This document shows positions 1-64,000 of a stretch of 64,000 bases of DNA, piece after piece. The DNA is from a phage. The position numbers and the translations under genes are program-made. The notes under the pieces were generated by a model, which was given only the letters and a program-made list of their open reading frames with translations, had not been told where the DNA came from and searched no databases. Numbering within the stretch: the first letter of the stretch is position 1; each line of letters opens with the position of its first letter. The stretch is taken from sequence record PV730302.1, one strand, 5' to 3'.

Positions 1-413
1 CGCAGAGCAGCCAGACGAGAACCTTTAACACCATATTTAGAAGCTTGCTTACGGACGTACCCTAAATAGGCTTTCATGTTGGTTGTATAGAACCGAGAAC
101 GATTGTCTTGGATAAATTTCCATACATCAGGTAAATCAGATTTAACCACCAGTTCAGGTGGAGTGTGGAGCATATCCAGAGCAACGGTTTCGCCTTCAGC
201 CGCCAGTTTAAAGAAATATTTCAGGCTATAAAGCTCGTGGTCAACATCATCTTTAGTGTTTTTGGAAGCAGTGTTATTCGTATTCAGGTTGGTATGGTTC
301 ATAGCCGTACCTAACAGAATATCACGCGGATGTGGAACAAAGATTTCTTTAAAATCAACATCAGATTCTGGAGTACTTGTTCCATAAAGGTGGCTACCGA
401 AGTAGCCTTTCAT
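1..413 (-). CDS. Pol-beta-type nucleotidyltransferase-like protein (N-terminal part; C-terminus lies beyond window start)
   Basis: Own translation of the minus strand (not in ORF track): MKGYFGSHLYGTSTPESDVDF... fits the GS-x(9-13)-DxD nucleotidyltransferase motif; ATG at 411-413. Confidence 0.5.
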   Translation of the reverse strand, partial: MKGYFGSHLYGTSTPESDVDFKEIFVPHPRDILLGTAMNHTNLNTNNTASKNTKDDVDHELYSLKYFFKLAAEGETVALDMLHTPPELVVKSDLPDVWKFIQDNRSRFYTTNMKAYLGYVRKQASKYGVKGSRLAAL

Positions 414-421
414 AACTGTTC

Positions 422-880
422 TCATTCTTTGTCCTCGAAGTGGATTACCGGACAGACCTTAGATTTACGAGCTTTAATGTATTGAATAACGATATTTTCT
501 TTAGTTTCTCGGCCTTCACGCTCAGCTTGAATACGTTGCCATTCCTTTTCTTCTCTACGGGCATCATACCATGCGTGTAAATTCATCGCACCGAATGCCA
601 AACCAATGGATAGCGCAATAATAAGAGCTATTGCAACCAATCCTAAAACAAACCCTAGACTCAACAGAACAGGGGTACTTAATACAAAGAAATGCTCTAA
701 TACACCAACACCTGCAACAGTTAATCCAAAAAGCGTACTACCTGCAACAACAGCACAAGCAAAACAAGCCCAAACCATTTTCCAGAAGTAAGCACATAAA
801 GAGTGCGGTCGAGAATGACTGTCATAAAAACGGTCATGAAGTTTAGCGTGCCAAGAGTTTGCATTGATAATCATAATCAT
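422..880 (-). CDS. small membrane protein (hypothetical)
   Basis: ORF track 152 aa; long hydrophobic segments consistent with 2-3 TM helices. Confidence 0.5.
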   Translation of the reverse strand: MIMIINANSWHAKLHDRFYDSHSRPHSLCAYFWKMVWACFACAVVAGSTLFGLTVAGVGVLEHFFVLSTPVLLSLGFVLGLVAIALIIALSIGLAFGAMNLHAWYDARREEKEWQRIQAEREGRETKENIVIQYIKARKSKVCPVIHFEDKE

Positions 881-890
881 AATATTTTCC

Positions 891-1451
891 TTAAGAGTTC
901 ATAGTTGGGATAACAGAGTTCAGATAAGAGACTAAAACTTTTAGTTCGTCTTTAGTAAATACCACTTCACTTTCACCATCGTGTCTTTGGGTCAAGGATA
1001 ACAAATCACGGCCCTGATGTTGATACACGGTTAATTCAGTATCATAATTCAGTTCTTCTTCATCACCTTCAAAGGTTTCACTAGAACGAATCACGGCATC
1101 TTGGCCAGGGACTTTCCATTCAACTTCCGGCTTGCATTCTTCCTGGAACAGTTTGAAAATACAATCAAAGAATTTATCAGAATCGCTGATGCTCAGACAT
1201 TCCCCGTCTGTTTCCAAATTAAACCCGTTGTCATGGTTATAAATCTGGGCCCACATATCATCGTTAATATCAAATACACCTCTAAAACTACCATTAAGAT
1301 ATTCGTGTTTATCCAAAACCTTTAAATCGTAAAGTGGTTTGATATCTTGGATAGTCAGTACGATTTTATCGTCTTCTTGTGAAAGCACAATCGCATTATC
1401 AACTACTTCAGCGGTCAGGTCACCAAACAACCCAGATGTTTCAATAATCAT
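891..1451 (-). CDS. hypothetical acidic protein
   Basis: ORF track 186 aa; tightly packed in minus-strand early operon. Confidence 0.5.
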   Translation of the reverse strand: MIIETSGLFGDLTAEVVDNAIVLSQEDDKIVLTIQDIKPLYDLKVLDKHEYLNGSFRGVFDINDDMWAQIYNHDNGFNLETDGECLSISDSDKFFDCIFKLFQEECKPEVEWKVPGQDAVIRSSETFEGDEEELNYDTELTVYQHQGRDLLSLTQRHDGESEVVFTKDELKVLVSYLNSVIPTMNS

Positions 1452-1461
1452 TTTCCGTTCC

Positions 1462-1644
1462 TCATTTCACATTTTGTTTAATAAAATTTAACAACTCATT
1501 AAGAGCTTTATCTTCTTCTTTGGAAAGCCTAGTACAATCATCAACCGAGTAATGGTTGCAAAATGCTGTTTCGAATCTAGCAACTGTACCTGCATAGGCC
1601 TCGATAAGCTCTTCAAGCTTTAAGTGCTTTTCTTTAGTTTTCAT
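1462..1644 (-). CDS. hypothetical small protein
   Basis: ORF track 60 aa; fits gene packing. Confidence 0.35.
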   Translation of the reverse strand: MKTKEKHLKLEELIEAYAGTVARFETAFCNHYSVDDCTRLSKEEDKALNELLNFIKQNVK

Positions 1645-1647
1645 AAA

Positions 1648-1932
1648 TCACCGGTTATGTTTTAAAATACTATAAAGCTCTTCAACTTGGCTTGCATCCA
1701 GATAAATGACCTCGTCATCTTGTTCCAGAACAATCCCACCTTTAATGAGGTTCCATTCCACCACTTCAACAGTCATATCATCACCGGAACCGGCTAATGT
1801 TTCTGGTTCTAAAACGATAACGCCATTTTCGGAATTACCACTCGGGTCATATAACATTACAGTTTCCTCGCTAACCGTGAAAAGAATAAACCAATTAAAA
1901 CAGGCCCTACAACCATTGTTAACCAAGCCCAA
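1648..1932 (-). CDS. hypothetical protein
   Basis: ORF track 94 aa. Confidence 0.45.
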   Translation of the reverse strand: MGLVNNGCRACFNWFILFTVSEETVMLYDPSGNSENGVIVLEPETLAGSGDDMTVEVVEWNLIKGGIVLEQDDEVIYLDASQVEELYSILKHNR

Positions 1933-1977
1933 GGTTCAAGATAGTAAATCATCTTCATGCTCCTATGCCACCAGCCA

Positions 1978-2160
1978 TTAGGCTTTCAATTCTTCTAAAT
2001 AATCAACCAAAGCCTGTTTTGATTTAGCCAAATCTCGTTTACACCGTTCTATTCCGGAATATGAATAACCTTCACACATCTCAACCGCAAGGTCGTTAGA
2101 ATCTCTTTCAATTTCAATAGCTAATTTAAGAATTTTTGCACACTGTTCAGCAGTTAACAT
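1978..2160 (-). CDS. hypothetical small protein
   Basis: ORF track 60 aa. Confidence 0.35.
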   Translation of the reverse strand: MLTAEQCAKILKLAIEIERDSNDLAVEMCEGYSYSGIERCKRDLAKSKQALVDYLEELKA

Positions 2161-2164
2161 ATCA

Positions 2165-2401
2165 TCACCAATATTTGTTAATGTTAGAAATCAATTCCTG
2201 GACCTGGGTAGTCTTCAGCTTACACCCACAACCCTTTAATGTATCTTTAAGGAGCCATGGCTCCTTGAGCTCGTCCTTTTCTAGACGAATTCTGTATCCT
2301 CGATAATCGGCGAAGATGCTTCGGTCGTCGAATATCTTAATCTCAAGGAGGCGGTTATTGATTTCATATTCTAATGAAACCGTAGTACTTGTAAGTTTCA
2401 T
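2165..2401 (-). CDS. hypothetical protein
   Basis: ORF track 78 aa; early promoter cassette immediately upstream (2419-2458); SD GGAG before ATG. Confidence 0.5.
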   Translation of the reverse strand: MKLTSTTVSLEYEINNRLLEIKIFDDRSIFADYRGYRIRLEKDELKEPWLLKDTLKGCGCKLKTTQVQELISNINKYW

Positions 2402-2418
2402 ACTGTTCTCCTCATTAG

Positions 2419-2458
2419 TTGATAAGTCTATAGTATCATGTTCCTAGAGGATGTAAAC
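2419..2458 (-). promoter_or_regulatory. early promoter/stem-loop cassette (core TTGATAAGTCTATAGTATCA)
   Basis: minus sense GTTTAC-N17-TACTAT, SD GAGGAG, ATG at 2401. Confidence 0.6.
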
Positions 2459-2498
2459 ACCTAAACGAAAAAAGGTCCCACCGAAGTGAGACCTTTGA

Positions 2499-2882
2499 TT
2501 ATTCTAACGTCAGCAAATACTTAGTCTGGTAAAAGACGCCAGTGATATCGTCCAAAGTCGACTGGATGGCCTTGGGAAGGGTATCATAGATTTTATCAGA
2601 TGCTTTAAGAAGCTCGTCAAGGAAATCTACAGGGTCCTTAGGCAAGTCTGAAGCAGACGGTAATGATGCTTTATATTCTTTGCCACTGAATCCAAGATAT
2701 TGCTCACTAAATTGGTCCAATGGGCCTTGAACTTCTACATAATAGAAGTCATACGCTTTGTGTCTTGCATAGCTTTTGGTTTCTAAATGGGCTGACTTAA
2801 AATAGGCTAAAGAAACCAGTAGCCAACCAATATAAGAATCCACTTCAGACCCTCGACCGGGTACGAAATCATTGAACTTCAT
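2499..2882 (-). CDS. hypothetical protein
   Basis: ORF track 127 aa. Confidence 0.5.
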   Translation of the reverse strand: MKFNDFVPGRGSEVDSYIGWLLVSLAYFKSAHLETKSYARHKAYDFYYVEVQGPLDQFSEQYLGFSGKEYKASLPSASDLPKDPVDFLDELLKASDKIYDTLPKAIQSTLDDITGVFYQTKYLLTLE

Positions 2883-3162
2883 CTTCCACCTTCATTAGTT
2901 TTACATAACGCTCTCCGATGGCACGACCTTCAATTGAGCACGCTTCTATAGTCCGACAACTTGACATCTTCCAAGAAGCCGTAACATAGGCCCAATAGTC
3001 TTCAGAGGCCTTTACGCTGGGTCTACTCATTTGTGCATAAACAGGCATCGCACTACTAGCAAATGCATCCATCAATTTATCGTTGGTGTTATTTGCTAGT
3101 GAAACTGTAGGGCTTAAACATCCCGCCATAAGGATACAAGCCGCTGTACGGAAAATATCCAT
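2869..3162 (-). CDS. hypothetical protein, possible signal peptide or lipoprotein
   Basis: ORF track 97 aa; N-terminal hydrophobic stretch ending ...LMAGC. Confidence 0.4.
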   Translation of the reverse strand: MDIFRTAACILMAGCLSPTVSLANNTNDKLMDAFASSAMPVYAQMSRPSVKASEDYWAYVTASWKMSSCRTIEACSIEGRAIGERYVKLMKVEDEVQ

Positions 3163-3254
3163 ACAAAAGTCCTTTGTTGTTTTATACTATTTGCCTTTCG
3201 GCCTTAACCGATAGCGATTACCAAAAGCTAAAGCTCTACGGTTAGTATTATTAT

Positions 3255-3533
3255 TTATAGCTTTTTAAGCTTACGACAATAAGAATAGAACACGTCGTTA
3301 AAATTATGCTCAACCCAATTCCTCTGTATAGGCGAGGTAATGGAAAGCATATAATGAGCTTTAATTAAATCCATCCCATTTTTATTAGGACATTCTTTAT
3401 TATTAGCATTATACGTCGCTGCTACAACCTCTATCTCTCTTTTGTAAGCCACATCATCCATGATAGGCGAAAGAACAATATAAGAAATAGCCACAGCGAA
3501 CGCTAGAATTAAAATCTTTGAATTTAGGTCCAT
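3255..3533 (-). CDS. small membrane or secreted protein
   Basis: ORF track 92 aa; N-terminal hydrophobic helix. Confidence 0.45.
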   Translation of the reverse strand: MDLNSKILILAFAVAISYIVLSPIMDDVAYKREIEVVAATYNANNKECPNKNGMDLIKAHYMLSITSPIQRNWVEHNFNDVFYSYCRKLKKL

Positions 3534-3540
3534 AGTACCC

Positions 3541-4113
3541 TCAACTCGTTATTTCTATCCAGTGCTTCCTGCACAATGACACGTAAGAATCGTTGCCACC
3601 TATAGAAACTTGGGCTCCGTCCTTAATTGCAATACCATCTTGGATACGAGCCGTCATAGTAGCTTTACGGCCGCAATGGCACACACCTTTGTACTCAACG
3701 AGTTTATCTGCTGTAGCGAGTAATTCAGCAGAGCCAGGAAACAGTTTACCCTGAAAATCAGTTCTTAGCCCATAGCACATAACTGGAACATTATAATTGT
3801 CTACTATCTTTGCCAGTTGTTTTATCTGTGCAGGTTCTAAGAACTGTGCTTCATCCACAAATACACAGTGGATATCTTTTTGAGATTCAGCCCAACGATA
3901 GAACTCGTATAGGTCCATATCCGGAGTCACGGCATTAGCCTCTTGACTAATCCCTATACGAGACGAAATGCTATGGCTTGATTCTCTATTGTCTATCGCA
4001 GGCTTTAAAAGGAGTACGCCCATACCGCGTTCTTTGTAGTTATGAGCCGCTGTTAGCAATGAAGCGGTCTTCCCAGAATTCATCGCCGCATAGTGAAAAT
4101 AAAGTTGAGCCAT
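3541..4113 (-). CDS. tk: thymidine kinase
   Basis: 190 aa; P-loop MNSGKTASLL, C-terminal Cys cluster CHCGRKA...LCRKH; size matches T4 Tk. Confidence 0.9.
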   Translation of the reverse strand: MAQLYFHYAAMNSGKTASLLTAAHNYKERGMGVLLLKPAIDNRESSHSISSRIGISQEANAVTPDMDLYEFYRWAESQKDIHCVFVDEAQFLEPAQIKQLAKIVDNYNVPVMCYGLRTDFQGKLFPGSAELLATADKLVEYKGVCHCGRKATMTARIQDGIAIKDGAQVSIGGNDSYVSLCRKHWIEITS

Positions 4114-4122
4114 ATTACCTTC

Positions 4123-4329
4123 TTAAAGACTATTTACATAAGCAATTAATTCATTTTCTTTCTCATCAAATCGATTAGCAAATTCTTCCAGATGGTCGGC
4201 ATCTATAGGGCCATATTCATCATAAAAAGAATTTGCTTCTGCATGCTCATCTAGAAGTTCATGGATAAGCTCAAACAATTTATCTTTCTGCTCTTTACTC
4301 AGACTCATAACCATTGTACCTTTAAGCAA
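4123..4329 (-). CDS. hypothetical small acidic protein
   Basis: ORF track 68 aa. Confidence 0.35.
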   Translation of the reverse strand: MLKGTMVMSLSKEQKDKLFELIHELLDEHAEANSFYDEYGPIDADHLEEFANRFDEKENELIAYVNSL

Positions 4330-4517
4330 TATTCTTCAACATGCTGTTTGCGTTTATTTTTATCTATAAAAGTATATTCAACATATTCACCAATATACCA
4401 TTTATCGGTGTTATGTTGACTTTTTATAGGGCATTTAGTTACTCGGGTTTCGGACCAGTGTCGAATAATTTCCGCTTTATTTTTAGGGTCAAACGGATGC
4501 GGGTAATGGGCTTTCAT
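4305..4517 (-). CDS. hypothetical protein
   Basis: ORF track 70 aa. Confidence 0.4.
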   Translation of the reverse strand: MKAHYPHPFDPKNKAEIIRHWSETRVTKCPIKSQHNTDKWYIGEYVEYTFIDKNKRKQHVEEYCLKVQWL

Positions 4518-4956
4518 AATCTACCACCACTAAATTAATATCAGGAGTAAACAAATTAATCAATTGATAAACCTTGTCCCAATCACCACCAGCAATACCA
4601 CAACCGATGCGAGGGATATAAATTCTTGGTTTAAACAAAAGACCCTTTGCGGTACGGTTTAATTCTATCATACAGTTTACTAAAGCACCGTAATCAAGAT
4701 TAGGGCCCGGTTCGTATTGGGTGTATAAATTATAGCAAATTTGGCCCTTATTACCTGTGGCTTGAGTAAACGTGCCAAGTTTTTCCAAATGGCCTAAATA
4801 AGTGGTTTTATCGATAGCGAGAATAGGCGGATAAGCCTTAGCCAATTGCCCAGCTACACCTGAACCCATTGTATGGAAACAGTTACACCCGTGAGCAACA
4901 TTATTACCTTGAAGAAACAGGGCGACGATATCGCCCTTAATATAATCAATAATCAT
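4489..4956 (-). CDS. macro-domain-like protein (putative ADP-ribose binding or hydrolase)
   Basis: 155 aa; N-terminal GDI...GNNVAHGCNC...GSGVAGQL resembles the macro-domain GDI/NAAN/GGGV motifs (pattern recognition, not computed). Confidence 0.5.
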   Translation of the reverse strand: MIIDYIKGDIVALFLQGNNVAHGCNCFHTMGSGVAGQLAKAYPPILAIDKTTYLGHLEKLGTFTQATGNKGQICYNLYTQYEPGPNLDYGALVNCMIELNRTAKGLLFKPRIYIPRIGCGIAGGDWDKVYQLINLFTPDINLVVVDYESPLPASV

Positions 4957-5309
4957 TTAGAGTTTAGTCCTCGGTTGTAAGAGTCAACGAGTCTGTCTAC
5001 CATAGACGCGCACATTTCTTTGTACTTTTTATCAGATGGAATACATTCAGTAACGTTTAGACGTTGCTCGTATCTTTTAGAAAGAGTTTTCTCTTTCATT
5101 CGGCGATGCTCTACGTCATTCTGGCCATCTTTAAAAGCAGCTGTGATTTTTGAACTGAATTCGATAATGCATTCAGTATTACTCGGATGACAATAATCTT
5201 TTGCTGTACGGGTAGCATACTCGACAATTGAATTATTACTATCATAAACTTGTGACGCTAATACTCCCGGAGCAATCAACATAAGCGCTATAGTCATCTG
5301 CTTAATCAT
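4953..5309 (-). CDS. secreted hypothetical protein
   Basis: 118 aa; N-terminal signal-like MIKQMTIALMLIAPGVLAS. Confidence 0.5.
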   Translation of the reverse strand: MIKQMTIALMLIAPGVLASQVYDSNNSIVEYATRTAKDYCHPSNTECIIEFSSKITAAFKDGQNDVEHRRMKEKTLSKRYEQRLNVTECIPSDKKYKEMCASMVDRLVDSYNRGLNSK

Positions 5310-5849
5310 TTAATATACCGCCTCAAACATCTTTTTAGATTTTAGATAATTGGCCTTTTCTAGAACTTCAGAAGCATATTTACTGCCTACTTTGACGTTC
5401 CAGCCCGCATTATAAGAAGCAATCGCTTTTCTCAGGTCACCTTTGTGAACATCAATCCAATAAGACAGTTCAATGTAGGCCCAAGAGGCACTGTTCTGTC
5501 GTTTTTGGACCATACGGATTATTTCTTTATCAGACATCTTCCAACCTACCTGTTGAACACGACTTCTTAACGTAGGCAAGTAATTTTGGAACATGCCATA
5601 AGCATGGTGCTTATCTTTATTTAAACCCTGATTAATTCCGGCGGATGATTCCTGCCATAGTAATCCGGCCATGATATATCCTAATCCTTTTTGATTAGGG
5701 TTTTCTTTGAACTTTCCCGACTTTTGGTATTGTTCACCGAAAGCATACGCATAATGTAAATTATCGAGTTGTTCATTACTGAAAGTAGGCTCTACGCTAT
5801 GGGCAGACATACTAACTGTCAATAGTAAAGTGGCTAATACTTTTTTCAT
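5310..5849 (-). CDS. secreted lytic-transglycosylase-like (SLT domain) protein
   Basis: 179 aa; signal peptide MKKVLATLLLTVSMSAHS; motifs LLWQESS, GMFQ, SYNAGW resemble the SLT catalytic signature. Confidence 0.55.
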   Translation of the reverse strand: MKKVLATLLLTVSMSAHSVEPTFSNEQLDNLHYAYAFGEQYQKSGKFKENPNQKGLGYIMAGLLWQESSAGINQGLNKDKHHAYGMFQNYLPTLRSRVQQVGWKMSDKEIIRMVQKRQNSASWAYIELSYWIDVHKGDLRKAIASYNAGWNVKVGSKYASEVLEKANYLKSKKMFEAVY

Positions 5850-5861
5850 GAGACCTCATTA

Positions 5862-6320
5862 TTAAAGATAGATTACTTTCGTGCTGGTTTTACCTTCTAA
5901 ACGTTTAGAGTTAACAAATGCCATACGACATTTAAGGGAATATCCTTTATCAGGATGCTTACGGTCTACTGTCATACCCAACCATAAGGTTTTATCGGTA
6001 ATTTCTAGACGCAATGGGCGATACACTTTACCAGGGACAATTTCGGATTCTACATCAGGCAGAGGTTCCTGGATTAAAAATTCATGGATTTCTTTAACAT
6101 GGTTATGGAGTTGCTTGAATAAAGCAAAAACGTATTTTTCGTCGATTTCACGTTGGATAGCACGGTCCAACAAGTGATTAGAGTACTTAATAAAGAAGGC
6201 TGGGACTCCGCTCTTGATGGCGGCTTTTTTGATGGACGTATTCAGTTCACGGAATTCGGTTTCGAACTGACGACGTAATTTATTGCGGCGGATGAATACT
6301 TCTGAATTAATTTCTGACAT
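5862..6320 (-). CDS. regB: RegB site-specific endoribonuclease
   Basis: 152 aa; N-terminus ...EVFIRRNKLRR...HLLDRAIQREIDE matches remembered T4 RegB; early promoter cassette upstream. Confidence 0.85.
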   Translation of the reverse strand: MSEINSEVFIRRNKLRRQFETEFRELNTSIKKAAIKSGVPAFFIKYSNHLLDRAIQREIDEKYVFALFKQLHNHVKEIHEFLIQEPLPDVESEIVPGKVYRPLRLEITDKTLWLGMTVDRKHPDKGYSLKCRMAFVNSKRLEGKTSTKVIYL

Positions 6321-6338
6321 TTTGTAATCTCCTGTAGT

Positions 6339-6377
6339 TGATAGGTCTATAGTACCACGTCTACAGGAGATGTAAAC
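6339..6377 (-). promoter_or_regulatory. early promoter/stem-loop cassette upstream of regB
   Basis: minus sense GTTTAC-AT-CTCCTGTAG...TACTATAGACCTATCAA-CTACAGGAG-ATTACAAA-ATG. Confidence 0.7.
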
Positions 6378-6381
6378 TGCT

Positions 6382-6591
6382 TTATTCTTGGAATGGGGTA
6401 AGTTTTCCAGCAGCTGAACAAATTTCTACCAGTACAGGGTAAAACTCTTTCACTTGTTCAAGGCGTTGGGCTGCATACTGTACTTCACCTTCTTCGAGAC
6501 AAGCCATTTGGTCGTCAAGCAAGTATTTGTGGTAGCCAGTACAGGCTTCACCGATGATACGCTGGAAATCTTGTAAACTTTCAATTTTCAT
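6382..6591 (-). CDS. hypothetical protein
   Basis: ORF track (start moved to internal MKIESL giving an ATGA overlap with the upstream ORF). Confidence 0.45.
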   Translation of the reverse strand: MKIESLQDFQRIIGEACTGYHKYLLDDQMACLEEGEVQYAAQRLEQVKEFYPVLVEICSAAGKLTPFQE

Positions 6592-6869
6592 CAGTATTTT
6601 TCCTCGGGTTGGAAAACGGAACGACACGCCCACATGCTTGCTTCTTTCAGACGGTCAATTGCATTACGAATCTGGGTGATGCGTTCATGAGCCTGGTCTA
6701 GTTCTTGTTCAGAAACCTCTTCGGTATCTAAGTTCATATAATGAGTAACATGTTCTTCTTCCAGAGCTTTAAACATTAACCCAAGACGAACTTCAGCATC
6801 TTTGATAGCGTTTACTTTACCGATTTTATCGTCGGTATGCGGCTTATAACCCTTGATATCTTCAATCAT
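6591..6869 (-). CDS. hypothetical protein
   Basis: ORF track 92 aa. Confidence 0.45.
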   Translation of the reverse strand: MIEDIKGYKPHTDDKIGKVNAIKDAEVRLGLMFKALEEEHVTHYMNLDTEEVSEQELDQAHERITQIRNAIDRLKEASMWACRSVFQPEEKY

Positions 6870-7084
6870 TTCACTTCCTCGCCAGTTGCGATATCATATT
6901 CTACCAAACGAAGGCCTTCAGTCCAACCTTGCACGGAGATATAGGTAGTCGGGTAAATCATTTCTTTACCATTCCACCGACCGCCATCCCAGACTTCCAG
7001 AAAGTCTTGTTCACCTGGTCCATTAAGCCATTCAACAAATCTTTTCAGAGCTTCTTCAGAACCTTCAATTGTCAATTTAGACAT
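6866..7084 (-). CDS. hypothetical protein
   Basis: ORF track 72 aa. Confidence 0.4.
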   Translation of the reverse strand: MSKLTIEGSEEALKRFVEWLNGPGEQDFLEVWDGGRWNGKEMIYPTTYISVQGWTEGLRLVEYDIATGEEVK

Positions 7085-7373
7085 ATTTTTTCCAATCAGA
7101 AATCATATGAATCTCTTGGTCATAAGTCAAGAGACTACGAGCAATAATACCCTTACAAGGCCCTGAGATGAACTCGAGAGTGAAGTAAGGAACCTGTTTC
7201 ATTAATCGGATACTAGGAGCATGACATCTAAAACGAGAGCCCTTAAAGGGCCCTGTCATGAATACATATTCCAATGGGTAGAAATAAGCATATTCGAAAT
7301 TTGCAGTAAGGTCCTCTCTTCGAACCTTACGTGAGAAATAACAGAACTCAAAAAGTTCTTCATCAGTCATCAT
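7077..7373 (-). CDS. hypothetical protein
   Basis: ORF track (listed 7077-7421; internal start MMTDEEL avoids overlap). Confidence 0.45.
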   Translation of the reverse strand: MMTDEELFEFCYFSRKVRREDLTANFEYAYFYPLEYVFMTGPFKGSRFRCHAPSIRLMKQVPYFTLEFISGPCKGIIARSLLTYDQEIHMISDWKKYV

Positions 7374-7897
7374 TGCATTCCTATCACAAAGAACAGAGGC
7401 AAAGGCTTGTCGCCTTGGCACATAAATTTATTAATCATTACCTGGTAAGCTTCATAGAACTTATCCATCGCTGGAAGGCGCATTGGCTCTTCGATAATAA
7501 TCAATAATCGAGTAACAGATAGTCCACGATACTTATGGAAATTGTCTTCATCAAGGAAACTGCGCACAGTATCATAGACAACAAAACCAGGACCTTCGAC
7601 TTGGAGATGTGGGTGTGCCTTAGAAACCTGTTTTATTACATTACAAATTTCTCGCGAGCGATGCGAAGAACTCGACATAACAATCACATCATTACCCTTG
7701 GAAACCCAATCAGCGGCGAACTGAGCAAGGGCACTTGTTTTACCTGTTTGGCGTCCGCCATCAAGTCGAAGAGTACCAAACTCTTGCATTCTTGAAGCAG
7801 GTTCATACCATGTGTATTGGTCTGAGTCTAAACGTTCAATGGCGCGTTCAGCGAAGGCGTGCATTAAGGTTAGATAAATGGGAGTTAAAAATTTCAT
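7370..7897 (-). CDS. P-loop NTPase-like protein
   Basis: 175 aa; Walker A GRQTGKTS. Confidence 0.5.
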   Translation of the reverse strand: MKFLTPIYLTLMHAFAERAIERLDSDQYTWYEPASRMQEFGTLRLDGGRQTGKTSALAQFAADWVSKGNDVIVMSSSSHRSREICNVIKQVSKAHPHLQVEGPGFVVYDTVRSFLDEDNFHKYRGLSVTRLLIIIEEPMRLPAMDKFYEAYQVMINKFMCQGDKPLPLFFVIGMQ

Positions 7898-7932
7898 AGT
7901 AGTCTCTTAGTGGTGGGGCCATTCCTTGGCAC

Positions 7933-7961
7933 ATAATTCGTCCATGTATCCGTATGTAAAC
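7933..7961 (-). promoter_or_regulatory. possible early promoter (GTTTAC -35, weak -10) without the conserved cassette core
   Basis: minus-strand GTTTAC-N17-AATTAT upstream of ORF 7370-7897. Confidence 0.3.
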
Positions 7962-8057
7962 CCTTTACCGCACTTGGGCTCGACCTTATTACAGGTAGGG
8001 AAAGGTCCATCACTCAGAGGACGCGACGTTCATGAGGAGAGGGCCGGCTTGCCTTTA

Positions 8058-8357
8058 TTAGAAAGAACCAGAACCTCTAATTGTGTTCTGGCGACCTTTA
8101 TTTTCTAATTCATAGTCGTCGATTTCGTAGGCTTGTGCTACACCAAAAGCCTTTTTAACTTTAGCTAAAGAGCCTTTAGACGTAACAATATTAAAAGTAT
8201 TACCTTTGGTAAAATCAACCAAATCCACTTGTACACCCTGTTTACCGAGGCTTGCTACAATAGCATCAACATATTCCTGGTCTAAATTGCCTTGAACTCC
8301 AATTTGAAATACTTTAGGAGCTTTGGCTTCTGTAATAAATTCTTGGTAAGTTTTCAT
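8058..8357 (-). CDS. internal-protein-like (capsid targeting sequence MKTYQEFITE)
   Basis: 99 aa; N-terminal 10 residues match the T4 IP capsid targeting sequence with an I-x-E cleavage motif; paralog of 21257-21565. Confidence 0.7.
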   Translation of the reverse strand: MKTYQEFITEAKAPKVFQIGVQGNLDQEYVDAIVASLGKQGVQVDLVDFTKGNTFNIVTSKGSLAKVKKAFGVAQAYEIDDYELENKGRQNTIRGSGSF

Positions 8358-8399
8358 ATTATTCCTTAAGTTGGTAGAAGTATTCTATCACGGATTTAA

Positions 8400-8816
8400 T
8401 TAAGCGTAAATCGCCTTACCATAATGTTTGTACCAGGTAGGGCGTTGTGCAATTTTTTCGTCCAAACGGGCTTGTGAAATGGCGATAGAAGCTTCGTGAG
8501 GAACATAATCATCACGGAATTCCTGAGGAATGTCACTAATGTCCTGGACAGTAGTATCCTTGATATTAAAACCACGTTTTAAACATTCGGCTATAAGCTC
8601 AATTTGTCGCTTACGTAAAAATTCAAGCTTATCGTAAAAGAATGTAACATGGCCTGTGCCAAGGATAAAAGTAGGACTGATTTTGAAATCACGGACACGT
8701 TTACCATTAGCAACATGCTTACGAACTGCACCGAAAACACGTGGTAATTCACGATATTCAGCCATTAAGTGTTGGTCAGCCAATTCAGATACTAAGGTAA
8801 GGTTGATACGAGTCAT
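8400..8816 (-). CDS. denV: endonuclease V, pyrimidine-dimer DNA glycosylase
   Basis: 138 aa; [31 protein letters not shown]... essentially identical to remembered T4 EndoV. Confidence 0.95.
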
Positions 8817-8832
8817 TTTTAATCTCCTGTAG

Positions 8833-8872
8833 TTGATAGGTCTATAGTATCATGACTACAGGAGATGTAAAC
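8833..8872 (-). promoter_or_regulatory. early promoter/stem-loop cassette upstream of denV
   Basis: same architecture; inverted repeat CTCCTGTAG/CTACAGGAG brackets the -10. Confidence 0.7.
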
Positions 8873-8896
8873 AACTTTTATCAAGTATCGGCTTTA

Positions 8897-9493
8897 TTAA
8901 TTACCACGGGCTGCATTAGCAACGGCGTAAGCGTACTGAATATTAGCGTCTTTAAACGTACCTTTAGAGGTATCTATTTCTGCCTTAAAGCCGCCTTTAG
9001 CCATAACATCGGCAAATTCTTTACGGAAAGTCATTGCATCAAGACCTTTCCATGTTGATTTGTGCTTGGCAAATTCAAGACCAGCGAAGTTGACAGCCTT
9101 AGCCAATTTATTATCAATAGTCCATTTACCTGCTTTAGGTACAAACACCGGGCCTTTCTGTTTAGAGAACAGTTTTAAATTCCAGCGACGAAGGTCACCG
9201 TCAGCTTTAACAAAAGCTGCGTCCAAGTTACTAGCAACAACATCTTGGATATGGGCAAATTTAAGTCCATCAGCTTCAATATTTAGGTCGTTACGCCAGC
9301 GAAGTCCTTCCCAGGCGAAAGCTTTAAAGTCGGAAGCTTTTGTAGCCAAGTACCGTTCAATAGGAGCTGTTTTAGCGTCAAAACCGTTTCCTGGGTTGTC
9401 AACGCCGTTTCCTTTGTAAGTCCACTCATCTTTATTAATGCCTTGGACCTTTCCTACAGAAGCTTCGGCGATAAATTCTTTATACGTTTTCAT
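8897..9493 (-). CDS. internal-protein-like (CTS MKTYKEFIAE), ipII/ipIII locus
   Basis: 198 aa; CTS at N-terminus; lies between denV and e as ipII/ipIII do in T4. Confidence 0.7.
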   Translation of the reverse strand: MKTYKEFIAEASVGKVQGINKDEWTYKGNGVDNPGNGFDAKTAPIERYLATKASDFKAFAWEGLRWRNDLNIEADGLKFAHIQDVVASNLDAAFVKADGDLRRWNLKLFSKQKGPVFVPKAGKWTIDNKLAKAVNFAGLEFAKHKSTWKGLDAMTFRKEFADVMAKGGFKAEIDTSKGTFKDANIQYAYAVANAARGN

Positions 9494-9540
9494 ACGGGTT
9501 CCTTAAAGGTAAATATTTTAATTGGTCTGTTCAAGTAACT

Positions 9541-9575
9541 GTAGATATACTATCACAATTCTAGGAGATGTAAAC
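9541..9575 (-). promoter_or_regulatory. early promoter, degenerate cassette variant
   Basis: GTTTAC at 9570-9575 (minus sense); core GTAGATATACTATCA. Confidence 0.45.
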
Positions 9576-9974
9576 TTATTTGTAGGTCTTCATCCAATTC
9601 TTGAACAAAGCCGCGACGTCTTTCTCTTTAACGTTCAGTTTAATGTCCAACATTTTACCACCGGCAGCACGTGTCTGACGAATCTTAGCAGTACCGGTTT
9701 CGCCATTCCACTCAACATAATACTGCCCAGTGTTCATTGCAATACCATCGCCGTAGTCTTCATTTTTAGAAGTTGTGAAGGCCAGCTTCATAGTCTTAGA
9801 TACACGAGCCTGCATGCCAGTCTGAAGGGCATTACGAACGCGAATAACTTGAGGAGTGGCCTGGGTCAGGTTCTCATTCAGTTCTTCAGTGAACTCTTCA
9901 GATTCAAACATCGCCAAAAGTTCTTTAGATGCAGGAATTACATTCTCTGCGATAAATTCATTATAAGTTTTCAT
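9576..9974 (-). CDS. internal-protein-like ([13 protein letters not shown]), ipII/ipIII locus
   Basis: 132 aa; CTS at N-terminus; immediately downstream of e. Confidence 0.7.
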
Positions 9975-10455
9975 ATGCTTTCCAAGTACCTGTTTTAAAT
10001 GTTGAAATCACGCGCTTAGCACGATTAGGAGTTTGTTTATACCAACGGGATTGAGCCAGGTTAACTGCCGCATCGTTCCAACGTTTCTGTTGGAGCATAC
10101 GTAAAGAGTTAGTGAACCCTGCTACGCCTGCTTCACCCATTTGGAAGACCATGTTAATTAAAGCACAACGACGAACTTCGTCCAGTACATCATAAACAGG
10201 TTTCAATTTAGGATTACGCAGAATAGCTCTACGAGCATTTTCAACCGATCGGTTAAAGAGTTGTTCAGCTTCAGCCATAGTAATACGACCATTACAAACT
10301 CGACCCATAAGCTTATCAAGTTCAGCACGAGCAACATCTTTAGAAGGGTTCTTAGTAATCAATTGGCCAATACCAATAGTCCAATAACCTTCAGTGTCTT
10401 TATAAAGATTTAAATCAAGACCTTCGTCTTGACGTAACATATCAAAAATATCCAT
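9961..10455 (-). CDS. e: endolysin (T4 lysozyme family)
   Basis: 164 aa; [13 protein letters not shown]...[13 protein letters not shown] with E11, D20, T26 conserved; same length as T4 lysozyme. Confidence 0.95.
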
Positions 10456-10478
10456 AATACCTCCTGAGTATAGGAGGT

Positions 10479-10486
10479 ATTTATAT
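10479..10486 (-). promoter_or_regulatory. late promoter TATAAATA for gene e, adjoining the SD-sequestering hairpin
   Basis: minus sense TATAAATA-CCTCCT-ATACTC-AGGAGG-TATT-ATG. Confidence 0.7.
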
Positions 10487-10932
10487 CAAAAGAGCGAATC
10501 TAAAACCTTAAACATCGACGGGCCCATGACATATTCCCATTGCGGACGTTTAATCAAAGCGAACGCATCGAATTCAGGAATAGTACGACCATCAGGGAAC
10601 GTATGGTAAGCCGTACATTTGCAATCCTTGAACTGCTCGTGTTCCACAGGCACTGTATATAAGAACAGATGTAGATTCTTATTGCTTGAATATTTGAACT
10701 CACCCAGGTCTTTCAGGAATGCAGGATCGTATGCTGTGAATCCAATCTCTTCTTCGGTTTCGCGCATTGCCGCTTGAATAGGCTCTTCGCCTGGTTCGAC
10801 ATGGCCTTTAGGAATGTCCCATTTATGACGCATGTTCTCTGGATTACGAGAGCCTGTTACACGACCCATGACCAGTTCTTTATCAACGGTCATGAACAAA
10901 ATACCTGCCGATAATTCCTTAGCTTTCTTACC
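10486..10932 (-). CDS. nudE: Nudix hydrolase
   Basis: Nudix box GHVEPGEEPIQAAMRETEEEIGF; start set at internal MGKKAKEL (149 aa, T4 NudE is about 151). Confidence 0.8.
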   Translation of the reverse strand, partial: GKKAKELSAGILFMTVDKELVMGRVTGSRNPENMRHKWDIPKGHVEPGEEPIQAAMRETEEEIGFTAYDPAFLKDLGEFKYSSNKNLHLFLYTVPVEHEQFKDCKCTAYHTFPDGRTIPEFDAFALIKRPQWEYVMGPSMFKVLDSLF

Positions 10933-11164
10933 CATCGTCTCGTTCCCATGATTGTTTAAAAATATCTTGCATAATAATTTGAAGTCTATTTTCTGATGAT
11001 GGACTTTCACTATCAGACACTTGAAGCATATAGTCACCAATAGGACAGAACATATCCATATCGCTTTCTAAGTCTTCTTTAATTTTCTCTTCTGATGTTC
11101 CGGTATCATAGGAATACAGATAAGAATCACATGACTCAGATTTAATATAAATTGCAATACTCAT
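10928..11164 (-). CDS. hypothetical small acidic protein
   Basis: ORF track 78 aa. Confidence 0.35.
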   Translation of the reverse strand: MSIAIYIKSESCDSYLYSYDTGTSEEKIKEDLESDMDMFCPIGDYMLQVSDSESPSSENRLQIIMQDIFKQSWERDDG

Positions 11165-11748
11165 TTACGGCATTCCTTAATAAAAGAGTTTAATGTATTT
11201 TTCTTAGTGATATCGTCATATACCTTTTTAACTTTAGAAATACGAAAAGGTACTTCGATAACAGAGGTCCATAAAAATGATGCGATAAGACCCAAGATAG
11301 CAGCAGACATCGCTGAAGCGAATACACAAATAGGCAGGTCATTATCTGTTGTCAGGAAAAACCATAGGAGTGGGAAAAATAATATACCCATCCAAACATA
11401 GAATCTAGAACTCACCAATTTGTCGTATTCATCACTCCATGCACGGAAGCCGTATTTTTTGCTATAACAAATCAATGGGTCTGGAGTCTGTTCTTTATGT
11501 GGTTCCGCTTGCCAGCCGTTTACGATATAGCCCATTTTATATTCCTCAATTAAAAGCTGTTTCATTTCGGCAGTACAACCTGACCAATCTATTGTACTGG
11601 CTGAAATTCCTTCATCACCGTCATCGATATTTCGCCAGGACTTTTTAATAATCATAGTCTCACCACTTGGGATAATAATTCCAGCATTTTCCGACCGACG
11701 GATGAAGTTTGTATCAATACCCATACAACCAGGTTCATAAAGGGCCAT
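11161..11748 (-). CDS. membrane protein with C-terminal ...NSFIKECRK motif
   Basis: 195 aa; two hydrophobic helices; C-terminus paralogous to ORFs at 15802-16155 and 16148-16684. Confidence 0.5.
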   Translation of the reverse strand: MALYEPGCMGIDTNFIRRSENAGIIIPSGETMIIKKSWRNIDDGDEGISASTIDWSGCTAEMKQLLIEEYKMGYIVNGWQAEPHKEQTPDPLICYSKKYGFRAWSDEYDKLVSSRFYVWMGILFFPLLWFFLTTDNDLPICVFASAMSAAILGLIASFLWTSVIEVPFRISKVKKVYDDITKKNTLNSFIKECRK

Positions 11749-12437
11749 TACCAGCCCTCCATAGGGAATTCCAGATATACTTGAGCATTAACGCGGATTT
11801 CATTTGTAATCTTTTTAACACGGTCTGTATTACGAGACACACGACCAAACCAGCGCCACCCATTACTTACTGCACGAGAACCTGTATGCCATGTCTGCCA
11901 ATCAAACTGGAGCAACGTGCGGTCAGGAGCATCCCACTTGGTTAATTCATTGGACTCAATTTTTTCCAGAACTTCTTTATGCCACTGGCGATAGATAAGT
12001 TCGCCTTCAGGAATCTGACTGAACTGTGCAGTTCCGGTTGCAAAATGAGTAGGACACACATCAGCATTAACAAGACCAAGAATATGTTCAGAATGGTATC
12101 GAGGATTATCATAATCAGGTTGCCCTGCGGTAATAAAGTGTTGACCCACCGGAATATCCGGGCGTGGTACATCATCATGGTGGAAGCCTGGAATTGCAGG
12201 GTACCAGCCAGGCATTAACATGTGTACACGGGAATCAAATACAATATCAGGGCCACATTGCCAATCTTCAGGCAGGTTTTCAATAAAGCTACGAGTAATA
12301 GGACCACCGTGTTTATGAGCAAAATAAGCATCGCAATTAAAGAACATAGGCTCATTTTTAATCATATCATTACTGATATCTTGAGCAAAACCACCGACTG
12401 CACGAGCTTGAGAATTAAAAGTTTTCGGGCCGTTCAT
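11748..12437 (-). CDS. hypothetical protein (His/Asp-rich, possible metal-dependent enzyme)
   Basis: 229 aa ORF; GFHHDDVPRPD and HSEH motifs. Confidence 0.5.
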   Translation of the reverse strand: MNGPKTFNSQARAVGGFAQDISNDMIKNEPMFFNCDAYFAHKHGGPITRSFIENLPEDWQCGPDIVFDSRVHMLMPGWYPAIPGFHHDDVPRPDIPVGQHFITAGQPDYDNPRYHSEHILGLVNADVCPTHFATGTAQFSQIPEGELIYRQWHKEVLEKIESNELTKWDAPDRTLLQFDWQTWHTGSRAVSNGWRWFGRVSRNTDRVKKITNEIRVNAQVYLEFPMEGW

Positions 12438-12451
12438 AATATTTTCCTCAC

Positions 12452-12666
12452 TTACTTTTTGTTGAAAAAGTACATTTTACCTTTAGGGGATAAGGATACA
12501 CGAAGTGCGTTACCAATACCAACTGAACATTTAACCAGGTCAGCAGATTTCAATTCACCAAATGCTTGACGAAGGTCACCGTCACGAGTGTTAACCATCA
12601 GGCATTTAGCACCAGCTGCACGAACTTCGTTTAACATGTTGATTGCTTGGTTAGAAAGTTTCATTT
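12452..12666 (-). CDS. hypothetical protein
   Basis: start moved to MKLSNQ (SD GGAG 6 nt upstream); early promoter cassette directly upstream. Confidence 0.5.
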
Positions 12667-12690
12667 TATTCTCCATTTCACTCTGTTGTT

Positions 12691-12730
12691 TTGATAGGTC
12701 TATAGTATCACACCTATAGACCTTGTACAC
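12691..12730 (-). promoter_or_regulatory. early promoter/stem-loop cassette (core TTGATAGGTCTATAGTATCA; -35 GTGTAC)
   Basis: inverted repeat GGTCTATAGG/CCTATAGACC; upstream of ORF 12452-12666. Confidence 0.6.
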
Positions 12731-12742
12731 TGTTTTGTGTAA

Positions 12743-13702
12743 TTATTTTTCGAAAGGACGAATTAAATGTTGGTTATCTTGGAAACGCTTGATGTAGTCG
12801 TTTTCACCTAAAGTCTTGTACATATTAACCACCGCTTGGTAGTTTTCCCAGGCGTACTCGCGGAACCAACCTGAAGTGATTGAGGTGCACACTTTCTCAA
12901 GAGCCATATAGAAACTTAATGATGGCGAAATATTAAAGTCATTAGGAACCTGTGAACGTTCTAGTGCCAGGACACAAGTTTCTTCATACACACCGGCCAA
13001 TTTAATAGCTTCAGGCAAAGCTTCAAACTTCTCACGAGAGGTCATGACTTCAGAACCATCCTTCATATAAAAGGTATATGCAGGGCGGCCTGCCAATGCT
13101 ACTGCTTCGTGGATGGAGTCATGGTCCAGCGTATAAATGGTATCATTAAAGAATGATGATTTGTTAACGTCTAATTTAGGGTGAGAATAGCTCAACGTTT
13201 CTTTTTGACGTTGCAGCATAATTTCCTGGAGTTCTTCGTTCAGGGTCACGCCTTTATTACGAAGGTATTTGATGTGGGACATAGTTTTCAAGAAGAACGG
13301 ATTATTCTTAAGGAAACGATGAGAGGTTTTGATAGCCAGACAGATATCAGGGGTTGCCCAATAGAAACCAGTAAGACGGTCCTTTTTAATATGATTTTCA
13401 GCATATTTCAGGAGACGATAGCTTGAAGTGAAATCTTCGTCTTGAAGCTCACCGGTAATTTCTCGTACGTTAGTCAGAGCACGAACGATATAAGCTTCAA
13501 AATAGGTTTCTTTACCATTATGCATACATTTGAAAGCCTGGACATCAGGATTGTCAACGTGTACATGGGCACCAAACATCCGAGCTTTAAAGTGATTCCA
13601 TGAGCCTTGGTCGGCAATGAAATCCCAATCAGAATTTTCGATATGCTTACTTTCAATCAGACCAGCGTGGTGCAGTGCACGAGAACCAATAACTAACATC
13701 AT
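12743..13702 (-). CDS. hypothetical 319-aa protein, possible nucleotidyltransferase fold
   Basis: N-terminus IGSRALHH...SDWDF loosely resembles a GS...DxD motif (spacing atypical). Confidence 0.5.
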   Translation of the reverse strand: MMLVIGSRALHHAGLIESKHIENSDWDFIADQGSWNHFKARMFGAHVHVDNPDVQAFKCMHNGKETYFEAYIVRALTNVREITGELQDEDFTSSYRLLKYAENHIKKDRLTGFYWATPDICLAIKTSHRFLKNNPFFLKTMSHIKYLRNKGVTLNEELQEIMLQRQKETLSYSHPKLDVNKSSFFNDTIYTLDHDSIHEAVALAGRPAYTFYMKDGSEVMTSREKFEALPEAIKLAGVYEETCVLALERSQVPNDFNISPSLSFYMALEKVCTSITSGWFREYAWENYQAVVNMYKTLGENDYIKRFQDNQHLIRPFEK

Positions 13703-13715
13703 AATATTTTCCTCA

Positions 13716-13883
13716 TTAGTAGAGACGAGTTACTTCATATTTACCTAGTTCAGATTTTTTTGCTTCAATACGCGTGGCGGCGAGATTAGCGGCCTCTAGT
13801 GAAGAAAATTGAACCACTTGTGAAGTATTCTGCCTTACGCCACCTTGTGGGTGAGTAACAAAAACAATAAGAACATTATACAT
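13716..13883 (-). CDS. hypothetical small protein
   Basis: internal start MYNVLIV with SD GAGGAAAA upstream. Confidence 0.35.
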   Translation of the reverse strand: MYNVLIVFVTHPQGGVRQNTSQVVQFSSLEAANLAATRIEAKKSELGKYEVTRLY

Positions 13884-13902
13884 AATATTTTCCTCAGATA
13901 AC

Positions 13903-14142
13903 TTAAATTTCGGCAACGTAAGTGTTATGCAATTCCCACATATCATCAGAATTGCTCTTAATGATAGGGATTATCTCATTAGAGATTTCTTCAGCATAAG
14001 GGTCATTGATACAGTGGGCATCTTCAAAACGAACACCGTAATCAGACTTCTTATAGGCAAAGCCATAAATCTTTTTAAACTTGGCACGGGTAATGCGTAC
14101 CGGTTCATTAGACTTATCAGACAACGGAGAGTAATACCACAT
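13903..14142 (-). CDS. hypothetical protein
   Basis: ORF track 79 aa. Confidence 0.4.
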   Translation of the reverse strand: MWYYSPLSDKSNEPVRITRAKFKKIYGFAYKKSDYGVRFEDAHCINDPYAEEISNEIIPIIKSNSDDMWELHNTYVAEI

Positions 14143-14185
14143 ATGTTCTCCTCATGTTTGTGTAGGGTAATAGTAACACGTATTT

Positions 14186-14536
14186 TTAGAGTTGTACATC
14201 ACTTCTGCAATATTCTAAAAATAATTTATCGTTGTCTACCGTATCCCAACGACGCCAAGATGGATTCCAGACCAAAGCGTTGTCACCACAATCATTGAGC
14301 TTAAAATGGTCGTAGTACATAGCTATACGTCTAGTTTCGTCACCAGAGAACCCCAGTATAGGCTCGCCGTGGGTGTGATACATATGATGGTGCATTGAGA
14401 GGTCGCATTTGTAAAACATCTCACGTTTACCACGAACGAACAAGAAGGCTTGCCCATTCATATAGAATTCTTTATCTGTTTTCAAAAGATATTTGAATAC
14501 TGAATCTTTATGCATAAGTCCTCCTACCACATCCAT
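14186..14536 (-). CDS. hypothetical protein (His-rich HHHMYHTH segment)
   Basis: ORF track 116 aa. Confidence 0.45.
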   Translation of the reverse strand: MDVVGGLMHKDSVFKYLLKTDKEFYMNGQAFLFVRGKREMFYKCDLSMHHHMYHTHGEPILGFSGDETRRIAMYYDHFKLNDCGDNALVWNPSWRRWDTVDNDKLFLEYCRSDVQL

Positions 14537-14545
14537 GTGGTTAAA

Positions 14546-14773
14546 TTATTTTCCTAACGAAACACGAGTAGGTTTTTTACCAAAATAGTCTTCGTAAGAA
14601 CCATCTAAACGGCCTGCTTTAGACCGACAATACGAATCATACTTTTTGTAATAAGTCATCTCGGTATTATAACGTGGGTGTCTATCAGCCATAATAATAC
14701 TTAACGGCCAACCTTTGGCATAATCGCGAAGACCATTTATTTTACGAATGTATCTTTTCTTTAATTTTAGCAT
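14546..14773 (-). CDS. hypothetical basic protein
   Basis: ORF track 75 aa. Confidence 0.4.
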   Translation of the reverse strand: MLKLKKRYIRKINGLRDYAKGWPLSIIMADRHPRYNTEMTYYKKYDSYCRSKAGRLDGSYEDYFGKKPTRVSLGK

Positions 14774-14991
14774 GAGCTCGGATACCAGATTTTACCATCG
14801 GCCTGAGCAACGAAGGTGCGACCAGCTTCTTCACCATAACAAGAGCTATTCAGCCAATCTTCGAGACGAACTTCACCGTCATAATCATCGAGCTCAACAC
14901 CGAAATCCTGGGCAGAAGCCATATCTTTTACTTTCTTATACAGTGCAGCCAGTTCAAGAGCAGCTTTTTCTAATTCATTAATATCAGACAT
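14767..14991 (-). CDS. C-terminal-Cys family small protein, member 4 (ends WYPSSC)
   Basis: start set at MSDINELEK; shares N-terminal helix, central aromatic/Gly motif and terminal W-x-SS-x-C with three upstream paralogs. Confidence 0.55.
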   Translation of the reverse strand: MSDINELEKAALELAALYKKVKDMASAQDFGVELDDYDGEVRLEDWLNSSCYGEEAGRTFVAQADGKIWYPSSC

Positions 14992-15001
14992 TTTTATTTC
15001 C

Positions 15002-15214
15002 TTAGCAAGACATAGAAGAAGTAAACCAGAAACCATCACCATCAGGAATGCCGTAATCATCACGGACCCATTCATAATCATCATATTCCGGGTTCTTTGG
15101 AGAAATGTATTGTCCACGACCAGAAACATGGAACTCTTCACCCGTTTCGTCAGCCACAGACTGGCCTTTACGTACTAATTCACGGATTTGGTTTTCAATT
15201 TCATCAATAGTCAT
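15002..15214 (-). CDS. C-terminal-Cys family small protein, member 3 (ends WFTSSMSC)
   Basis: ORF track 70 aa; paralog. Confidence 0.55.
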   Translation of the reverse strand: MTIDEIENQIRELVRKGQSVADETGEEFHVSGRGQYISPKNPEYDDYEWVRDDYGIPDGDGFWFTSSMSC

Positions 15215-15223
15215 TTTATTTCC

Positions 15224-15505
15224 TTAACATTCAGAAGAAGAGGACACCCAACCACCATTTTCTAGGCTGGTAGTGTAATCATGTTGGTTTACAATAGCGT
15301 ACTGAGCTTCACCGTATTCTTCCCAGTGGGCAAGGTCGGCTTTCAAGGCGCCAGGAGAATAATAGTCACCGCCCATACCGCGAGCAGGGTATATATTAAA
15401 ATGAGTCTCATATTTGTTTGCAATTTCCTCGGCACGACGAATAGCTTTATGGATATCATTTACTGCTTCAGCCAATTCTTTATTTTTATGGTAATCATTC
15501 ATCAT
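15224..15505 (-). CDS. C-terminal-Cys family small protein, member 2 (ends GWVSSSSEC)
   Basis: ORF track 93 aa; paralog. Confidence 0.55.
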   Translation of the reverse strand: MMNDYHKNKELAEAVNDIHKAIRRAEEIANKYETHFNIYPARGMGGDYYSPGALKADLAHWEEYGEAQYAIVNQHDYTTSLENGGWVSSSSEC

Positions 15506-15514
15506 AGCGTTTCC

Positions 15515-15805
15515 TTAGCACATTGCCGAAGAGGAGATCCAAGCACCAACTGTAACGACGCCATTTTCAACTTCACCACCGTTGTTTTCAATTTCATCTT
15601 TAAACCACTGGGAGCATTCATAACCGACAGGATAATATGTACGGCCTGAACCATAATCACCGGTACCGAATTGGATACCATACTTATCGGCAATAGCTTC
15701 ACATTCATGTTCGATGGTATTCACTTTATTCAGAAGAGCATAGATAGCCTTTTCTGCAGATTTCTCGTCATTGTGTTCCGGGATTTCAATTTCAATTTTA
15801 TTCAT
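15515..15805 (-). CDS. C-terminal-Cys family small protein, member 1 (ends AWISSSAMC)
   Basis: ORF track 96 aa; paralog. Confidence 0.55.
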   Translation of the reverse strand: MNKIEIEIPEHNDEKSAEKAIYALLNKVNTIEHECEAIADKYGIQFGTGDYGSGRTYYPVGYECSQWFKDEIENNGGEVENGVVTVGAWISSSAMC

Positions 15806-16155
15806 GATTTACATTCCTTAATAAAGGTTTCAAGGTCATTACGTTTAGTTTGTTTTACATACTCATTATAATTAGCCATAGCTAAAGCATATCTCTTTTT
15901 ACGTGGCTTGTTTATTTTATTAGTTTGGGCAATATCAAAGACCCATGGGATAAAAAATCCTATTAAAGCCGGAACCCAAATCCATGCAAGGCTCATATCT
16001 TCAAACGGATGGCGAGGCATACCATTAATAATCCCACCGACAAGAAATCCAATTATCCCTGCAGTCATACTAGTAGCAATGCCGAGGAATAAGGAAATAG
16101 CTATATCATAATCTGCTAATGCGTAACCAGGGTCGGTTTTACTAGGCTTATGCAT
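15802..16155 (-). CDS. membrane protein with C-terminal ...ETFIKECKS motif
   Basis: start set at MHKPSK (SD AAGAGG upstream); TM helices; C-terminus paralogous to 11161-11748. Confidence 0.5.
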   Translation of the reverse strand: MHKPSKTDPGYALADYDIAISLFLGIATSMTAGIIGFLVGGIINGMPRHPFEDMSLAWIWVPALIGFFIPWVFDIAQTNKINKPRKKRYALAMANYNEYVKQTKRNDLETFIKECKS

Positions 16156-16684
16156 TTTGAACCTCTTTAGCGTATTCGCGACATTCAGCAATAAAACGAT
16201 TAAGCTTACGTTGTTGTTTACGACTTTCTAATGTGTACTCATTAGCCAAAATAATAAGCTCATCTTTATCGTAATTTTTAATATCAGAGTAAGATGGGCG
16301 ACGGTCAACCATTCCAAATACATCACCATTTTCTAAAGCTACATAACATACTAAATGGTAATCATCGTCTGCCATATTAAGAAGCACACAATCAGCGCTC
16401 TCGTTTAAAGAATATACCGAATAACGTAGTCCAGCGAATTCCACTCGTTGAATAGCCAGATTTACGTCAATAATTTCCAAAGCATCTTCAAAAGAAAGGT
16501 CTTCAGCTAAAGCAAAAATAAAAGGTAATTTGGTAGTATCGCCACGGCTAGATGTTCTGCTTAAGAAATCGTTTGAATAGCCTAGGTCTTGGCGAATTCT
16601 ATAAAGAACTGAATTAGTTTCATGTGAAAGACCACTATGCTTAAACCAATCAATATTTGATATCAGGTCGTCATATAAACTCAT
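16148..16684 (-). CDS. hypothetical protein with C-terminal ...LNRFIAECREY motif
   Basis: ORF track 178 aa. Confidence 0.5.
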   Translation of the reverse strand: MSLYDDLISNIDWFKHSGLSHETNSVLYRIRQDLGYSNDFLSRTSSRGDTTKLPFIFALAEDLSFEDALEIIDVNLAIQRVEFAGLRYSVYSLNESADCVLLNMADDDYHLVCYVALENGDVFGMVDRRPSYSDIKNYDKDELIILANEYTLESRKQQRKLNRFIAECREYAKEVQNA

Positions 16685-16707
16685 AATATTCTCCTCTCCT
16701 CCAAATA

Positions 16708-16725
16708 GGGAGACCGAAGTCTCCC
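16708..16725 (-). terminator. UUCG-tetraloop hairpin GGGAGAC-UUCG-GUCUCCC
   Basis: perfect 7-bp stem just downstream of ORF 16733-17326; identical hairpin follows gene 23 on the plus strand. Confidence 0.5.
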
Positions 16726-16732
16726 AGTAACA

Positions 16733-17326
16733 TTACTTAAGTGAATTAATGTAGTCTTCGATATCAGCAGAAGTCGTATCCATTCCAACTTGTGGGCCTT
16801 TAAACGTTTCTACACGAAGCAGGGTGTCTTCAATATCAATCTTAGTCAATGCAGCGATTTCAACAACATCATCGGCAGTAGCAATACCCAGGGCAGCCAT
16901 ATTACGAGTTTCACGAATGTACTCAAGCTTAACCGCTAGTTCCTGGCGAGAGTCATCAAGTTCCTTGACCTTAAGCTTAATTTCATTACGCATTTCAACA
17001 TAATCATCGGCTTTCTTACGAAGTTGAGTAGCCGTACGACGATAAAGGAGGCCGAGTTTAGCATGTACCTGGACATCGGCACCTTCTTTAATCAGTTTAC
17101 GAATTTCGCGTTCTTTGGAACTAGCCAGTTGGTCCTTTTCGTTAGCGAGTTCACGAATACGTTTTTCTTCATTCACAGACTTAACATGGGCAGTCTGGAG
17201 CTCAGTGATTTTATCAATCAGAGTAGAAGCAGCTTTGGTGTATTGGTCTTCGATTGACAGGTTCTGAGCCATTGCAGTACCCAATTTGGAACGGATGAAT
17301 TCAACGATTTTCTTTAAAGTGTTCAT
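16733..17326 (-). CDS. coiled-coil protein (possibly PspA/IM30-like)
   Basis: 197 aa; heptad-rich charged sequence throughout. Confidence 0.5.
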
Positions 17327-17350
17327 AGTATTTCCTTCAGTTGGTTAAGA

Positions 17351-17399
17351 TTTATAATCCATGAGGACATTATACCCTGTCCTCTGAGGGTTGTAAACA
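17351..17399 (-). promoter_or_regulatory. early promoter (GTTTAC -35, TATAAT -10) with flanking inverted repeat GAGGAC/GTCCTC
   Basis: read on minus strand; upstream of ORF 16733-17326. Confidence 0.6.
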
Positions 17400-17402
17400 T
17401 TT

Positions 17403-17801
17403 TTATTTCATTTTTGCGAGGCAAATTTCATTGGCTTCCCATTGAGCTTGCTTAATAATAGCTTTGGATACAGGAGCCCTTTGGCCATAAGTTTTTGACG
17501 TTGAGAGAACAATACATTTGTTTGCTTCATTATGCCAGCCCCATGATTTTTCGCCATGGGTACCTTTAATTACAGCAGACACCTCAACAGAGCAACCACC
17601 ATCAGAAATCTTGGTTTCGACAATCCATTCATTTCTCTCAGCAGCTTCAAGTTCTAATCTAGTTTTTTCTTCATACATCGCGGCCCAATCAGTTTTTGCC
17701 AAGTTGAAAGCAAGGGCTTTCTCTAATTCTTTGGCATATTTTTGTTGTTCAGGTGTTAATGAATTATACAACTCTTGCATTTCTTTATCTTCGATATTCA
17801 T
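17403..17801 (-). CDS. hypothetical protein
   Basis: ORF track 132 aa. Confidence 0.5.
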   Translation of the reverse strand: MNIEDKEMQELYNSLTPEQQKYAKELEKALAFNLAKTDWAAMYEEKTRLELEAAERNEWIVETKISDGGCSVEVSAVIKGTHGEKSWGWHNEANKCIVLSTSKTYGQRAPVSKAIIKQAQWEANEICLAKMK

Positions 17802-17820
17802 TATGTTCTCCTCAAATTAT

Positions 17821-17856
17821 GGGCTCATAATATCTTAATCATGAGCCCGTGTAAAC
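17821..17856 (-). promoter_or_regulatory. early promoter variant with inverted repeat GGGCTCAT/ATGAGCCC
   Basis: GTTTAC at 17851-17856 (minus sense); SD GAGGAG then ATG of ORF 17403-17801. Confidence 0.5.
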
Positions 17857-17859
17857 ATT

Positions 17860-18123
17860 TTATTTCATATTATTGAAATAATCTTCCGCATCAAAATCGT
17901 TATCATGGTAAACTTTGGTAGACGATTTGGCGTAGCCTTCAGCTGAGAACATATTAATCACAACTTTAATTGTATACCACTGTCCATCTTCATTACCCAT
18001 TACTGCATAGGTTTCATACACTGGGTGTTCAGGACCGATAACTTTAATATCGTTAACTGTAGCACCAAATTCTTCCGGAACACATTTCATAAAGAAATTA
18101 AACACTTCACCATAATTATCCAT
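17860..18123 (-). CDS. hypothetical protein
   Basis: start set at MDNYGEV (SD AAGGAG); promoter cassette upstream. Confidence 0.5.
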   Translation of the reverse strand: MDNYGEVFNFFMKCVPEEFGATVNDIKVIGPEHPVYETYAVMGNEDGQWYTIKVVINMFSAEGYAKSSTKVYHDNDFDAEDYFNNMK

Positions 18124-18147
18124 TTTACTCTCCTTCACACTGTTGTT

Positions 18148-18188
18148 TTGATAGGTCTATAGTATCATGTTCTACGAAAGAGTAAACA
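18148..18188 (-). promoter_or_regulatory. early promoter/stem-loop cassette (core TTGATAGGTCTATAGTATCA on plus strand)
   Basis: minus sense GTTTAC-N17-TACTAT with TGn extended -10. Confidence 0.65.
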
Positions 18189-18217
18189 TCTTTTTTAAAC
18201 TTTTTAGAAACAAAAAA

Positions 18218-18239
18218 GGCCCAACCTTTCGGAAGGGCC
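18218..18239 (-). terminator. intrinsic terminator hairpin GGCCC-UU-CC-GAAA-GG-UU-GGGCC plus U-run (minus sense)
   Basis: follows stop of ORF 18245-18820; A-run on plus strand 18212-18217. Confidence 0.6.
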
Positions 18240-18244
18240 TAGAA

Positions 18245-18820
18245 TCAGTTCTTGTAGAACCGGAACGGGTTTACATGGAAGGCTAACATGGCCTTAGGGA
18301 TTTTACGAGACAAAAGGCTCTTAAGCTTCCAACCACAGTACACGCGAAGGTAAAAGGTAATCCCACCAACCTTAAGATATGGAACTGAAGCAAATACACC
18401 CCAGGCGTCGTCATTCCACATCCATAACCACCCGTGATGAGCTTTATCAGGAGAACCGGATTCAACGTCAGGATTACCACGATAATGGAATTCTGAGCTA
18501 CAATCACGACCGAGTTTATGGTAAGCAAAGTTATAAGCTTTATTTCGCCATAGCCAAGCTACTCTCTGGAGATAAACACCACCTGGCATTTTCCTGATTT
18601 TAGCCCAACGTTTAATGTGACCTTTGTCACCGTCAATTGGATTATCGTATGTCATCATCCAATCAAAGCCATAAGGCAATTTACCGGTCTTTTTATTGTG
18701 GAAAGGAACTACAAAAGGCGCAAGGATAACAGCCAGAACCATAGAGATAAAATCCAGTGGAACCAACAGAACCCAACTCAAATATTTTAAAAGTTTCATA
18801 TATTTCTCTAATTTAACCAA
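18245..18820 (-). CDS. membrane protein (hypothetical)
   Basis: 191 aa; N-terminal TM helices; Trp-rich C-terminal domain. Confidence 0.55.
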   Translation of the reverse strand: MVKLEKYMKLLKYLSWVLLVPLDFISMVLAVILAPFVVPFHNKKTGKLPYGFDWMMTYDNPIDGDKGHIKRWAKIRKMPGGVYLQRVAWLWRNKAYNFAYHKLGRDCSSEFHYRGNPDVESGSPDKAHHGWLWMWNDDAWGVFASVPYLKVGGITFYLRVYCGWKLKSLLSRKIPKAMLAFHVNPFRFYKN

Positions 18821-18821
18821 A

Positions 18822-18841
18822 AAAGCCCCAGATGGGGCTTT
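18822..18841 (-). terminator. intrinsic terminator AAAGCCCC-AUCU-GGGGCUUUUUU (minus sense)
   Basis: hairpin plus U-run directly after stop of ORF 18844-19308. Confidence 0.65.
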
Positions 18842-18843
18842 CG

Positions 18844-19308
18844 TTATTTGATTTGTTTAGCAGACCAGATACGGTCTTTGATGATTTTCTGAATATCTTC
18901 AACATACTCTAAGTCGTGAGCATGCGGATTATCTTTGAAGCTATGTGCTCGTGCTAGTTTCTGGCCTTCTGTTTTGATTACTAAAAGCTCTTTAAGAATT
19001 GCTTCATACTTAGAAATAATTCCTTTGGCGATATTTTTTTCTTGAGCGGCTTTAGGGTCTGCTTTTGTAGCAGGTGCTTTACCTGTAGCTTTCTGGAACA
19101 ATTCACCTGATGCAGCTAGGCTTTTAAAAACTCGGCTAACAGTATTAGCATTAGTAAAACCTTCGGCTTTAAAATCTCTAATAAAACGGAAACGTTCTTC
19201 ATCAGAGGCGTCTTTGTAAGAATATTTACCTGCTTGAATTGCTGCAATCGCAGCGGCTTTTACATCTGAACTAGATTGTTCAGTCAAAAATTCATTGTAA
19301 GTTTTCAT
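18844..19308 (-). CDS. internal-protein-like (CTS MKTYNEFLTE)
   Basis: 154 aa; N-terminal CTS-like decapeptide. Confidence 0.65.
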   Translation of the reverse strand: MKTYNEFLTEQSSSDVKAAAIAAIQAGKYSYKDASDEERFRFIRDFKAEGFTNANTVSRVFKSLAASGELFQKATGKAPATKADPKAAQEKNIAKGIISKYEAILKELLVIKTEGQKLARAHSFKDNPHAHDLEYVEDIQKIIKDRIWSAKQIK

Positions 19309-19353
19309 TATTATTTCCTAAGTTAATTAACTTATCTATTTATTATGCCAAAA

Positions 19354-19377
19354 AGCCCCAACCTTTCGGAAGGGGCT
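19354..19377 (-). terminator. intrinsic terminator hairpin, compensatory variant of the 18218 hairpin
   Basis: AGCCCC-AA-CC-TTTC-GG-AA-GGGGCT on plus strand with A-run upstream (U-run in minus sense); closes the tRNA region. Confidence 0.55.
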
Positions 19378-19758
19378 ATGCCTTGCGGCAACCTTGTCGG
19401 GGTTCCACCTGCTAGGCAAGTGTTTGTACGAAACGCCGGGATTCGAACCCGGTTATTAAGTAGTTGACGCTACTCAATATTTTTAAAAGGCCATATCTCG
19501 ACCATATCCGAACGTTCCGTCAAAAACGCTACTCGGCTTACGGCAAAGATATTTCCTCGAATCGATAATTCGGTGCGCCGTTTCTGCTGTGATGTAAGGG
19601 GACGTTAACAGATCGTAAAGATTTGTTAATGTCAGTCCTTATTCAGGGAACATCAGTCCGACGACTTACCGGTAGCGACCCGGTTTCTTGTTTGGTGCGC
19701 CGGTGAATGCTGGTAATCAGTCTTCATACGACGGCTTGACTATATAATAGTCTTCATT

Positions 19759-19833
19759 TGGTATCCCGCCCTGGGATCGAACCAGGACCGCAAACTTAGA
19801 AGGATCGTATGCTATCCATTACACCAGCGGGAC
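19759..19833 (-). tRNA. tRNA-Arg (anticodon TCT), CCA encoded
   Basis: manual fold of minus strand: 7-bp acceptor stem, T-loop TTCGATC, anticodon loop CTTCTAA. Confidence 0.85.
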
Positions 19834-19838
19834 ATAGT

Positions 19839-19915
19839 TGGTGACCCGGACCAGATTTGAACTGGTAACCTTTCCCTTATGAGGGGACTGCTTCTAACCA
19901 TTGAGCTACAGGGCC
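19839..19915 (-). tRNA. tRNA with CAT anticodon (elongator Met or lysidine-type Ile), CCA encoded
   Basis: manual fold: acceptor GGCCCTG, T-arm ACCAG-TTCAAAT-CTGGT, anticodon loop CTCATAA; 5 nt from tRNA-Arg. Confidence 0.8.
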
Positions 19916-19920
19916 TTAAT

Positions 19921-20187
19921 TTAAATTACAAATCCAGCAGGAGCATTATCATCTTTAGCCATGTGCTGAATTGTATGATAAGTCATTTCTTCAGGAGCAA
20001 CCAGATAAGCCGCAACGTTAACTAGTGGAATTATTTTTGGTTTAGCGAACGTGCTATCAGAAATTGCCATAAAGGGCTCGCCGTCTCGTTCAACTTCGCC
20101 AAATTGGCATTCATATGAAATAGAACAACGTTTGGTAGTTGTTGTCTTGGTTTTAGGGTCATAAAAAGCTAATTTTAATACTAACAT
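19921..20187 (-). CDS. hypothetical protein
   Basis: ORF track 88 aa. Confidence 0.4.
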   Translation of the reverse strand: MLVLKLAFYDPKTKTTTTKRCSISYECQFGEVERDGEPFMAISDSTFAKPKIIPLVNVAAYLVAPEEMTYHTIQHMAKDDNAPAGFVI

Positions 20188-20315
20188 AACACCTCAAATA
20201 AAATTAAGTAAAGTAAGTTTAATTAATAGACCTTGTCTATTATGAAAGGTTCTTTGAGGGAAGAACCTTTGGTAATAGAGGGTATTAATGATAGAGTAAT
20301 AATATCACATAATTC

Positions 20316-20600
20316 TTAAAGCATATTAATGTAATCAAGTTTAATAGAAGCAATCTTCAAAGGATTTTTAAAGATGTCGTATTCGACCAATCCGTTTTCA
20401 GTTGCGGTATAAAAAGTAAAGTTAACAGAATTATAACGTTGGCTGTTAACTTTGAGTTTAACGTCGCTTGAACTACGGCCAATATTAACCTGTTGGACAT
20501 CAAGCACGGCATCTTTGCCAAAGTTGCGAATCAGTAGCTCTGCTGCAACCTGGTCTGAATTATATCCATTCTCTGGATTAGTAACCTTAACGTATAGCAT
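20316..20600 (-). CDS. hypothetical protein
   Basis: ORF track 94 aa. Confidence 0.45.
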   Translation of the reverse strand: MLYVKVTNPENGYNSDQVAAELLIRNFGKDAVLDVQQVNIGRSSSDVKLKVNSQRYNSVNFTFYTATENGLVEYDIFKNPLKIASIKLDYINML

Positions 20601-21002
20601 TTAACCCTCGTCTACAATAGTATGGGTATTAGCATTAACAATCTGCCACCAGTCAAAACGATCGGAGCCGTAAAGAAACTTATTCTCGTTTTCTTTAACA
20701 ATTTCACGTAGTTCATCTTCAGTGGCAGCTTTAGCGATTAAATCGGTATAGCCACCACGTGGATAGTAGTTATCACCCGCGAACAGAAGGAAATTTACTT
20801 TACCAGAAGGAACATATGCTTCCTTAGGATACTTGTTTCCTGCTTGGTCTACCACTTCAATATAACGGTAAGGAATATCGGTACTTTCAACCCATTGCCA
20901 AGCTGCAGCAGGGGATTCAAAAGCATCTACACCTAAACGGTTATCTTCATCTTTAGACGGATTATTTTCATAATCCGCATATGCATAATATTCAACGTTC
21001 AT
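20601..21002 (-). CDS. hypothetical protein
   Basis: ORF track 133 aa. Confidence 0.5.
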   Translation of the reverse strand: MNVEYYAYADYENNPSKDEDNRLGVDAFESPAAAWQWVESTDIPYRYIEVVDQAGNKYPKEAYVPSGKVNFLLFAGDNYYPRGGYTDLIAKAATEDELREIVKENENKFLYGSDRFDWWQIVNANTHTIVDEG

Positions 21003-21187
21003 TATTCACCTTTAGAGATTTTATCCATAACGATAGCGATTAAGCCGATTAGAAATGCTACTACCAATGAGATAGAATTTTCTGTTGTTGTCAGTAGTCC
21101 ACAAATGAATCCTACAAACATCGAAAAACTAAAAGCCATTGAAGCAATTACTACAGCAACATTACGAATCAGTTCAGCGCGTTTCAT
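21002..21187 (-). CDS. small membrane protein
   Basis: 61 aa, one to two TM helices; promoter cassette upstream. Confidence 0.4.
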   Translation of the reverse strand: MKRAELIRNVAVVIASMAFSFSMFVGFICGLLTTTENSISLVVAFLIGLIAIVMDKISKGE

Positions 21188-21204
21188 TTTATTCTCCTCA
21201 GTAG

Positions 21205-21244
21205 TTGATAGGGTAATAGTATCACTACCCTATCTAAAAGTAAA
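21205..21244 (-). promoter_or_regulatory. early promoter/stem-loop cassette (variant core TTGATAGGGTAATAGTATCA)
   Basis: GTTTAC at 21239-21244 in minus sense. Confidence 0.55.
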
Positions 21245-21256
21245 CGGTTTTATAAA

Positions 21257-21565
21257 CTATTTTATTCCGCGTGATGCAATCGTATTCTGCCGTTTAACGC
21301 CAGTTTGTTTAAAGTTATGATTGTCGAGTTGATCGGTACGAGCAACTCCGAATGATGATTTAATCTTAGCTTTAGATCCTTTAGTTATAGAAATAAACAT
21401 CTCGGGAGCCCCTTTCTTAAAGTCCGAAGCAATTACTTCAACACCGTTCTTAGCAAGTGACCTCAGAATTGCTTCCACATACTCATCATCAAGACCCGCT
21501 TGAGTATGAATAACGAATGTCTTTGGTGCAGCCGCTTCATTGATAAATTCTTTATAGGTTTTCAT
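21257..21565 (-). CDS. internal-protein-like (CTS MKTYKEFINE), ipI-like position next to 57B
   Basis: 102 aa; CTS; paralog of 8058-8357 with shared motifs along the whole length. Confidence 0.7.
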   Translation of the reverse strand: MKTYKEFINEAAAPKTFVIHTQAGLDDEYVEAILRSLAKNGVEVIASDFKKGAPEMFISITKGSKAKIKSSFGVARTDQLDNHNFKQTGVKRQNTIASRGIK

Positions 21566-21584
21566 TTTATGTTCCTAATTAATT

Positions 21585-21625
21585 TTGATGAGATAATAGT
21601 ACCACAACCCTATTTAAAAGTAAAC
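21585..21625 (-). promoter_or_regulatory. early promoter/stem-loop cassette (variant)
   Basis: GTTTAC at 21620-21625 in minus sense. Confidence 0.5.
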
Positions 21626-21898
21626 TCATTTTAAATAAATTGCATACTTTTTATAACCGGCCGTTTCGTGACGCAGCCCTTTTTCATTAGCAAAACGTTC
21701 AATATTGTTAATTTGATTCTGGTCGAGTTCTGAAGTATCAAATACAAAAAAGTTTCGCTTATTGCCTAAAGTTACGTGATTAGTCAAATCGATGTTATAG
21801 AGATGATTTATATCATCAATCATAGTCTTAACAGATTTGTTAATTTTTACTTCCTCATTAAGAATAGATTCAGCGATAAATTCTTGATAAGTTTTCAT
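21626..21898 (-). CDS. internal-protein-like (CTS MKTYQEFIAE)
   Basis: 90 aa; exact match to the canonical CTS decapeptide. Confidence 0.65.
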   Translation of the reverse strand: MKTYQEFIAESILNEEVKINKSVKTMIDDINHLYNIDLTNHVTLGNKRNFFVFDTSELDQNQINNIERFANEKGLRHETAGYKKYAIYLK

Positions 21899-21924
21899 TT
21901 TGATTTCCGTGCGGTTAGTTTGTT

Positions 21925-21964
21925 TTGATAGGTCTATAGTATCATGCCTATAGACCTTGTAAAC
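21925..21964 (-). promoter_or_regulatory. early promoter/stem-loop cassette (core TTGATAGGTCTATAGTATCA)
   Basis: GTTTAC at 21959-21964 in minus sense; inverted repeat GGTCTATAGG/CCTATAGACC. Confidence 0.65.
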
Positions 21965-21975
21965 ACCTTTTTAAA

Positions 21976-22653
<678 letters not shown>

Positions 22654-22661
<8 letters not shown>

Positions 22662-23415
22662 TTTTATTTCCTAATAATTTATCAATAGTAGTGTATAGTT
22701 CAGAAAGAGTGCCGTTATTTTCAACAACAACGTCACCAGGTAAAATTGGTAGACCCGCTTCAGTGATGTGCGAGTCTTGTACTTGACCGGTTTCAGAGCG
22801 AACTACATGAATAATCGTAGCACCCATCGCTCTGAGCGAATCAATTTCGTGTGTTTGACGAACATCAGGTACGACATAGTATTTCGCGTCAGAGTATATT
22901 TTATCAAAATAGTCTAAAGCGAACAACTTAACCCAATACATCTTATCAAATTGGTTAACAATAATATCAGTCCCAAGGGTCTGCATGAGACGACGTACTG
23001 ACCAATTGTTATTTTTATTTATTACTTCAAACAGTTGGTCTTTTGTTTCTTCAGACAGATACTGGACTGGGGTAAGACCATAATGATATGCGGTACGAAC
23101 ATCCATTCCTGGAATAGGAAGGATATTATTCAGTTTGACAATAGCATTTTCAAAGATATCAATAACGTCATATGGTTTTAAAGGAATGATTTCTTCACGG
23201 TCGTAACCGATACCTTCAAAACAGTTGAAATCCAGTTTAGGCATATAACTACGGTCGAATACAGGGTCATCAGAGATGTATTCATAGGCTTCAGCCAGAT
23301 ACTTTTTAATAGGACCTGCGAGCTGAAATTTTACCGAATCCATATTTTCGATTACATAGTTAGCAACGGTATCCTTACCGCTACGTTTGATTCCTACAAT
23401 TGATATTAGTTTCAT
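22654..23415 (-). CDS. 1: deoxynucleoside monophosphate kinase gp1
   Basis: P-loop GIKRSGKDT; WSVRRLMQTLGTDII and MYWVKLFALDY motifs as in T4 gp1. Confidence 0.9.
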
Positions 23416-24005
23416 TATTTTCTCATAGATGGATGCATAGACATACGAGCCACACGTTGTTCGGCATACGAATCAATTTGTGGACGACCTGTAACTATTG
23501 TACCATCTATTTCTACAGCAAACGATTTGAAGTTGAATGTTGCTGTAGCGATTATCGCAGGGTCAGAATCCTCTTTATAAGAGTACTGGATTTCCGAGAG
23601 GTCGGATGGCCAACCACCGTAGTAATGAATGCTCATTACGATTTTCTGTTTGTTATTATCAAGGATGTGGAGCGTAATTGCTTCAGGTAAGCCTTTAGGA
23701 TGCCAGGCTTCTGAATCATGGGTTACGTAGTTGTTTAATGACAACATCCACTTATAAACGTCAAGCCATGATTTCAATTCTTTGTCCACAAGAAAGTTCA
23801 CGACCAATGGGTCGAATTCTACAGTAGAACCTGGCAGCTTAGCACGATGTATGCCCTGGGTCGATCCTGGGACGTCTGAGATCGGAATATGGATACCAGG
23901 TAGTGTTACATCTTGTACGTTCAATTTGAATGCCTGGGTCATTCCTGCGTCACTAACCTCTAAGATAAAGTTGGTGGTGTTAGTTTGGTTAAATAAACCG
24001 TTCAT
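23415..24005 (-). CDS. 3: tail completion / sheath stabiliser gp3
   Basis: position between gp1 and gp2; true start may be internal Met near 23942 (175 aa vs T4 176). Confidence 0.75.
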   Translation of the reverse strand: MNGLFNQTNTTNFILEVSDAGMTQAFKLNVQDVTLPGIHIPISDVPGSTQGIHRAKLPGSTVEFDPLVVNFLVDKELKSWLDVYKWMLSLNNYVTHDSEAWHPKGLPEAITLHILDNNKQKIVMSIHYYGGWPSDLSEIQYSYKEDSDPAIIATATFNFKSFAVEIDGTIVTGRPQIDSYAEQRVARMSMHPSMRK

Positions 24006-24087
24006 AGGATTCCTATATTGCTTAAGTCCCAGACAGTGTATAATGGTCCTAGGTCTGTTCCATTCAATAACTGGCTGGGATAATAGA

Positions 24088-24915
24088 TTATGAATTCTTC
24101 CATACTTTCTGAGCTGAATAACGCTTGCCTTTAGACATGAACTGTTGGAGAGGCATCATGACCACATTAGCCCAATCAGCAGGTTTTATCTCTACTAAAG
24201 GGCCCTTGATATTTCCAGGGATATAAGCCTTAATCATAACGTCTGCGCCGGCGAATCCTTTTACCTTACTCCAATCGATTTTTAATTTAGTCGAGTTAGT
24301 AATGGTAGGCGTACTCGCGTATTGCTTCAGCAATTCTTCCAGAAATTGTTGACGTGCTTTAGGTGGGATATAGTGTAAGTTCAGCCCGTACATTAAATTA
24401 TGCTTACCTAACCCAAGATAAATGATTAAAGGATATTTGTCCCAATACGGTAGAGTATCCTTGTGCTTGGCGTCATAGATATAAGCATAAAGCTTACCAG
24501 GAGATGGTTTAGATACCTGGTGTCCACGAATTCCTTTCTTTAATGTTTCTGTAAACCATTTAGCTGATTTATTGTTTACAGCGGCGCCTTCGTTAGCAAT
24601 CTTATCACGAATACTCTTTCTAAAACTATTCACCAAAATTAATTGACGTTCGGCTTTGGTTAATTTATTGCCAGGTTTCTTCTGAAGTTTTTCAACCTGT
24701 ACAGCAGTTTTAATTCGACTCGAGTATCGAGACATCGCAGATGTAAAGCTAGAATACTTGATGCCTTTATCTTCAGCGAATTTCTTAGCCGAGACACCTT
24801 TAGCCTTGGCATTGGCATATTCAACGCCTAAAGTTATCCATTGTTGTTCTGAACGGGTGGGCTTGGAACCCTTTGTGGTTTCAGTAGCCTCATTGATGTA
24901 GGAAAATATACTCAT
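24088..24915 (-). CDS. 2: DNA end-protector protein gp2
   Basis: about 275 aa, basic; synteny 3-2-4; start set at MSIFSY. Confidence 0.8.
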
Positions 24916-25361
24916 CCTTTCCATCCTAATTTTTTCAGTGAATGTTCGGTAATCAATCTAAAGGTGATACCCATTTTATCTGCTGTAGCTTTAGCTGCTT
25001 TCCACTTATCAGTATTAACAGACCAAGTATAGTGTTCGTTGATATATCTCTTTTTAGCAGCCGTAGTCATTTTAACAGGCACCGCAGGAGCATGGGTTTC
25101 TTTAAAAGGTTTGACTTCAAAAAAGAATTGTTGGCCCGTATCAAATTTAACCCAGAAGTCCATAAAATATCGTCTTTTCTTTCCTTCGGCATTGCAAAAG
25201 TAAGGAATGACCACCTCTTCTGAATTCCACTGGACTACATTAGGATGGTTGTCAAGCCAACGCATAAACCATGCTTCCCAAGAGGAACGATATTGGATTT
25301 TCTTCCAGTCACCTTTATATTTTTGTAAGTTTGTAGGTTTAAATTTCCCTGAGTAAGCCAT
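24912..25361 (-). CDS. 4: head completion protein gp4
   Basis: start at MAYSGKFKP gives 149 aa (T4 gp4 150 aa); late promoter upstream on minus strand. Confidence 0.85.
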
Positions 25362-25372
25362 AGTTGCCTCCT

Positions 25373-25380
25373 TATAAATA
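25373..25380 (+). promoter_or_regulatory. late promoter TATAAATA (gene 53)
   Basis: exact octamer 28 nt upstream of the 53 ATG. Confidence 0.7.
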
Positions 25381-25387
25381 TTAATAT

Positions 25388-25395
25388 TATTTATA
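25388..25395 (-). promoter_or_regulatory. late promoter TATAAATA (minus sense, gene 4)
   Basis: TATTTATA on plus strand, divergent from the gene 53 promoter. Confidence 0.6.
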
Positions 25396-25407
25396 CTCGG
25401 AGGCCCT

Positions 25408-26010
25408 ATGCTCTTCTCATTTTTCGATCCCATCGATTACGAATCAAAAACAGTCAAGCCGGATTCGGGCTCATTAACAAATGCCGATGTACTGAGCGTG
25501 CCGATGACTGATATATTTAGAAATTATAAAGAATATTTTGATAAAGTGGCTAAAAACTATACACTAAAGACTTATTATATCAACGGGGCCCCTCGTCCAG
25601 AAGAATTGGCCAATCAACTTTACGGTAACGTTCAGTTATACTGGGTTTTATTGATGTGCAATAACGTATATGACCCATATTACGGCTGGATTACAGGCCA
25701 AGAAGTCGCATATCAAGCAGCAATCCAAAGATATTCTACTGCAGGTGGCAATCAAGTTCTTTATCATGTTAATGAAAAGGGTGAGAAATTCTGGAATCTT
25801 GTTAATACTCCAGAAAACCCATATACTTGGTATGATAAAGGTGATACAGAAAAACGTTATCCTCAATATGAGGGCCCTTTGGCTGCAGTAGATATTTACG
25901 AGGATGCTATTCGTAAAAATGAATATAAGCGCGAAATAAAGATTGTAGACCCTAATGATATTGAGTCCTTTATTTCTGCCCTTATTCGCGAAATGGAGAA
26001 AGCCCTCTAA
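25408..26010 (+). CDS. 53: baseplate wedge protein gp53
   Basis: 200 aa (T4 gp53 196); first gene of plus-strand baseplate operon. Confidence 0.85.
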   Translation: MLFSFFDPIDYESKTVKPDSGSLTNADVLSVPMTDIFRNYKEYFDKVAKNYTLKTYYINGAPRPEELANQLYGNVQLYWVLLMCNNVYDPYYGWITGQEVAYQAAIQRYSTAGGNQVLYHVNEKGEKFWNLVNTPENPYTWYDKGDTEKRYPQYEGPLAAVDIYEDAIRKNEYKREIKIVDPNDIESFISALIREMEKAL

Positions 26011-27797
26011 TGATTAACATGTCTGATAATGTAAGTTGGTTCGTCGGTGTAGTTGAAGACCGAATGGACCCGCTCAAACAAGGCCGAGTACGCGTGCGCG
26101 TATGGGGTATGCATCCCTATGAAAAGGTACAAGGCCCTGTAAAAGGTCTTCGTACAGAAGATTTACCATGGATGTCGGTATTAATGCCTACATCTTCGGC
26201 CTCTGTTTCAGGTATACAAACCGCTATGACAGGTATGGTCCCAGGTACACAAGTTTATGGCCACTTTCTTGATAAGTGGAAATTAAACGGACTTGTCCTT
26301 GGTACATACGGTTCCGCTTCAAGACAAAAGGCTAACCCTAATGAAGGTTTTAGCGACCCAACAGGCCAATACCCACTTTATTTAGGTAATGATGCCGCGG
26401 CTTTAAACCGAGGTGGTGAAGTTGGATATGATGCCACTTCTAACGTAATCCAGGATTCTAATCTAGATTTGGGTCTTAATCCTGATGGTTTAGATTTAAG
26501 TCAAGTCAAACCTGACGATAATCCTAATTTCACAATAGAAAACATGCTTCACCGTGATGAAGGGCTTAGACTGAAGGTATATTGGGACACCGAAGGATAC
26601 CCTACTATAGGTATAGGTCACCTTATTACGCCACAACCTATTAGAGATATGAACCAAATAAACAAAATATTGTCTAAACAAATAGGTCGAGAAGTTAAAG
26701 GTAACCCTGGTGCAATATCAATGGATGAGGCTTCTAAATTATTCCAAGAAGACCTTAAAAAAGTCCAAAGCGATATAGGTCGACATAGTGTTGTGGGTCC
26801 GGTTTACAATAAAGAAAACCGTTCAAGACAAATGGCTCTTGAAAACATGGCTTTCCAAATGGGATTGGGTGGACTGGCTAAATTTAGAACCATGCTCGCT
26901 GCAATGTTAGCCGGAGATTATAAGAAAGCATTTGATGCCGCTCGTGATTCTGTGTGGTTTAACCAAACTAAAGGTCGTGCATCAAGGGTATCAATGATTA
27001 TCCTTACAGGTAACATGGAATCATACGGTATTATGGCCCCTAAAGAAAGGTCATTTAAAGGGCGTTCGTATAGAATGATTCAAACTTTTGCCGCACCTGC
27101 AAATTCAGACCCAGCCGACCCATGGACCCCAGAAGATACAAGGATTCTGTTTAAAGAACCCGAATCAAGTTATAAGGGCGAATATCCTTATGTGCAGACA
27201 ATGCAAACTGAAGGTGGGCATATCCAAGAATTCGATAACACCCCAGGGCAAGAACGTTATCGTTTAATCCATCCTACAGGTAGTTATGAAGAAGTTGCTC
27301 CTGATGGACGTAAAACTTCTAAGACGGTAGCCGACGGATATTATATGACCCAAGGCGATTCTAATACTTATGTCGGCGGTAATAATAAAGTCAACATAGG
27401 CGGTGATGAAACCTATTATAATATGGCAAACGTGCGCCGTCAAACTGACGGGTCCGAAAGCATCCATATTCGTGGTAATGAAACCAAAACAGTAGAAGGT
27501 GATGGAACTCTGCTTGTTAAAGGAAATGTTAAAATAGTTATTATGGGTACTGCTGATATAACTGTTGAACAAGAAGCATATATTACGGTTGAAAAAGATA
27601 CAACAGTTAATGTCAACCAGAATGCAGATATAAGCGTTAAACAAAAGGCCACAATCAATGCTCAAAATATGGATGTAAATGTCGAACAAGATTTAAATTT
27701 TGCAGCGACGAACATTAATTTAAACGCATCAAATACTGTGCATATGGATGGCGGTTCATTAGCTAAAGTATCTGGTGGCAACGTACAGGTCGGTTAA
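26010..27797 (+). CDS. 5: baseplate hub/spike protein with lysozyme domain gp5
   Basis: 595 aa; lysozyme core DEGLRLKVYWDTEGYPTIGIGHLI; C-terminal beta-helix repeats. Confidence 0.95.
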   Translation: MINMSDNVSWFVGVVEDRMDPLKQGRVRVRVWGMHPYEKVQGPVKGLRTEDLPWMSVLMPTSSASVSGIQTAMTGMVPGTQVYGHFLDKWKLNGLVLGTYGSASRQKANPNEGFSDPTGQYPLYLGNDAAALNRGGEVGYDATSNVIQDSNLDLGLNPDGLDLSQVKPDDNPNFTIENMLHRDEGLRLKVYWDTEGYPTIGIGHLITPQPIRDMNQINKILSKQIGREVKGNPGAISMDEASKLFQEDLKKVQSDIGRHSVVGPVYNKENRSRQMALENMAFQMGLGGLAKFRTMLAAMLAGDYKKAFDAARDSVWFNQTKGRASRVSMIILTGNMESYGIMAPKERSFKGRSYRMIQTFAAPANSDPADPWTPEDTRILFKEPESSYKGEYPYVQTMQTEGGHIQEFDNTPGQERYRLIHPTGSYEEVAPDGRKTSKTVADGYYMTQGDSNTYVGGNNKVNIGGDETYYNMANVRRQTDGSESIHIRGNETKTVEGDGTLLVKGNVKIVIMGTADITVEQEAYITVEKDTTVNVNQNADISVKQKATINAQNMDVNVEQDLNFAATNINLNASNTVHMDGGSLAKVSGGNVQVG

Positions 27798-27798
27798 T

Positions 27799-29862
27799 AT
27801 GAATTACTACGATAAAGTTGATGAAGTGGTAGGGACTGTAACAAGTCCCTGTGATGACGCAGTAGGACCTGGTGAATATCGCCGGGTTAAATGGGAATTA
27901 TATAACCCAACAGGTGCTTTTATTCAACCTGGGAATGGCGTTGAATGGGATACCGAGATTATTCCACTAGCTACACATTTATACACACAAAATCCATTTG
28001 GTAATAAGTCCGAAACTTTTCCTGCACCTCCCCCACCGGAAGATGGAACAAGTCAAGGTATCTGGTGTGCTAAACTCGGAATATTCTTTATTACGCAATT
28101 GGATTTAGAAAATTATGTAGAATCGATTGGTGCAACTCTTTTGCCCGGTAATGATTGGTACGGCGCTGATTTATCAAAATCTGTATTGTATAAAACATCT
28201 ATTGAATATGATATGTATCGCATCGAAAACTGTGGCGGTGTATGGACGTCACAGGGCCCCAGAATGGACCCCAGGACGATGATTGCAGTTACGGCTGATT
28301 ATCATATGTATGTCAACTTTAACGGCCTTGGTGACTCCCGCAGGGCTTATTTGAAGTACTATGAGACAAAACCTTGTACTTATGTTGGACTGGTATTAAA
28401 TCTAGATGTCGATATGAGTATCCCAGGAACTCCGATTCCGGGACCGGTATCCATCGGGTCTTTACCGCCAGAAATAACCGGGCGAGCCAGGACAATAAGC
28501 TGTGTTCCTTTTACAGCGGAATTCCCTTACAACGGATTGACTAATGCGATTATGGCTTCATGGAATACATCTAGGAATTCATTCAAATTATATTGGGATA
28601 TGCTCCCTGGATGGCCATCATCTGGTGGAACCGATTGGGAAAAATTCTTCGATTCCGGTTATAGTAAGCTATCGGTCGCAATGGAAGAGCTAGGCAACTC
28701 AGCTGTTGCTATGTGTCAATATGTTCAGCAAATGGCTTTTCTTGCATTTAAAGATGCCATATCACAGGTCTTGAATATTGTTGGCGGTGGGTGGGACTTA
28801 CTTAAAAGCTTTTTACCCTCGATTACTATTATGGGCATGACTATTGACCTGGAAGACCTCTGCACTTCAGGTGATGGTGTACAGAAATTAAAAGAAGCAT
28901 GGAAAAACTTTAATTTAGAAGAAACCATCCAATCGATTTATTCTGCCATTGGGTCGGCATACGATTATTCGGTTGAACGCGTCAAGATGTATTCGCGTGA
29001 CCTTATTGATGCAATTACAGACTTGTATGACTGGGCCTGGTCTCAATTGCTTATGGCTGGTGTTGCATTATCAAAACTGTGTGTAGACCTCGCTCAAATA
29101 TGGAGTATGCCTCCTATAGTTCCGAACCCAGTTTGGAGCGTTATTACTGCGGTCAAGGAAATGATGAAGCAAGTTAAACCACTGGACATGATAATGAGCG
29201 GTAACTTTCCAGGATTCACAGCATCAGATGTTTATCAAATGGTTATGGAAAAGGTAGACCAGAAAATAGACGAAGCTTATGCAATGATTGAGGCTCTTAA
29301 AACCCAGGCACTCAATCTGTGGAATGAGATTAAGCTCAAAAAGCAAGAAGTACAAAAACAAGCTATTGAATTTAAACAATATCTTTCAGGAATGTACGAA
29401 AAAGTTACAGACGAGCTAACTGCTCAGAAGGAAGCCGCATTAGCACAAGCTGAAGCTGCACTTGAACTTTTAAAGAATAAATATAATCAGATTAAGAACT
29501 CTATTACCGAAAGTCAAACCTCCGTTTCTGATGTATTAGATATGGCTTTAGAAGAATTCAAAAAACTTCCTATTGTGGCTCAAATGGAAGAACTTCTCGG
29601 TATGCTCGGAGCTACTGTAGATGATATCATGGTTATATACGAGAACTCAGTAACTAAAGCAAAATCTTTATATCACGAATTTACTGATGGTTCCAGGTCA
29701 ATGAAAGACTTGTGCAAATCAATGTATAACCAAATATCAACATTATCCTTAAGTAAGGTGGTACAATGGATTAATAAGATGCTGGGAATATTCGGTTTAA
29801 CGATTACATTTCCATCCCTTTCCATTTGCATACCTTGTTTAGAATCTCCTACTAGGAATTAA
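27799..29862 (+). CDS. large hypothetical protein between gp5 and gp6 (687 aa)
   Basis: ATG immediately after gp5 stop, stop 1 nt before gp6 ATG; Cys/Gly/Pro-rich N-terminus, hydrophobic segments and a coiled-coil stretch; T4 as remembered has only small ORFs 5.1-5.4 here. Confidence 0.7.
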   Translation: MNYYDKVDEVVGTVTSPCDDAVGPGEYRRVKWELYNPTGAFIQPGNGVEWDTEIIPLATHLYTQNPFGNKSETFPAPPPPEDGTSQGIWCAKLGIFFITQLDLENYVESIGATLLPGNDWYGADLSKSVLYKTSIEYDMYRIENCGGVWTSQGPRMDPRTMIAVTADYHMYVNFNGLGDSRRAYLKYYETKPCTYVGLVLNLDVDMSIPGTPIPGPVSIGSLPPEITGRARTISCVPFTAEFPYNGLTNAIMASWNTSRNSFKLYWDMLPGWPSSGGTDWEKFFDSGYSKLSVAMEELGNSAVAMCQYVQQMAFLAFKDAISQVLNIVGGGWDLLKSFLPSITIMGMTIDLEDLCTSGDGVQKLKEAWKNFNLEETIQSIYSAIGSAYDYSVERVKMYSRDLIDAITDLYDWAWSQLLMAGVALSKLCVDLAQIWSMPPIVPNPVWSVITAVKEMMKQVKPLDMIMSGNFPGFTASDVYQMVMEKVDQKIDEAYAMIEALKTQALNLWNEIKLKKQEVQKQAIEFKQYLSGMYEKVTDELTAQKEAALAQAEAALELLKNKYNQIKNSITESQTSVSDVLDMALEEFKKLPIVAQMEELLGMLGATVDDIMVIYENSVTKAKSLYHEFTDGSRSMKDLCKSMYNQISTLSLSKVVQWINKMLGIFGLTITFPSLSICIPCLESPTRN

Positions 29863-29863
29863 A

Positions 29864-31822
29864 ATGGCTACTCCTACGAATTACCAATTAACAAGAACCG
29901 TTAACGCTATCCCAAAAGTATTTGTGGGAGCTACGTTTGAAGAAATTAAAAAGAATATTATAGACTGGCTTTCTAGCCAGGACGAATTTAAGGATTATGA
30001 TTTCGTTGGTTCTCGAATGAATATCCTTATTGATATGCTTGCTTATAATACCCTTTATATGCAGCAATTTGCTAACACTGCTTTATACGAATCTTTTATA
30101 GGAACTGCAAACCTTCGTTCTTCGGTTGTCCAGGCTGCACAAGATAATGGATATCTTCCTAGTTCTAAATCCGCGGCAAAAACTACTGTAATGCTTACGT
30201 GTACTCAAGCCCTTAATGAAAAGAATATTCGTATTCCGAGAGGTACTAAATTCCTGGCTTATGCTCGTGATACTTCAGCCGATCCATATGCCTTTGTGAC
30301 CACTGATAACGTTATTGCAGTGCGTGACGTTAATAACCGGTATTGGCCTATTGTTTCTCTGGCTCAAGGACGTATTATTCGTACCGAACTTAAATACGAC
30401 CCTAAAACTCCTATTCTTATTCGTGACCCGGATATTGATAGACAAGAAGTTAAACTTTATGTTGATGGGGCAGAATGGATTAACTGGACCGATAAATCAA
30501 TGGTTCACGCTGGTAGCACCTCGACAATTTACTATATGCGCGAAACCGTAGATGGTAATACCGAATTCTTCTTTGGTGAAGGTGAAGCCGAGAAATCTGT
30601 TGCAGGTGGAGTATTAGAAGCTAATTATATCGGCGGTCTAAAACCTGTTAAAGATTCTACCATTGTTATAGAATACCTTCGTACAGACGGTGAAGTTGCA
30701 AACGGTGCTGTCGACTTCAGTTATGCCGACTCCTTGGCTTATATCACTGTAGAAAAAATTACTGAAAACTATAACGACGACCCTGATTATGTGGGTGCCG
30801 ATGGTGGTGGTGACCCTGAAGATATTGAACGTATTCGCGAATTGGCTGTAGTTAAGCGCGAAGCCCAGATGCGTGCTGTAACAGGAACCGACTACGATAC
30901 ATTCGTGTCCGAGCGTTTTGGTTCTATTGTACAAGCAGTACAAACCTTTACGGACCCAAATAAACCTGGTTATGCTTTTGTCACCATTAAACCCAAATCA
31001 GGGCTATATTTGACGGCAGTCCAACGTGAAGATATCCAAGGCTATCTAAAAGAATTTAACTTAGCCCCTATTACCGCTTCTGTTATTTCTCCTGATTATT
31101 TGTTCTTAAAGCATAAAATTAAGGTATCATATGCCTTGAATAAATTACAGGAATCTGAACAGTGGCTATCGGCTCAAATTCTTTCTCAGATAGACCGCTA
31201 TTATATTAACGAAGTAGAAATTTTTAACCACGGATTCGCTAAGTCAAAAATGCTGACTTATATTGATAATGCTGACCATAGTATTTTAGGCTCCTCTGCT
31301 ACCATAACAATGGTTCGTGAGGTATTGAACTTTTTCAAAACCCCTGAATCAGGTATTAAATACTATAATCAATACACTAACCGTTCTGTGGTTTCTAGTG
31401 AATTTGAGTTTGTCCCTACTATCGTTTCTGAAGACAGTCCGGCGTATAATGTCAGAATTGCCGCTACAGATAAAGACGGCCGTGGTGATGGTAAAATGGT
31501 TATTGGGCCTTTCCGTCCAGGAGATGTAATTGAAAACCAATACATTAAACCATATACAGGAAATGACTTTGACAAAATGCCTGCTCCTGCAGACCAATCC
31601 GTTTATTACGTTATAGGTGAAATTGATTATTATTCAGATTTCATTTTCTGGGACATTGCGGCTATCGGTTTAACGTCCGATCGTTTTGAAGTTCAATCTA
31701 TAGAACTTTATGCGGGACCTGACCAAGACAACATCTTTACAAAAGACGGTTCGTTAATCGTATTTGAAGATGACCTCCGCCCTCAATACACGACCATTGA
31801 ATTAGAACCTATTACAATATAA
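29864..31822 (+). CDS. 6: baseplate wedge protein gp6
   Basis: 652 aa; MATPTNYQLTRTVNAIPKVFVGATFEEIK... matches remembered T4 gp6 N-terminus. Confidence 0.95.
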   Translation: MATPTNYQLTRTVNAIPKVFVGATFEEIKKNIIDWLSSQDEFKDYDFVGSRMNILIDMLAYNTLYMQQFANTALYESFIGTANLRSSVVQAAQDNGYLPSSKSAAKTTVMLTCTQALNEKNIRIPRGTKFLAYARDTSADPYAFVTTDNVIAVRDVNNRYWPIVSLAQGRIIRTELKYDPKTPILIRDPDIDRQEVKLYVDGAEWINWTDKSMVHAGSTSTIYYMRETVDGNTEFFFGEGEAEKSVAGGVLEANYIGGLKPVKDSTIVIEYLRTDGEVANGAVDFSYADSLAYITVEKITENYNDDPDYVGADGGGDPEDIERIRELAVVKREAQMRAVTGTDYDTFVSERFGSIVQAVQTFTDPNKPGYAFVTIKPKSGLYLTAVQREDIQGYLKEFNLAPITASVISPDYLFLKHKIKVSYALNKLQESEQWLSAQILSQIDRYYINEVEIFNHGFAKSKMLTYIDNADHSILGSSATITMVREVLNFFKTPESGIKYYNQYTNRSVVSSEFEFVPTIVSEDSPAYNVRIAATDKDGRGDGKMVIGPFRPGDVIENQYIKPYTGNDFDKMPAPADQSVYYVIGEIDYYSDFIFWDIAAIGLTSDRFEVQSIELYAGPDQDNIFTKDGSLIVFEDDLRPQYTTIELEPITI

Positions 31823-31825
31823 GCC

Positions 31826-31839
31826 TCTTAGGAGGCTTT
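31826..31839 (+). terminator. hairpin GCCTC-TTAG-GAGGC between genes 6 and 7 (weak terminator or attenuator)
   Basis: 5-bp stem followed by TTTG. Confidence 0.3.
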
Positions 31840-31850
31840 GAGGAGATTTA

Positions 31851-34800
31851 ATGTCTGTGCAAGCGCCTTCCGTTACTAGTTTGAGAATTGATAAACTCTC
31901 GGCTAACCATGTAAGTATTCTTTGGGATGACGTAGGCGCCAATTTCTATTATTTCGTAGAACTGGCCCAAACCAAGGATGCGGGTGAATCTATACCCGAT
32001 GATAAGTTATTTTGGAGAAATTTAGGTTACACCCCGAACAATAACTGGTTCGAAGAAAGATTTATTTCTCCTAATTCGTTTTATAAAATGCGTGTCGCTG
32101 TAGCTGCTCAAGGATTTGAACAATCTGACTGGGTTTATACAGAAGAATTCGAGACATTTTCTACTAACGCGTATACCTTCGAGCATATGCGTGAATTCAC
32201 TTTATCCAATAAATTCATTGAAGAAAAATTTACCAAAAATAACCAGAGTTACGTGGATTTTAATAGTGATGCCATTATGGCTTCTATGATGTCCGAAGAT
32301 TTTACTTGGACTCCGGCGTATTCACATCTTTCTTCAATTTCCAATTATGTATTAAAGGCCGACCGCTTCCATGAGATTCAAGGAAGTATCCAGGCCGTTT
32401 GTAAAGACCCTAATCGTTCTATTTTAATGGAGCTTGGTGGCGTACTTTACCTTTTAGAAAGATTCCAGAACACCGCTAAGGTATCTAACGATAAGGCCCA
32501 GAACTGGCATTATATCCGTTTGTTTAATGATAGAGTAGGTAATCCGGTTTCACGTACGGCTCATTATCAAACAGATACAACAACTTATATTTTAGGATAC
32601 GACCGCATATTTTACGGACGTAAATCAAGTGATATTCGTTGGTCTGCCGATGATGTACGTTTTAGCTCACAAGACGTGACATTTGCCAAAATTGGTAGTG
32701 ATATCGACCTGGACTTCGAAATCGAAATTTTCGGTTCTTATGCCCGTTTACCATTAGCTATTTCTACTATCGCAGAAGCTATGTGTGCTTCGGATGATTT
32801 TATTTACGTTGCGGCTCGTGACAGAGTTTATAAAGCAAAAACTACTGATGCCCCTATTGACACCGACCCGGGCTCTCCTACTTACGGTGAGAAAATATTT
32901 GAAAGTGGCTATTCGACCATAACCGGTAACCCTAAAGCGGTTTGTTATAAGTTAGATTCTATCCAAGGAAATACCTTTGCCTTAATTACGGGTGAAGTTA
33001 AAGAAGAAAGAATGGACCCTACTAAAGAAGAAAACGTGGTTGATTCTGAATCTAAAGGTGTTTATTGGTTGGATGCCGAAACCGATACATGGACCAGAGT
33101 ATTTGGTAATACTGAAGAAGAGAGACGTCGTATTGAGCATGGCTATACTAGCATGTCTACCGATGGCGAAGAAATATTCTTTAGCTCAAGTAACTTCAAA
33201 TATGAAGTAGAAGTTGATAACGAATTACCTTTAGAATACCCTATTGTGGCCTCAGCGGTAAAATACGTTAAGGACGAACAGTGGATTCATGATAAACATT
33301 ATCTGATGATGAGCTTTAGAGCTAACAGTAAGTCAGATTTTAAAGAATTCAAACCGGGTCGAATGGCCTATTATGCTGAACCGTTCTTTAGTTGGTCTAG
33401 ACGCGACGGGACACGTTCTTGGATTACCACAAGTAACCATGCAATGGTTGTTTATAATGATGCCTTATACCAGAAAATTATTGATTTAAACAGTGGTTCT
33501 TCTCCTGAACGTATTATCCGTGAAATTTGGGATAAAGGCTTTTGTACCGTAACATGTCCTAATATCGAATTCAATGGATTTAAAAAATACTCTTCAGGTA
33601 TAATGATTCACAAATCATCAGGTGAATTGGTTGGATATTTCGAGTTCGACTACCGAGTTCGAGATGAAGTTAAAATAATTTGGAAGCCTAAAGAAATAAT
33701 GTTTACGGCTGAACTCCAAAACCAAGAGCATGAAATTCCATGGGCCCCTAAAGAGGAAACTGGTGAACAAGACCCTGATTTGCGTCCTTTATTGGTTAAA
33801 ATGGTTCCTGATAGTTATTTGCTTCAAGATTCTAACTTTGAAAAATTCTGCGAATATTATCTCCAGTTTATTAGTGATGGCTCCGGCACCCATTATAATA
33901 ATCTATTAAATCTTATTCGTAACCAATATCCTAGAGAAGAAGATGCATGGGAATACTTATGGTCTGAAATCTATAAACGCAATATCTATTTGTCTAAAGA
34001 AAAACGCGACGAAGTAGTTCGTTTCTTCCAAGCAAGACAATCGGATTTCTGGTCTACAAAAGGTACCGAAGCTTCATATAAATTCCTGTTTAAATTGCTT
34101 TATAACGAAGATGTTGAAATTGACATCGAGTCCAAGAACTCGATTGAATATGATATCATCGTAGAATCCGACAATATCAGTGAAGATATCGTAGGCCAAA
34201 CAATTTATACCCCTACAGGAAGAAGTAATGTTACTTATATAGAACGAAATTACAAAGATGGTAAATTGCAATGGCGTTTAACCATTCACAATCTTTTAGG
34301 CCGTTTTATAGTCGGACAAGAGATTAAATCTGAACGCACCTCATTTAAAGGTATGATAGTGCAGGGTGTACGCGGTAAAGAATTGTTAAGTAACAATATC
34401 GATTATATTAACCGCAACCGTTCTTATTATGTTATGACTATTAAATCCAACCTCCCTACTTCTCGATACCGTAATGACGTGTTGAGATTTGTCCATCCTG
34501 TAGGATTTGGTTTTATAGGGATTACGTTGCTTTCTATGTTTGTTAATGTCGGTTTGACATTAAAGCACACGGAAACCATTATTAATATACTTAAGAACTA
34601 TAAGTGGGACTCAGGTCTTCCATCCGAGTGGTACGATAGAGTTGCTGTAATCGGATTTGATGGTAATATAGAAAGAGACCCTAGAACAGGACTTCCGGTT
34701 TATAACGTTGGACCTAAAGCAGGCGAACCGTTCCCTATTCCTGTTGATTATGATGCAGAAAATGATTTCTCTGTATTCCAAGGTCAATTACCTCATGAAC

Positions 34801-34943
34801 GTATTAAAAAGCATAGTCCTTTATTTGACCAAAGTGCAGTAACATTTTCAAAATGGCGTGCTTTAGTTGATGACAGACTTAAAGCTGATATTGGAAACCC
34901 TAGAGACCCGCAAGACCCAACTCAGGTAAAAATTGATGATTAA
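31851..34943 (+). CDS. 7: baseplate wedge protein gp7
   Basis: 1030 aa (T4 gp7 1032). Confidence 0.9.
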   Translation: MSVQAPSVTSLRIDKLSANHVSILWDDVGANFYYFVELAQTKDAGESIPDDKLFWRNLGYTPNNNWFEERFISPNSFYKMRVAVAAQGFEQSDWVYTEEFETFSTNAYTFEHMREFTLSNKFIEEKFTKNNQSYVDFNSDAIMASMMSEDFTWTPAYSHLSSISNYVLKADRFHEIQGSIQAVCKDPNRSILMELGGVLYLLERFQNTAKVSNDKAQNWHYIRLFNDRVGNPVSRTAHYQTDTTTYILGYDRIFYGRKSSDIRWSADDVRFSSQDVTFAKIGSDIDLDFEIEIFGSYARLPLAISTIAEAMCASDDFIYVAARDRVYKAKTTDAPIDTDPGSPTYGEKIFESGYSTITGNPKAVCYKLDSIQGNTFALITGEVKEERMDPTKEENVVDSESKGVYWLDAETDTWTRVFGNTEEERRRIEHGYTSMSTDGEEIFFSSSNFKYEVEVDNELPLEYPIVASAVKYVKDEQWIHDKHYLMMSFRANSKSDFKEFKPGRMAYYAEPFFSWSRRDGTRSWITTSNHAMVVYNDALYQKIIDLNSGSSPERIIREIWDKGFCTVTCPNIEFNGFKKYSSGIMIHKSSGELVGYFEFDYRVRDEVKIIWKPKEIMFTAELQNQEHEIPWAPKEETGEQDPDLRPLLVKMVPDSYLLQDSNFEKFCEYYLQFISDGSGTHYNNLLNLIRNQYPREEDAWEYLWSEIYKRNIYLSKEKRDEVVRFFQARQSDFWSTKGTEASYKFLFKLLYNEDVEIDIESKNSIEYDIIVESDNISEDIVGQTIYTPTGRSNVTYIERNYKDGKLQWRLTIHNLLGRFIVGQEIKSERTSFKGMIVQGVRGKELLSNNIDYINRNRSYYVMTIKSNLPTSRYRNDVLRFVHPVGFGFIGITLLSMFVNVGLTLKHTETIINILKNYKWDSGLPSEWYDRVAVIGFDGNIERDPRTGLPVYNVGPKAGEPFPIPVDYDAENDFSVFQGQLPHERIKKHSPLFDQSAVTFSKWRALVDDRLKADIGNPRDPQDPTQVKIDD

Positions 34944-35940
34944 TTCAACAGTAATATACCGTTCTATTGTTACTTCTAAATTTAGAACGGAAAAGATGTA
35001 CAACTTTTACAGAACAATTGGTGATGGTGAAGACCAGAACACGATGTATGTATCTTTCGGGAGAGCCCAACCATGGGCTCCTAACGAAAACGACCCAGGC
35101 TTTGCTCCACCTTATCCTGTAGATGATTCTGAGGGCGTAGAAGACGTCTGGACAAACATGATGGGTTGTGTTAAGGTTTATAAGAGCATGTTGGATTGTG
35201 TTGTTCCTCGCAAAGACTGGGGCGATACCTCTTATCCTAACCCTTTCACTTTCCAAATTGGCGAAATTGTAGTGGCGAATAGCCAACCTCAAAACCGTAC
35301 TGATGTGGGTGCAGGTTGGATGGTTTATCGTTGTGTAGACGTACCGGAATCTGGAGCATGTTCTATTTTATCTCTTGATAACAAAACCGAGTGTATTAAA
35401 CTTGGCGGTAAATGGACTGCTAACGTTCCTTCAGTTAAAGCTCCGGCAGGACAAGGCGATACGGAAGGCATGGTAGACACTGGTGATGGTTACCTTTGGG
35501 AATACCTTTATGAGATTCCACCTGATGTAAGTATCAACCGTTGTACTAACGAATATATTGTAGTGCCATGGCCAGAAGAAATTGCCGAAGACCCGGAACG
35601 TTGGGGATATGAAAACAACCTCACTTGGCAGCAAGATGATTATGGTTTAATTTATCGTATTAAAGCCAATACTATTCGTTTTAAAGCATTCTTAGATTCA
35701 GTTTACTTCCCTGAATTTAGTCTGCCTGGTAACAAAGGGTTTAGACAGCTTTCGATAATTTCTAACCCGTTAGAAGCTAAAGCTCACCCATCCGATCCAA
35801 TCATTAAAGCTGAAAAAGAGTACTATGATGTTATAGACCTCTCCCGCCATTCAGGTGAAATGATTTATATGGAAAACCGTCCTCCGGTTATTCGTTCCAT
35901 GGACCAAACAGAAGAAATTAACATTATCTTCGAATTCTAA
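34933..35940 (+). CDS. 8: baseplate wedge protein gp8
   Basis: 335 aa; VIYRSIVTSKFRTEKM... and CTNEYIVVPWPEE match remembered T4 gp8. Confidence 0.95.
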   Translation: MMINSTVIYRSIVTSKFRTEKMYNFYRTIGDGEDQNTMYVSFGRAQPWAPNENDPGFAPPYPVDDSEGVEDVWTNMMGCVKVYKSMLDCVVPRKDWGDTSYPNPFTFQIGEIVVANSQPQNRTDVGAGWMVYRCVDVPESGACSILSLDNKTECIKLGGKWTANVPSVKAPAGQGDTEGMVDTGDGYLWEYLYEIPPDVSINRCTNEYIVVPWPEEIAEDPERWGYENNLTWQQDDYGLIYRIKANTIRFKAFLDSVYFPEFSLPGNKGFRQLSIISNPLEAKAHPSDPIIKAEKEYYDVIDLSRHSGEMIYMENRPPVIRSMDQTEEINIIFEF

Positions 35941-35943
35941 TAA

Positions 35944-35957
35944 GGGCCGCAAGGCCC
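35944..35957 (+). terminator. hairpin GGGCC-GCAA-GGCCC after gene 8
   Basis: 5-bp GC stem followed by TTTCG. Confidence 0.45.
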
Positions 35958-35966
35958 TTTCGGGGG

Positions 35967-35974
35967 TATAAATA
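35967..35974 (+). promoter_or_regulatory. late promoter TATAAATA (gene 9)
   Basis: exact octamer 27 nt upstream of gene 9 ATG. Confidence 0.7.
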
Positions 35975-36000
35975 CATTATATCAATAATGAGGCATACCT

Positions 36001-36861
36001 ATGATTAAGCAAACTGGTAAGTTACTAATTGACGTCGGTGAGATTGGTAATGCCAGCACCGGCGACATCTTATATGACGGTGGTGTTAAACTGAACACCG
36101 ACTTAAACAACATCTATAATACTTTTGGTGACCAACGTAAAGCAGCCCTTACAGGCGAAACTACTGGTCAAAAATTACATGCCACCGGATACTATCAAAA
36201 ATTCGGTGATACCGACCAAGCAGGTTCTGTTGATTTAGGCTCTTTGGTGGATGTCGATGCTTCTACCGGTTCTATAGTTTTAACAACTGTAAAAGGAGCT
36301 GTGGGCGAAGGTATTGAAATAATTAACTCTAATGGAAGTATTTCAGCTACCAACTATCTTGAAATCCGTATATTGGATTCGTTTTTGAACCATCCTACAT
36401 CAGCCTTAAGAATAGTAACTCCTTATACACGGGTACTTTTATGGTGTGTAAGTGATATAAACGGTATAGCTGTATGGGATTATTCTATTGAGAGTATGTT
36501 TGGTGACAAACGAGTACCATTAAATAGAACATATAACATTTCTAACGTACCTAGAGATATCCCAGTGGTTTTTTCAGGTCAATATTCTTTAGTTAAGCTT
36601 TTAGTTACGGCAGTAAATGCCAATGAAACCATTTATAAAGCTTCTGAATATCTTTTGTTTATGGATAACCAAGCTAAAAAAATATATTCTACGGAATACG
36701 CTGTTATCCGTCGTGGACAAGCCACTGATGAAGACGAAATTTACAATCTCGATTTTAAATTTGATACATCCAACTATATAGTGGCTACGGCATCATCTGA
36801 AATCCCTATGAGATTGGCAATTAAAGTCGTAGATACCCAAACTATTGGAGTCCCAGTATAA
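36001..36861 (+). CDS. 9: baseplate protein gp9 (long tail fibre socket)
   Basis: 286 aa (T4 288); synteny. Confidence 0.9.
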   Translation: MIKQTGKLLIDVGEIGNASTGDILYDGGVKLNTDLNNIYNTFGDQRKAALTGETTGQKLHATGYYQKFGDTDQAGSVDLGSLVDVDASTGSIVLTTVKGAVGEGIEIINSNGSISATNYLEIRILDSFLNHPTSALRIVTPYTRVLLWCVSDINGIAVWDYSIESMFGDKRVPLNRTYNISNVPRDIPVVFSGQYSLVKLLVTAVNANETIYKASEYLLFMDNQAKKIYSTEYAVIRRGQATDEDEIYNLDFKFDTSNYIVATASSEIPMRLAIKVVDTQTIGVPV

Positions 36862-38672
36862 TGAAACAAGAATTAAAAATCGGCCAGGCCGTTGACGATG
36901 GCTCCGGAGATTACCTGCGCGCAGGTGGTCTAAAAATCAATAATAACTTTAATGAGTTATATTATCAATTAGGTGATGGAGATAATCCACACGCTGCTGG
37001 TGCCTGGAAACAATATTCTACTGCAGATGGTCCTTTACTTAATGCTGTTATGGGTCATAGCTATACATTGAATACTCAAGGTGGAAGGATTAACGTTCAA
37101 CTTCCTAAAGGCACTCCATCAGAATATAACTTTGTAATTCGTTTACGTGACGTTTATTCTTCTTGGCAAGCTAACCCTGTGACTATTATACCGGCCCCAG
37201 GTGATACAATTAAAGGTTCCGCCGTACAGGTTGAAATAGCTCGTAATTTTGCCGACCTTGAACTTGTTTACTGTGCCCCGGGACGTTGGGAATATGTTGA
37301 GAACAAGCAAGTTAACCGTATTCCAAATAACGACCTCGCTACTGTAGCAACTAAACAGTTTATTGCTACTGAAGGCCAAACTGATTTCTTGGATATTTTC
37401 CCAGGTCTAACCTATAATATTTCAAGTCTTAGCGTTATCCAACGTGGTAACACCTTGTTCTACGGTGTGGATGATATATTTGATGAAGCTACTTCTGAAT
37501 TTGGTAGCCCAGGTACAAACCCAGGCGAATTGGTTGAATTGAACGGTAAAGATATCCGTTTGAAATATCCTTGTGAAGCTGGCGATACGGTAATTATTAA
37601 ATCGTATAACGATGGATTGGCTCAATGGCGCAGTTCTTATAATCGTCGCGATATTACTATTTTAGATACGACCCTTACCCATGAAACCACAGTTAACGGT
37701 TCTAAAGTAGTATTAGACCTTTCTACCGTACAGACTATCACATCGGCAGAATTAAATGTTTCTCCTACAAGCCCTATTAACCCTAATGCTTGTCAGGTAA
37801 TGCTTAATAGTACTTTATTGCATCAAGCTGGTACTGCCGGATTCCCTGCTTTCTATTGTGAAGGTGTTGATACAGATGATGCGGGCCTTTGTGCAGATTC
37901 GGGTGGCGTATGGACGCAATCCAAATCCGATTATATTTTGAATATAGCAGATGACGATAAAATCGAATCATTTGAATTTGGACGTAAACTGGAACATGGC
38001 GATATCCTTACTGTAATTTGGTATAATAATGATATCGGTACCACTATGACTATTGATGAGATTTTAGATACCACAAACGATATCTATATTTCTCAAGGTC
38101 CTTCGGTGTCTTTAACAGGTCAAGTTCGTATTACTGATGTGGATAATCCATTTTCTCCTAACTTTGAACCTGTAGCAGAATCTGAAGTTTCTATTAATAC
38201 GGCAGCAGTGATGTTTGATTTGCTCCACCCTATTGGAACGATTTATGAGAACACTGTGAACCCTAATAACCCTGCAACTTATATGGGTATGGGTAGTTGG
38301 AAACGTCTGTCTGATAGTTTCCTTGTAGGTTGGTCTCCGGATGCTGACTCGTTGTTCAATGCAAACAATAATGATTTAGACTCTGGTGGTGTTCCTAAAT
38401 CTACTGCCGGCGGGACGGGCGGTTCTCATAATATTTCCATTAAATATGAAAACGTTCCTGAACTTAATACAGACGACAAGGTATTAGTTGCCGATGATAA
38501 CGGCCCTATTGTTATTGGCGGATGTTTGGTAGACCCGGATGCCCAAGGCCCGGCTTATACAAAATATCGTGAAGATAAAGCTACGATAAACAAACAGCAA
38601 TCTACAACGCCTATTCCTATTGGCACTTTGCCTCCATATACAACCGTTTATCGCTGGGTGAGGATTGCGTAA
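36861..38672 (+). CDS. 10: baseplate wedge protein gp10
   Basis: 603 aa (T4 602); synteny. Confidence 0.9.
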   Translation: MKQELKIGQAVDDGSGDYLRAGGLKINNNFNELYYQLGDGDNPHAAGAWKQYSTADGPLLNAVMGHSYTLNTQGGRINVQLPKGTPSEYNFVIRLRDVYSSWQANPVTIIPAPGDTIKGSAVQVEIARNFADLELVYCAPGRWEYVENKQVNRIPNNDLATVATKQFIATEGQTDFLDIFPGLTYNISSLSVIQRGNTLFYGVDDIFDEATSEFGSPGTNPGELVELNGKDIRLKYPCEAGDTVIIKSYNDGLAQWRSSYNRRDITILDTTLTHETTVNGSKVVLDLSTVQTITSAELNVSPTSPINPNACQVMLNSTLLHQAGTAGFPAFYCEGVDTDDAGLCADSGGVWTQSKSDYILNIADDDKIESFEFGRKLEHGDILTVIWYNNDIGTTMTIDEILDTTNDIYISQGPSVSLTGQVRITDVDNPFSPNFEPVAESEVSINTAAVMFDLLHPIGTIYENTVNPNNPATYMGMGSWKRLSDSFLVGWSPDADSLFNANNNDLDSGGVPKSTAGGTGGSHNISIKYENVPELNTDDKVLVADDNGPIVIGGCLVDPDAQGPAYTKYREDKATINKQQSTTPIPIGTLPPYTTVYRWVRIA

Positions 38673-39337
38673 TGACTTTAACAGAAATGAAAAGCGGGTT
38701 AAAATCCCGCCTTGCCGACTTTTTAGAATTTTCTTTTACAACTAATCAACCTGCCGCAGTGGCAGGTCAACGCCCTATTGGTGGTCCATCGGCAAACCAA
38801 ACCCAAAAAGGTGTTTATTACCCTACGGTCCAAAGTGCTATTGATGATATTGCTTTCCGTGCAGAACTTCCTGTCAATGCAGTGGTAACTACTACTGAAA
38901 ACAGGGCACCCGGCTTTATTCAACAATCAGATAAATTAACTTTCTCCGGCTCCATTTCTTCTGGTGGCGAATTAGGCGATACGGTTATTATTAAGGTATT
39001 CGGTTTGCCTGTTGAAGTTATTGTGGGTGATTCTTCGGTCCTGGTTGCTTCTAAAGTTAACGATGCTTTTATAAGCGCTATTGCCGATAGTTATATTTTG
39101 GCAGAAACGTCTATCGACCCTCTAGACCAGTCTACTTTAAACATTAAATATAACGACTACCAAAACCATATTTTTGAGCCATTTAAACAAGCAGGATGCA
39201 CCATTTCTCAGACTATAGTTCAACAGCCTCGTGCAGGTTATGGATACTGGGAATATTTAGGTTCTACTACAGAATCTATGACAGGTGGAACCGTAAATGG
39301 AACAACAACCTTATATCACTATAAGCGAGTAAGTTAA
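38672..39337 (+). CDS. 11: baseplate wedge protein gp11
   Basis: 221 aa (T4 219); synteny. Confidence 0.9.
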   Translation: MTLTEMKSGLKSRLADFLEFSFTTNQPAAVAGQRPIGGPSANQTQKGVYYPTVQSAIDDIAFRAELPVNAVVTTTENRAPGFIQQSDKLTFSGSISSGGELGDTVIIKVFGLPVEVIVGDSSVLVASKVNDAFISAIADSYILAETSIDPLDQSTLNIKYNDYQNHIFEPFKQAGCTISQTIVQQPRAGYGYWEYLGSTTESMTGGTVNGTTTLYHYKRVS

Positions 39338-40869
39338 TGTCTACAAATACACTAAAACACATAAGTGATAAATCAGAATTTAAAACATTCGACCCTACTG
39401 GGTCGAATTTTGACCCCTCTATTACTAATGTCCAGGATGCATTGGCGTCTATTTCCGCTATAGGTGTTACAGGTAATATACCTTCAGCTTCTGAAACAGA
39501 ACAGGGTATTATTAGATTAGCGACCCAACAAGAAGTTATTGATGGCACCGATACTTTCTCTGCAGTAACTCCGGCCACTTTAAAAGGCCGTTTAGATATT
39601 CCTACTCAAGCAACAGAAACTTATGTAGGTATCACCCGTTACGCCACTAATGCTGAAGCCATTGCCGGAACAGAAACCCAGGCTGCAATCGTAGCATCGT
39701 CTTTGAAAGCTACTATAGATTATACATTCACCAATCGTTTAGCCACAGAGAACACTACAGGCGTACTCAAGATTTCAACCCTGCCTGCTGCTCTAGCCGG
39801 TACAGATGATACGACGGCAATGACACCGCTGAAAACCGCCCAGGCAATTGGCGCTGCTACATCGGCATTACCAACTTATTCAAGTGCTACTCAAACTACT
39901 GAAGGTATTGTTAGAATCGCAACAAACGCTGAAGTGGCAAATGGTACATTGACTAATGGTGTGGCAATTTCTCCTTCTGGGTTAAAATCTTTAACTTCTA
40001 CCCAAGGACGAGCAGGTATTATTAGATTAGCCACTCCACAAGAAGCTTCTGCTGGCAGTGATTCTAATATAGCTTTATCTCCTTCAACTCTTCTTTCTCG
40101 TACCGGTACTACCGGAAGGTTGGGTGTTGTTAAATTATCGACTACGGTTGGTTCTGGTGATGGGAATACTGCATTGGCATATAATGCTAACGTTATTTCT
40201 ACCACAGGCGGCACCATTAATGGTACTTTAAACGTTAACGGTACTTTACGTCGCAATGGGCGTGATGTTGTTACTATCGACCAATTAAAAGATTCTGTCC
40301 CTATCGGTACTATTGTTATGTGGGGAGGCCAGATTAATAATATCCCTGCAGGTTGGGCTGTTTGTGATGGTGGTAACTCTGGTGAACAAGGATTCCGAAA
40401 TGTAGTTGGTAGTAAATGGGGTTCAACCGGCGCTCGTCCTGATTTCCGTGGATTATATCCTCGCGGTGCAAACCAGACTAACGACGGTGGATTAAGAGAA
40501 TGGGATGCCAACGTTAGAATTAGAGATGCCAAAGGTAATGATGCCAAAGGTAAACCTAAATTAGGCGTGGGTTGCGGTTCATATGGCCATGGCACTGTAC
40601 AAGCCCAGCAGCTTCGTTTCCATAAACACGCTGGTGGTTTTGGCGAACACGACAACGCAGGTGCATTTGGTAATACCGTTCGTTCCAACTTTGCAGGTAC
40701 TCGTAAAGGGCTGGACTGGGATAACCGTTCTTACTTTACAAACGAAGGATATGAAATTGACGGTTCAGGTTCACGAGATTCAAGAACTACTCTAAACAGC
40801 GAAGGGTTAGTTGGTAACGAAAACCGTCCTTGGACTATGTCCATCCTATTCATTATTAAAGTTGCTTAA
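39337..40869 (+). CDS. 12: short tail fibre protein gp12
   Basis: 510 aa; Gly/Thr/Ala-rich repeats; synteny. Confidence 0.85.
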   Translation: MSTNTLKHISDKSEFKTFDPTGSNFDPSITNVQDALASISAIGVTGNIPSASETEQGIIRLATQQEVIDGTDTFSAVTPATLKGRLDIPTQATETYVGITRYATNAEAIAGTETQAAIVASSLKATIDYTFTNRLATENTTGVLKISTLPAALAGTDDTTAMTPLKTAQAIGAATSALPTYSSATQTTEGIVRIATNAEVANGTLTNGVAISPSGLKSLTSTQGRAGIIRLATPQEASAGSDSNIALSPSTLLSRTGTTGRLGVVKLSTTVGSGDGNTALAYNANVISTTGGTINGTLNVNGTLRRNGRDVVTIDQLKDSVPIGTIVMWGGQINNIPAGWAVCDGGNSGEQGFRNVVGSKWGSTGARPDFRGLYPRGANQTNDGGLREWDANVRIRDAKGNDAKGKPKLGVGCGSYGHGTVQAQQLRFHKHAGGFGEHDNAGAFGNTVRSNFAGTRKGLDWDNRSYFTNEGYEIDGSGSRDSRTTLNSEGLVGNENRPWTMSILFIIKVA

Positions 40870-40878
40870 GGAAATAAA

Positions 40879-42468
40879 ATGATTGACAAACTGAGTATTA
40901 AAGAACTTCCGTTTGTCGATGGTGTACCCGATGCATCCCAAGAGCGTATCCGTTGGATACGCAATGGAGAATGTATTGAAGGAGCCACGACTAAATACGG
41001 TCACGACGGTAATTTGAATGCCCCTGCTTTAGGAGTACAAACCAACGTAGTTAGATTAGAAGAAAACAGTATAGCTTCTAAAGACAAAATTAACGAGCTT
41101 GTGGATAACGTTAATTTGATTAATGAAGCCCTAGATATTTCTACTGATACGGCGGTTATTCAGCAAATTGAAAAGAACCGTGTCGATATACTGGCTGTGG
41201 ATGAAAAGGCTTCCGAAACTAAACAAGAATTAGGTGACTTAACCGTTAATTTTAATTTTTTAGAAGAAGATGTAGGTTATTATGACCCGGCTTTAGACGG
41301 GACTTATCTAACCGTCAGAGAAAATATAAATCTTCTTAAATCTGAAATTGGTCATTATGCGAACCAGGATATAAACAGCCAACCGCTTCCTCCAGGTGAA
41401 ACTTCTGAAGCCACCGGCATGAAACGTCGCATTATGGATAATACCAGTGCTATTGTCGACCATTCACAACGTATAGATACCCTTGAAAAGAATTACGAAG
41501 ATTCTGATGTAGGGCAACTTGGGCTTAAGATTAACGAAATTCGTGAAGAACTCGGCCCTCATATCGATACCATAGGTAAACAACCGGCGTATACCAGGAT
41601 TTCCACTCTTGAAACTGCTGCTGTAAGCTTTAACGAATCAATAGATTCTATCAAAACCAGTATAGGTTTTAATAAAGGCCCTATTGATACAAGAGTAACC
41701 ACTCTGGAAACTAAAACTTCAACTTTAGAAAACACCGTTAATACCGGTTTGGTTCCTAGAGTTACTGCAGTGGAAACCGCTATCGGTACGGCAGATGCCC
41801 CTACTTCTATTAATGGTAGATTAGGTGGCTTACGTACCGATGTTAATGAACTAAAAACTATAGTAGGTGCTAGTTCGTCTGAAGGGCTTCGTTTCCAGGT
41901 TTCCGATATAGACCGTAAAATTGGTGCCGATGTAAGTCCGGCTGCGGGAACAATTAATAAACGTTTGAATGACCTTACGACTCAAGGTAATACTTCAGCC
42001 TCAACTATTCAGGATTTACAGGCTGAAATTGGTAATAACCAAACAGGTATTAAAGGTTCTATTCTTAAAATTACCAACCAAATTGAAGGAACAAACCCTA
42101 ACGGTAGTACTGTAGAAGAACGAGGGCTAATAAACTCTGTTAAAGGCCTTGAAGCTCAAATGCCTACTAAATTGAGTGACGCCCCTGCTGATGGTAAATT
42201 GTACGGACGTAAAGATGCGGCATGGGCTGAAGTTGTTGATGCAGGTACAGAAATAGCTGCAGTAAAAGCTTCTTTAGTAGTTACTGATGGTGAGGTTGAT
42301 GATTTAGGAACTCGTTTAACTGCGGCTGAAGGTAAAATCACTGCACTAGAAACTGAGTTGGCTAAACGCCCTCCTGTTGCTCCTGTGGCTGACGGACTTC
42401 CGTATGTTCTGGTTGATAACGCATGGGTACTATTGTCAGATTTTGTGACTTTAAACCCAGCACCGTAA
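40879..42468 (+). CDS. wac: fibritin (whisker antigen control)
   Basis: 529 aa coiled-coil protein; foldon-like C-terminus PVADGLPYVLVDNAWVLLSDF. Confidence 0.85.
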   Translation: MIDKLSIKELPFVDGVPDASQERIRWIRNGECIEGATTKYGHDGNLNAPALGVQTNVVRLEENSIASKDKINELVDNVNLINEALDISTDTAVIQQIEKNRVDILAVDEKASETKQELGDLTVNFNFLEEDVGYYDPALDGTYLTVRENINLLKSEIGHYANQDINSQPLPPGETSEATGMKRRIMDNTSAIVDHSQRIDTLEKNYEDSDVGQLGLKINEIREELGPHIDTIGKQPAYTRISTLETAAVSFNESIDSIKTSIGFNKGPIDTRVTTLETKTSTLENTVNTGLVPRVTAVETAIGTADAPTSINGRLGGLRTDVNELKTIVGASSSEGLRFQVSDIDRKIGADVSPAAGTINKRLNDLTTQGNTSASTIQDLQAEIGNNQTGIKGSILKITNQIEGTNPNGSTVEERGLINSVKGLEAQMPTKLSDAPADGKLYGRKDAAWAEVVDAGTEIAAVKASLVVTDGEVDDLGTRLTAAEGKITALETELAKRPPVAPVADGLPYVLVDNAWVLLSDFVTLNPAP

Positions 42469-42473
42469 TAAAA

Positions 42474-42491
42474 GGGCTTCGGCCCTTTTTT
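42474..42491 (+). terminator. intrinsic terminator GGGC-UUCG-GCCC plus U6 after wac
   Basis: hairpin immediately followed by TTTTTT. Confidence 0.7.
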
Positions 42492-42493
42492 GC

Positions 42494-42501
42494 TATAAAT
42501 A
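42494..42501 (+). promoter_or_regulatory. late promoter TATAAATA (gene 13)
   Basis: exact octamer 22 nt upstream of gene 13 ATG. Confidence 0.7.
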
Positions 42502-42522
42502 CGGTTATTAGAGGAATAAAAC

Positions 42523-43455
42523 ATGGCAAGTGAATCATTTAACCCTAAGCAACTCAAGGACGCTATCCTGCGCCGCCTGGGTGCGCCGATTACAAATATT
42601 GAAGTAACTACAGACCAAGTATATGATTGCATCCAGCGAGCCCTAGAGCTCTACGGTGAGTACCATTATAACGGGTATAACAAAGGTTATCAGGCTTTTT
42701 ATATCGGCCATGACGATGAAGAAAAATTCCGTAATGGGGTATTTGACCTTAAAGGCCGTAATATATTTGCAGTGACACAAATTTTGAGAACCAATGTAGG
42801 TTCTTTAACATCTATGGATGGGCAAGCGACTTATCCGTGGTTTACTGATTTTGTATTAGGCTTAGCAGGTATTAATGGCGGGCTAGGGTCTTCGTGTAAC
42901 AGTTTTGGACCTAATGCCTTCGGCGCCGACCTTGGTTATTTTACCCAACTAATGCAATATCGTTCTATGATGCAGGACCTTTTGGTTCCACTACCTGATT
43001 ATTGGTATAACGATGCCACCGAACAGTTGAAGGTAATGGGTAACTTTGTTAAAGGCGATTTTATTGTAATTGAAGTTTATACTCGCTCTTTTAATGGGGT
43101 TGATTCTATGGTAGGAAATACCGTAGGATACGGTTATGCTTCAGCTTGTGGTGAAGATGCATGGAGCCCGGGTGCTATTTGGGATAATCCGGCGCGTCGT
43201 ATTTCTGGTATGCGTGTAGGTGAGGACCTTGGTCTTCAAGATGGTGCATATAATAACCGTTGGGTCAAAGATTATGCCACGGCATTGGTTAAAGAAGTCA
43301 ATGGTAATATTTTAGCCAAACACCAAGGCATGCAACTTGCAGGTGGAACCACCGTAGATGGCATTCGATTGATTGAAGAAGCTCGTTTAGAAAAAGAACG
43401 ACTTCGCGAGGAATTAGATTTACTCGACCCACCAACACCTATTTTAATTGGATAA
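42523..43455 (+). CDS. 13: neck protein gp13
   Basis: 310 aa (T4 309); synteny. Confidence 0.9.
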
Positions 43456-43457
43456 TT

Positions 43458-44231
43458 ATGGCTACTTTCGATTCGAGTTTATTCGCTAAGCTAGAAGATA
43501 ATACTGGCTATGCTAACACGAACGAAACTGAAATAATGAACCCTTTCGTCAACTTTTACAAGCATGAGAATACCCAAACATTGGCTGATGCTTTAGTTGC
43601 TGAGTCTATTCAAATGCGTGGTATTGAGCTTTATTATATACCACGTGAATATGTTAAACCAGACCAGCTATTTGGCGAAGACCTTCAGAACAAATTTACT
43701 AAAGCCTGGAAGTTTGCAGGATATTTGGATTCCTTTGAAGGTTATTCCGGTGACAATACTTATTTCAGTAAGTTCGGTATGATGGTTAATGATGAAGTGA
43801 CAATCACAATTAACCCTAACCTTTTTAAACATCAATGCAATGGCACTGAACCTGTTTCAGGCGACTTGATTTATTTCCCAATGGACAATAGCCTATTCGA
43901 AATTAACTGGGTACAACCTTACGACCCATTCTATCAAGTAGGTGCTAACGTCCAGCGTCGAATCACTGCTACCAAGTTCATTTATAATGGTGAAGAACTT
44001 CGTCCTGAATTACAGAGAAATGAAGGTATTAATATTCCTGAATTTAGTGAGCTTGATTTAATGCCTGTTAAGAATATCGACGGATTGGCAGATATCTCAG
44101 ACATTCAATACGAAGAGGTCAACGAGATTAATGCTGAAGCGGCTGAATTCGTACATCCTTATGTTGTAATTAATGGTCGAGGAGAGGATGCTCCTCCTAC
44201 AGCATTTGATGATGCTTTTTTAGATGATTAA
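43458..44231 (+). CDS. 14: neck protein gp14
   Basis: 257 aa (T4 256); synteny. Confidence 0.9.
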
Positions 44232-44269
44232 ATAATACATGGCGCATGGTGCGCCATTTAGGAGGTTTG

Positions 44270-45132
44270 ATGTTTGGACATTGGTATAATAGTTCGCTAC
44301 GTCGCTATATTGTTTTGATGGGTGATTTATTTTCCCATGTTCAAGTAGCACGTCAAAGAGAAGATACAGGACTTAAATTTATTAAAGTTCCTATTACGTA
44401 TGCTTCTAAAGAAAGATTTATGGCAAATTTAGGTAAATGGACTGCTGTTCAAAATATTCCAAACCCTAATATGTCTCCTAAAGAACGAGCTGAACAAAAA
44501 GCTAAAGTGGAAACAGTTCTTCCACGTATGAACCTTCAAATGGTTGATATGCTTTATAACTCACAATACAAAACGGCTCTTCAGAACAGAACACAAATTC
44601 AATTTGAGAATGGTGACCCGAGAAAACGAGTTAGCCAATATTCTCCTACTCCAGTAAAAATGATTTTCGAACTGGGTATTTACACTAGAACCCAAGATGA
44701 TATGTTCCAAATTGTGGAACAGATTATGCCTTATTTCCAACCTCATTTTAATACTACAATTACCGAACTCTATACAAACGAGATTAAATTTGACCGTGAT
44801 ATTCGTATTGTGTTCCAGTCTATTGCAATGGATGAACAATTAGAAGGTGATACCACTTCACGTCGTCGCTTAGAATGGTCTATGATGTTTGAGGTTAACG
44901 GGTGGTTATATCCTCCAGTTAAAGAAATGGAAGGCGAAATTAAAACCATTTATCTTGATTTCTTTGCTAACTCAAAGGAACTCGCTCCTGAAGGTAATTT
45001 CGAATCGGTTGATAGCGAAGTGGTTCCTAGAGGTATAGAAGAAAAAGAATGGGATGGAAGTTCCGTTCAAACATATTCACAAGATATTCCAGTGCCTGTC
45101 GAGCCAGCGCCTCCAGCACCAAGGAGAACCCC

Positions 45133-45136
<4 letters not shown>
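44270..45136 (+). CDS. 15: tail sheath stabiliser / tail terminator gp15
   Basis: start at MFGHWYNSS (SD GGAGG 5 nt upstream); listed ORF begins 44246. Confidence 0.85.
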
Positions 45137-47446
<2,310 letters not shown>

Positions 47447-47475
47447 ACAATAAAGCATAACCAAGAGGATTCAAA

Positions 47476-49458
47476 ATGTCTTTATTATCACCGGGCATTG
47501 AGCTCAAAGAAACGTCCGTACAGAGTACTGTCGTTCGTAACGCAACGGGTCGTGCAGCGCTGGTTGGTAAATTCCAGTGGGGCCCTGCTTTCCAGGTAAC
47601 TCAAATTACTAACGAAGTTGAACTGGTGGATTTGTTTGGAGGTCCTAACAACGAAGTGGCAGATTATTTTATGTCTGGTATGAACTTCCTCCAATATGGT
47701 AACGACCTTCGTACTGTTCGTGTTGTTAACCGTGAATTCGCTAAAAACGCATCTCCTGTTGCAGGCAATATCGAAACCACTATTACTACGGCTGGTTCTA
47801 ACTATGCAGTAGGCGATAAAATTAATATCAAGCACAACCAAACTGTTGTTGAATCTGAAGGTCGTGTGACTTCTGTAGATACGGATGGTAAAATTCTTTC
47901 CGTGTTTATCCCATCAGCAAAAATTATTGCTTATGCACGTTCTTTAAACCAGTATCCTGCCCTGGGCCCGGCTTGGACGGCTGAAGTTACTTCCGCTTCT
48001 TCTGGTGTTTCCGGTACTATTACCGTAGGTAAAATTGTTACGGATTCAGGTATTCTTTTAACTGAAGCAGAGAACAGTGAAGAAGCTATTACTTCCCTGG
48101 AATTCCAAGCATCTCTTAAGAAATTTGCTATGCCGGGCGTAGTTGCTCTTTATCCAGGCGAAATTGGTTCCACCTTAGAAGTAGAAATCGTTTCCAAAGC
48201 CGCTTATGATGTTGGTTCTTCTAAAATGCTGGATATTTATCCGGGCGGTGGTTCTCGTGCTTCTATTGCCAAGGCGGTATTTAATTACGGCCCACAAACA
48301 GATGACCAATACGCGATTATTGTTCGTCGTGACGGCGCTATCGTAGAATCTGTCGTACTTTCTACCAAAGAAGGTGAAAAAGACGTTTACGGTAATAACA
48401 TTTATCTTGACGACTATTTCGCTAAAGGTACTTCTAACTATATTTTTGCTACCTCTTTGAACTGGCCTAAAGGCTTCAGTGGTATCATTAATCTGATGGG
48501 TGGTGTATCTGCTAACGATCAGGTTACTGCAAGTGATTTGATGCAGGGTTGGGATTTGTTTGCCGACCGTGAAGCACTCCATATTAACCTTTTGATTGCT
48601 GGTGCTGTTGCTGGTGAAGGCGATGAAGTTGCTTCTACCGTTCAGAAACACGTGGTGAGCATTGCTGATGAACGTCAAGATTGCTTAGCCTTTATTTCTC
48701 CTCCTAAAGGACTGTTGGTTAACGTTCCATTGACTCGTGCAGTAGATAACCTTATTGACTGGCGTACAGGTGCAGGTACTTTCGATACCAACAACATGAA
48801 CATTAGCACCACTTATGCTGCTATTGATGGTAACTATAAATATCAGTATGACAAATATAATGACGTAAACCGTTGGGTGCCTCTGGCCGCTGATATGGCT
48901 GGTTTGTGTGCGCGTACAGATGATGTTTCTCAGCCTTGGATGTCTCCGGCTGGTTATAACCGTGGTCAGATTCTTAACGTTCTGAAATTGGCAATTGAAC
49001 CACGCCAAGCTCAACGTGACCGCATGTACCAAGAAGCTATTAACCCGGTTGTTGGTTTTGCTGGTGGCGATGGTTTCGTATTGTTTGGTGATAAGACTGC
49101 AACTAAAGTTCCATCTCCGATGGACCATATTAACGTTCGCCGTCTGTTCAACATGCTTAAGAAAAATATCGGTGATGCCTCTAAATATAAACTGTTTGAA
49201 TTGAACGACAACTTCACTCGTTCAAGCTTCCGTATGGAAGTTTCTCAGTACTTAGATGGTATTAAGGCACTTGGTGGGATTTATGAAGGACGTGTGGTTT
49301 GTGATACTACAGTGAACACCCCTGCGGTTATCGACCGTAATGAGTTTATTGCTAATATCTATGTTAAACCTTCTCGTTCTATTAACTACATCACGTTGAA
49401 CTTCGTTGCAACGAGCACTGGTGCTGATTTTGATGAATTGATTGGACCTTTAGTATAA
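47476..49458 (+). CDS. 18: tail sheath protein gp18
   Basis: 660 aa (T4 659). Confidence 0.95.
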   Translation: MSLLSPGIELKETSVQSTVVRNATGRAALVGKFQWGPAFQVTQITNEVELVDLFGGPNNEVADYFMSGMNFLQYGNDLRTVRVVNREFAKNASPVAGNIETTITTAGSNYAVGDKINIKHNQTVVESEGRVTSVDTDGKILSVFIPSAKIIAYARSLNQYPALGPAWTAEVTSASSGVSGTITVGKIVTDSGILLTEAENSEEAITSLEFQASLKKFAMPGVVALYPGEIGSTLEVEIVSKAAYDVGSSKMLDIYPGGGSRASIAKAVFNYGPQTDDQYAIIVRRDGAIVESVVLSTKEGEKDVYGNNIYLDDYFAKGTSNYIFATSLNWPKGFSGIINLMGGVSANDQVTASDLMQGWDLFADREALHINLLIAGAVAGEGDEVASTVQKHVVSIADERQDCLAFISPPKGLLVNVPLTRAVDNLIDWRTGAGTFDTNNMNISTTYAAIDGNYKYQYDKYNDVNRWVPLAADMAGLCARTDDVSQPWMSPAGYNRGQILNVLKLAIEPRQAQRDRMYQEAINPVVGFAGGDGFVLFGDKTATKVPSPMDHINVRRLFNMLKKNIGDASKYKLFELNDNFTRSSFRMEVSQYLDGIKALGGIYEGRVVCDTTVNTPAVIDRNEFIANIYVKPSRSINYITLNFVATSTGADFDELIGPLV

Positions 49459-49583
49459 TCTATTATCCCAGGCTGTAATATAAAGAACCTAAAACCATTA
49501 TACCATGAGTTTGGTTACAGCGTACATCACGTAGAATTGCGCCTGGGATTGATTAGCTATCAGGAATATGATTTATCAACTGT

Positions 49584-49591
49584 TATAAATA
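49584..49591 (+). promoter_or_regulatory. late promoter TATAAATA (gene 19)
   Basis: exact octamer; followed by 5' UTR hairpin GTTCCTGG-TGTGT-CCAGGAAC. Confidence 0.7.
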
Positions 49592-49643
49592 AATTAATCA
49601 GAACGTTCCTGGTGTGTCCAGGAACTGACTTATGAGGCATCCC

Positions 49644-50135
49644 ATGGAGTTGACAGATATCACTCGTGCATTTGAGTCAGGTGACTTTGCACGCCCTAAC
49701 CTTTTCGAAGTGGAAATTCCATTTCTTGGTAAAAACTTTAGCTTTAAATGTAAAGCAGCACCTATGCCAGCAGGCATTGTAGAAAAAGTACCGGTTGGCT
49801 ACATGAACCGTAAAATTAACGTAGCTGGTGACCGTACGTTTGATGATTGGACCATTACCATTTATAACGATGATGCACATGACACTCGTCAAGCAATTGT
49901 TGATTGGCAGAATCTCTGTCATGGTATGACCAATGAAATTACCGGTGCAGCACCTGCAGAATATAAGAAACAAGCAGTAGTTCGCCAGTTCCATCGTGAC
50001 GGCAAGACTGTGACCAAAGAAGTTACAATTTACGGCTTATGGCCTACTAACGTTGGTGAAGTCCAGATGGATTGGGACAGTAACAACGAAGTTGAAACGT
50101 TTGAAAGTACGTTCGCTATCGATTGGTGGGAATGA
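49644..50135 (+). CDS. 19: tail tube protein gp19
   Basis: start at MELTDITRAFESGDFARPNLF gives 163 aa, same as T4 gp19. Confidence 0.95.
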   Translation: MELTDITRAFESGDFARPNLFEVEIPFLGKNFSFKCKAAPMPAGIVEKVPVGYMNRKINVAGDRTFDDWTITIYNDDAHDTRQAIVDWQNLCHGMTNEITGAAPAEYKKQAVVRQFHRDGKTVTKEVTIYGLWPTNVGEVQMDWDSNNEVETFESTFAIDWWE

Positions 50136-50136
50136 G

Positions 50137-50144
50137 TATAAATA
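50137..50144 (+). promoter_or_regulatory. late promoter TATAAATA (gene 20)
   Basis: exact octamer right after gene 19 stop; followed by hairpin GGAGC-TTCG-GCTCC. Confidence 0.7.
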
Positions 50145-50192
50145 GAATTATCAAGGAGCTTCGGCTCCTTATCCCATTCATCGGAGACTCTA

Positions 50193-51767
50193 ATGGCAAA
50201 CTTTAATACAATATTAAGTTTTCTTAAGCCATGGGCTAATGAAGACGAAAAAGAATATAAACAACAAATTAATAACAATTTAGAGTCTGTCACCGCACCT
50301 AAGCTTGATGATGGCGCTCGCGAAATTGAGACACAAGAGCAAAATATCCCTTATAATGCTCTTATGCAACAGATGTTTGGTAGTAATGAGCCTGAAGTTA
50401 AAAATACCAGGGAACTTATTGATACCTACCGTAATTTAATGAATAACTACGAAGTCGACAACGCCGTACAGGAAATTGTGTCTGACGCTATTGTCTATGA
50501 GGATGATAAAGAAGTAGTTGCATTGAATTTAGACGGGACGGAATTTAGTCAAGCAATTAAAGATAAAATCTTGGCCGAATTCAGTGAAGTTTTAAACCTT
50601 TTAAATTTCCAACGTAAAGGCACTGACCATTTCCAACGCTGGTATGTAGACTCAAGAATTTTCTTTCATAAAATTATAAACCCTAAAAAAATGAAAGATG
50701 GTGTACAAGAGCTTCGTCGCTTAGACCCACGCCAAGTCCAATATATTCGTGAAATCGTTACACGTATGGAAGATGGTGTTAAAGTTGTAGACGGATATCG
50801 CGAGTTTTTCGTTTATGACACAGGTCATGAAAGTTATTGCGCAGATGGACGCATTTATTCAGCCGGGACTAAAGTTAAAATTCCTCGTGCTGCTGTGGTT
50901 TATGCCCATTCAGGATTATTAGATTGTTGTGGTAAAAACATCATTGGCTATTTGCAACGTGCTATTAAGCCGGCAAACCAGCTTAAATTGATGGAAGACG
51001 CAATGGTCATCTACCGTATTACCCGTGCTCCTGACCGTCGTGTGTTTTATATAGATACAGGTAATATGCCTTCACGTAAGGCTGCAGCACAAATGCAACA
51101 TATCATGAACACGATGAAAAACCGTGTGGTGTATGATGCTTCGACAGGTAAAATTAAAAACCAACAACACAATATGTCCATGACTGAAGACTATTGGTTG
51201 CAACGTCGTGATGGTAAAGCGGTAACAGAAGTTGATACAATGCCAGGTGCTACTGGTATGAGTGATATGGATGACGTTCTTTATTTCCGCACAGCACTTT
51301 ACCGTGCGTTGCGTGTTCCTGAATCACGTATCCCTAGCGAGTCTAATTCTGGTGTTATGTTTGATGCCGGTACAGCAATCACTCGTGACGAATTAAAATT
51401 CTCTAAATGGATTCGTCAACTACAAAACAAATTTGAAGAAATTTTCCTAGACCCGTTAAAAACAAACCTCATTCTTAAAAAGATTATTACAGAAGATGAG
51501 TGGGAAAAGGAAATAAATAATATTAAAGTTACGTTTAACCGTGATAGCTATTTCAGTGAAATGAAAGATGCTGAAATCATGGAACGCAGAATCAATATGC
51601 TAACGATGGCTGAACCATTTATTGGTAAGTACATTTCACATCAAACGGCTATGAAAGATTTCCTCCAAATGACCGACGAAGAAATTAATCAAGAAGCTAA
51701 GCAAATTGAAGAAGAGTCTAAAGAGGCTCGTTTCCAAAACCCAGATGAAGAAGAAGAGGATTTCTAA
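50193..51767 (+). CDS. 20: portal vertex protein gp20
   Basis: 524 aa, same as T4 gp20; long conserved blocks e.g. [21 protein letters not shown]. Confidence 0.95.
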
Positions 51768-52012
51768 TGGAAGATTTAATCGAAGCTATTAAATCAAACG
51801 ACCTCGTAGCAGTTCGTAAAGCAGCAGCCCCGCTTATCGAATCTCGAGTAACCGCTTTGATTGAAGCCCGTAAAGCAGAAATTGCTCGCTCCGTTATGAT
51901 TGAAGGCGAAGAAGCTGACGAAGATGACGAAGACGACGAAAAATCCGATAAAGCAGATAAGAAAGACAAAAAAGAATCTGACGATGCGGATGACGACGAG
52001 GACGACGAATAA
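51767..52012 (+). CDS. 67: prohead core protein gp67
   Basis: 81 aa with acidic D/E tail. Confidence 0.9.
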
Positions 52013-52440
52013 TGTTCCTTATCCCTGATGATTACGAATTAACTCTAGAAAGCGTAGAGGCCAAAATTCCAGAAGCACAGGGACGTTTTGCTGCTCTTTC
52101 TGAAGCGCTCGAGAAAAGCGATATAAATAATCTTGTAGAGAACATGATTGCTGAAGGCAATATCGAATGTGCTATCGCTCTTGGTTCTTTAAATGAATCA
52201 ATGGCTCTTAACGAATTTATAGTTAAACACGTTTCCTCTAAAGGTGAGCTTACTCGTACTAAAGATATTAAAACCCGTCAGCGTAATGCGTTCCAAACGA
52301 CAGGTTTATCTAAAGCAAAACGCCGTCAGATTGCTCGTAAAGCATCTAAAACCAAACGTGCTAATCCGTCTACTCAAGTACGTGCCGAACGTAAGCGTAA
52401 GAAAGCCCGTTCTAAACGTAAAGCTTTTGGACTTAACTAA
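52012..52440 (+). CDS. 68: prohead core protein gp68
   Basis: 142 aa with basic C-terminus; synteny. Confidence 0.85.
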
Positions 52441-53075
52441 TGAAACCTGAATTGCTCATCGAACATTGGGGACAACCAGGTGAAATTATCGATGGGGTTC
52501 CTATGTTGGAATCTCATGATGGAAAAAATTCTGGGCTTGCTCCCGGCCTTTATATAGAAGGCATTTTCATGCAAGCAGAGGTAGTTAACCGTAATAAACG
52601 CCTTTACCCAAAACCTATTTTGGAAAAAGCCGTTGCTGATTATATGGCAGAACAGGTTGCTACTAAACAAGCTTTAGGAGAATTAAACCATCCACCTCGT
52701 GCTAACGTTGACCCTATGCAAGCTGCTATCATTATTGAAGATATGTGGTGGAAAGGTAATGATGTTTATGGACGTGCACGTATCATCGAAGGTGACCATG
52801 GCCCTGGTGATAAACTAGCTGCTAATATTAGAGCTGGCTGGGTTCCTGGTGTTAGTTCTCGTGGTCTTGGTTCTTTAACCGAAACCAACAAAGGATATAA
52901 GCGTGTAAACGAAGGTTATAAATTAACTGTCGGTGTTGATGCAGTATGGGGACCATCTGCTCCTGATGCTTATGTAACTCCGAAGCAAATTACAGAATCA
53001 CAAACGGTAGAAACCGATACCAGTGCCGATGACGCCTTTATGGCTCTCGCAGAGGCCATGAAAAAAGCGTTATAA
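52440..53075 (+). CDS. 21: prohead core protease gp21
   Basis: 211 aa; synteny 68-21-22. Confidence 0.9.
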   Translation: MKPELLIEHWGQPGEIIDGVPMLESHDGKNSGLAPGLYIEGIFMQAEVVNRNKRLYPKPILEKAVADYMAEQVATKQALGELNHPPRANVDPMQAAIIIEDMWWKGNDVYGRARIIEGDHGPGDKLAANIRAGWVPGVSSRGLGSLTETNKGYKRVNEGYKLTVGVDAVWGPSAPDAYVTPKQITESQTVETDTSADDAFMALAEAMKKAL

Positions 53076-53078
53076 ATA
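53071..53078 (+). promoter_or_regulatory. late promoter TATAAATA (gene 22)
   Basis: octamer overlapping the gp21 stop. Confidence 0.7.
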
Positions 53079-53105
53079 TTATTATCTAAACAACAGGACT
53101 ACAAA

Positions 53106-53921
53106 ATGCTTAAAGAACAACTGATCGCTGAAGCACAGAATATTGATGCTTCCGTTGCTCTTGACAGTATTTTCGAATCAGTTAATATTTCTCCGGAAGC
53201 AAAAGAAACTTTCGGCACTGTATTCGAAGCTACCGTCAAGCAACACGCCGTGAAACTGGCTGAATCTCACATCGCTAAAATCGCTGAAAAAGCGGAAGAA
53301 GAAGTCGAGAAAAATAAAGAAGAAGCTGAAGAAAAAGCCGATAAGAAAATCCAAGAAGCTGCCGGTCGTTTCCTTGACCACGTTGCTAAAGAATGGATGG
53401 CTGAAAACCAGCTGGCTGTTGATAAAGGTATTAAAGCCGAACTGTTCGAATCCATGTTGATGGGTATGAAAGAACTGTTTGTTGAACACAATGTGGTTGT
53501 TCCAGAAGAAGCAGTAGATGTTGTTGCTGAAATGGAAGAAGAGCTCCAAGAGCAGAAAGATGAAACCGCTCGTCTGTTCGAAGAAGTTGGTAAGCGCGAT
53601 GCGTATATTAATTACGTACAGCGTGAAGTTGCTGTTACAGAAGCAACTAAAGACCTGACTGAATCCCAAAAAGAAAAAGTTAGTTCTCTGGTAGAAGGCA
53701 TGGATTATTCCGATGCATTCGGTAAAAAAATTGGCGCTATTGTTGAAATGGTTAAAGGTCAGTCTGACGTTGAAAACCCAATCACCGAAGCCGCTATAAA
53801 TAAAAATGTAGACGATGCTGCGGCCCTGAATTACATTTCAGAAGCAGTTGAAGAAAAAGGCTCTAAGCCTACCCTGTCCTTCGCGGACCTGTCTGCAATC
53901 GCAGCATCACGAATTTCTTAA
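53106..53921 (+). CDS. 22: prohead scaffold core protein gp22
   Basis: 271 aa, Glu/Lys-rich helical. Confidence 0.9.
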   Translation: MLKEQLIAEAQNIDASVALDSIFESVNISPEAKETFGTVFEATVKQHAVKLAESHIAKIAEKAEEEVEKNKEEAEEKADKKIQEAAGRFLDHVAKEWMAENQLAVDKGIKAELFESMLMGMKELFVEHNVVVPEEAVDVVAEMEEELQEQKDETARLFEEVGKRDAYINYVQREVAVTEATKDLTESQKEKVSSLVEGMDYSDAFGKKIGAIVEMVKGQSDVENPITEAAINKNVDDAAALNYISEAVEEKGSKPTLSFADLSAIAASRIS

Positions 53922-53942
53922 TTTAATAAGGTTATACAACAC

Positions 53943-55502
53943 ATGAAAAAGAATGCATTAGTTCAAAAATGGTCCGCTCTGCTGGAAAACGAAGCCCTTC
54001 CTGAAATCGTGGGTGCTTCTAAACAAGCTATCATCGCTAAAATTTTCGAAAACCAGGAACAAGACATCCTGACTGCTCCGGAATACCGTGATGAAAAAAT
54101 CTCTGAAGCATTTGGTTCTTTCCTGACCGAAGCTGAAATTGGTGGTGACCACGGTTATGATGCTACCAATATCGCAGCTGGCCAGACTTCTGGTGCTGTA
54201 ACTCAGATTGGGCCGGCAGTAATGGGTATGGTTCGTCGTGCTATTCCTCATCTGATTGCTTTTGATATTTGCGGTGTTCAGCCTCTGAATAACCCTACCG
54301 GCCAGGTATTTGCCCTTCGTGCAGTTTATGGTAAAGACCCTATCGCTGCTGGCGCTAAAGAAGCTTTCCATCCGATGTATTCTCCGGACGCTATGTTCTC
54401 TGGTCAGGGTGCTGCTAAATCTTTCGAAGCACTGGCTGCAAGCAAAGTTCTGGAAGTTGGTAAAATTTATTCCCACTTCTTCGAAGCTACCGGTGCTGCA
54501 CACTTCCAGGCTGTTGAAGCTGTAACCGTTGATGCTGCTGCTACCGATGCCGCTAAACTGGATGCTGCTGTTACCGCTTTGATTGAAGCAGGTAAGTTGG
54601 CTGAATTGGCTGAAGGTATGGCTACTTCTATCGCTGAACTTCAGGAAGGCTTTAACGGTTCTACCGATAACCCGTGGAACGAAATGGGCTTCCGCATCGA
54701 CAAACAAGTTATCGAAGCTAAATCCCGTCAGCTGAAAGCAAGCTACTCTATCGAACTGGCACAGGACCTTCGTGCAGTACACGGTATGGATGCAGATGCT
54801 GAACTGTCCGGTATCCTTGCTACCGAAATTATGCTCGAAATCAACCGTGAAGTTATCGATTGGATTAACTACTCTGCACAGGTTGGTAAATCTGGTATGA
54901 CCAACACCGTTGGCGCTAAAGCTGGTGTGTTTGACTTCCAGGACCCGATTGATATCCGTGGTGCTCGTTGGGCCGGTGAGAGCTTTAAAGCCCTTCTGTT
55001 CCAGATTGATAAAGAAGCAGCCGAAATCGCTCGTCAGACCGGTCGTGGTGCTGGTAACTTCATCATCGCTTCCCGTAACGTAGTTAACGTACTGGCTGCA
55101 GTTGATACTTCTGTAAGTTATGCAGCTCAAGGTCTGGGTCAAGGTTTCAACGTTGACACAACCAAAGCAGTATTTGCCGGTGTTCTTGGTGGTAAATATC
55201 GCGTTTACATCGACCAGTATGCACGTTCCGATTACTTCACCATCGGTTATAAAGGCGCTAACGAAATGGACGCAGGTATCTACTATGCTCCGTACGTTGC
55301 ACTGACCCCGCTGCGTGGTTCCGATCCGAAGAACTTCCAACCGGTAATGGGCTTCAAAACTCGTTACGGTATCGGTATCAACCCGTTCGCTGACCCGTCT
55401 GCACAGGCTCCTACCAAACGTATTCAGAGCGGTATGCCTGACATCGTTAACAGCCTTGGTCTGAATGGTTACTTCCGTCGCGTATATGTTAAAGGTATCT
55501 AA
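53943..55502 (+). CDS. 23: major capsid protein gp23
   Basis: 519 aa; long blocks identical to remembered T4 gp23. Confidence 0.97.
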   Translation: MKKNALVQKWSALLENEALPEIVGASKQAIIAKIFENQEQDILTAPEYRDEKISEAFGSFLTEAEIGGDHGYDATNIAAGQTSGAVTQIGPAVMGMVRRAIPHLIAFDICGVQPLNNPTGQVFALRAVYGKDPIAAGAKEAFHPMYSPDAMFSGQGAAKSFEALAASKVLEVGKIYSHFFEATGAAHFQAVEAVTVDAAATDAAKLDAAVTALIEAGKLAELAEGMATSIAELQEGFNGSTDNPWNEMGFRIDKQVIEAKSRQLKASYSIELAQDLRAVHGMDADAELSGILATEIMLEINREVIDWINYSAQVGKSGMTNTVGAKAGVFDFQDPIDIRGARWAGESFKALLFQIDKEAAEIARQTGRGAGNFIIASRNVVNVLAAVDTSVSYAAQGLGQGFNVDTTKAVFAGVLGGKYRVYIDQYARSDYFTIGYKGANEMDAGIYYAPYVALTPLRGSDPKNFQPVMGFKTRYGIGINPFADPSAQAPTKRIQSGMPDIVNSLGLNGYFRRVYVKGI

Positions 55503-55518
55503 GATATAACCTTATTAT

Positions 55519-55536
55519 GGGAGACTTCGGTCTCCC
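55519..55536 (+). terminator. terminator hairpin GGGAGAC-UUCG-GUCUCCC after gene 23
   Basis: perfect 7-bp stem with UUCG tetraloop followed by AUUCUUGUUU. Confidence 0.65.
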
Positions 55537-55551
55537 ATTCTTGTTTCTGTA

Positions 55552-55818
55552 CTATGCAATCTTAACTCGACGGTTGATGATATCACGGAAGTCAATACGA
55601 TTTTCTTGGATTTTCAGCCAGTTACCAGATTTGTCTTTGGTATGGGTAGAGTATTCACCGTTCCACCAGAAATCAGTTTCATAAGCCAGAGCTTCGTATT
55701 TCTTAACCAATGCATTAACTGCATTACCATTAGGATTGGTACCAAATTTTTCTACCAGAGCTTTGATGTCTTTGTCAAGGTTAGAAAGAGTGGTACGGAT
55801 AAAGTTTAATTTGTTCAT
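55552..55818 (-). CDS. hypothetical early protein inserted between capsid genes 23 and 24
   Basis: start set at MNKLNF; opposite strand to flanking late genes; own early promoter cassette at 55837-55877. Confidence 0.55.
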   Translation of the reverse strand: MNKLNFIRTTLSNLDKDIKALVEKFGTNPNGNAVNALVKKYEALAYETDFWWNGEYSTHTKDKSGNWLKIQENRIDFRDIINRRVKIA

Positions 55819-55836
55819 TTTTAATCTCCTCATGTT

Positions 55837-55877
55837 TTGATAGGTCTATAGTAACACGACGCTTTTTGTGTGTAAAC
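55837..55877 (-). promoter_or_regulatory. early promoter/stem-loop cassette (core TTGATAGGTCTATAGTAACA)
   Basis: GTTTAC at 55872-55877 in minus sense; abuts gene 24 late promoter. Confidence 0.6.
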
Positions 55878-55883
55878 CACTTT

Positions 55884-55891
55884 TATAAATA
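55884..55891 (+). promoter_or_regulatory. late promoter TATAAATA (gene 24)
   Basis: exact octamer 29 nt upstream of gene 24 ATG. Confidence 0.7.
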
Positions 55892-55920
55892 AAATTATAT
55901 TCTCAATAAGGAAAATAGCA

Positions 55921-57201
55921 ATGGCTAAAATTAACGACCTTTTAAAAGAGTCGACCATTACTTCGAGTTCTTCGATTGGTCGTCCAAATTTAGTAGCTTT
56001 AACCAGAGCTACGACCAAACTTGTTTATACCGACCTTGTAGCTCAGCAGCGTACTAACCAACCTTTGGCTGCTCTATATGGTATCAAATATCTTACAGAA
56101 AAAGATGAATTATCTTTCCAGACGGGTGCTACTTATTCCGGTGCAGTATCCGCTAAAGACCGTGCCACTATCCCAGTTTTCACTGCAGGTGCTGTTTACG
56201 CTAAAGATGATTTGTTCCAATTTGAAAACGTAGTTTATAAAGCTTTGGTAGCAACACCATTTGCAGGTGCTACTGGTGATGAATACGAACAACTTCAAGA
56301 AGCTATTGTTAAGTTGACTATTCGTATTATGTCTGACGCCGCACTGACTGAGCGTTTTGAAGGTCCTCAAGAAGTAGATATTTCTGAAGCTAAATTCGTC
56401 GTTAATAAATGGAACGCTCCAGTTAAATCCCGTAAGTTGAAGAGCACTGTTACTGTAGAACTGGCTCAAGACCTCGAAGCAAATGGTTTCGATGCCCCTA
56501 ATTTCTTGGAAGACCTCCTGGCTACTGAAATGGCTGATGAAATCAACAAAGATATTCTTCAGTCCCTGGTTACGGTTTCCAAGCGTTATAAAGTTGAAGG
56601 TTTGTGTGATGATGGCTTAATTGACCTGAGTTATGCTAACTCACCAGAAGCTTCTCGCAAGCTTTATGAGATAGTTTGTGAAATGGTTTCTCATATCCAG
56701 CGCGCAACCTCTTATACGGCAACTTATGTGGTAGCGAGTACTCGTGTAGCTGCTGTTCTGGCTGGTTCCGGATGGTTAAGACACACCCCACAGAACGACA
56801 AATATCTTTCTGCAAATGCATACGGATTCCTGGAAAACGGTTTGCCGGTGTATTGTGATACCAACACGCCAATTGATTATGTTACTGTAGGTGTTAAAGA
56901 GGAATTTGGTGGGAAAGAAGCAGTAGGTTCTTTGTTCTATGCGCCGTATACAGAAGGCCTTGATTTGGCTGACCCTGAACATGTGGGTACATTTAAAGTG
57001 GTTGTTGACCCTGAAAGCCTGCAACCATCTATTGCATTAATGGTTCGTTATGCACTGGCTGCTAACCCTTATACGGTTACTGCTGATGATAAACAAGCCC
57101 GTATTATTGATGCGACTAATATGGATTTGATGGCGGGACGTTCTGATATGTCTGTATTGCTTGGTGTGAAACTTCCTAAAGTTTTGACTGAATTAAACTA
57201 A
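55921..57201 (+). CDS. 24: capsid vertex protein gp24
   Basis: 426 aa (T4 427); gp23 paralog. Confidence 0.95.
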   Translation: MAKINDLLKESTITSSSSIGRPNLVALTRATTKLVYTDLVAQQRTNQPLAALYGIKYLTEKDELSFQTGATYSGAVSAKDRATIPVFTAGAVYAKDDLFQFENVVYKALVATPFAGATGDEYEQLQEAIVKLTIRIMSDAALTERFEGPQEVDISEAKFVVNKWNAPVKSRKLKSTVTVELAQDLEANGFDAPNFLEDLLATEMADEINKDILQSLVTVSKRYKVEGLCDDGLIDLSYANSPEASRKLYEIVCEMVSHIQRATSYTATYVVASTRVAAVLAGSGWLRHTPQNDKYLSANAYGFLENGLPVYCDTNTPIDYVTVGVKEEFGGKEAVGSLFYAPYTEGLDLADPEHVGTFKVVVDPESLQPSIALMVRYALAANPYTVTADDKQARIIDATNMDLMAGRSDMSVLLGVKLPKVLTELN

Positions 57202-57208
57202 CAAAAAA

Positions 57209-57224
57209 GGGACCTCACGGTCCC
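57209..57224. terminator. bidirectional terminator hairpin GGGACC-TCAC-GGTCCC between 24 and rnlB
   Basis: flanked by A-run upstream and T-run downstream. Confidence 0.65.
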
Positions 57225-57232
57225 TTTATCAT

Positions 57233-58240
57233 TTATTTGGATACTAGGTCAATCCATACATGTCTTAATGTTTCTTTTACAGACTCGATGAGTTGCTTTT
57301 TAACTTCAACAGGATTTTCAGCATCAGTTAATTCTAATTCTTCACGGGCAGCTTCTTCTAAGATATCTTGGACTGTCAAGCCCATTACCTTTCCAAAATC
57401 CTTCGGCGATACTTCACCAATCTTACTGATGACGTTGTTAATGCGGTTAACAGTCACATAATCAGTGAATTGCCACATCAAGTCCATATCGTCTTGGGAT
57501 AAAACCACTGCAACTTTAATAGGCTTATCAGACTTTTTCTTCTCGCTGAATTTAGAGTTCTTACATTTAATCGCTACACGATTTCCATTAGGAAGCCAGA
57601 GTGGGTAGCAAGGTTTTAATACATACCCTTCAGCCGTAAATACTTCGCCTTTTGCTTCAGCATTCCACACATGGGTATTAGCTTCAATTAGCCCGACGTT
57701 ATCTACCATAAAATTATAATCAGGAAGGACGGAATCTAAATCATTTGGCAATTTAATAAGGTCTTCAAATTTACCACGTCCTAAAAGTGGAGCCAGTTTA
57801 AATCCAAAGGTCTTACAAAATGATTCCATCATATAATCATCGACATAGGTCACATCACCGCTTTCGGTGGTAACAATAATGTCAAATACATAAAAATCTT
57901 TAGCACCGTAATCAACATTCTTCTGAATGCCCGTTCCAGCGAATTCACCGAAAACTTGATAAGATACAGCTGCCGAAGTTTCCATAATATCTTGTACGGC
58001 TTTAATAGAATCAGCATAGTTCTTAAGTACAATTTCATAACCATAGAAATCTTCAGCAGGGAGGATAGGGCCAGTGCGCTTGGCGCATGTGACTGCGTCA
58101 CGTTCTATGATTAAACTAAAGTTGGTCCCATGAATCTTCTCACGTGCTGCCCATTCACCACCAGTCAAACCGTTAGTACGGAGTTTTTCGATAAACTTAT
58201 TGTTGTAGTGGTTTTCGAGACTGCTATATTTCTTGAACAT
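57233..58240 (-). CDS. rnlB: RNA ligase 2
   Basis: 335 aa; [19 protein letters not shown]...[18 protein letters not shown] (KxHG motif) matches remembered T4 Rnl2. Confidence 0.95.
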
Positions 58241-58354
58241 AAATCACCATAATAAATATAATTAAATAGAAGAGCTAGTAGTCTTCTGTCACCAAGCCAA
58301 ATGGTTTAACGGAAGGACCTAGACCCATTATATCACACCTAAATTTAAAGCATA

Positions 58355-58564
58355 TTACTTTGAACCAGAACGCGCTTTACGCCGAACCTTATTGTTCAAT
58401 CTTTTACGATAAACAACCTTTTCTTTCGCTTTAAATTTGGCCTTGGCTTGTTCTACATCAACCCATGCTTTGGCCATATCCTTAGCGGTCCCGCCCATTT
58501 TTTTAGCAATTTCTATAAAATTCAACCCAGATTCGTGTAAAAAATGTACTTTAACCTTGTCCAT
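58355..58564 (-). CDS. small basic protein, possible helix-turn-helix
   Basis: start set at MDKVKVHF; GLNFIEIAKKMGGTAKDMAKAW resembles an HTH. Confidence 0.45.
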   Translation of the reverse strand: MDKVKVHFLHESGLNFIEIAKKMGGTAKDMAKAWVDVEQAKAKFKAKEKVVYRKRLNNKVRRKARSGSK

Positions 58565-58649
58565 AACAATTCTCTCGTTGAGTTGGTAAACCCATCTTAA
58601 CATAGGATTTTTAACTTGTAAACAGGAATTTTGTACTTTAATGCAAAAT

Positions 58650-58663
58650 GGGCCGAAAGGCCC
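58650..58663 (-). terminator. terminator hairpin GGGCC-UUUCG-GCCC plus U-rich tract (minus sense) after hoc
   Basis: directly downstream of hoc stop. Confidence 0.55.
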
Positions 58664-58667
58664 ATAA

Positions 58668-59516
58668 TTAGTAAACGTAATCGTATATAATACCAGCTTC
58701 TAAAGCGGTGCGATGAATAATTCGACCATTACGAGATTCTTGTACATCAACCTCTGGATAGTCGGTAATCATTTTTTGAAGTGTGTATCGGTGCAAATAA
58801 TACGGGCTATCTGGGTTATCTGTTTTCCAGTCTTGACCAGCAAGAGTCATTTTCTGAATTTCGTCCATAACCCACCAACCGCACCAAATATAAGCTGAAT
58901 TACGTACCGGCAGCGGATGAACGTAAGGTAGTTCACCATCCGGAACTGGTGCGACTTCAGCCGTGACTGTTACATTACCGGTTTTTGTGACAGTCGCCGG
59001 GTCATAATCAGTCGCCGAAACCACAACAGAAACTTCAATAACCTGTGAACCTTCAGTGCTTGTGTCGATTGCTAGAGTATCCGTGGTGCCAACTACAGGA
59101 GAACCGTCTTTCTTCCAAGAATAGGCAAAAGTAGCGCCAGCAGGCGCGCCGACTACATCCGCTTTAAAAGAAGCTGGAGTGCCTTCCGGAACATTAATTG
59201 ATTCTGGGGTTAATGTCACAGAAACATCTGACATAGTTTTGTTCTGGATAGTTAAAGTCGTCTCAGCTTCAGCAGTTTCCGGTTCGCCGTCCGCTGGTGT
59301 AGTTGTTGCAACAACTTTAATAGTCTTGCTGCCTGCTGGACCAACAGCAACATAATCCATTGCAGCAGTCACAGAAGATTGAGGAACGCCATCAACAGTC
59401 CAGACAAATGATTCGGTACCTTCAGCTGCAGCACCGGAACCGGTCGCAGTGAAATTGGTTGTTGCTCCAATAACGGCCGTAGCCGCCAAAGGAGCAATAT
59501 CTACGGTATAAGCCAT
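58668..59516 (-). CDS. hoc: outer capsid decoration protein Hoc (shortened, about two Ig-like domains)
   Basis: 282 aa; Thr/Val/Ala-rich Ig-like repeats plus a Trp-rich C-terminal module; T4 position. Confidence 0.75.
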   Translation of the reverse strand: MAYTVDIAPLAATAVIGATTNFTATGSGAAAEGTESFVWTVDGVPQSSVTAAMDYVAVGPAGSKTIKVVATTTPADGEPETAEAETTLTIQNKTMSDVSVTLTPESINVPEGTPASFKADVVGAPAGATFAYSWKKDGSPVVGTTDTLAIDTSTEGSQVIEVSVVVSATDYDPATVTKTGNVTVTAEVAPVPDGELPYVHPLPVRNSAYIWCGWWVMDEIQKMTLAGQDWKTDNPDSPYYLHRYTLQKMITDYPEVDVQESRNGRIIHRTALEAGIIYDYVY

Positions 59517-59526
59517 AATAAAACCC

Positions 59527-60198
59527 TTATTTTAAAGTGACAAAAGATGAGTTACGAGTTTCTCGTACTAGAACAGACCCATTACGATTGATGTAATAAA
59601 TCAAGCTGAATAGTGTTTGGTGTGCGGTAGGATGTTGGAAACTGGTTGGACGTTCTTTCCAATCCGGAGTCTCAGAAATCCATTGGTAAATCCACCAAGG
59701 AACGGTGCAATAACCAGGGTTCTTACCGATAAGCAAAAGATTAGGACTGAAGTTTTCAGGTAAAGAGAATACAGGTTTTTCAGATTCAACCACCTTGGCT
59801 ACAGCCTCTTTGAATTTCTCTTCGTCAAATGGAACATCCTCTTCGATAATCTCTACCTTAGGAAGTTCGGCCACCTCTATTACTTCAACAACCGCCTCAG
59901 GAGCATCGAACAACAGGGTTGCTTCTTCTTTAGCTGGTTCTACACCTTCGATAAAATCATTATCACCAGTGAGTTCGTCAGCAGCATCAATCAAATCAGA
60001 AATAGACAACCCGTCTGTTTCCGGAAGTGGTTCGTCAGCCAAGGCTTTAAGGCCTTCAGAGATATCGATAATCAAATTATCAAACGAACGGGTTTTCTTA
60101 AGTTTTAAACCGAACTGTTCGCCGTATTCGATTAACTTAGCTTTAGCTTCTTTTTTATCTTTGAGTGCACGAAGCTCTTCAATATATTGAGTATCCAT
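59527..60198 (-). CDS. inh: prohead protease inhibitor Inh-like
   Basis: 223 aa (T4 Inh about 226); position between hoc and uvsW; late promoter upstream. Confidence 0.65.
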   Translation of the reverse strand: MDTQYIEELRALKDKKEAKAKLIEYGEQFGLKLKKTRSFDNLIIDISEGLKALADEPLPETDGLSISDLIDAADELTGDNDFIEGVEPAKEEATLLFDAPEAVVEVIEVAELPKVEIIEEDVPFDEEKFKEAVAKVVESEKPVFSLPENFSPNLLLIGKNPGYCTVPWWIYQWISETPDWKERPTSFQHPTAHQTLFSLIYYINRNGSVLVRETRNSSFVTLK

Positions 60199-60217
60199 AA
60201 TTAGTCTCTTGTTGGTG

Positions 60218-60225
60218 TATAAATA
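60218..60225 (+). promoter_or_regulatory. late promoter TATAAATA (uvsW)
   Basis: exact octamer 28 nt upstream of uvsW ATG. Confidence 0.65.
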
Positions 60226-60231
60226 TAACTA

Positions 60232-60239
60232 TATTTATA
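60232..60239 (-). promoter_or_regulatory. late promoter TATAAATA (minus sense, inh)
   Basis: TATTTATA on plus strand upstream of inh. Confidence 0.55.
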
Positions 60240-60253
60240 ACTGAGAATTACTT

Positions 60254-61750
60254 ATGCAAATTCAAGTACATTTTGATAATTTTAGTCATGTCCGTATCGA
60301 GTGTGATGAATCCACATTCTACGAACTCAGAGACTATTTTAGCTTTGAAGCTGATGGATATAAATTCAACCCTAAATTTCGTTATGGGCAATGGGATGGG
60401 CGTATTCGTCTTCTAGATTATAACCGTAAACTGCCTTATGGACTTGTCCCTCAAATTAAAAAGTTCGCCGAACAATTTGAATATTCTCTGTGGATTGACC
60501 CACGTATTCTTGAACAGGAAGATATTTCTCGTGAAGATTTTGACTCATGGGTTGCTTCTCAAGAAATTTATTCAGGGTCTACCAAGATTGAGCCTCATTG
60601 GTATCAGAATGAAGCCGTATACAACGGCCTGACAAAACGACGCGCAATTCTGAATTTACCTACATCCGCAGGTAAATCATTGATTCAGGCGCTCCTGAGT
60701 CGATATTACGTTGAGAACTACGAAGGTAAAATCCTTATTCTGGTTCCTACTACTGCACTTGTCGACCAGATGATTAATGACTTCATCGATTATCGATTGT
60801 TCCCTAAAGCAGCAATGCTTGGTATTCGTTCAGGTACTGCTCGTGATTCTGATGCAATGATTTACGTTTCAACTTATCAAACTGCTATCAAGCAACCTAA
60901 AGAATGGTTTGCTCAGTTTGGTATGTTTATGAACGACGAATGCCATTTGGCTACAGGTAAATCTATTTCTACTATCATCGAAGGCCTAACCAACTGTATG
61001 TTTAAATTCGGTTTGTCTGGTTCTTTAAAAGATGGTAAAGCTAATTTAATGCAATATATGGGTTTGTTTGGTGATGTGTTTAAGCCGGTATCCACTTCCC
61101 AATTAATGGAAGAAGGACAGGTTACTGACCTTAAAATCAACAGTATTTTCCTTCGATACCCAGACGAATTCACTGTTAAGATGAAAGGTAAAGATTACCA
61201 ATCAGAAATTAAAGTCATTACTAAGGCTACTCGTCGTAATAAATGGGTTGCTAATTTAGCTGTTAAACTCGCTAAGAAAGAAGAGAACGTATTCCTGATG
61301 TTTAAAAACATCGAACACGGTAAAACTCTTTTTGAAATGGTTAAAGAGCAACATAAAGAAGTTTATTACGTATCAGGTGAAGTTAATACCGAAACGCGTA
61401 ATGCTCTGAAAGTAATGGCGGAAAATGGTAAGGGTATTATTGTTGTGGCAAGTTATGGTGTGTTCTCTACTGGTATTTCCGTTAAGAACCTTCACCACGT
61501 TGTATTTGCCCATCCAGTAAAATCTAAAATCATTGTACTCCAGACAATTGGTCGTGTACTCCGTAAACATGCCTCTAAATCAACAGCACAGGTGTGGGAT
61601 ATCATCGACGACATGGGTGTTAAGCCTAAATCAGCTACGGCTAAAAAGAAATATGTTCATTTGAACTACGCCCTCAAACACGCTTTAGAACGTATTCAAC
61701 GTTATGCTGATGAGAAATTTAATTACGTAATGAAACAGGTGGATTTATGA
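60254..61750 (+). CDS. uvsW: UvsW RNA-DNA and DNA-DNA helicase
   Basis: 498 aa; helicase motifs LNLPTSAGKS and MNDECH; strong match to remembered T4 UvsW. Confidence 0.95.
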   Translation: MQIQVHFDNFSHVRIECDESTFYELRDYFSFEADGYKFNPKFRYGQWDGRIRLLDYNRKLPYGLVPQIKKFAEQFEYSLWIDPRILEQEDISREDFDSWVASQEIYSGSTKIEPHWYQNEAVYNGLTKRRAILNLPTSAGKSLIQALLSRYYVENYEGKILILVPTTALVDQMINDFIDYRLFPKAAMLGIRSGTARDSDAMIYVSTYQTAIKQPKEWFAQFGMFMNDECHLATGKSISTIIEGLTNCMFKFGLSGSLKDGKANLMQYMGLFGDVFKPVSTSQLMEEGQVTDLKINSIFLRYPDEFTVKMKGKDYQSEIKVITKATRRNKWVANLAVKLAKKEENVFLMFKNIEHGKTLFEMVKEQHKEVYYVSGEVNTETRNALKVMAENGKGIIVVASYGVFSTGISVKNLHHVVFAHPVKSKIIVLQTIGRVLRKHASKSTAQVWDIIDDMGVKPKSATAKKKYVHLNYALKHALERIQRYADEKFNYVMKQVDL

Positions 61751-61974
61751 AAACCTTTAAAGAAGTTATTCAAGAAGCATCTATTGAAAGCTTCATGGCT
61801 AAAATTGGTTCTTGTCAGACTATGGATGGTCTGAAGGAATTGGAAAAGTATTACAAAACTCGTAGTAAGGAAGCTGAACTTCGTGATTCGGATGATATTA
61901 GCGTGCGCGATGCATTGGCTGGTAAGAGAGCTGAATTGGAGTCGATGGACGACGAGGAAGAGGAAGATTTCTAA
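61747..61974 (+). CDS. uvsW.1: UvsW.1-like small acidic protein
   Basis: 75 aa overlapping uvsW stop; N-terminus MKTFKEVIQE resembles the capsid targeting sequence. Confidence 0.7.
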   Translation: MKTFKEVIQEASIESFMAKIGSCQTMDGLKELEKYYKTRSKEAELRDSDDISVRDALAGKRAELESMDDEEEEDF

Positions 61975-61982
61975 ACAAAAAA

Positions 61983-62004
61983 GGCCCAACCTTTCGGAAG
62001 GGCC
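61983..62004 (-). terminator. terminator hairpin GGCCC..GAAA..GGGCC plus U-run (minus sense), identical to 18218-18239
   Basis: 22-mer identical to the copy at 18218; A-run on plus strand upstream. Confidence 0.55.
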
Positions 62005-62027
62005 AATAACCATAAATGGCTATACAC

Positions 62028-62201
62028 ACTAGACTAAAGTAGTAATTGGGTTTCGTTCAGCTGTTCTTCAGTGTTTTCCGTAACCGGCAAGCTTTGAACG
62101 TAATTATAACATGAGCCCGGATGAACCGGACCTTTTTCTGTTTCAACAACCAATGCAGCATCGATTGGAGTTTTACAGACAACGCAAATCTTATCTGACA
62201 T
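62028..62201 (-). CDS. small Cys-containing protein (uvsY-upstream ORF)
   Basis: 57 aa, own translation MSDKICVVCKTPIDAALVVETEKGPVHPGSCYNY...; not in ORF track. Confidence 0.4.
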
Positions 62202-62327
62202 GATTGTCTCCTTAGTTTAACTTACATATCTATTTATTACTTGATAAAGCGGTATTAATGAATTCTTGAAGAAGTTTCATTTTATCGGCATCTACTTTAA
62301 TGGGTTTGGTATTTTTAGTACGTCTCA

Positions 62328-62762
62328 TTATTTACCTGCCTCAAATTGTCTCATCTCATGCATGGTCTTAAGGTTAAAACCACGCGCCTTAATAGCATCA
62401 AGTGCTGAACTACAAAAGTCCTGTAATAAAGCCCAATACTGGATTGATGTATCGATTTTAATTACACTCGAATCTGCAGCCATAACGGTCTTTAATTCAG
62501 ACTTCTCATACTGGTCCATACAAACCTCATCACCAGGCTCTCCACGTCCCGTGTAGAAATCTAATCGCTTCTTAAGTGAGGTCTTTTTCTGGATTTCTAA
62601 TCTCATTATTTCTTTCTTACAATTCGTATACAGCCTTAGCCATTTGCTGTGCAGCAAAACGTTGTTCTGTACTTCATATTGTAAACGAGTTCCATCAATC
62701 TTTAAATCCTCGTCTAATGCGTCCTGAAATGATTCTAATTTATATTCAATCTCTTTACTCAT
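62328..62762 (-). CDS. uvsY: UvsY recombination mediator
   Basis: start set at MSKEIEY; C-terminal half LQYWALLQDFCSSALDAIKARGF...FEAGK matches remembered T4 UvsY. Confidence 0.9.
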   Translation of the reverse strand: MSKEIEYKLESFQDALDEDLKIDGTRLQYEVQNNVLLHSKWLRLYTNCKKEIMRLEIQKKTSLKKRLDFYTGRGEPGDEVCMDQYEKSELKTVMAADSSVIKIDTSIQYWALLQDFCSSALDAIKARGFNLKTMHEMRQFEAGK

Positions 62763-62820
62763 CGCATGTTTCCTGTGTAATAACCATAGGACCATTATAC
62801 ACTATTCATTTGAACAGCAA

Positions 62821-63210
62821 TTAACCACTCTGTGAGAGCTGGATTCTAATTTGCTCTAATGTATCCGGGTCATCAACTATACTAAACTGAACGGTCACTA
62901 TAATCGAGTTATCATCGTACACAGGTGTCACACCTACAGCCAGGGTAGAAATTCTGGGTTCGAAGTTCCGCACAGCGGAAACTATATTACGCTTAATGGT
63001 ATCCGTGATTAGTGGAGTAATATTCTCAAACAATTGGTTACTGATGTCACAACCAAATTCAGGCATAAAAGGGCGTGAACCTTTGCGAGTAGTAATAATG
63101 CCTAACAAACTATTTTTTACTGCACGAGCACCTGTGGCTTTAGCGACGTCTCTATTCCAAGACGTCCTCATTTCAGGGTCTAAATCTGAATACATTTTAT
63201 TGATATTCAT
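62821..63210 (-). CDS. 25: baseplate wedge protein gp25
   Basis: 129 aa; [14 protein letters not shown]...LLGIITTRKGSRPFMPEFGCD matches remembered T4 gp25. Confidence 0.95.
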   Translation of the reverse strand: MNINKMYSDLDPEMRTSWNRDVAKATGARAVKNSLLGIITTRKGSRPFMPEFGCDISNQLFENITPLITDTIKRNIVSAVRNFEPRISTLAVGVTPVYDDNSIIVTVQFSIVDDPDTLEQIRIQLSQSG

Positions 63211-63833
63211 TACATCACCTTAAAGAACTCTTTAAGTCCCTCAATAACGTGGACGGTATGTTCACCGCATTCGCAAGAAATAGGTATAGCCAAAATAGGC
63301 TTAGGGGCAACTAGTGCATCATAAACTTCTTTTATGTCTTTTTCTGATATCACAGAATAAAGGTCATCAAGTTCCGCATCGCTTAAATCGGAAAGAAAAA
63401 GCTTTTCGCCTGCAGAAGTTAAAATATAATCGATACACCCTGCGACCATCATAGCTCTATTTTTATCTTCAAAGAGTTTAGGATATCTGAAAACAATTTT
63501 AAAGTTGCCAAAGTCTTTAATAACATCAGGCTCTTTACCTAATGTTGCGCGAGTTAGTGTCATAGGGACAACCTGTGAACGACCACAACTACAAACCCAC
63601 TCACGTTCTATATTCACTTCAGCTAATGAATGGGCCCACAGGTTTATCACCAGGAGCTCAGATTCTTGCTTGTTTAAATCACGAGCATCTGTGCAATTCG
63701 AAATGAGTTCATTGATAAAGGACTCTATTCTGCCTTCTAATTTAGCTTGGAGCAAGTCCTTATACTCTCTGAGGGTAAATGCTCTGCATTTTATGGTTTT
63801 GTTTTTAATTTTTACGTCAAAAGTATAATTCAT
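63210..63833 (-). CDS. 26: baseplate hub protein gp26
   Basis: 207 aa (T4 208); synteny 25-26-51. Confidence 0.85.
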
Positions 63834-63851
63834 TGTCTTCTCCTTTAAGCT

Positions 63852-63859
63852 TATTTATA
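63852..63859 (-). promoter_or_regulatory. late promoter TATAAATA (minus sense, gene 26)
   Basis: TATTTATA on plus strand 19 nt upstream of gene 26 ATG. Confidence 0.6.
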
Positions 63860-63863
63860 AATA
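63856..63863 (+). promoter_or_regulatory. late promoter TATAAATA (gene 51)
   Basis: overlaps the minus-strand octamer (TATTTATAAATA). Confidence 0.65.
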
Positions 63864-63883
63864 CATCAATAAGAGGACACCCT

Positions 63884-64000
63884 ATGGCTAATATAGTACG
63901 TTGTGAAATGCCTGATGGAGTCCACCGATTTAAACCTTTTACAGTAGCTGATTATCGTGATTTTATTTTGATTCGAAATGACATGAATAATAAATCACCT
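63884..64000 (+). CDS. 51: baseplate hub assembly protein gp51 (N-terminal fragment, runs off window)
   Basis: own translation [19 protein letters not shown]...; position after gene 26. Confidence 0.6.

Follow-up and report, generated by a model that had tools for sequence, protein, structure and literature searches.

The window, as the whole 64,000-nucleotide stretch of phage DNA in record PV730302.1 is called here, encodes two nucleotidyltransferases (NTases) of the Pol-beta superfamily. The combined reading, to which we give a probability of about 0.6, is that the gene running off the left edge, nrdC.11, encodes an RlaP-type enzyme and that a 319-aa protein encoded at 12743-13702 is an NTase that acts together with a set of small, Cys-terminated proteins encoded upstream of it. 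The first-pass annotation had noticed both genes, one by a Pol-beta-type motif and the other by a looser GS...DWDF, and had thought of minimal NTases and toxin-antitoxin components. The superfamily assignment holds for both proteins; the minimal and toxin-antitoxin parts of that reading do not. Minimal NTases (MNT) are single-domain proteins of about 100-150 aa, whereas the two proteins have 336 and 319 aa and each carries a large C-terminal domain.

The DNA comparison of bases 1-3000 identifies the phage as a Dhakavirus (JS98-like, T4-type Straboviridae), with 96% DNA identity to Escherichia phage 04086 and 91-93% to IME08, Bp7, and other Dhakavirus genomes. The IME08 and T4 records share a gene order on one strand, nrdC.10 - nrdC.11 - (membrane protein or mobD) - mobD.1 ... 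rI - tk ... denV - ipIII - e - nudE. The window opens within nrdC.11 and continues through tk (3541-4113), denV, e, and nudE toward the tRNA genes. Both NTases are located in the early-gene region of a T4-like Dhakavirus.

The 319-aa NTase is composed of two domains, which are encoded as follows.

12743 to 13702, minus strand: two-domain nucleotidyltransferase, 319 aa (RB69 ORF134c / JS98 orf122 family; phrog_2141), from the list of open reading frames (ORFs), Pfam, and PHROG
13400 to 13699, minus strand: N-terminal NTase core, Pfam DUF7277, residues 2-101 (96.1 bits)
13682 to 13687 (G6-S7), 13628 to 13630 (D25), 13622 to 13624 (D27), and 13496 to 13498 (E69), minus strand: catalytic residues of the NTase, assigned from conservation
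12788 to 13345, minus strand: C-terminal helical domain, Pfam DUF7275, residues 120-305, very highly conserved (262.4 bits)

The reading frame begins MMLVIGSRAL...NSDWDF and is preceded by GAGGA 6 nt upstream of the ATG. DUF7277 followed by DUF7275 (cut-off 27 bits) is matched by 41/41 aligned family members. PHROG 2141 is labeled "unknown function", and the JS98 annotation merely records similarity to RB69 ORF134c. Among 41 diverse homologs G6, S7, A9, D25, D27, and E69 are invariant. G6, S7, D25, and D27 are also kept in representatives of all 22 lineage groups (90 loci), short forms of 250 aa included, while position 69 is Glu or Asp in 20/22 of these representatives. The "looser" motif is therefore a real one. 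The AlphaFold model (pLDDT 91.4, pTM 0.85) places the GS at the turn from strand 2-5 to helix 6-12, the DWDF (25-28) on strand 26-31, and E69 on strand 64-73. The pattern typical of the Pol-beta superfamily, hG[GS] ... [DE]h[DE]h ... h[DE]h on the canonical elements of an NTase fold, is found in full. None of the known NTase Pfam models is matched by the 41 members (Pfam scan, E<=5), which return only DUF7275, DUF7277, and scattered chance matches, so that the assignment is based on motifs and fold. Together, conservation and model support well a predicted metal-dependent nucleotidyl transfer from an NTP by the G6-S7/D25/D27/E69 site.

DUF7275 is far more conserved than the catalytic core, and K125, H128, K139, H194, D195, H198, E240, E241, E248, and R249 are present in every lineage. 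The search for structural relatives of this domain returned no convincing one. If the C-terminal motifs III and IV of DUF1814 enzymes are a guide, DUF7275 probably forms the acceptor side of the catalytic site. As judged from its sequence and model, the 319-aa protein is a second, independent Pol-beta-superfamily NTase with a unique second domain. A common origin with NrdC.11 was considered and rejected (hhalign probability 0.1%); the two are not paralogs.

With tblastn the family, of which 2037 members are detectable, is found in 734 phage records. These include T4-like phages with many different hosts, jumbo phages, Phapecoctavirus, Otagovirus, and KVP40, as well as phages of Streptomyces and Gordonia. 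This widespread DUF7277-DUF7275 pair (about 2000 proteins, 734 phage genome records) can now be given a catalytic fold and an active site. The enzyme is absent from the syntenic 28 kb of T4. The rV5-like phages are also among the lineages that have it, and a few GenBank records already name homologs "nucleotidyltransferase". In the literature searched, no paper mentions DUF7275, DUF7277, PF23940, PF23942, phrog_899, or phrog_2141.

The gene of the 319-aa NTase is strictly linked to genes for small proteins (PHROG 899) whose Ser-rich, Cys-terminated tail is invariant. Four copies are encoded in the window.

15515 to 15805, minus strand: Cys-tailed protein copy 1, 96 aa, ending ...GAWISSSAMC (phrog_899 E 2.8e-23; family HMM E 2.8e-23)
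15224 to 15505, minus strand: Cys-tailed protein copy 2, 93 aa, ending ...GGWVSSSSEC (phrog_899 E 2.4e-20; family HMM E 3.1e-21)
15002 to 15214, minus strand: Cys-tailed protein copy 3, 70 aa, ending ...FWFTSSMSC (phrog_899 E 1.3e-13; family HMM E 2.7e-17)
14767 to 14991, minus strand: Cys-tailed protein copy 4, 74 aa from an internal ATG, ending ...KIWYPSSC (phrog_899 E 4.3e-10; tail found by regular expression)

The fourth copy (14767-14991) is the most divergent and lies under the threshold of the family HMM. PHROG 899 proteins are small (60-150 aa) and acidic, bear the PHROG label "unknown", and gave neither a Pfam match nor a relative in the PDB. They have in common an N-terminal helix, usually a YG.GG.Y motif, and a C-terminal G-x-W-x-S-S-S-x-x-Cys-stop. 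A profile search started from the four window copies only returned 149 relatives among 1.84 billion representative proteins; 138/149 have the tail motif with a terminal Cys, and in seven others one extra residue follows the Cys. The family HMM detects no further member elsewhere in the 64-kb window. In the complete 98-kb genome of phiPsa374 the enzyme gene is immediately preceded by all four copies, with none elsewhere; in 50 kb scanned from a Phapecoctavirus it is immediately preceded by two copies, again with none elsewhere. The syntenic region of T4 is devoid of true small Cys-tailed proteins. T4 Tk.1 gives a weak HMM match and was rejected as a member, as the tail is missing.

The linkage was assessed in 90 loci (80 viral loci with a family member, nine loci from phage records, and the window), in which all ORFs were clustered and which were assigned to 22 lineage groups by an enzyme identity of 60% or more. 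The small proteins are present as 173 copies in 78/90 loci and 16/22 lineage groups, with 1-6 tandem copies per locus. All 173 are encoded on the strand of the enzyme, and 171/173 lie upstream of its gene. The gap between the enzyme gene and the nearest copy has a median of 561 bp and a maximum of 1622 bp; in the window four unrelated small ORFs stand between the small-protein genes and the enzyme gene. Four divergent short-form enzymes (from KVP40, Vibrio phage K406, Streptomyces phage Sham, and Gordonia phage Engineer) have no small-protein neighbor. The same four lack R129, R165, H174, C272, S277, and R281, residues that are kept in every group having small proteins. In two lineage groups that retain these long-form residues (L060 and L080), no small protein was detected within 8 kb. 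A large part of the 90 loci are T4-like with a common synteny and are not independent observations. Because of these exceptions and the shared synteny, the evidence for linkage is strong but not proof. A promoter and terminator scan of 12300-16400 gave no more matches than chance and is uninformative; it showed no minus-strand terminator separating the enzyme gene from the small genes. A tblastn search for sequence-conserved neighbors shared by the window and three distant phages returned none. The pairing of the NTase with the Cys-tailed proteins, as deduced by comparative genomics, appears to be undescribed so far. The check for a cognate partner proposed in the first-pass annotation has a candidate answer for the 319-aa enzyme in the small Cys-tailed proteins, which are not HEPN proteins; the same check on NrdC.11 gave no conserved neighbor in 22 lineage groups.

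From these sequences we infer that the small proteins may be substrates or regulators of the NTase. That enzyme and small proteins form a functional module is, on the same basis, slightly favored over the contrary. In the proposed mechanism, the enzyme would recognize the tail that the small proteins have in common and would transfer a nucleotide (e.g. AMP) to a serine hydroxyl of the tail or to the terminal cysteine, and the differing functions of the small proteins would reside in their variable bodies. The precedent is MntA, an NTase that adenylylates the co-encoded small protein HepT (PMC7641770). By this analogy, nucleotidylylation of the Ser-rich, Cys-terminated tail by the 319-aa enzyme is a tentative proposal; it is favored because one enzyme and several divergent proteins with an invariant tail suit the picture of a single enzyme that modifies many substrates better than that of a toxin and its antitoxin. 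The working analogy is thus MntA-HepT, a type VII (MNT/HEPN) toxin-antitoxin in which a Pol-beta NTase (oligo)adenylylates the small protein encoded next to it (PMC7641770). There the NTase is a minimal one, MntA, and its target HepT, an RNase of the HEPN type, is modified on tyrosine, whereas the 319-aa enzyme has a novel domain, and the small proteins are not HEPN, occur in several copies, and bear the Ser-rich, Cys-terminated tail. If the enzyme does modify the small proteins, a new system of post-translational modification encoded by phages would be at hand, and with it an approach to an entire family of small early proteins.

A more elaborate version is conceivable, if somewhat more doubtful. 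It describes an undescribed phage protein-modification module in which a MenT-like NTase nucleotidylylates the invariant tail of diversifying small proteins. The Ser-nucleotide adduct could then be the leaving group for a RiPP-like thioether ring from Ser(-3) to the terminal Cys. With or without the ring, the small proteins would be matured into active effectors, e.g. anti-defense factors.

The top structural matches of the 319-aa NTase are MenT1, MenT3/TglT, and MenT4 (DUF1814, AbiEii family). These toxins extend the acceptor ends of tRNAs by nucleotides, and a short protein encoded upstream blocks MenT1. The matches give rise to an unlikely, though the least unlikely, alternative, in which the 319-aa enzyme is a MenT-like tRNA 3'-end nucleotidyltransferase that blocks host tRNA charging (host shut-off) or rebuilds damaged acceptor ends, with the small proteins as its inhibitors or regulators, like the 68-aa MenA1 for MenT1. 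In Streptomyces phage Sham, a gene annotated as RNA ligase is close to the family member, and in Gordonia phage Engineer a tRNA cluster is. Against this, RNA-repair genes are not recurrent neighbors of the family, and its divergent short forms have no small protein nearby. Up to six divergent copies with an invariant tail also suit a set of substrates better than an antitoxin. The MenT match is distant, as it covers ~146 aligned residues at 8% identity (8-11% over the three toxins), and no DUF1814, AbiEii, or MenT sequence signal is detected in the 41 members (Pfam, E<=5). Compared with the MenT toxins, DUF7275 is roughly double the size and carries an invariant K/H/D/E/R set of its own. Next to the 319-aa NTase there is no antitoxin gene of the AbiEi/COG5340 type; the short upstream proteins (16/22 groups) are an unrelated multi-copy Cys-tailed family. 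Moreover, the NTase is encoded by lytic phages and the MenT toxins by a chromosomal toxin-antitoxin locus. In the model, the DUF7277 core is small and MenT/ANT(2'')/LnuA-like in its fold, and it is outside those families by sequence. The closest structural relatives of the enzyme act on tRNA or antibiotics, not on proteins.

Still less likely is a small-molecule NTase, whose substrate would be antibiotic-like (cf. ANT(2'')/LnuA) or a nucleotide- or NAD-related metabolite, the small proteins being mere syntenic neighbors. ANT(2'')-Ia and LnuA resemble the core in fold. They have about 160-180 aa, act on aminoglycosides or lincosamides, and have no sequence relation to the 319-aa NTase, which stands in no resistance context here. 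A link to NAD salvage was considered, as Prs-like and Nampt-like genes are adjacent in Vibrio phage K406 and Acinetobacter phage AB2I3. It was rejected: such genes are found in 4-6/22 lineage groups only and are treated as co-located in an accessory region, and in phiPsa374 the Nampt and Prs genes are ~70 kb from the enzyme, with the small proteins adjacent to it. The linkage to the small proteins (16/22 groups, with fixed strand and order) is far stronger than that to any metabolic gene. The module of enzyme and small proteins stays the preferred reading for the 319-aa NTase.

The other NTase of the window is known and already annotated as nrdC.11, and is not novel. Its gene and neighbor are arranged as follows.

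1 to 425, minus strand: nrdC.11 ortholog, N-terminal 141 codons of about 336, running off the left edge (translation, RlaP match, identity to T4)
354 to 398, minus strand: NrdC.11 catalytic signature G10-S11 ... D22-x-D24 (FGSHLYGTSTPESDVDF), from an alignment of 23 homologs
422 to 880, minus strand: predicted membrane protein, 152 aa, directly upstream of nrdC.11 (ORF list; phrog_944 "membrane protein")

In positions 1-413 of the minus strand, an open frame of 137 codons with the first residues MKGYFGSHLYGTSTPESDVDF exits at the left edge; the first-pass annotation had named no strand. Judged from the sequence around it, translation most likely begins with the ATG at 425-423 (MRTVMKGYFGS), because GAGGA lies 8 nt upstream, the ATG overlaps the TGA of ORF 422-880 as ATGA, and homologs start alike; most full-length homologs (336 aa) begin MRTV or MKTV. 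Residues are numbered from this ATG. With T4 NrdC.11 the fragment shares 86.5% identity, and it matches the 336-aa protein P0156 without a difference across 141 aa. RefSeq names the product of the T4 and IME08 genes "nucleotidyltransferase", as does PHROG 388 (E 6e-133). Pfam RlaP (PF10127, cut-off 23) is matched with 39.1 bits by the fragment and with 41.1 bits by the full-length protein, over profile positions 25-142 of 249, that is, in the N-terminal half only. The profile search that was to decide on the fold of the edge ORF placed it above the cut-off of an NTase family, and no different fold was assigned. NCBIfam and PADLOC gave no matches for NrdC.11 or the 319-aa ORF.

An alignment of 23 NrdC.11 homologs shows G10, S11, D24, D84, and the block KYG.KGSR as invariant; D22, D60, and D62 are nearly so. 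The hG[GS] followed ~10 residues on by [DE]h[DE]h, as in the Pol-beta superfamily, is present in the fragment. D62 (240-242) lies on the predicted strand 61-67 and is probably the third carboxylate, the one expected on a neighboring strand of an alpha/beta NTase core. The AF2 model of P0156 consists of strands and helices to about residue 130 and a helical C-terminal half. It has the RlaP architecture of an NTase domain followed by a C-terminal helical domain, the latter encoded outside the window. Given the invariant residues, the RlaP score, and the RefSeq name, the GS...DxD at the window edge is a true Pol-beta NTase motif, as had been proposed. The protein is not a "minimal" NTase, since it has its own helical domain of the substrate-binding type.

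Two Pseudomonas RlaP enzymes, PfRlaP and PaRlaP, add 1-2 NMP to RNA 3'-OH ends and prefer damaged RNAs (preprint PMC12776372). In the crystal structure, an N-terminal NTase domain and a C-terminal helical domain together form a cleft (PMC12776372). The FGSxxYG...SDxD motif is common to the RlaP family, T4 NrdC.11, and the window fragment, and the order of N-terminal NTase and C-terminal helical domain is the same. The role proposed for RlaP is to replace nucleotides lost to "smart" ribotoxins such as RloC, so that religated tRNAs are functional (PMC12776372). T4 NrdC.11 is explicitly listed as RlaP cluster 5, and the assayed Pseudomonas enzymes belong to cluster 1a (PMC12776372). An RNA-repair role of phage RlaPs had been predicted earlier (PMC7824862). 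By analogy, NrdC.11 is probably, as far as the activity class is concerned, an RlaP-type RNA 3'-end nucleotidyltransferase that supports phage tRNA repair. It would extend RNA 3'-OH ends by one or two nucleotides taken from NTPs, as extrapolated from Pseudomonas RlaP, and would restore tRNAs that are cut and trimmed by host anticodon nucleases of the RloC type. The phage RNA-repair enzymes would then reseal the restored tRNAs. The recent RlaP assignment gives NrdC.11 a testable role, namely nucleotide restoration after "smart" anticodon nucleases and before tRNA religation. The suggestion of an anti-defense component survives in this form: by the same analogy, a counter-defense role of NrdC.11 through RNA repair is plausible, and a place in a toxin-antitoxin system finds no support.

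The gene neighborhood differs from that of the assayed enzymes. The Pseudomonas RlaPs are encoded within RtcB/RtcA operons, whereas phage nrdC.11 has no adjacent RNA ligase or conserved neighbor. All ORFs within 6 kb of nrdC.11 were clustered in 82 loci from 22 lineage groups, with occurrence in three lineage groups as the threshold. No conserved partner was found among them, neither HEPN nor RNA ligase, and nrdC.10 and the upstream membrane gene are both below the threshold. An RlaP-type neighborhood with RNA ligase or RNA-repair genes is thus not seen around NrdC.11 in the 82 loci. In jumbo phages, the co-distribution of RlaP and RNA repair was described at the genome level, not as adjacency (PMC7824862).

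The solved structure nearest to NrdC.11 is HalB of the Hailong system (PDB 9dbh), a DNA-oligomer synthase and not an RNA-end NTase. HalB uses its own tyrosine as the primer for synthesis of poly-dA, and the HalA channel is gated by this product. NrdC.11 as a HalB-like template-independent oligonucleotide synthase, making for instance oligo-dA that keeps the host Hailong HalA channel closed, possibly together with the translationally coupled upstream membrane protein, is a weakly supported and very improbable alternative. The 152-aa membrane ORF does overlap the start of nrdC.11. The two enzymes share 14% identity, HalB has 217 aa and NrdC.11 336 aa, and NrdC.11 differs in its further helical domain and its sequence family. 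Neither NrdC.11 nor the membrane ORF (422-880) matches PADLOC. The pairing is also absent in T4, which carries mobD in place of the membrane ORF of Dhakavirus, and is not conserved across lineages. The membrane ORF is given here as context of nrdC.11 and not as a demonstrated partner.

The idea that one or both ORFs are the MNT antitoxin or partner of an adjacent HEPN-type toxin has a GS...DxD motif common to MNT proteins and a weak, sub-threshold NTP_transf_2 match (16.1 bits, cut-off 21) in its favor, and is effectively refuted by the protein sizes, the domains, and the neighbor scans: RlaP, a different family, passes its own threshold, both proteins have large extra domains, and no toxin family stands alongside, the flanking ORFs of either NTase having neither a HEPN-like nor another toxin-antitoxin partner (Pfam, PHROG, PADLOC). 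For NrdC.11, many database entries still carry the label "thioredoxin".

Upstream of the nucleotidyltransferase (NTase) with the domains DUF7277 and DUF7275, 16 of 22 phage lineage groups (fetched loci grouped by enzyme identity) carry members of the PHROG 899 family. In the window, where this NTase is a 319-aa protein, the family is represented by four paralogues that are arranged in tandem (14767-15805, minus strand):

15515-15805, minus strand: small acidic protein, PHROG 899, paralogue in the four-gene tandem array
15224-15505, minus strand: small acidic protein, PHROG 899, paralogue in the four-gene tandem array
15002-15214, minus strand: small acidic protein, PHROG 899, paralogue in the four-gene tandem array
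14767-14991, minus strand: small acidic protein, PHROG 899, paralogue in the four-gene tandem array

All four proteins terminate in W-x-S-S-(S)-x-x-Cys-stop, and this tail, with its terminal Cys, is found in 138 of the 149 relatives that were collected in a library-wide search. None of the four is matched by Pfam. On the other side of the NTase, two genes downstream, lies a further ORF:

11748-12437, minus strand: 229-aa ORF, phrog_1843, RB69 ORF132c family

This ORF harbors an HHDD stretch, has no match in Pfam and is not a conserved neighbor of the 319-aa NTase in distant phages.

Divergent DUF7275 forms occur in Streptomyces phage Sham, KVP40, Gordonia phage Engineer and Vibrio phage K406 (loci L008, L009, L010 and L011, respectively), and no Cys-tailed small protein is located near them. 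These forms are 252-297 aa long compared to ~290-410 aa in the other groups. They retain a core of GS/DxD, K125, H128, K139, H194-D195, H198, E240-E241 and E248-R249 (numbering of the 319-aa NTase), and lack R129, R165, H174, C272, S277 and R281. In Sham, an annotated RNA ligase is encoded two genes upstream of the DUF7275 form; in Engineer, a tRNA cluster lies 1.2 kb downstream.

In 4-6 of the 22 lineage groups (L011; L012, Acinetobacter phage AB2I3; L042; L090-L092), genes of the NAD-reconstitution type (Nampt-like and Prs-like) are positioned at most 8 kb from the DUF7275 NTase, as are genes for macro-domain and SLOG/DprA-like proteins. Annotated Sir2 genes are found at most a few kb from the NTase in two of the inspected phage loci (L006 and L009). 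The genome of phiPsa374 carries its Nampt/Prs genes ~70 kb from the NTase, so the association looks like a sharing of accessory/anti-defence regions rather than a pathway link.

The other NTase gene, nrdC.11 (RlaP family), of which 1-425 (minus strand) is in the window, is flanked by two genes:

422-880, minus strand: 152-aa predicted membrane protein, phrog_944, stop overlapping the nrdC.11 start
L002:3801-4781, just left of the window: nrdC.10, downstream of nrdC.11, 326-aa product

At 422-425, the TGA of the phrog_944 ORF and the ATG of nrdC.11 share ATGA. Combined with the HalB-like fold of NrdC.11, this layout superficially resembles the membrane protein and NTase of the Hailong defence system. 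The pairing is not conserved, with mobD occupying that place in T4, and PADLOC returned no match at the gene pair. nrdC.10 adjoins nrdC.11 in both T4 and Dhakavirus and does not recur as its neighbor in at least three of the 22 lineage groups; its product shows weak matches to P-loop/STAND-like NTPases and HTH_37, all below the Pfam cut-offs.

The 64-kb window contains only two tRNA genes, tRNA-Arg TCT and tRNA-Met CAT (19759-19915, minus strand), compared to eight at the syntenic position in T4.

UniRef and NCBI records give many NrdC.11 orthologues the title "thioredoxin"; one orthologue in public databases carries the name "HNH homing endonuclease". Pfam identifies the orthologues so named as RlaP nucleotidyltransferases, and the misnaming apparently originates from the name of the neighboring nrdC gene.

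Follow-up and report, generated by a model that had tools for sequence, protein, structure and literature searches.

Early Promoters in the Window

The window, a stretch of 64,000 nucleotides of phage DNA (sequence record PV730302.1), covers a Dhakavirus early region with the gene order mobD-tk-regB-denV-ip-e-tRNA-57B, and we assign its source, from the sequence, to a JS98-like (Dhakavirus) T4-type phage. A 20-mer, TTGATAGGTCTATAGTATCA, recurs in this DNA; at three or fewer mismatches we found eight matches (at 2419, 6338, 8833, 12691, 18148, 21205, 21925, and 55837) where 0.02 would be expected. The recurrence had been recognized in the original prediction, whose positions were confirmed except that its 6339 should read 6338. 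The three-mismatch search does not reach its more divergent variants at 9541 and 21585, which the -35/-10 pattern nonetheless identifies as promoters of this type. At 17398, 17856, and 58623 there are further copies whose core differs, which brings the count to 13 clear promoter copies and two weaker ones (14199 and 8411).

Read in the minus sense, the copies share a -35 element, a spacer of 17 or 18 nt ending in TGn, a -10 element, a Shine-Dalgarno sequence (SD), and an ATG. The layout proposed earlier, GTTTAC, 17 nt and TGn-TACTAT, is not uniform: GTTTAC is found in 12 of the 13 copies and GTGTAC in one (12730), some spacers have 18 nt, TGn is present in 11 of 13, and TACTAT is replaced in some copies by TAGTAT, TATAAT, TATTAT, or TAAGAT. 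An A/T-rich UP region precedes GTTTAC (53 to 87% A+T in the upstream 30 nt of the 13 copies), the start region is conserved as AGACCT directly followed by ATCAA, and transcription is predicted to begin about 7 nt after the -10 element. In every copy the stretch from the -35 element to the ATG is intergenic, the stop codon of the upstream ORF lies 0 to 57 nt before the -35 element, and the copy ends in the SD and start codon of a downstream minus-strand ORF, whose ATG is 18 to 47 nt away. Orthologues of the T4 early genes regB, denV, ipIII, e.6, e.8, and trna.4 are among these ORFs. Judged by these features, the repeats are strong sigma-70-dependent early promoters of a T4-like coliphage.

The early promoters of T4 (Hinton review, PMC2988021; Nolan et al., PMC1524935) likewise possess GTTTAC, a 17-nt spacer, a TGn-extended -10 element, and an A-rich upstream region, and they are sited before the orthologous early genes. 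Over 50 nt, the denV copy and the T4 denV promoter (T4 65364-65413) agree at 96% identity, and primer extension stops reported for the latter show that it is active in T4 (PMC1702504). The two groups differ from -6 to -1: the genus of the window has AGACCT, a homogenized version of its own, whereas the orthologous e.8, nrdC.8, and nrdC.10 promoters of T4 have ACAACT. Spacer-borne hairpins do not figure in those published descriptions of the T4 early-promoter consensus that were consulted.

Hairpins Anchored in the Promoter Spacer

Six to seven of the 13 copies contain a significant hairpin whose 5' arm is part of the spacer. Complementarity between the spacer and the sequence downstream of it exceeded that of shuffled spacers for 7 of the 11 spacers tested (p ≤ 0.016), and six copies had z-scores from -2.8 to -6.2. 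At regB and denV the hairpin holds the SD (type A), as it does in the late-promoter hairpin of gene e:

6318 to 6377, minus strand: regB early promoter cassette (p 0.001, z -3.84)
6361 to 6371, minus strand: regB 5' arm, ATCTCCTGTAG, within the promoter spacer
6349 to 6354, minus strand: regB -10 element (predicted +1 at 6342, ATG at 6320)
6327 to 6337, minus strand: regB 3' arm, CTACAGGAGAT, with the SD
8814 to 8872, minus strand: denV early promoter cassette (z -6.18), the match to the T4 denV promoter
8856 to 8866, minus strand: denV 5' arm within the promoter spacer
8844 to 8849, minus strand: denV -10 element (predicted +1 at 8837, ATG at 8816)
8822 to 8832, minus strand: denV 3' arm with the SD
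10453 to 10492, minus strand: gene e late promoter TATAAATA within an SD-sequestering hairpin, ATACCTCC/GGAGGTAT (z -4.29)

Both regB and denV carry the perfect 11-bp pairing of ATCTCCTGTAG with CTACAGGAGAT, with modelled helix energies of -18.3 (regB) and -20.7 kcal/mol (denV). The regB SD, GGAG, is part of the 3' arm, and the regB cassette is kept in seven Dhakavirus genomes. At both genes transcription is predicted to start 5 nt ahead of the 3' arm. The 5' arm is located upstream of every start that could be used, so that the hairpin can form only in read-through RNA. Opening the ribosome-binding site (RBS) costs, in the model, 12.2 kcal/mol in read-through RNA versus 4.5 kcal/mol in self-initiated RNA at regB, and 20.7 versus 3.3 kcal/mol at denV. 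From these energies we infer a block of translation in the read-through RNA; with their RBS hidden in this way, regB and denV should be translated solely from their own promoters. Gene e, for which the mechanism is proven in T4 (PMC3014915), served as a positive control within the window: its RBS opening energies are 14.2 versus 4.5 kcal/mol, and the effect at regB and denV is as large. On the minus strand below 24 kb, TATAAATA occurs only at 10485 (gene e) and 3259.

The original prediction had the spacer paired with the SD arm in every copy and translation gated by transcript origin throughout. This holds for regB and denV, two of 13 or more copies; the pairing is weak at 2419 and absent elsewhere. 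In the folding models the SD lies inside a stable helix of long transcripts at these two genes and at none of the other 11 copies, and taking away the 5' arm lowered the RBS opening energy at regB and denV and left it unchanged in 11 of 13. SD hiding as a general rule is refuted by the folding and shuffle tests.

At five copies (12691, 17398, 17856, 21205, and 21925) the spacer finds its partner in the -10/+1 region instead (type B):

12662 to 12730, minus strand: early promoter (GTGTAC) of a 70-aa ORF (p 0.004, z -2.78)
12714 to 12723 with 12696 to 12705, minus strand: its hairpin, AGGTCTATAG/CTATAGACCT, bracketing the -10 element, SD free
17324 to 17398, minus strand: e.6 early promoter (p 0.016; whole-region z -0.83)
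17378 to 17384 with 17363 to 17369, minus strand: its 7-bp hairpin, GAGGACA/TGTCCTC, enclosing the -10 element TATAAT
17799 to 17856, minus strand: early promoter of a 132-aa ORF (p 0.001, z -5.84)
17838 to 17848 with 17821 to 17831, minus strand: its 11-bp hairpin, core GGGCTCAT/ATGAGCCC, enclosing the -10 element
21185 to 21245, minus strand: trna.4 early promoter (p 0.002, z -3.38)
21223 to 21234 with 21207 to 21218, minus strand: its 12-bp hairpin, core GATAGGGTA/TACCCTATC, bracketing the -10 element, SD free
21896 to 21964, minus strand: promoter of an Ip9-like internal protein gene (p 0.001, z -4.89)
21948 to 21957 with 21930 to 21939, minus strand: its hairpin, AGGTCTATAG/CTATAGACCT, bracketing the -10 element, SD free

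Type B hairpins use the -10/+1 region as their 3' arm; with the SD left unpaired, they cannot gate translation. None of the hairpins in the window, of either type, is followed by a U-run, which makes classical termination unlikely.

By z-scores and shuffles, six copies (2419, 9541, 18148, 21585, 55837, and 58623) have no significant hairpin; three of these six are preceded by an intrinsic terminator. They are listed here with the two weaker promoters:

2399 to 2458, minus strand: early promoter cassette before a 78-aa ORF (-35 at 2458, ATG at 2401), with weak, bulged spacer/SD pairing (z -0.22, shuffle p 0.05)
2471 to 2496: intrinsic terminator just upstream of this cassette
9491 to 9575, minus strand: early promoter before an ipIII-like internal protein gene (z +0.94), with the 5' arm remnant CTCCTAGAATTGTGA alone of a 14-bp hairpin seen at T4 ipII
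18121 to 18187, minus strand: e.8 early promoter with the 20-mer core (z -0.44)
about 18211 to 18240: intrinsic terminator upstream of the e.8 promoter
21563 to 21625, minus strand: promoter of an Ip7-like internal protein gene (z +0.49)
55816 to 55877, minus strand: early promoter cassette with the 20-mer core (z -0.75, hairpin absent), driving a small opposite-strand ORF located between genes 23 and 24
58562 to 58623, minus strand: early promoter (TGtTAAGAT) before a 24.3-like ORF and RNA ligase 2 (z -0.05, hairpin absent, upstream terminator detected)
8355 to 8411, minus strand: weaker early promoter with ATTTAC, a 17-nt spacer, and TGaTAGAAT, preceding the gene of an internal head protein just past denV
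14140 to 14199, minus strand: weaker early promoter (ATGTAC...TGtTACTAT) before a 79-aa ORF

Hairpins at Related Promoters

Among 62 promoter families, 8 carry type A and 18 carry type B hairpins, against 0.6 expected of each; the difference in opening energy between the two RNAs is near zero in 50 of 61 families. Promoter-embedded hairpins and upstream intrinsic terminators are mutually exclusive: such a terminator sits immediately ahead of the promoter in none of the 26 hairpin families and in 13 of the 36 hairpin-free families (p 3e-4).

For denV we gathered homologues regardless of structure and obtained 30 distinct promoters of T4-like phages. The RBS is hidden solely in read-through RNA in 28 of these 30 (difference of at least 5 kcal/mol; median over the denV promoters 11.6 kcal/mol), by means of 12 or more distinct arm sequences and of two architectures, the second of which hides the SD all the same while leaving the spacer unused. 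A difference of at least 5 kcal/mol occurs in only 7 of 57 non-denV families (Fisher p 5e-14 versus denV). The denV promoters of jumbo phages embed a hairpin that is a true terminator with a T-run. T4 itself has the RBS hidden only in read-through RNA at regB, denV, and nrdC.8. At regB, SD occlusion is strong in T4, Mosigvirus, Dhakavirus, and one more lineage, with different arms in each. It is not obligatory for this gene, since the lineage L069-L071 is limited to a type B hairpin and in two lineages the SD pairing is weak. Conservation is gene-specific, and the arm sequences differ. In 16 type A cassettes, picked because they pair, which inflates this test, the pair count gives 81.8% paired compared to 45 to 54% with the partner slid, and 20 cells are changed on both sides compared to 2 to 10. 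Gating at regB and denV has strong support from the comparison of phages.

Cassettes as Probable Crossover Points

Comparison with six relatives showed that the ORFs flanked by the cassettes vary, as the original prediction had anticipated along with the shuffling of small ORFs by the cassettes. Twelve of 40 breakpoint clusters fall within 25 nt of a cassette (5.6% of the sequence), an enrichment with p 1e-6 versus uniform placement and a marginal p 0.04 versus a null restricted to gene junctions. In JS10, crossing-over from one cassette to another has deleted e.8. Chimeras whose arms do not match are found in JS98 (6504) and at Ip7 in the window, where a trna.4-type spacer is joined to a T4 ipI-type -10 element and leader and the hairpin is broken. 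In MX01 the Ip9 hairpin was enlarged to 17 bp via a multi-base change.

The proposed resemblance to promoter-early stem-loops (PeSLs) holds. PeSLs were described for RB49 and phi1 and extended to T4/PST and KVP40/nt-1 (PMC2839356, PMC4122927); PeSL-like elements at T-even internal-protein loci go back to Repoila (1994), as reported in these two papers. Like the cassettes of the window, PeSLs combine an early promoter, a stem-loop, an SD, and an ATG between small variable ORFs, often place the stem-loop between the -35 and -10 elements or over the -10 element, have indel or replacement borders and crossovers within the element, and carry the stop codon of the upstream ORF in their AT-rich part. 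The cassette itself is already known. The hairpin is present in 6-7 of the 13 copies, and the PeSL authors regard the T-even elements, with their weaker AT-rich stems, as PeSL-like analogues and not homologues of the sigma-70-consensus elements with polyG/polyC stems of RB49 and phi1 (PMC2839356). The T4/PST stem-loop of these authors lies just upstream of the promoter, whereas in the window the upstream stem-loops are ordinary terminators and the embedded ones form a separate class. Translation is not a topic of the PeSL papers, and the 2010 one (PMC2839356) contains neither the word "translation" nor the word "ribosome".

A Model for Promoter-Embedded Hairpins

We consider it likely that the copies are early promoters of which about half carry a hairpin confined to read-through RNA, that this hairpin gates the SD at regB and denV, and that the cassettes act as crossover points. 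Because the promoter fills the gap between early genes, its spacer is the sole sequence free for intergenic RNA structure, and in about half of the copies it would have evolved pairing with downstream sequence. In type A, read-through RNA would be closed to ribosomes and self-initiated RNA open, which would confine synthesis to the few minutes in which the gene's own early promoter fires. Type B hairpins are predicted most likely to mark or stabilize the 3' side of the upstream RNA, or to attenuate that RNA, and may stand in for the intrinsic terminator found before other copies. The 40 to 60 nt shared by the cassettes would provide the crossover points at which small ORFs are added, deleted, or swapped.

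That every copy hides its SD in read-through RNA, and the whole family gates translation, is highly improbable. While regB and denV fit exactly and the 2458 cassette has a weak bulged version (p 0.05), in 11 of the 13 the modelled opening energy is independent of the copy's own spacer arm. In five hairpins the partner of the spacer is the -10/+1 region and the SD stays unpaired, six copies lack a significant hairpin, and most families show no appreciable difference. An unlikely but more substantial alternative treats the hairpins as terminators or attenuators of upstream RNA, as for the PeSLs of RB49 and phi1, with SD occlusion incidental. The stem-loop of PeSL211/210 lowered lacZ expression like a strong terminator (PMC2839356), and both the mutual exclusivity with upstream terminators and the T-run terminators of the jumbo-phage denV promoters point the same way. 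The missing U-runs and the type A loop of 23 nt, unlike that of an intrinsic terminator, argue against it, and it leaves the SD in the stem of 28 of 30 denV promoters, in two architectures, unexplained.

The inverted repeats could also be by-products or tools of DNA transactions without an RNA function; they might, for example, arise by templated quasi-palindrome mutation or serve the shuffling of cassettes as recombination or cruciform signals. The multi-base change at the MX01 Ip9 hairpin, the chimeras with mismatched arms, the breakpoints within cassettes, and the RB49 mini-circle crossovers that map inside the stem-loop (PMC2839356) would all suit such an origin. We nevertheless regard it as improbable, given that SD occlusion is gene-specific and kept across genera with changed arms, that type A arms 23 nt apart are poor substrates for cruciform extrusion, and that the second denV architecture hides the SD without using the spacer. 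Very unlikely indeed, to the point of deserving hardly any weight, is a role as operators to which a dimeric regulatory protein would bind on the DNA and so turn early promoters off: the repeats are palindromes overlapping the -10 element, and the shut-off of T4 early promoters has been described as incompletely understood (PMC3014915), but the arms differ wholly between promoters (more than 15 designs) and are spaced 4 to 23 nt apart, so that no single protein could read them all.

Type A gating, which we favor at regB and denV, would follow the principle known from e, soc, 49, and I-TevI of T4, with an early promoter in place of the late one. In those genes the SD is held in a helix of long transcripts, whereas the short transcripts from an inner promoter, having no 5' arm, are translated (PMC3014915). 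As at regB and denV, the promoter lies between or inside the arms, and gene e retains the classic form in the window. The known cases use a late (gp55) promoter that delays expression, whereas regB and denV have an early sigma-70 promoter whose spacer is itself the 5' arm, with expression predicted to be restricted to the earliest minutes. The 2010 T4 review lists no early-promoter case of such gating and does not mention denV (PMC3014915); translation gating by an early promoter looks like a new form of the e/soc/49/I-TevI mechanism.

An upstream-terminating ribosome could open the hairpin where its stop codon is close, for example at regB, where in the window this codon lies about 11 nt before the 5' arm. 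RegB autoregulates at the GGAG of the regB SD (PMC3014915), and the regB gene of the window shares this GGAG. On top of this the hairpin would place another layer, absent from that review, with type A read-through RNA probably closed to RegB cleavage at GGAG too. If the hairpin forms, read-through regB RNA would escape both translation and RegB cutting.

A Family of T4-Type Early Promoters in the Window

Bases 2000-22000 of the window share 91-96% identity with the JS98-like coliphages (Dhakavirus: MX01, UGJNEcP3, C6, IME08, JS98, and JS10), and the annotated relatives place the T4 early region here on the minus strand, with mobD, rI, tk, vs, regB, vs.x, denV, ipIII, e, nudE, e.x, tRNA genes, trna.x, genes for internal proteins, and 57B. 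The 20-mer repeat noted in the original prediction was recovered with eight matches (at most three mismatches) against 0.02 expected, and it represents a known kind of element; one of its listed coordinates was off by one (6338 instead of 6339). Read in the minus sense, every copy possesses a -35 element (GTTTAC), a spacer of 17-18 nt that closes with TGn, a -10 element (TACTAT), the conserved bases AGACCT followed by ATCAA, a Shine-Dalgarno sequence (SD), and ATG. A generic sigma-70 scan performed at chance level (56 sites against 54.6 expected), and a T4-specific pattern was used in its place. The promoters, named by the first base of the -35 element, are as follows.

2458, minus strand: early promoter
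6377, minus strand: early promoter (regB)
8872, minus strand: early promoter (denV)
9575, minus strand: early promoter
12730, minus strand: early promoter
17398, minus strand: early promoter
17856, minus strand: early promoter
18187, minus strand: early promoter
21245, minus strand: early promoter
21625, minus strand: early promoter (Ip7)
21964, minus strand: early promoter
55877, minus strand: early promoter
58623, minus strand: early promoter
14199, minus strand: weaker early promoter
8411, minus strand: weaker early promoter

The stop codon of the upstream gene lies 0-57 nt before the -35 element in all copies, so that the promoter fills the whole intergenic gap. The stretch from -35 to ATG is intergenic in every copy, which excludes coding-sequence conservation as the source of the repeats. 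No Rfam family overlapped any cassette, the two tRNAs being the sole matches. The layout of the cassettes agrees with that of the published T4 early promoters, which are of the UP/-35/TGn/-10 type (PMC2988021, PMC1524935). The denV copy is 96% identical over 50 nt to T4 65364-65413, a stretch that directly precedes T4 denV, and the cassette core is also found before motA in a T4-like phage. Cassette-like places number 11-15 per genome in Dhakavirus, 4-5 in Mosigvirus, and one in T4. The cassette itself is ordinary: it belongs to the early promoters of the T4 type and acts as a shuffling point like the PeSLs, and each of these has been described before.

Directly after the -10 element, Dhakavirus has the six bases AGACCT, in place of which the orthologous e.8, nrdC.8, and nrdC.10 promoters of T4 (compared over 38-78 kb) have ACAACT. 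Paralogues of one genome are therefore more alike than orthologues of different genera, a case of concerted evolution. Cassette 55877 (minus strand) and the late promoter of gene 24, TATAAATA at 55884 (plus strand), are arranged back-to-back (window 55816-55891). The cassette drives an opposite-strand ORF of about 88 aa located between gene 23, for the major capsid protein, and gene 24; in some relatives, a segD homing endonuclease gene occupies this place. The two tRNA genes of the window lie at 19762-19833 and 19842-19915 (minus strand), where relatives have two or three (Arg, Asn, Met). Upstream, at about 20326, is a promoter of the middle type with a MotA box.

Hairpins Within the Promoters

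Folding of each copy from -35 to ATG revealed six with a significant hairpin (6377, 8872, 12730, 17856, 21245, and 21964; z-scores of -2.8 to -6.2). At 17398, a 7-bp hairpin was significant in the spacer-shuffle test only (p = 0.016), and no significant hairpin was found over the same interval at 2458, 9575, 18187, 21625, 55877, and 58623. The 5' arm lies inside the promoter spacer in every hairpin of the window, and its partner varies. In the type A cassettes of regB (6377) and denV (8872), ATCTCCTGTAG pairs with the SD-containing CTACAGGAGAT. In the type B cassettes (12730, 17398, 17856, 21245, and 21964), the spacer arm finds its partner in the last part of the -10 element and the bases up to -1, leaving the SD free; examples of such arms are AGGTCTATAG/CTATAGACCT, GATAGGGTA/TACCCTATC, GGGCTCAT/ATGAGCCC, and GAGGACA/TGTCCTC. 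The earlier proposal that each copy hides its SD is consequently borne out for regB and denV, finds a weak bulged version at 2458, and fails for the remaining copies.

One consensus structure for all copies is excluded, the arms pairing in different registers with different partners, and for this reason the cassettes were tested one by one. Since the arms differ between promoters, the inverted repeats are very unlikely to serve as a protein operator. Cruciform formation fails to explain the family as a whole, given the 23 nt that separate the arms of type A. At about 22484 of MX01 (minus strand), in the promoter orthologous to that of Ip9 in the window, the hairpin has lengthened to 17 perfect base pairs and takes in the -35 element (GTTTACAAGGTCTATAG/CTATAGACCTTGTAAAC). 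This extension arose by a multi-base change from ATCAAAAC to TGTAAAC, as would be expected of templated quasi-palindrome mutation.

Modelled Access to the Ribosome-Binding Site Depends on Transcript Origin at regB and denV

We modelled how much free energy the opening of the ribosome-binding site (-13 to +3) requires, both for read-through RNA starting 100 nt upstream of ATG and for self-initiated RNA starting at the predicted +1.

Modelled opening energy of the ribosome-binding site (kcal/mol)
Gene; read-through RNA; self-initiated RNA
regB; 12.2; 4.5
denV; 20.7; 3.3
e (control, late promoter at 10485); 14.2; 4.5

Gene e has the classic T4 arrangement: its late promoter TATAAATA lies within an SD-hiding hairpin, ATACCTCC/GGAGGTAT (window 10453-10492, minus strand; z = -4.29), and in T4 this hairpin is a proven case of SD hiding by transcript origin (PMC3014915). 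For most other copies of the window, the opening energy was equal in both RNAs. orf132 and e.8 differ by 7.5 and 5.2 kcal/mol, respectively, neither value being tied to a significant spacer hairpin. The difference at orf132 stems from long-range pairing of its SD, about 97 nt away, with part of the upstream e.8 coding sequence (TATGTTCTC/GAGAACATA; window 17801-17960, minus strand), and this modelled pairing could be due to chance or represent a second, long-range occlusion.

As a comparative test, we collected homologues of the denV protein from viral contigs, picked without regard to structure, and read their upstream regions. A T4-type promoter was present in 30 of the 36 distinct regions examined, and in 28 of these 30 the opening energies of the two RNAs differed by at least 5 kcal/mol (median 11.6 kcal/mol). 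Among these promoters, at least 12 distinct arm sequences and two architectures are represented. The 5' arm lies in the spacer in one (TTCCTCCAAG/CTTGGAGGAA, CTCCGTTTG/CAAACGGAG, TTCTCCTGTAGATG/CATCTACAGGAGAA) and extends from the end of the -10 element to about +1 in the other (TAGTGTTCTC/GAGAACACTA in MX01, IME08, and C6; GTCCTCC/GGAGGAC); in both, it is upstream of the predicted start site. In MX01, IME08, and C6 the denV promoter has been swapped for an unrelated early promoter whose anti-SD arm, GTGTTCTC, is not in the spacer and instead occupies the end of the -10 element and the start region; read-through RNA thus continues to hide the SD. The 61 other-gene families with the same promoter type were distributed bimodally, with 11 at 5-13 kcal/mol, including three regB groups and denV, and 50 near zero; denV differs from this family background with a Fisher p of 5e-14.

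The regB homologues, gathered in the same manner without selection on structure and supplemented with T4 and Mosigvirus, fall into three groups. Strong SD occlusion with differing arms is found in T4 (TTTTCCTCTTGACTG/CAGTTAAGAGGAGAA), Mosigvirus (TTCTCCTCTAGTT/AACTAGAGGAGAA), Dhakavirus, and an additional lineage (a perfect 15 bp); in Karamvirus and one other lineage, a type B stem is enclosed by weak pairing of the SD; and one lineage has a type B stem alone. Among other T4 promoters, that of nrdC.8 is of type A (GTTCCTCTG/CGGAGGAAC) and those of ipI, ipII (14 bp), trna.4, and mobD.2 are of type B. In 16 type A cassettes, 81.8% of the cells were paired, compared with 45-54% when the partners were slid, and 20 cells had changed on both sides, compared with 2-10; because these 16 sequences were chosen for pairing, we give this test less weight than the unselected denV and regB surveys.

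Gating of translation by transcript origin, which the original prediction had ascribed to all copies, does not describe the family. For regB and denV it is well supported by comparison, as a predicted variant of the known T4 mechanism.

Upstream of denV in viral contigs of 345-378 kb (four loci), we observed promoters of the sigma-70 consensus (TTGAC ... TATAAT) with an intrinsic terminator hairpin and T-run overlapping the -35 element and spacer, e.g., GGGTTGACTTCGGTCAGCCCTTTTT. Judged from its sequence, this embedded hairpin is of a different kind, a true terminator.

A Proposed Early-Only Mode of Expression

For the T4 genes e, soc, 49, and I-TevI, long transcripts keep the SD sequestered and a late promoter provides RNA in which it is free, as summarized in a 2010 review of T4 post-transcriptional control (PMC3014915). 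The same review assigns regB a typical early promoter, with control through cleavage of its own SD by RegB, and does not mention denV (PMC3014915). Durand et al. found the denV GGAG to be RegB-resistant in vivo and ascribed this to the sequence 3' of GGAG (PMC1702504). In the PeSL papers, the stem-loop figures as a site of termination and recombination, and translation is not discussed (PMC2839356); the main text of a T4 omics paper (PMC9697503) is without denV data. Our literature search for an early promoter within an SD-sequestering hairpin (denV, regB) found none; the denV results mostly concerned dengue, and an older mention is possible.

We regard it as evenly balanced whether an undescribed rule operates in the T-even phages, including T4, by which denV, regB, nrdC.8, 55.6, and a few ORFs use the spacer of their own early promoter as an anti-SD arm, so that only self-initiated RNA is translated or cut by RegB. 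Long read-through RNAs of the early, middle, and late periods would then cross the gated genes without expressing them. On the minus strand, gene e is the only gene near this block with a late promoter (10485 in the window; 67018 and 67031 in T4), and late RNA from it would run through e, ipIII, denV, and the next internal-protein gene. Internal proteins are components of the head. The internal-protein genes flanking denV lack late promoters, and their products are presumably made late from gene e read-through RNA. A hairpin closing only the denV ribosome-binding site would allow late synthesis of internal proteins without DenV, and, if true, this would account for denV being kept early-only. 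The regB hairpin would likewise block RegB synthesis from any read-through RNA; RegB is a nuclease, and its synthesis is known to be tightly limited (PMC3014915).

The interest of these data lies in the comparative result for the gated subset, i.e., 28 of 30 T4-like lineage variants for denV and, for regB, T4 and at least three other lineages: the ribosome-binding site stays paired with sequence present only in read-through RNA while the arm sequences change. If confirmed, this would be an early-only counterpart to the late-only hairpins of T4 and a concrete reason for the early stop of RegB and DenV synthesis despite the position of both genes within long transcripts. It would also show how the promoter spacer, usually seen as free sequence, can bear a second function where intergenic slack is absent.

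Hairpins and Upstream Terminators Do Not Occur Together

We pooled the cassettes of the window, six Dhakavirus regions, T4, and pattern-scan loci of viral contigs, yielding 147 distinct cassettes in 62 families. Eight families were of type A, 18 of type B, and 36 of neither, where the shuffle null expects about 0.6 for either type. None of the 26 hairpin families has an intrinsic terminator in the 80 nt upstream, compared with 13 of the 36 hairpin-free families (p = 3e-4); in the window, the cassettes at 2458, 18187, and 58623 have one. Since hairpins and upstream terminators were not found together in these families, they look like alternative ways of handling RNA arriving from upstream. No hairpin is followed by a U-run, and we therefore do not regard the hairpins as classical terminators. 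For type B, we infer a role as an alternative to the upstream terminator for such RNA. Promoter-embedded hairpins and upstream terminators would then act as alternative insulators in a genome without spare intergenic space.

Cassettes as Points of Gene Shuffling

We aligned bases 1-24000 of the window with six relatives and found that 12 of 40 breakpoint clusters lie within 25 nt of a cassette, a zone that makes up 5.6% of the sequence; this enrichment has a p value of 1e-6 against uniform placement, which weakens to 0.04 under the assumption that breakpoints fall at gene junctions anyway. A 209-nt ORF that some of the genomes have and others lack ends exactly where the regB cassette begins on its upstream side (6383/6593); the edges of the denV cassette (8819 and 8872/8883) are sites of insertion of ipII or orf114; an ORF has been lost at 9576; and the stretch from 21224 to 21620 varies in having or lacking Ip7. 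In JS10, a crossover that joined the SD regions of two cassettes (17812/18117) has removed e.8.

The Ip7 cassette (window 21563-21625, minus strand) is a chimera of a trna.4-type spacer with a -10 element and leader of the T4 ipI type, and its arms are mismatched because the two parts differ in type. A similar mismatched hybrid occurs in JS98 at about 6504, where AGGTCTATAG faces CTATAGCCCT. The two hairpin arms of each chimera derive from different parent cassettes, and both chimeras look like the products of crossovers in the -10/loop region. The breakpoint clusters, the loss of e.8 in JS10, and the chimeras uphold the earlier assignment of the cassettes as PeSL-like elements that shuffle small ORFs. 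Such breakpoints and chimeras are what the PeSL papers describe (PMC2839356, PMC4122927), and the PeSL authors explicitly termed the internal-protein elements of T-even phages PeSL-like analogues (PMC2839356). Small-ORF stretches of the window that are missing from several close relatives lie at 1464-1648, 6384-6593, and 13718-13881.

What the first reader, a model, noticed from the sequence alone, without database searches (positions are those of the whole stretch)
4489..4956. Macro-domain-like protein in the early region
The N-terminus (IKGDIVALFLQGNNVAHGCNCFHTMGSGVAGQLAKAYP) resembles the macro-domain ADP-ribose-binding signature. Phage macro domains can reverse ADP-ribosylation-based defences or degrade ADP-ribose-derived immune signals. 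Its position next to tk within an early operon fits a host-takeover or anti-defence role.
Basis: inference. Interest (0 to 1): 0.5.

Follow-up and report, generated by a model that had tools for sequence, protein, structure and literature searches.

The report
Phage macrodomain Tk.4 (AdfM) ortholog

Summary

The window comes from a T4-like Dhakavirus (95-98% DNA identity to PSD9, IME08, QL01). The gene is the syntenic ortholog of T4 tk.4: 53% identity over the full length, in the order tk.3-tk.4-vs.

A 2025 preprint shows that deleting T4 tk.4 sensitises T4 to DarTG2, and renames the gene adfM. The best explanation is therefore a stand-alone "orphan antitoxin" that removes DarT2-made ADP-ribose from thymidine in phage ssDNA.

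One nuance comes from this work. The catalytic lysine of DarG (K80) and TARG1 (K84) is an invariant glutamine here (Q80), as in SCO6735 and BT1257. SCO6735 is a proven thymidine-ADPr DNA hydrolase that needs that Gln. The PhiKZ protein also called AdfM is a lysine-type, DarG-like protein, only about 21% identical to this one. Two sub-lineages therefore share one name.

No biochemistry exists yet for the Tk.4 type.

The parts
4489..4956 (-). tk.4/adfM ortholog: 155-aa single-domain macrodomain protein
4882..4893 (-). H22-G23-C24-N25 motif. Asn25 corresponds to SCO6735 Asn27 and the conserved DarG Asn. His22 corresponds to SCO6735 His24 and TARG1 His32.
   Evidence: H22, G23 and N25 are invariant in 101 homologs. 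The role of Asn27 is taken from PMC9411070. The PhiKZ AdfM N23A mutant has reduced activity (PMC13309987).
4852..4866 (-). G31-S-G33-V-A35: the GxG loop of the ADP-ribose pocket (first glycine-rich loop)
   Evidence: G33 and A35 are invariant and G31 is nearly invariant. The loop aligns to MGAGIA of TARG1 and MGKGIA of DarG.
4717..4731 (-). N76-L-Y-T-Q80 motif. Gln80 occupies the position of the catalytic Lys of DarG (K80) and TARG1 (K84) and of the essential Gln85 of SCO6735.
   Evidence: N76, Y78 and Q80 are invariant in 101 homologs and in 80/80 cellular relatives, where this motif was not used for retrieval. The codons were read directly.
4579..4614 (-). P115-R-I-G118-C-G120-I-A-G-G-D-W126: the phosphate-binding loop
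   Evidence: P115, G118 and G120 are invariant. The same PRIGCGxAGGxW motif occurs in BT1257 and SCO6735. The SCO6735 G128E mutant loses activity (PMC9411070).
4968..4972 (-). Candidate Shine-Dalgarno GAGGA, 11 nt upstream of the ATG and inside the 3' end of vs. The vs stop and the tk.4 start overlap as ATGA (4953-4956).
   Evidence: Read directly from the sequence and the ORF coordinates. The ribosome-binding role is an inference.

Best explanation
The ORF encodes the Dhakavirus ortholog of T4 Tk.4 (AdfM). It is a stand-alone, single-domain macrodomain ADP-ribosyl-glycohydrolase of the ALC1/TARG1/DarG class. It is probably made before or during DNA replication, from the tightly packed regB-vs.1-vs-tk.4-tk.3-tk.2-tk gene string. 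It then acts as an orphan antitoxin against host DarTG2. DarT2 ADP-ribosylates the second thymidine of TNTC motifs in single-stranded phage DNA, which blocks replication; the macrodomain hydrolyses the thymine-ribose bond, releasing free ADP-ribose and restoring the DNA. Chemically it should work like SCO6735 rather than like DarG. It has no catalytic lysine. Instead an invariant Gln80, held in place by Asn25, would position the distal ribose for attack by an activated water, while the two glycine-rich loops bind the diphosphate. What is shown here: macro fold, class, orthology, conserved motifs. What is shown in the literature for the T4 ortholog: genetic requirement against DarTG2. What is inferred: DNA de-ADP-ribosylation by this protein, the Gln-dependent mechanism, and the timing of expression.

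For: Orthology: 53% identity over the full length to T4 Tk.4, the same tk.3-tk.4-vs-vs.1-regB order, and a single macro gene in the window.

Function of the ortholog: transposon insertions in T4 tk.4 are depleted only on DarTG2 hosts, and a clean knockout is sensitised (10.1101/2025.11.20.689424).

Chemistry: Q80 aligns with SCO6735 Gln85, DarG K80 and TARG1 K84. It is invariant in 101 phage-type homologs and in 80/80 cellular relatives. SCO6735 cleaves T-ADPr DNA and rescues DarT toxicity, and its Q85A and N27S mutants are dead or nearly dead (PMC9411070).
Against: No enzymatic assay exists for any Tk.4-type protein; the T4 evidence is genetic only, and it concerns a 53%-identical ortholog in another genus. 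The two lysines that position DNA in SCO6735 are not conserved: K34 is Ser32 here, and K89 lies in the loop that is shorter here. The protein has no net positive charge by my count of its residues, so DNA binding may differ. The genetics does not separate hydrolysis from direct inhibition of DarT2 by binding, which catalytically dead SCO6735 also shows. The 80 closest cellular relatives are not linked to DarT2, so the family's ancestral substrate need not be DarT2-modified DNA.
Confidence: 0.7

Rival explanations
1. It acts on small soluble ADP-ribose derivatives rather than on DNA. Candidates are ADP-ribose-1''-phosphate (as for Poa1p, the source of the database label 'phosphatase'), O-acetyl-ADP-ribose (as for TARG1/OARD1), or ADPr-derived immune signals or toxins.
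Against: The only phenotype reported for the T4 ortholog is specific to DarTG2, a DNA-modifying system. The ALC1-class members DarG, TARG1 and SCO6735 all cleave T-ADPr DNA. The Nudix link fits equally well with disposal of ADP-ribose released from DNA.
Confidence: 0.12
2. It neutralises DarT2 mainly by binding and inhibiting the toxin, as an antitoxin mimic, and hydrolysis is secondary.
For: Catalytically dead SCO6735 (Q85A), DarG (K80A) and TARG1 (K84A) all inhibit DarT in vitro, SCO6735 most strongly (PMC9411070). Other phage anti-DarT factors, AdfA and AdfB, work by binding the toxin (PMC11825919).
Against: The invariant residues are exactly the pocket and catalytic ones (H22, N25, G33, Q80, G118, G120), across phages and very diverse bacteria that have no DarT nearby. 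That pattern indicates selection for catalysis. The protein lacks the C-terminal DarT-binding domain of DarG: it is 155 aa and matches only positions 3-142 of the 329-position PADLOC profile.
Confidence: 0.08
3. It regulates the phage's own ADP-ribosylation (Alt, ModA, ModB targets or RNAylated proteins), or erases ADP-ribose from RNA bases such as uracil, rather than countering DarT2.
For: T4-like phages encode their own ADP-ribosyltransferases (established knowledge). TARG1-like macrodomains, including bacterial homologues, efficiently reverse uracil ADP-ribosylation of RNA (PMC13036486). SCO6735 also removes Glu/Asp-linked protein ADP-ribose.
Against: Alt and Mod enzymes modify arginine, a linkage this macrodomain class is not known to cleave (established knowledge, not tested here). 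T4 carrying tk.4 is still strongly blocked by the mRNA ADP-ribosyltransferase CmdTAC (PMC11618068). tk.4 was conditionally required only with DarTG2 in the conditions reported.
Confidence: 0.06

Closest known systems
T4 Tk.4 = AdfM (anti-DarT factor Macrodomain), HIDEN-SEQ preprint 10.1101/2025.11.20.689424
   Same: Same length (155 aa), 53% identity end to end, and the same genomic slot between tk.3 and vs. Both have the HGCNC, GSGVAG, NLYTQ and PRIGxG motifs.
   Different: A different genus (Dhakavirus against Tequatrovirus). The phosphate loop reads PRIGCGIAGGDW here and PRIGAGIGKGNW in T4. The 3' end overlaps tk.3 by 29 nt here and by 4 nt in T4. The anti-DarTG2 role has not been tested for this allele.
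SCO6735 (Streptomyces coelicolor) and BT1257 (Bacteroides thetaiotaomicron) stand-alone ALC1-class macrodomains
   Different: The 'mobile loop' after the Gln is shorter: 6 residues here against 12 in BT1257. SCO6735 Lys34 and Lys89 are not conserved. Identity is only about 24-28%.
DarG antitoxin of DarTG2 (M. tuberculosis, T. aquaticus, T. africanus)
   Different: DarG uses Lys80 where this protein has Gln80, and has Asn where this protein has His22. DarG carries a C-terminal DarT-binding domain and sits in an operon with DarT. The NCBIfam DarG equivalog model scores 20 bits against a cutoff of 250.
PhiKZ gp104 'AdfM' of chimalliviruses (PMC13309987)
   Same: A phage-encoded stand-alone macrodomain that counters DarTG2. 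For gp104, removal of DarT2-made ADP-ribose from DNA was shown in vitro.
   Different: About 21% identity to the window protein. gp104 matches only DarG among solved structures (E 9.4e-25) and keeps the FPTK lysine. It is imported into a phage nucleus. It therefore looks like a separate recruitment from the DarG branch.
Human TARG1/OARD1
   Same: The top Foldseek hit (E 8.7e-10, TM 0.76-0.86) and a similar loop length. TARG1 also cleaves T-ADPr DNA.
   Different: The TARG1 catalytic dyad Lys84/Asp125 corresponds to Gln80/Ala122 here.

Membership tests
Macro domain (Pfam PF01661) | Profile match above the curated gathering score | tested here: met
   32 bits against a cutoff of 22, E 1.3e-7, covering profile positions 2-117 of 118. 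93 of 101 homologs also match.
Macro domain (Pfam PF01661) | Three-layer alpha/beta macro fold with an ADP-ribose cleft lined by two glycine-rich loops | tested here: met
ALC1/TARG1/DarG-like macrodomain class | Closer in sequence and structure to TARG1, DarG, SCO6735 and Poa1p than to MacroD, PARG or viral Mac1 types | tested here: met
T4 Tk.4 / AdfM orthologous group | Full-length similarity to T4 Tk.4 and the conserved position between tk.3 and vs | tested here: met
   53% identity over 155/155 aa, E 9e-62. Synteny is shown. IME08 annotates the 95%-identical region as tk.4. It is the only macro gene in the window.
T4 Tk.4 / AdfM orthologous group | Confers resistance to DarTG2 | not testable with these tools
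   Shown only for T4 by transposon sequencing and a clean knockout. Testing it here needs plaque assays with this allele.
SCO6735/BT1257-type (Gln-type) T-ADPr DNA hydrolases | Gln at the position of DarG K80 / TARG1 K84, supported by the conserved Asn of the HxCN motif | tested here: met
   Q80 and N25 align to SCO6735 Q85 and N27 and to the BT1257 Gln. Both are invariant.
SCO6735/BT1257-type (Gln-type) T-ADPr DNA hydrolases | Extended 'mobile loop' (about 5 residues longer than in DarG/TARG1) and DNA-positioning Lys34/Lys89 | tested here: not met
   There are 6 residues between the Gln and the next conserved block, against 12 in BT1257. Ser32 stands in place of Lys34. The protein therefore shares the chemistry-defining residue but is not a strict member of that subclass.
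DarG antitoxin (DarTG2) | Catalytic Lys80, a C-terminal DarT-binding domain, an adjacent darT gene, and an equivalog-level profile score | tested here: not met
   Gln replaces the Lys. The protein is 155 aa and matches only the macro part of the 329/338-position DarG profiles. NCBIfam scores 20 bits against a cutoff of 250. The neighbours are vs and tk.3, not darT.
Poa1p-type ADP-ribose-1''-phosphate phosphatase (source of the 'phosphatase' label) | Phosphatase activity on ADPr-1''-P | not testable with these tools

The most novel reading that the evidence does not exclude
'AdfM' may be two independent inventions. T4-like phages (and many other phages, about 5% of phage records) would have recruited a widespread stand-alone bacterial macrodomain family marked by an NxYTQ motif. 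That family is lysine-free, has SCO6735-like chemistry and a short loop, and has no DarT partner in bacteria. Chimalliviruses would instead have recruited a true DarG-type, lysine-dependent macrodomain. If so, the Tk.4 type may have a broader or different substrate range (T-ADPr DNA, U-ADPr RNA, or soluble ADPr derivatives), and a different sensitivity to any host counter-measures, than DarG-derived enzymes.
Probability: 0.5. Interest if true: 0.4.

Novelty: already known. Interest (0 to 1): 0.22.

Why it matters
The result confirms that this Dhakavirus carries the T4-type anti-DarTG2 gene. That helps predict which defence systems will fail against this phage group, for example when choosing therapeutic phages or hosts. 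The one point that goes slightly beyond the literature read here is mechanistic. The T4-type AdfM lacks the catalytic lysine of DarG and instead has the glutamine configuration of SCO6735, whereas the PhiKZ protein of the same name is lysine-type. This gives a clear mutagenesis target (Q80, N25). It also suggests that DNA de-ADP-ribosylation has been recruited by phages at least twice.

Tried and rejected
- Single-sequence AlphaFold gave an unusable model (pLDDT 38.6). It was replaced by an alignment-based model.
- Sigma-70-type promoter sites were at chance level: 17 found against 16.3 expected. MotA-box matches numbered 5 window-wide against 1.74 expected. No promoter is claimed.
- I looked for DarT2 next to the 80 closest cellular relatives by tblastn with P. 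aeruginosa DarT2. No hit was better than E 2. Clustering the neighbouring ORFs showed no conserved partner, only antisense shadow ORFs and lineage-specific housekeeping synteny. The idea that the family is a disguised DarG antitoxin was rejected.
- TNTC (DarT2 motif) avoidance in the window: 2,123 observed against 2,250 +/- 45 under a first-order Markov model. The effect is weak and the null model is crude, so it is not interpreted.
- The database label 'phosphatase' was considered and rejected as a functional statement. It derives from the old A1pp domain name.
- Membership in DarG proper was rejected.

Full report
**Observation.** The window has an ATG-initiated ORF at exactly 4489..4956 on the minus strand. 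It sits in a head-to-tail string of minus-strand genes:
- regB (5862..6320; Pfam REGB_T4, E 6e-69)
- vs.1 (5310..5849)
- vs (4953..5309; PHROG valyl-tRNA synthetase modifier)
- the ORF in question
- tk.3 (4305..4517; DUF7202)
- tk.2 (4123..4329; DUF7438)
- tk (3541..4113; Pfam TK, E 7e-57)

The vs stop and the ORF start overlap as ATGA. The ORF's 3' end overlaps the tk.3 start by 29 nt. The gene is therefore two genes away from tk, not adjacent to it. The tight packing fits co-transcription, but sigma-70-type and MotA-box pattern scans were not clearly above chance, so "early operon" remains an inference from knowledge of T4.

**Source.** The region 3000-7000 is 98% identical to Shigella phage PSD9 and about 95% identical to Escherichia phages AnYang and IME08. 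IME08 is classified as Straboviridae, Tevenvirinae, Dhakavirus, and it annotates the corresponding gene as tk.4, "phosphatase".

**Is it a macro domain?** Yes.
- Pfam Macro scores 32 bits against a gathering score of 22, and 93 of 101 homologs also match.
- Direct sequence search of solved structures finds BT1257 (5e-9), SCO6735, Poa1p, M. tuberculosis DarG (7e-5) and TARG1.
- A profile built from 101 homologs raises these to 5.6e-21 (BT1257), 1.2e-17 (TARG1), 4.7e-17 (SCO6735), 2e-14 (Poa1p) and 1.5e-11 (DarG). SARS-CoV-2 Mac1 reaches only 2.7e-4.
- A single-sequence AlphaFold model was useless (pLDDT 38.6). With the alignment, the model has pLDDT 95.1 and pTM 0.89.

The protein therefore belongs to the ALC1/TARG1/DarG-like class.

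**Orthology to T4 tk.4.** T4 Tk.4 (NP_049723; annotated "phosphatase; contains A1pp phosphatase motif") lies between tk.3 and vs. It is 155 aa and 53% identical to the window protein over its whole length (E 9e-62). No second macro gene exists in the window. The A1pp/macro match of tk.4 orthologs was already reported in 2006 (PMC1524935).

**What is known about the ortholog.**
- A 2025 preprint (10.1101/2025.11.20.689424) found tk.4 to be the single significant T4 gene depleted on a DarTG2-expressing host. It showed that a clean knockout is sensitised, noted the similarity to the Mtb DarG macrodomain, and named the gene adfM. No enzymology was reported.
- Earlier work had shown that T4 lacking adfA and adfN stays resistant to DarTG2, which predicted a further factor (PMC11825919).
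- A 2026 paper gave the same name, AdfM, to PhiKZ gp104. It showed in vitro removal of DarT2-made ADP-ribose from DNA, reduced by an Asn mutation (PMC13309987).

**Active site.** Among 101 homologs the invariant positions are H22, G23, N25, G33, A35, D49, G61, N76, Y78, Q80, P115, G118 and G120. When reference proteins are aligned to this profile, Q80 falls on TARG1 K84, on DarG K80 and on the Gln of BT1257.

SCO6735 has Gln85 at this position. It efficiently cleaves thymidine-linked ADP-ribose from DNA and rescues DarT toxicity. Q85A kills it and N27S nearly kills it. A water-mediated, lysine-independent mechanism has been proposed for it (PMC9411070).

The window protein keeps the equivalents of:
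- Gln85 (Q80)
- Asn27 (N25)
- His24 (H22)
- Gly126/Gly128 (G118/G120)

It differs from SCO6735 and BT1257 in two ways. It has a short loop after the Gln: 6 residues against 12 in BT1257. It also lacks the equivalents of the DNA-positioning Lys34 (Ser32 here) and Lys89. It thus shares the chemistry-defining residue of the SCO6735 subclass but not its loop architecture.

**Two kinds of AdfM.** PhiKZ gp104, translated from the sequence printed in the paper, is about 21% identical to the window protein. Among solved structures it matches only DarG proteins (9.4e-25) and keeps the FPTK lysine. The T4-type and PhiKZ-type proteins therefore come from different branches of the class.

**Distribution.**
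- Homologs occur in 2,732 of 50,697 phage records. These include T4-like, rV5-like, Felix-O1-like, Ackermannviridae, Pseudomonas, Vibrio and jumbo phages. They are annotated variously as phosphatase, macro domain protein, Poa1p-like, or O-acetyl-ADP-ribose deacetylase.
- A genome scan recovered at least 478 cellular relatives. The best 80 are 32-43% identical and come from Rhodobacteraceae, Verrucomicrobiota, Planctomycetota, Desulfobacterota, Bacteroidota and others.
- These 80 are mostly single-domain proteins of about 150 aa, and all carry NxYTQ. That motif was not among the retrieval patterns.
- None has a DarT2 homolog within 4 kb, and none has a conserved neighbour.

The phage gene thus looks recruited from a stand-alone bacterial macrodomain family rather than from a DarG antitoxin. 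In line with this, the NCBIfam DarG equivalog model scores 20 bits against a cutoff of 250. The PADLOC DarG model matches only over its macro part.

**Mechanism and rivals.** The best-supported reading (confidence about 0.7) is an orphan antitoxin. It would hydrolyse DarT2-made ADP-ribose from thymidine in phage ssDNA, using Gln80 and Asn25 rather than a lysine. The rivals are:
- A small-molecule ADPr-derivative hydrolase. In its favour: the similarity to Poa1p; the argument of PMC9503650; a macro-Nudix fusion relative, P0114; and a NudE-like Nudix gene at 10486..11040.
- Toxin inhibition by binding. Dead SCO6735 does this.
- Action on phage-made protein ADP-ribosylation or on RNA ADP-ribosylation. 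TARG1-like enzymes reverse U-ADPr, but CmdTAC still blocks T4.

None of these is excluded by computation. Enzymology and complementation would decide between them.

**Novelty.** However, the macro identity of tk.4 has been in the literature since 2006, and its anti-DarTG2 role since 2025. The exact protein is already in public databases at 99% identity. The only modest addition here is the Gln-type classification and the split between the two "AdfM" lineages. I did not see either point in the papers I read, but I cannot claim they are unpublished.

Noticed in passing
window 10486..11040 (-); protein P0114 (metagenome): A NudE-like Nudix hydrolase gene lies about 5.5 kb from tk.4 on the same strand (Pfam NUDIX, E 1.3e-14). 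A metagenomic relative of Tk.4 (P0114, 247 aa) is a macro-Nudix fusion. Together these suggest that ADP-ribose released by the macrodomain is passed on to a Nudix pyrophosphatase.
   Followed up: partly
window 4662..4687 (-), inside the tk.4 ORF: A MotA-box-like middle-promoter pattern, TGCTTTA-N12-TAGAAT, lies inside tk.4 and points toward tk.3/tk.2/tk. Window-wide there are 5 matches against 1.74 expected, so it may be chance.
   Followed up: no
window 4919..4937 (-): A terminator-like GC-rich hairpin (AGGGCGATATCGTCGCCCT followed by GTTTCTTC) sits just after the tk.4 start codon, within the codons for KGDIVALFL. It could be chance, or it could affect translation initiation or coupling with vs.
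   Followed up: no
window 4489..4517: The tk.4 3' end overlaps the tk.3 start by 29 nt. T4 has a 4-nt overlap and IME08 a 32-nt overlap. The extra C-terminal residues (about 148-155) are the only low-confidence part of the model (mean pLDDT 51).
   Followed up: partly
proteins P0071, P0038, P0064 (other T4-like phages): Some relatives carry damaged or shortened alleles. Citrobacter phage CF1 has a 92-aa product that goes out of frame just before the NLYTQ motif. The Shigella SHFML and Citrobacter CkP1 entries start at the internal Met30 and so lack H22 and N25. These may be natural loss-of-function alleles or annotation errors.
   Followed up: partly
window 3541..8000 compared with L002 (T4 57000-65000): The gene content differs from T4 around tk.4. 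No tk.1 lies between tk and tk.2, and the vs.3, vs.5 and vs.6 (GrcA-like) genes of T4 are not annotated in the IME08 counterpart of this stretch.
   Followed up: no
window 19759..19915 (-): ARAGORN finds only two tRNA genes, Arg(tct) and Met(cat). The IME08 annotation lists three at the corresponding place (Arg, Asn, Met).
   Followed up: no
whole window: The DarT2 target motif TNTC (both strands) is slightly under-represented: 2,123 observed against 2,250 +/- 45 under a first-order Markov model, z about -2.8. The null model is crude and ignores codon usage.
   Followed up: partly
loci L003-L082 (bacterial genomes): A large family of stand-alone bacterial macrodomain proteins of about 150 aa, with invariant HGCNC, NxYTQ and GxGxAGGxW motifs, occurs in marine Rhodobacteraceae, Verrucomicrobiota, Planctomycetota, Desulfobacterota and others. 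It has no linked ADP-ribosyltransferase and no conserved neighbour, and its cellular role appears uncharacterised.
   Followed up: partly

Follow-up and report, generated by a model that had tools for sequence, protein, structure and literature searches.

The window analysed here, a 64,000-nt stretch of phage DNA (PV730302.1), comes from a Dhakavirus, a T4-like phage, and shares 96-98% nucleotide identity with Dhakavirus genomes in which vs, vs.1 and regB are annotated. A first-pass annotation had placed two consecutive open reading frames (ORFs) at 4953-5849, and these lie exactly there, both on the minus strand: one of 179 aa (5310-5849) and one of 118 aa (4953-5309). In T4 terms, the longer ORF is the Dhakavirus orthologue of vs.1 and the shorter that of vs. 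PHROG searches recover the vs.1 family with an E-value of 6e-67 and the Vs family (PHROG 1256) with 3.8e-34, while an NCBIfam search gave no usable match for either protein. T4 Vs.1 (T4p112, UniProt P13311) is of equal length and 67% identical, likewise sits between regB and vs, and shares both signal peptide and motifs, with no difference of substance. T4 Vs (T4p111, UniProt P13310; PF26829, PHROG 1256) is 45% identical and shares four cysteines, a signal-peptide-like N-terminus and its gene position with the protein described here; PF26829 is also assigned to the near-identical P0101 Vs protein. Plus-strand ORFs overlapping the pair were rejected, as they are short and the family matches fall on the minus-strand genes. 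The comparison with T4 early genes near tk that the first-pass annotation had proposed thus yields two named T4 genes; those names had been overlooked, as had the fact that the resemblance of vs.1 to soluble lytic transglycosylase (SLT) domains was already in print.

6349-6376, minus strand: promoter-like site of the T4 early type, upstream of regB (GTTTACA, 16 nt, TG-n-TACTAT; consensus scan and sequence read)
5862-6320, minus strand: regB endoribonuclease gene, upstream neighbour (Pfam REGB_T4, E 6e-69; PHROG 1323)
5310-5849, minus strand: vs.1 CDS, 179-aa precursor of a predicted exported peptidoglycan glycosidase of GH23/SLT fold
4953-5309, minus strand: vs CDS, 118-aa precursor (family match and T4 identity as above; AF2 model)
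4489-4956, minus strand: tk.4 macro-domain gene, downstream neighbour (Pfam Macro, E 1.3e-7), its start overlapping the vs stop

The genes form a packed early unit in the order regB-vs.1-vs-tk.4. At the vs.1/vs junction (TAAATG) the vs start follows directly upon the vs.1 stop, and at the vs/tk.4 junction (ATGA) stop and start overlap. The promoter-like site at 6349-6376, called as a match to consensus only, is likely the start of the regB-vs.1-vs-tk.4 transcript, with early timing taken from the T4 orthologues. T4 vs and vs.1 are classed as "early-RNA_middle-Protein" in T4 omics and proteomics data, and this class, together with the promoter-like site upstream of regB, supports the initial description of the two genes as early. 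The T4 orthologue of tk.4 has been named AdfM, an anti-DarTG2 factor (HIDEN-SEQ preprint).

Predicted export signals of Vs.1 and Vs

Signal peptides were sought with a heuristic that asks for a positively charged n-region, then ~8-12 uncharged hydrophobic residues as the core, and small residues at positions -3 and -1. Only five of the 137 ATG-initiated ORFs of at least 60 aa in the window pass it, and two of these five are vs.1 and vs.

5796-5849, minus strand: vs.1 signal peptide, residues 1-18, MKKVLATLLLTVSMSAHS, followed by VEP (heuristic; conserved in 26 of 29 and in 59 of 65 homologues)
5256-5309, minus strand: vs signal peptide, residues 1-18, MIKQMTIALMLIAPGVLA, followed by SQV (heuristic; 26 of 27 homologues pass)

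The feature is retained among homologues (26/29 for vs.1, 26/27 for vs) even though the sequence itself is variable, which bears out the earlier observation that both ORFs begin with signal-peptide-like segments. In T4, the predicted mature N-terminus of Vs.1 is Ser19 (SEHTFSNVQLDNMR), and that of Vs is Asp21 (DTSYTEIR), the predicted cleavage site falling between MTKILVLCIGLISFSASASA and DTS. In line with a signal peptide, residues 1-20 of the AF2 model of Vs.1 have low pLDDT. At five related loci, Vs carries a lipobox, ALSGC|K. Taken together, these features predict that Vs and Vs.1 are Sec-type exported precursors, cleavable by signal peptidase I. Lipoprotein or Tat export of Vs.1 was rejected because the protein has neither a cysteine nor a twin-arginine motif, and a signal-anchor (SAR-type) N-terminus was rejected given a hydrophobic core of just ~11 residues. 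The literature searched reports no experimental localisation or activity for any family member.

Motifs, fold and predicted enzyme class of Vs.1

The predicted mature form of Vs.1 has 161 aa, a mass of 18.6 kDa, a pI of 9.4 and no cysteine. Motifs I-IV of the GH23/SLT family are present in the expected order.

5643-5663, minus strand: motif I, LLWQESS, residues 63-69, with the predicted catalytic Glu67 at 5651-5649
5586-5597, minus strand: motif II, GMFQ, residues 85-88 (G85 and Q88 invariant)
5400-5417, minus strand: motif III, SYNAGW, residues 145-150 (S145, Y146, N147 and G149 invariant)
5376-5378, minus strand: motif IV tyrosine, Tyr158, invariant, aligning with the Tyr of EtgA and goose-type lysozyme

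Ten residues (E67, G85, Q88, E127, W131, S145, Y146, N147, G149 and Y158) are invariant across 31 diverse Vs.1 sequences reaching down to 30% identity; E67 is equally invariant in a set of 29 homologues, in which S68 is also invariant, its conservation across the wider set of 31 being ≥90%. In HMMER alignments, Glu67-Ser falls on the ES of EtgA (AIAWNES) and of goose-type lysozyme (IISRES), whose glutamates are the catalytic ones, and the YNAG of Vs.1 falls on the YNAG of both. The six frames of the window together contain a single match to the composite pattern ES..G..Q..[AS]YN.G, and 100 codon-shuffled windows contain none. A Pfam search likewise sustains the SLT-type motifs first noticed in this ORF: 24 of 29 relatives match SLT (PF01464) at E ≤0.01, with a best E-value of 1.3e-7, and several homologues carry a precomputed PF01464 match, while the copy in the window scores 15.6 bits (E 0.012), under the 21.3-bit gathering cut-off.

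The AF2 model (pLDDT 86.9) has the lysozyme-like, mainly helical catalytic fold of the GH23/SLT family. Its best Foldseek matches are MltD, goose-type lysozyme and Slt, with probabilities up to 0.99 and E-values of 0.02 at best; a Vs.1 profile reached PDB chains at marginal E-values of 0.06-0.3, and single-sequence phmmer against the PDB returned no match. As modelled, Vs.1 is a protein of the GH23 (SLT/goose-lysozyme) fold. The SLT reading itself is not new. It has been in print since 2003/2006, and the name is used in some database records; Nolan et al. (2006), the only work that a literature search for functional studies of vs.1 returned, lists "marginal SLT" for T4 Vs.1, citing PSI-BLAST results on T4 ORFs (their reference 15). 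What is added here is the fold comparison and the family-wide invariance of the motifs, by which the prediction is strengthened.

Within this fold, two chemistries are to be distinguished. Between E67 and E127, neither Asp nor Glu is invariant at any position in the alignments of 29 and 31 homologues, and because a second conserved acidic residue is lacking, Vs.1 is predicted to be, most likely, a lytic transglycosylase. By the same token, Vs.1 is unlikely to be a muramidase that acts by hydrolysis as goose-type lysozymes do: these carry extra Asp residues just before and after their GLMQ motif, and the majority of the top structural matches to Vs.1 are lytic transglycosylases. Far less probable still, to the point that we give it very little credence, is that Vs.1 is a catalytically dead peptidoglycan binder or that the two ORFs are unexpressed. 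Such a reading could draw on the searched literature, in which no activity has been measured, and on the gene being non-essential; it is opposed by catalytic-type residues that stay invariant in the most diverged relatives, by the T4 proteomics class of both proteins, and by orthologues conserved in their thousands.

Among characterised enzymes, the specialised small lytic transglycosylases that serve secretion systems and plasmids are close in architecture; one of them, EtgA from the type III system of EPEC, is like Vs.1 a small stand-alone, Sec-exported SLT domain. Residues ~20-56 of Vs.1 form an N-terminal helix and hairpin that EtgA lacks. The solved EtgA entry is a fusion with the small partner protein EscI, to which Vs, the candidate partner of Vs.1, is unrelated. 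Moreover, enzymes of the EtgA/VirB1/IpgF type are linked to a trans-envelope machine, whereas the neighbours of vs.1 are regB, vs, the macro-domain gene and tk, and no such linkage is seen at 65 related loci either; the architecture is alike, but membership of that group is unsupported. The housekeeping family-1 lytic transglycosylases of E. coli and Pseudomonas (Slt70, MltC, MltE, MltF and MltD) are 13-15% identical to Vs.1, which, unlike them, is phage-encoded and early and has no lipid anchor or accessory domains.

Vs and its pairing with Vs.1

The predicted mature Vs is a protein of ~100 aa and 11.6 kDa, modelled by AF2 as four helices (pLDDT 76.8). In the family-wide alignment, only four cysteines and two glycines are conserved.

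5010-5192, minus strand: the four Cys codons of vs (C40, 5192-5190; C47, 5171-5169; C89, 5045-5043; C100, 5012-5010)

All four are invariant in one homologue alignment. Family-wide, the columns of C40, C47 and C100 are invariant, and every row also has the third cysteine, two columns out of register. The model puts the four where helices H1/H2 and H3/H4 end, and disulfides C40-C47 and C89-C100 probably staple the bundle. A profile search for relatives outside T4-like phages returned only PF26829 phage proteins. The classical literature describes Vs as binding the cytoplasmic valyl-tRNA synthetase (ValRS), and the annotation reads "valyl-tRNA synthetase modifier". Yet the sequence features of T4 Vs and of all its relatives predict export. 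Its signal peptide, conserved cysteines and lipobox variants give Vs the appearance of a disulfide-bonded protein made for export, in some phages a predicted lipoprotein. A periplasmic location is therefore predicted, contrary to the annotation and away from the cytoplasm in which binding to ValRS in vivo would have to occur. This conflict between annotated function and sequence had escaped the first-pass annotation.

The pairing of the two genes is widespread. A Vs-family gene accompanies vs.1 at 62 of 65 related loci, lying within -8 to +7 nt of the vs.1 stop at 54 of them and ~1.1 kb off at 8 more. For the divergent members, hhalign confirmed that they belong to the Vs family (probability 97.7%, E 1.4e-12). 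Conversely, all 27 Vs loci are on contigs that also bear vs.1, while vs.1 occurs without vs in Felixounavirus-like and Kuttervirus phages. The pair is no rarity, as ~2,000 phage records contain vs.1 relatives. Since T4-like genomes are broadly collinear, however, adjacency is weak evidence of cooperation. Vs is the faster-evolving partner, at 45% identity to T4 compared with 67% for Vs.1.

Published T4 data provide a fitness context. In the HIDEN-SEQ transposon data, vs and vs.1 are non-essential and their mutants behave much the same; in liquid LB, insertions in either fall 3-5 fold while neighbour genes stay flat, and M9 glucose brings a further drop, with a log2FC of -2.19 for vs and -0.87 for vs.1. 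In a 2025 transposon screen, no T4 gene was needed more in minimal medium than vs, and the authors ascribe no known role to the ValRS modification. Polarity on vs could account for the vs.1 transposon phenotype, and the minimal-medium defect of the vs knockout fits a ValRS-binding role as well.

We advance, tentatively, a periplasmic role for Vs in which it and the exported Vs.1 enzyme would together remodel the cell wall, as a two-protein module that T4-like phages have conserved. That Vs acts instead as annotated, a cytoplasmic ValRS-binding peptide whose hydrophobic N-terminus serves no export or only partial export, and which adjoins vs.1 merely through T4-type gene order, strikes us as somewhat doubtful. 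Genetic interactions of T4 vs with host valS(ts) strains have reportedly been seen, and an amino-acid-supply role could explain why the vs knockout is most depleted in M9 glucose; the annotation and the 1970s biochemistry say the same. Against this stand a Sec-type signal peptide kept in nearly all homologues, canonical lipobox variants at five loci, and the retention of little beyond cysteines and glycines, a pattern of disulfide-stabilised extracytoplasmic proteins. T4 Vs has a calculated mass of 11.0 kDa when mature and 13.1 kDa as the precursor, and the purified factor is said to have been ~10-11 kDa, which would match the processed form. If Vs is indeed periplasmic, the 50-year-old ValRS label may have arisen from association after cell breakage, from a secondary activity, or from a mis-assigned ORF. 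Conceivably, a periplasmic Vs could also restrain Vs.1 as an inhibitor or immunity-like partner, by analogy with Spackle and gp5 lysozyme or with PliG, Ivy and Tsi proteins. The tight packing of the genes for translational coupling, the faster evolution of Vs, the shared predicted compartment and the sickness of the vs knockout in M9 glucose would all suit such a role, but it predicts that loss of vs.1, polar on vs or not, should be neutral, whereas in liquid LB insertions in vs.1 and in vs are depleted to a similar degree, and other phage families have vs.1 without vs; we consider it quite improbable. The analogue itself, T4 Spackle (sp/61.3), is described in PMC7677548 as an early, Sec-exported, small helical periplasmic inhibitor of gp5 lysozyme. 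It resembles Vs as an early, small, helical exported T4 protein, and its target is a peptidoglycan-cleaving enzyme in the periplasm.

A probable early periplasmic module of T4-like phages

The account that we favour, and hold to be likely as a whole, is that an exported Vs.1 glycosidase and an exported Vs form an early periplasmic module of T4-like phages. Transcribed early within regB-vs.1-vs-tk.4, the Vs.1 precursor would lose its Sec signal peptide and enter the periplasm as a basic ~18.6-kDa protein. There, with Glu67 as the acid/base, it would cut peptidoglycan at the MurNAc-GlcNAc bond, most likely as a lytic transglycosylase. Vs, made from the directly adjacent cistron, would be exported as well and fold into a small four-helix bundle. 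Together, the two would constitute a conserved periplasmic module that confers a modest fitness gain on the phage, presumably by remodelling the sacculus of the infected host to a limited, non-lytic extent. Of this account, the identity of the genes, their synteny, the fold, the conserved motifs and the signal-peptide features come from this analysis, and expression and fitness from published T4 data; we infer export itself, the reaction chemistry, the disulfides and whatever cooperation there may be between the two proteins.

The transglycosylase reading reveals no new type of system; it puts a long-standing, marginal prediction on firmer ground for a gene found in ~2,000 sequenced phages. 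By this prediction, Vs.1 is the third peptidoglycan-cleaving protein of T4, the best-studied phage, after gp5 and endolysin E, an early and periplasm-bound one. If Vs is periplasmic too, the minimal-medium defect of T4 vs mutants would reflect the envelope rather than translation. Vs is the less-known part of the pair: a protein that has the look of an exported, disulfide-bonded factor, is a predicted lipoprotein in some phages and always occurs with vs.1, it may offer a cheap, testable alternative to the ValRS role.

The vs.1-vs locus

Judged by its sequence, the window derives from a Dhakavirus, a genus of T4-like phages; over positions 3500-6400 it shares 96-98% identity with Shigella phage PSD9 and with Escherichia phages WG01, IME08 and Bp7. 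Homology and position identify both ORFs flagged by the first-pass annotation as T4 genes, vs.1 and vs, within a regB-vs.1-vs-tk.4-tk order that matches T4:

6376-6349, minus strand: early-type promoter upstream of regB, GTTTACA-16-TGgTACTAT (consensus match)
5862-6320, minus strand: regB (Pfam REGB_T4, E 6e-69)
5310-5849, minus strand: vs.1, 179 aa (PHROG 600, E 6e-67)
4953-5309, minus strand: vs, 118 aa (PHROG 1256 'valyl tRNA synthetase modifier', E 3.8e-34)
4489-4956, minus strand: tk.4 (Pfam Macro, E 1.3e-7)
3541-4113, minus strand: tk (Pfam TK)

The 12-nt gap between regB and vs.1 contains a GAGG Shine-Dalgarno sequence, the vs.1 stop and vs start are joined as TAAATG, and the tk.4 start overlaps the vs stop as ATGA. 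That these are early genes, as first proposed, is borne out by the promoter 5′ of regB and by the T4 orthologues, which time-resolved omics classes as early RNA and middle protein, so that both proteins are made in T4; this timing is consistent with the promoter of the window.

The T4 orthologue of tk.4 is AdfM, an anti-DarTG2 counter-defence factor (so named in the preprint on HIDEN-SEQ, a T4 transposon screen). The regB ribosome-binding region (ACAGGAGATTACAAAATG, 6320-6345, minus strand) includes GGAG, a motif that RegB itself cuts according to a note in the T4 record, which suggests RegB self-regulation. Immediately downstream of tk, at the position of T4 rI.1/rI, a 92-aa ORF (3255-3533, minus strand) matches PHROG 6298 (unknown function); its hydrophobic N-terminal segment, MDLNSKILILAFAVAISYIVLSP, lacks a positive n-region, and the product is possibly membrane-anchored.

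Vs.1 as a predicted lytic transglycosylase

The motifs reported for the second ORF are indeed present in Vs.1: LLWQESS spans residues 63-69 of the precursor, GMFQ 85-88 and SYNAGW 145-150. A search of the six frames of the 64-kb window for their ordered combination, ES..G..Q..[AS]YN.G, gives a single match, and 100 codon-shuffled windows give none. A Pfam search upholds the proposed homology to the lytic transglycosylase (SLT) domain, which 24 of 29 Vs.1 relatives match (best E 1.3e-7), although the window copy itself is marginal, scoring 15.6 bits where the cut-off is 21.3; a sequence search with this copy alone gave no PDB match. Across 31 sequences with identities as low as 30%, among them those of Aeromonas, Acinetobacter, RB43-like and Felixounavirus-like phages and Kuttervirus, the residues Q27, E67, G85, Q88, E127, W131, S145, Y146, N147, G149 and Y158 are invariant, a list that covers the family-1 lytic transglycosylase motif set (ES, G..Q, YNAG and Tyr). 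The alignment-based AlphaFold2 model has high confidence (pLDDT 86.9) that drops only over the signal peptide and in one loop; its leading Foldseek matches are MltD, goose-type lysozyme and Slt, with weak E-values. HMMER aligns the profile with EtgA and goose-type lysozymes at marginal significance (E 0.06-0.3), yet these alignments cover the whole domain, placing E67 on the ES of these enzymes and aligning the YNAG motif and final Tyr. We conclude from sequence and model that Vs.1 has a predicted GH23 fold with its putative active site intact. Since the alignments contain no second invariant carboxylate between E67 and E127, the assignment leans towards a lytic transglycosylase rather than a muramidase, in keeping with the general understanding of goose-type lysozyme catalysis.

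In architecture, Vs.1 is nearest to EtgA and similar 'specialised' transglycosylases, which are small, exported and stand-alone. It was not placed among them, since no machine is encoded near vs.1.

Predicted export and the Vs family

Both ORFs were said to begin with signal-peptide-like sequences, and both pass a heuristic that asks for 15-32 residues with a positively charged n-region, a hydrophobic core free of charges, and small residues at -3/-1: Vs.1 with MKKVLATLLLTVSMSAHS, predicted to be cleaved before VEP, and Vs with MIKQMTIALMLIAPGVLA, predicted to be cleaved before SQV. Only 5 of the 137 ATG-ORFs of at least 60 aa in the window do so, the other three being 61-68 aa long. The feature is kept despite sequence drift in 26/29 vs.1 and 26/27 vs relatives and in 59 of 65 vs.1 ORFs of IMG/VR loci, most failing homologues having a miscalled start or a truncation; the T4 proteins also carry it (Vs.1, MRKALLAGLLAISMMAHS before SEH; Vs, MTKILVLCIGLISFSASASA before DTS). 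Because Vs.1 lacks cysteine, lipobox and twin arginine and its hydrophobic core spans only ~11 residues, it is expected, once cleaved, to be soluble in the periplasm.

Among the other ORFs passing the heuristic, one of 61 aa (21002-21187, minus strand; MKRAELIRNVAVVIASMAFSFSMFVGFICGLL...) has a long hydrophobic stretch that seems more typical of a small membrane protein. In Aeromonas phage 31.2 (KY290951.1; L002:1801-2340), the annotated vs.1 CDS begins at an internal Met (L002:1921), removing the signal peptide and N-terminal helix; in-frame upstream reading yields MRFLAILILLFTSHVFA, with predicted cleavage before GP.

Vs shares 45% identity with T4 Vs. T4-like phages are the source of all homologues found, each of which carries Pfam PF26829, and family-wide conservation amounts to essentially four cysteines and two glycines, even counting divergent members missed by the HMM and confirmed by profile-profile comparison (probability 97.7%, E 1.4e-12). 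The model is a four-helix bundle (helices 24-39, 45-68, 73-89 and 94-115; pLDDT 76.8) with cysteines at the H1/H2 and H3/H4 junctions, a placement suggestive of two disulfides that staple the hairpins. Vs from five loci begins with a canonical lipoprotein signal, MKKLFVLLVVVALSGC, with predicted cleavage before K. The retained signal peptide, the restriction of conservation to cysteines and the lipobox variants together lead us to predict that Vs is extracytoplasmic, which conflicts with its annotated role in the cited literature, binding of cytoplasmic valyl-tRNA synthetase. T4 Vs has a computed mass of 11.0 kDa processed and 13.1 kDa as precursor. The factor originally purified was reportedly ~10-11 kDa, which would fit the processed form better, and genetic interactions of T4 vs with valS(ts) hosts have been reported.

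In the lipobox group (L032, L033, L034, L038 and L052), VALSGC followed by K replaces the signal peptidase I site and the ORF starts at the vs.1 stop (e.g., L032:3049-3375); that of L038 is truncated to 65 aa. A close relative of the window phage (L006:3041-3298; IMG/VR, 155,101 bp) encodes a truncated 85-aa Vs, P0107, which has lost two of the four cysteines and is possibly a natural vs mutant.

Pairing, mutant fitness and function

Of 65 IMG/VR loci encoding a vs.1 relative, 54 have a Vs-family protein as the next ORF (start -8 to +7 nt from the vs.1 stop), eight RB43-like loci have the gene ~1.1 kb downstream with two ORFs inserted, and three have no Vs-family gene; conversely, the Vs profile finds 27 loci, each with vs.1 on the same contig. 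Adjacency by itself is weak evidence of a functional link, because vs.1 occurs without vs (Aeromonas phage 31.2, Felixounavirus-like phiEa21-4, Kuttervirus BSP101) and T4-like genomes are generally collinear. The vs.1 cluster of other T4-like phages holds additional predicted exported proteins: a 130-aa protein directly after vs in Klebsiella phage pKp20 (L003:2663-3055; MKKAAILLCCAFSVNA before WEK) and a 146-aa predicted lipoprotein (GMYGC) in Aeromonas phages without vs (L002:2656-3096, L059:3356-3796).

In T4, both genes are non-essential, with TA sites hit at 30/32 (vs) and 46/52 (vs.1) (HIDEN-SEQ preprint).

T4 transposon mutants in HIDEN-SEQ (mean reads per site; M9 glucose as further change, log2FC)
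vs: reference library 103; liquid LB competitions 27-34; M9 glucose -2.19 (adjusted p ~0)
vs.1: reference library 76; liquid LB 15-23; M9 glucose -0.87 (p 0.0055, adjusted p 0.16)
vs.3 (neighbour): reference library 634; liquid LB 650-652; M9 glucose ~0 (-0.06)
vs.4 (neighbour): reference library 267; liquid LB 265; M9 glucose ~0 (-0.02)

On M9 glucose the authors confirmed that a vs knockout has a plaque defect, and they note no known role for ValRS modification. That vs and vs.1 mutants behave alike fits a shared function, and the same parallel argues against Vs being a mere antidote to Vs.1. The effect of vs.1 insertions may instead be polarity on vs, which is translationally coupled to it.

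Building on the identity, fold, motifs, signal features and synteny observed here, and on T4 timing and fitness from the literature, we infer export, chemistry, disulfides, cooperation and purpose as follows. The early transcript from the regB promoter would yield Vs.1 and Vs, both exported by Sec and then processed. In the periplasm, Vs.1 would cleave glycan strands with Glu67, and Vs would be oxidised to a two-disulfide helical bundle that also acts there, perhaps together with Vs.1 or upon it. Because infection takes its normal course despite Vs.1 being made early, the activity of Vs.1 would be limited or local, that of a remodelling rather than a lysis enzyme.

The closest known items to Vs.1 and Vs are the T4 orthologues. 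Several GenBank vs.1 orthologues bear a neighbour's name ('endoribonuclease', 'RegB domain-containing', 'site-specific RNA endonuclease'), one is called 'C-type lysozyme/alpha-lactalbumin family', and several vs orthologues are named 'valyl-tRNA synthetase', as though the enzyme itself; wrong labels have thus spread through public phage records. The pair with its predicted signal peptides and the SLT signature are real and were read correctly at first pass, but the enzyme prediction was already known: Nolan et al. (2006) had listed marginal Pfam matches of vs.1 to SLT in 6/6 genomes, citing prior PSI-BLAST matches for T4 ORFs, and some GenBank and UniRef entries already read 'transglycosylase SLT domain-containing protein'. 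The value for follow-up lies in the predicted export of Vs and the constant pairing of vs with vs.1.
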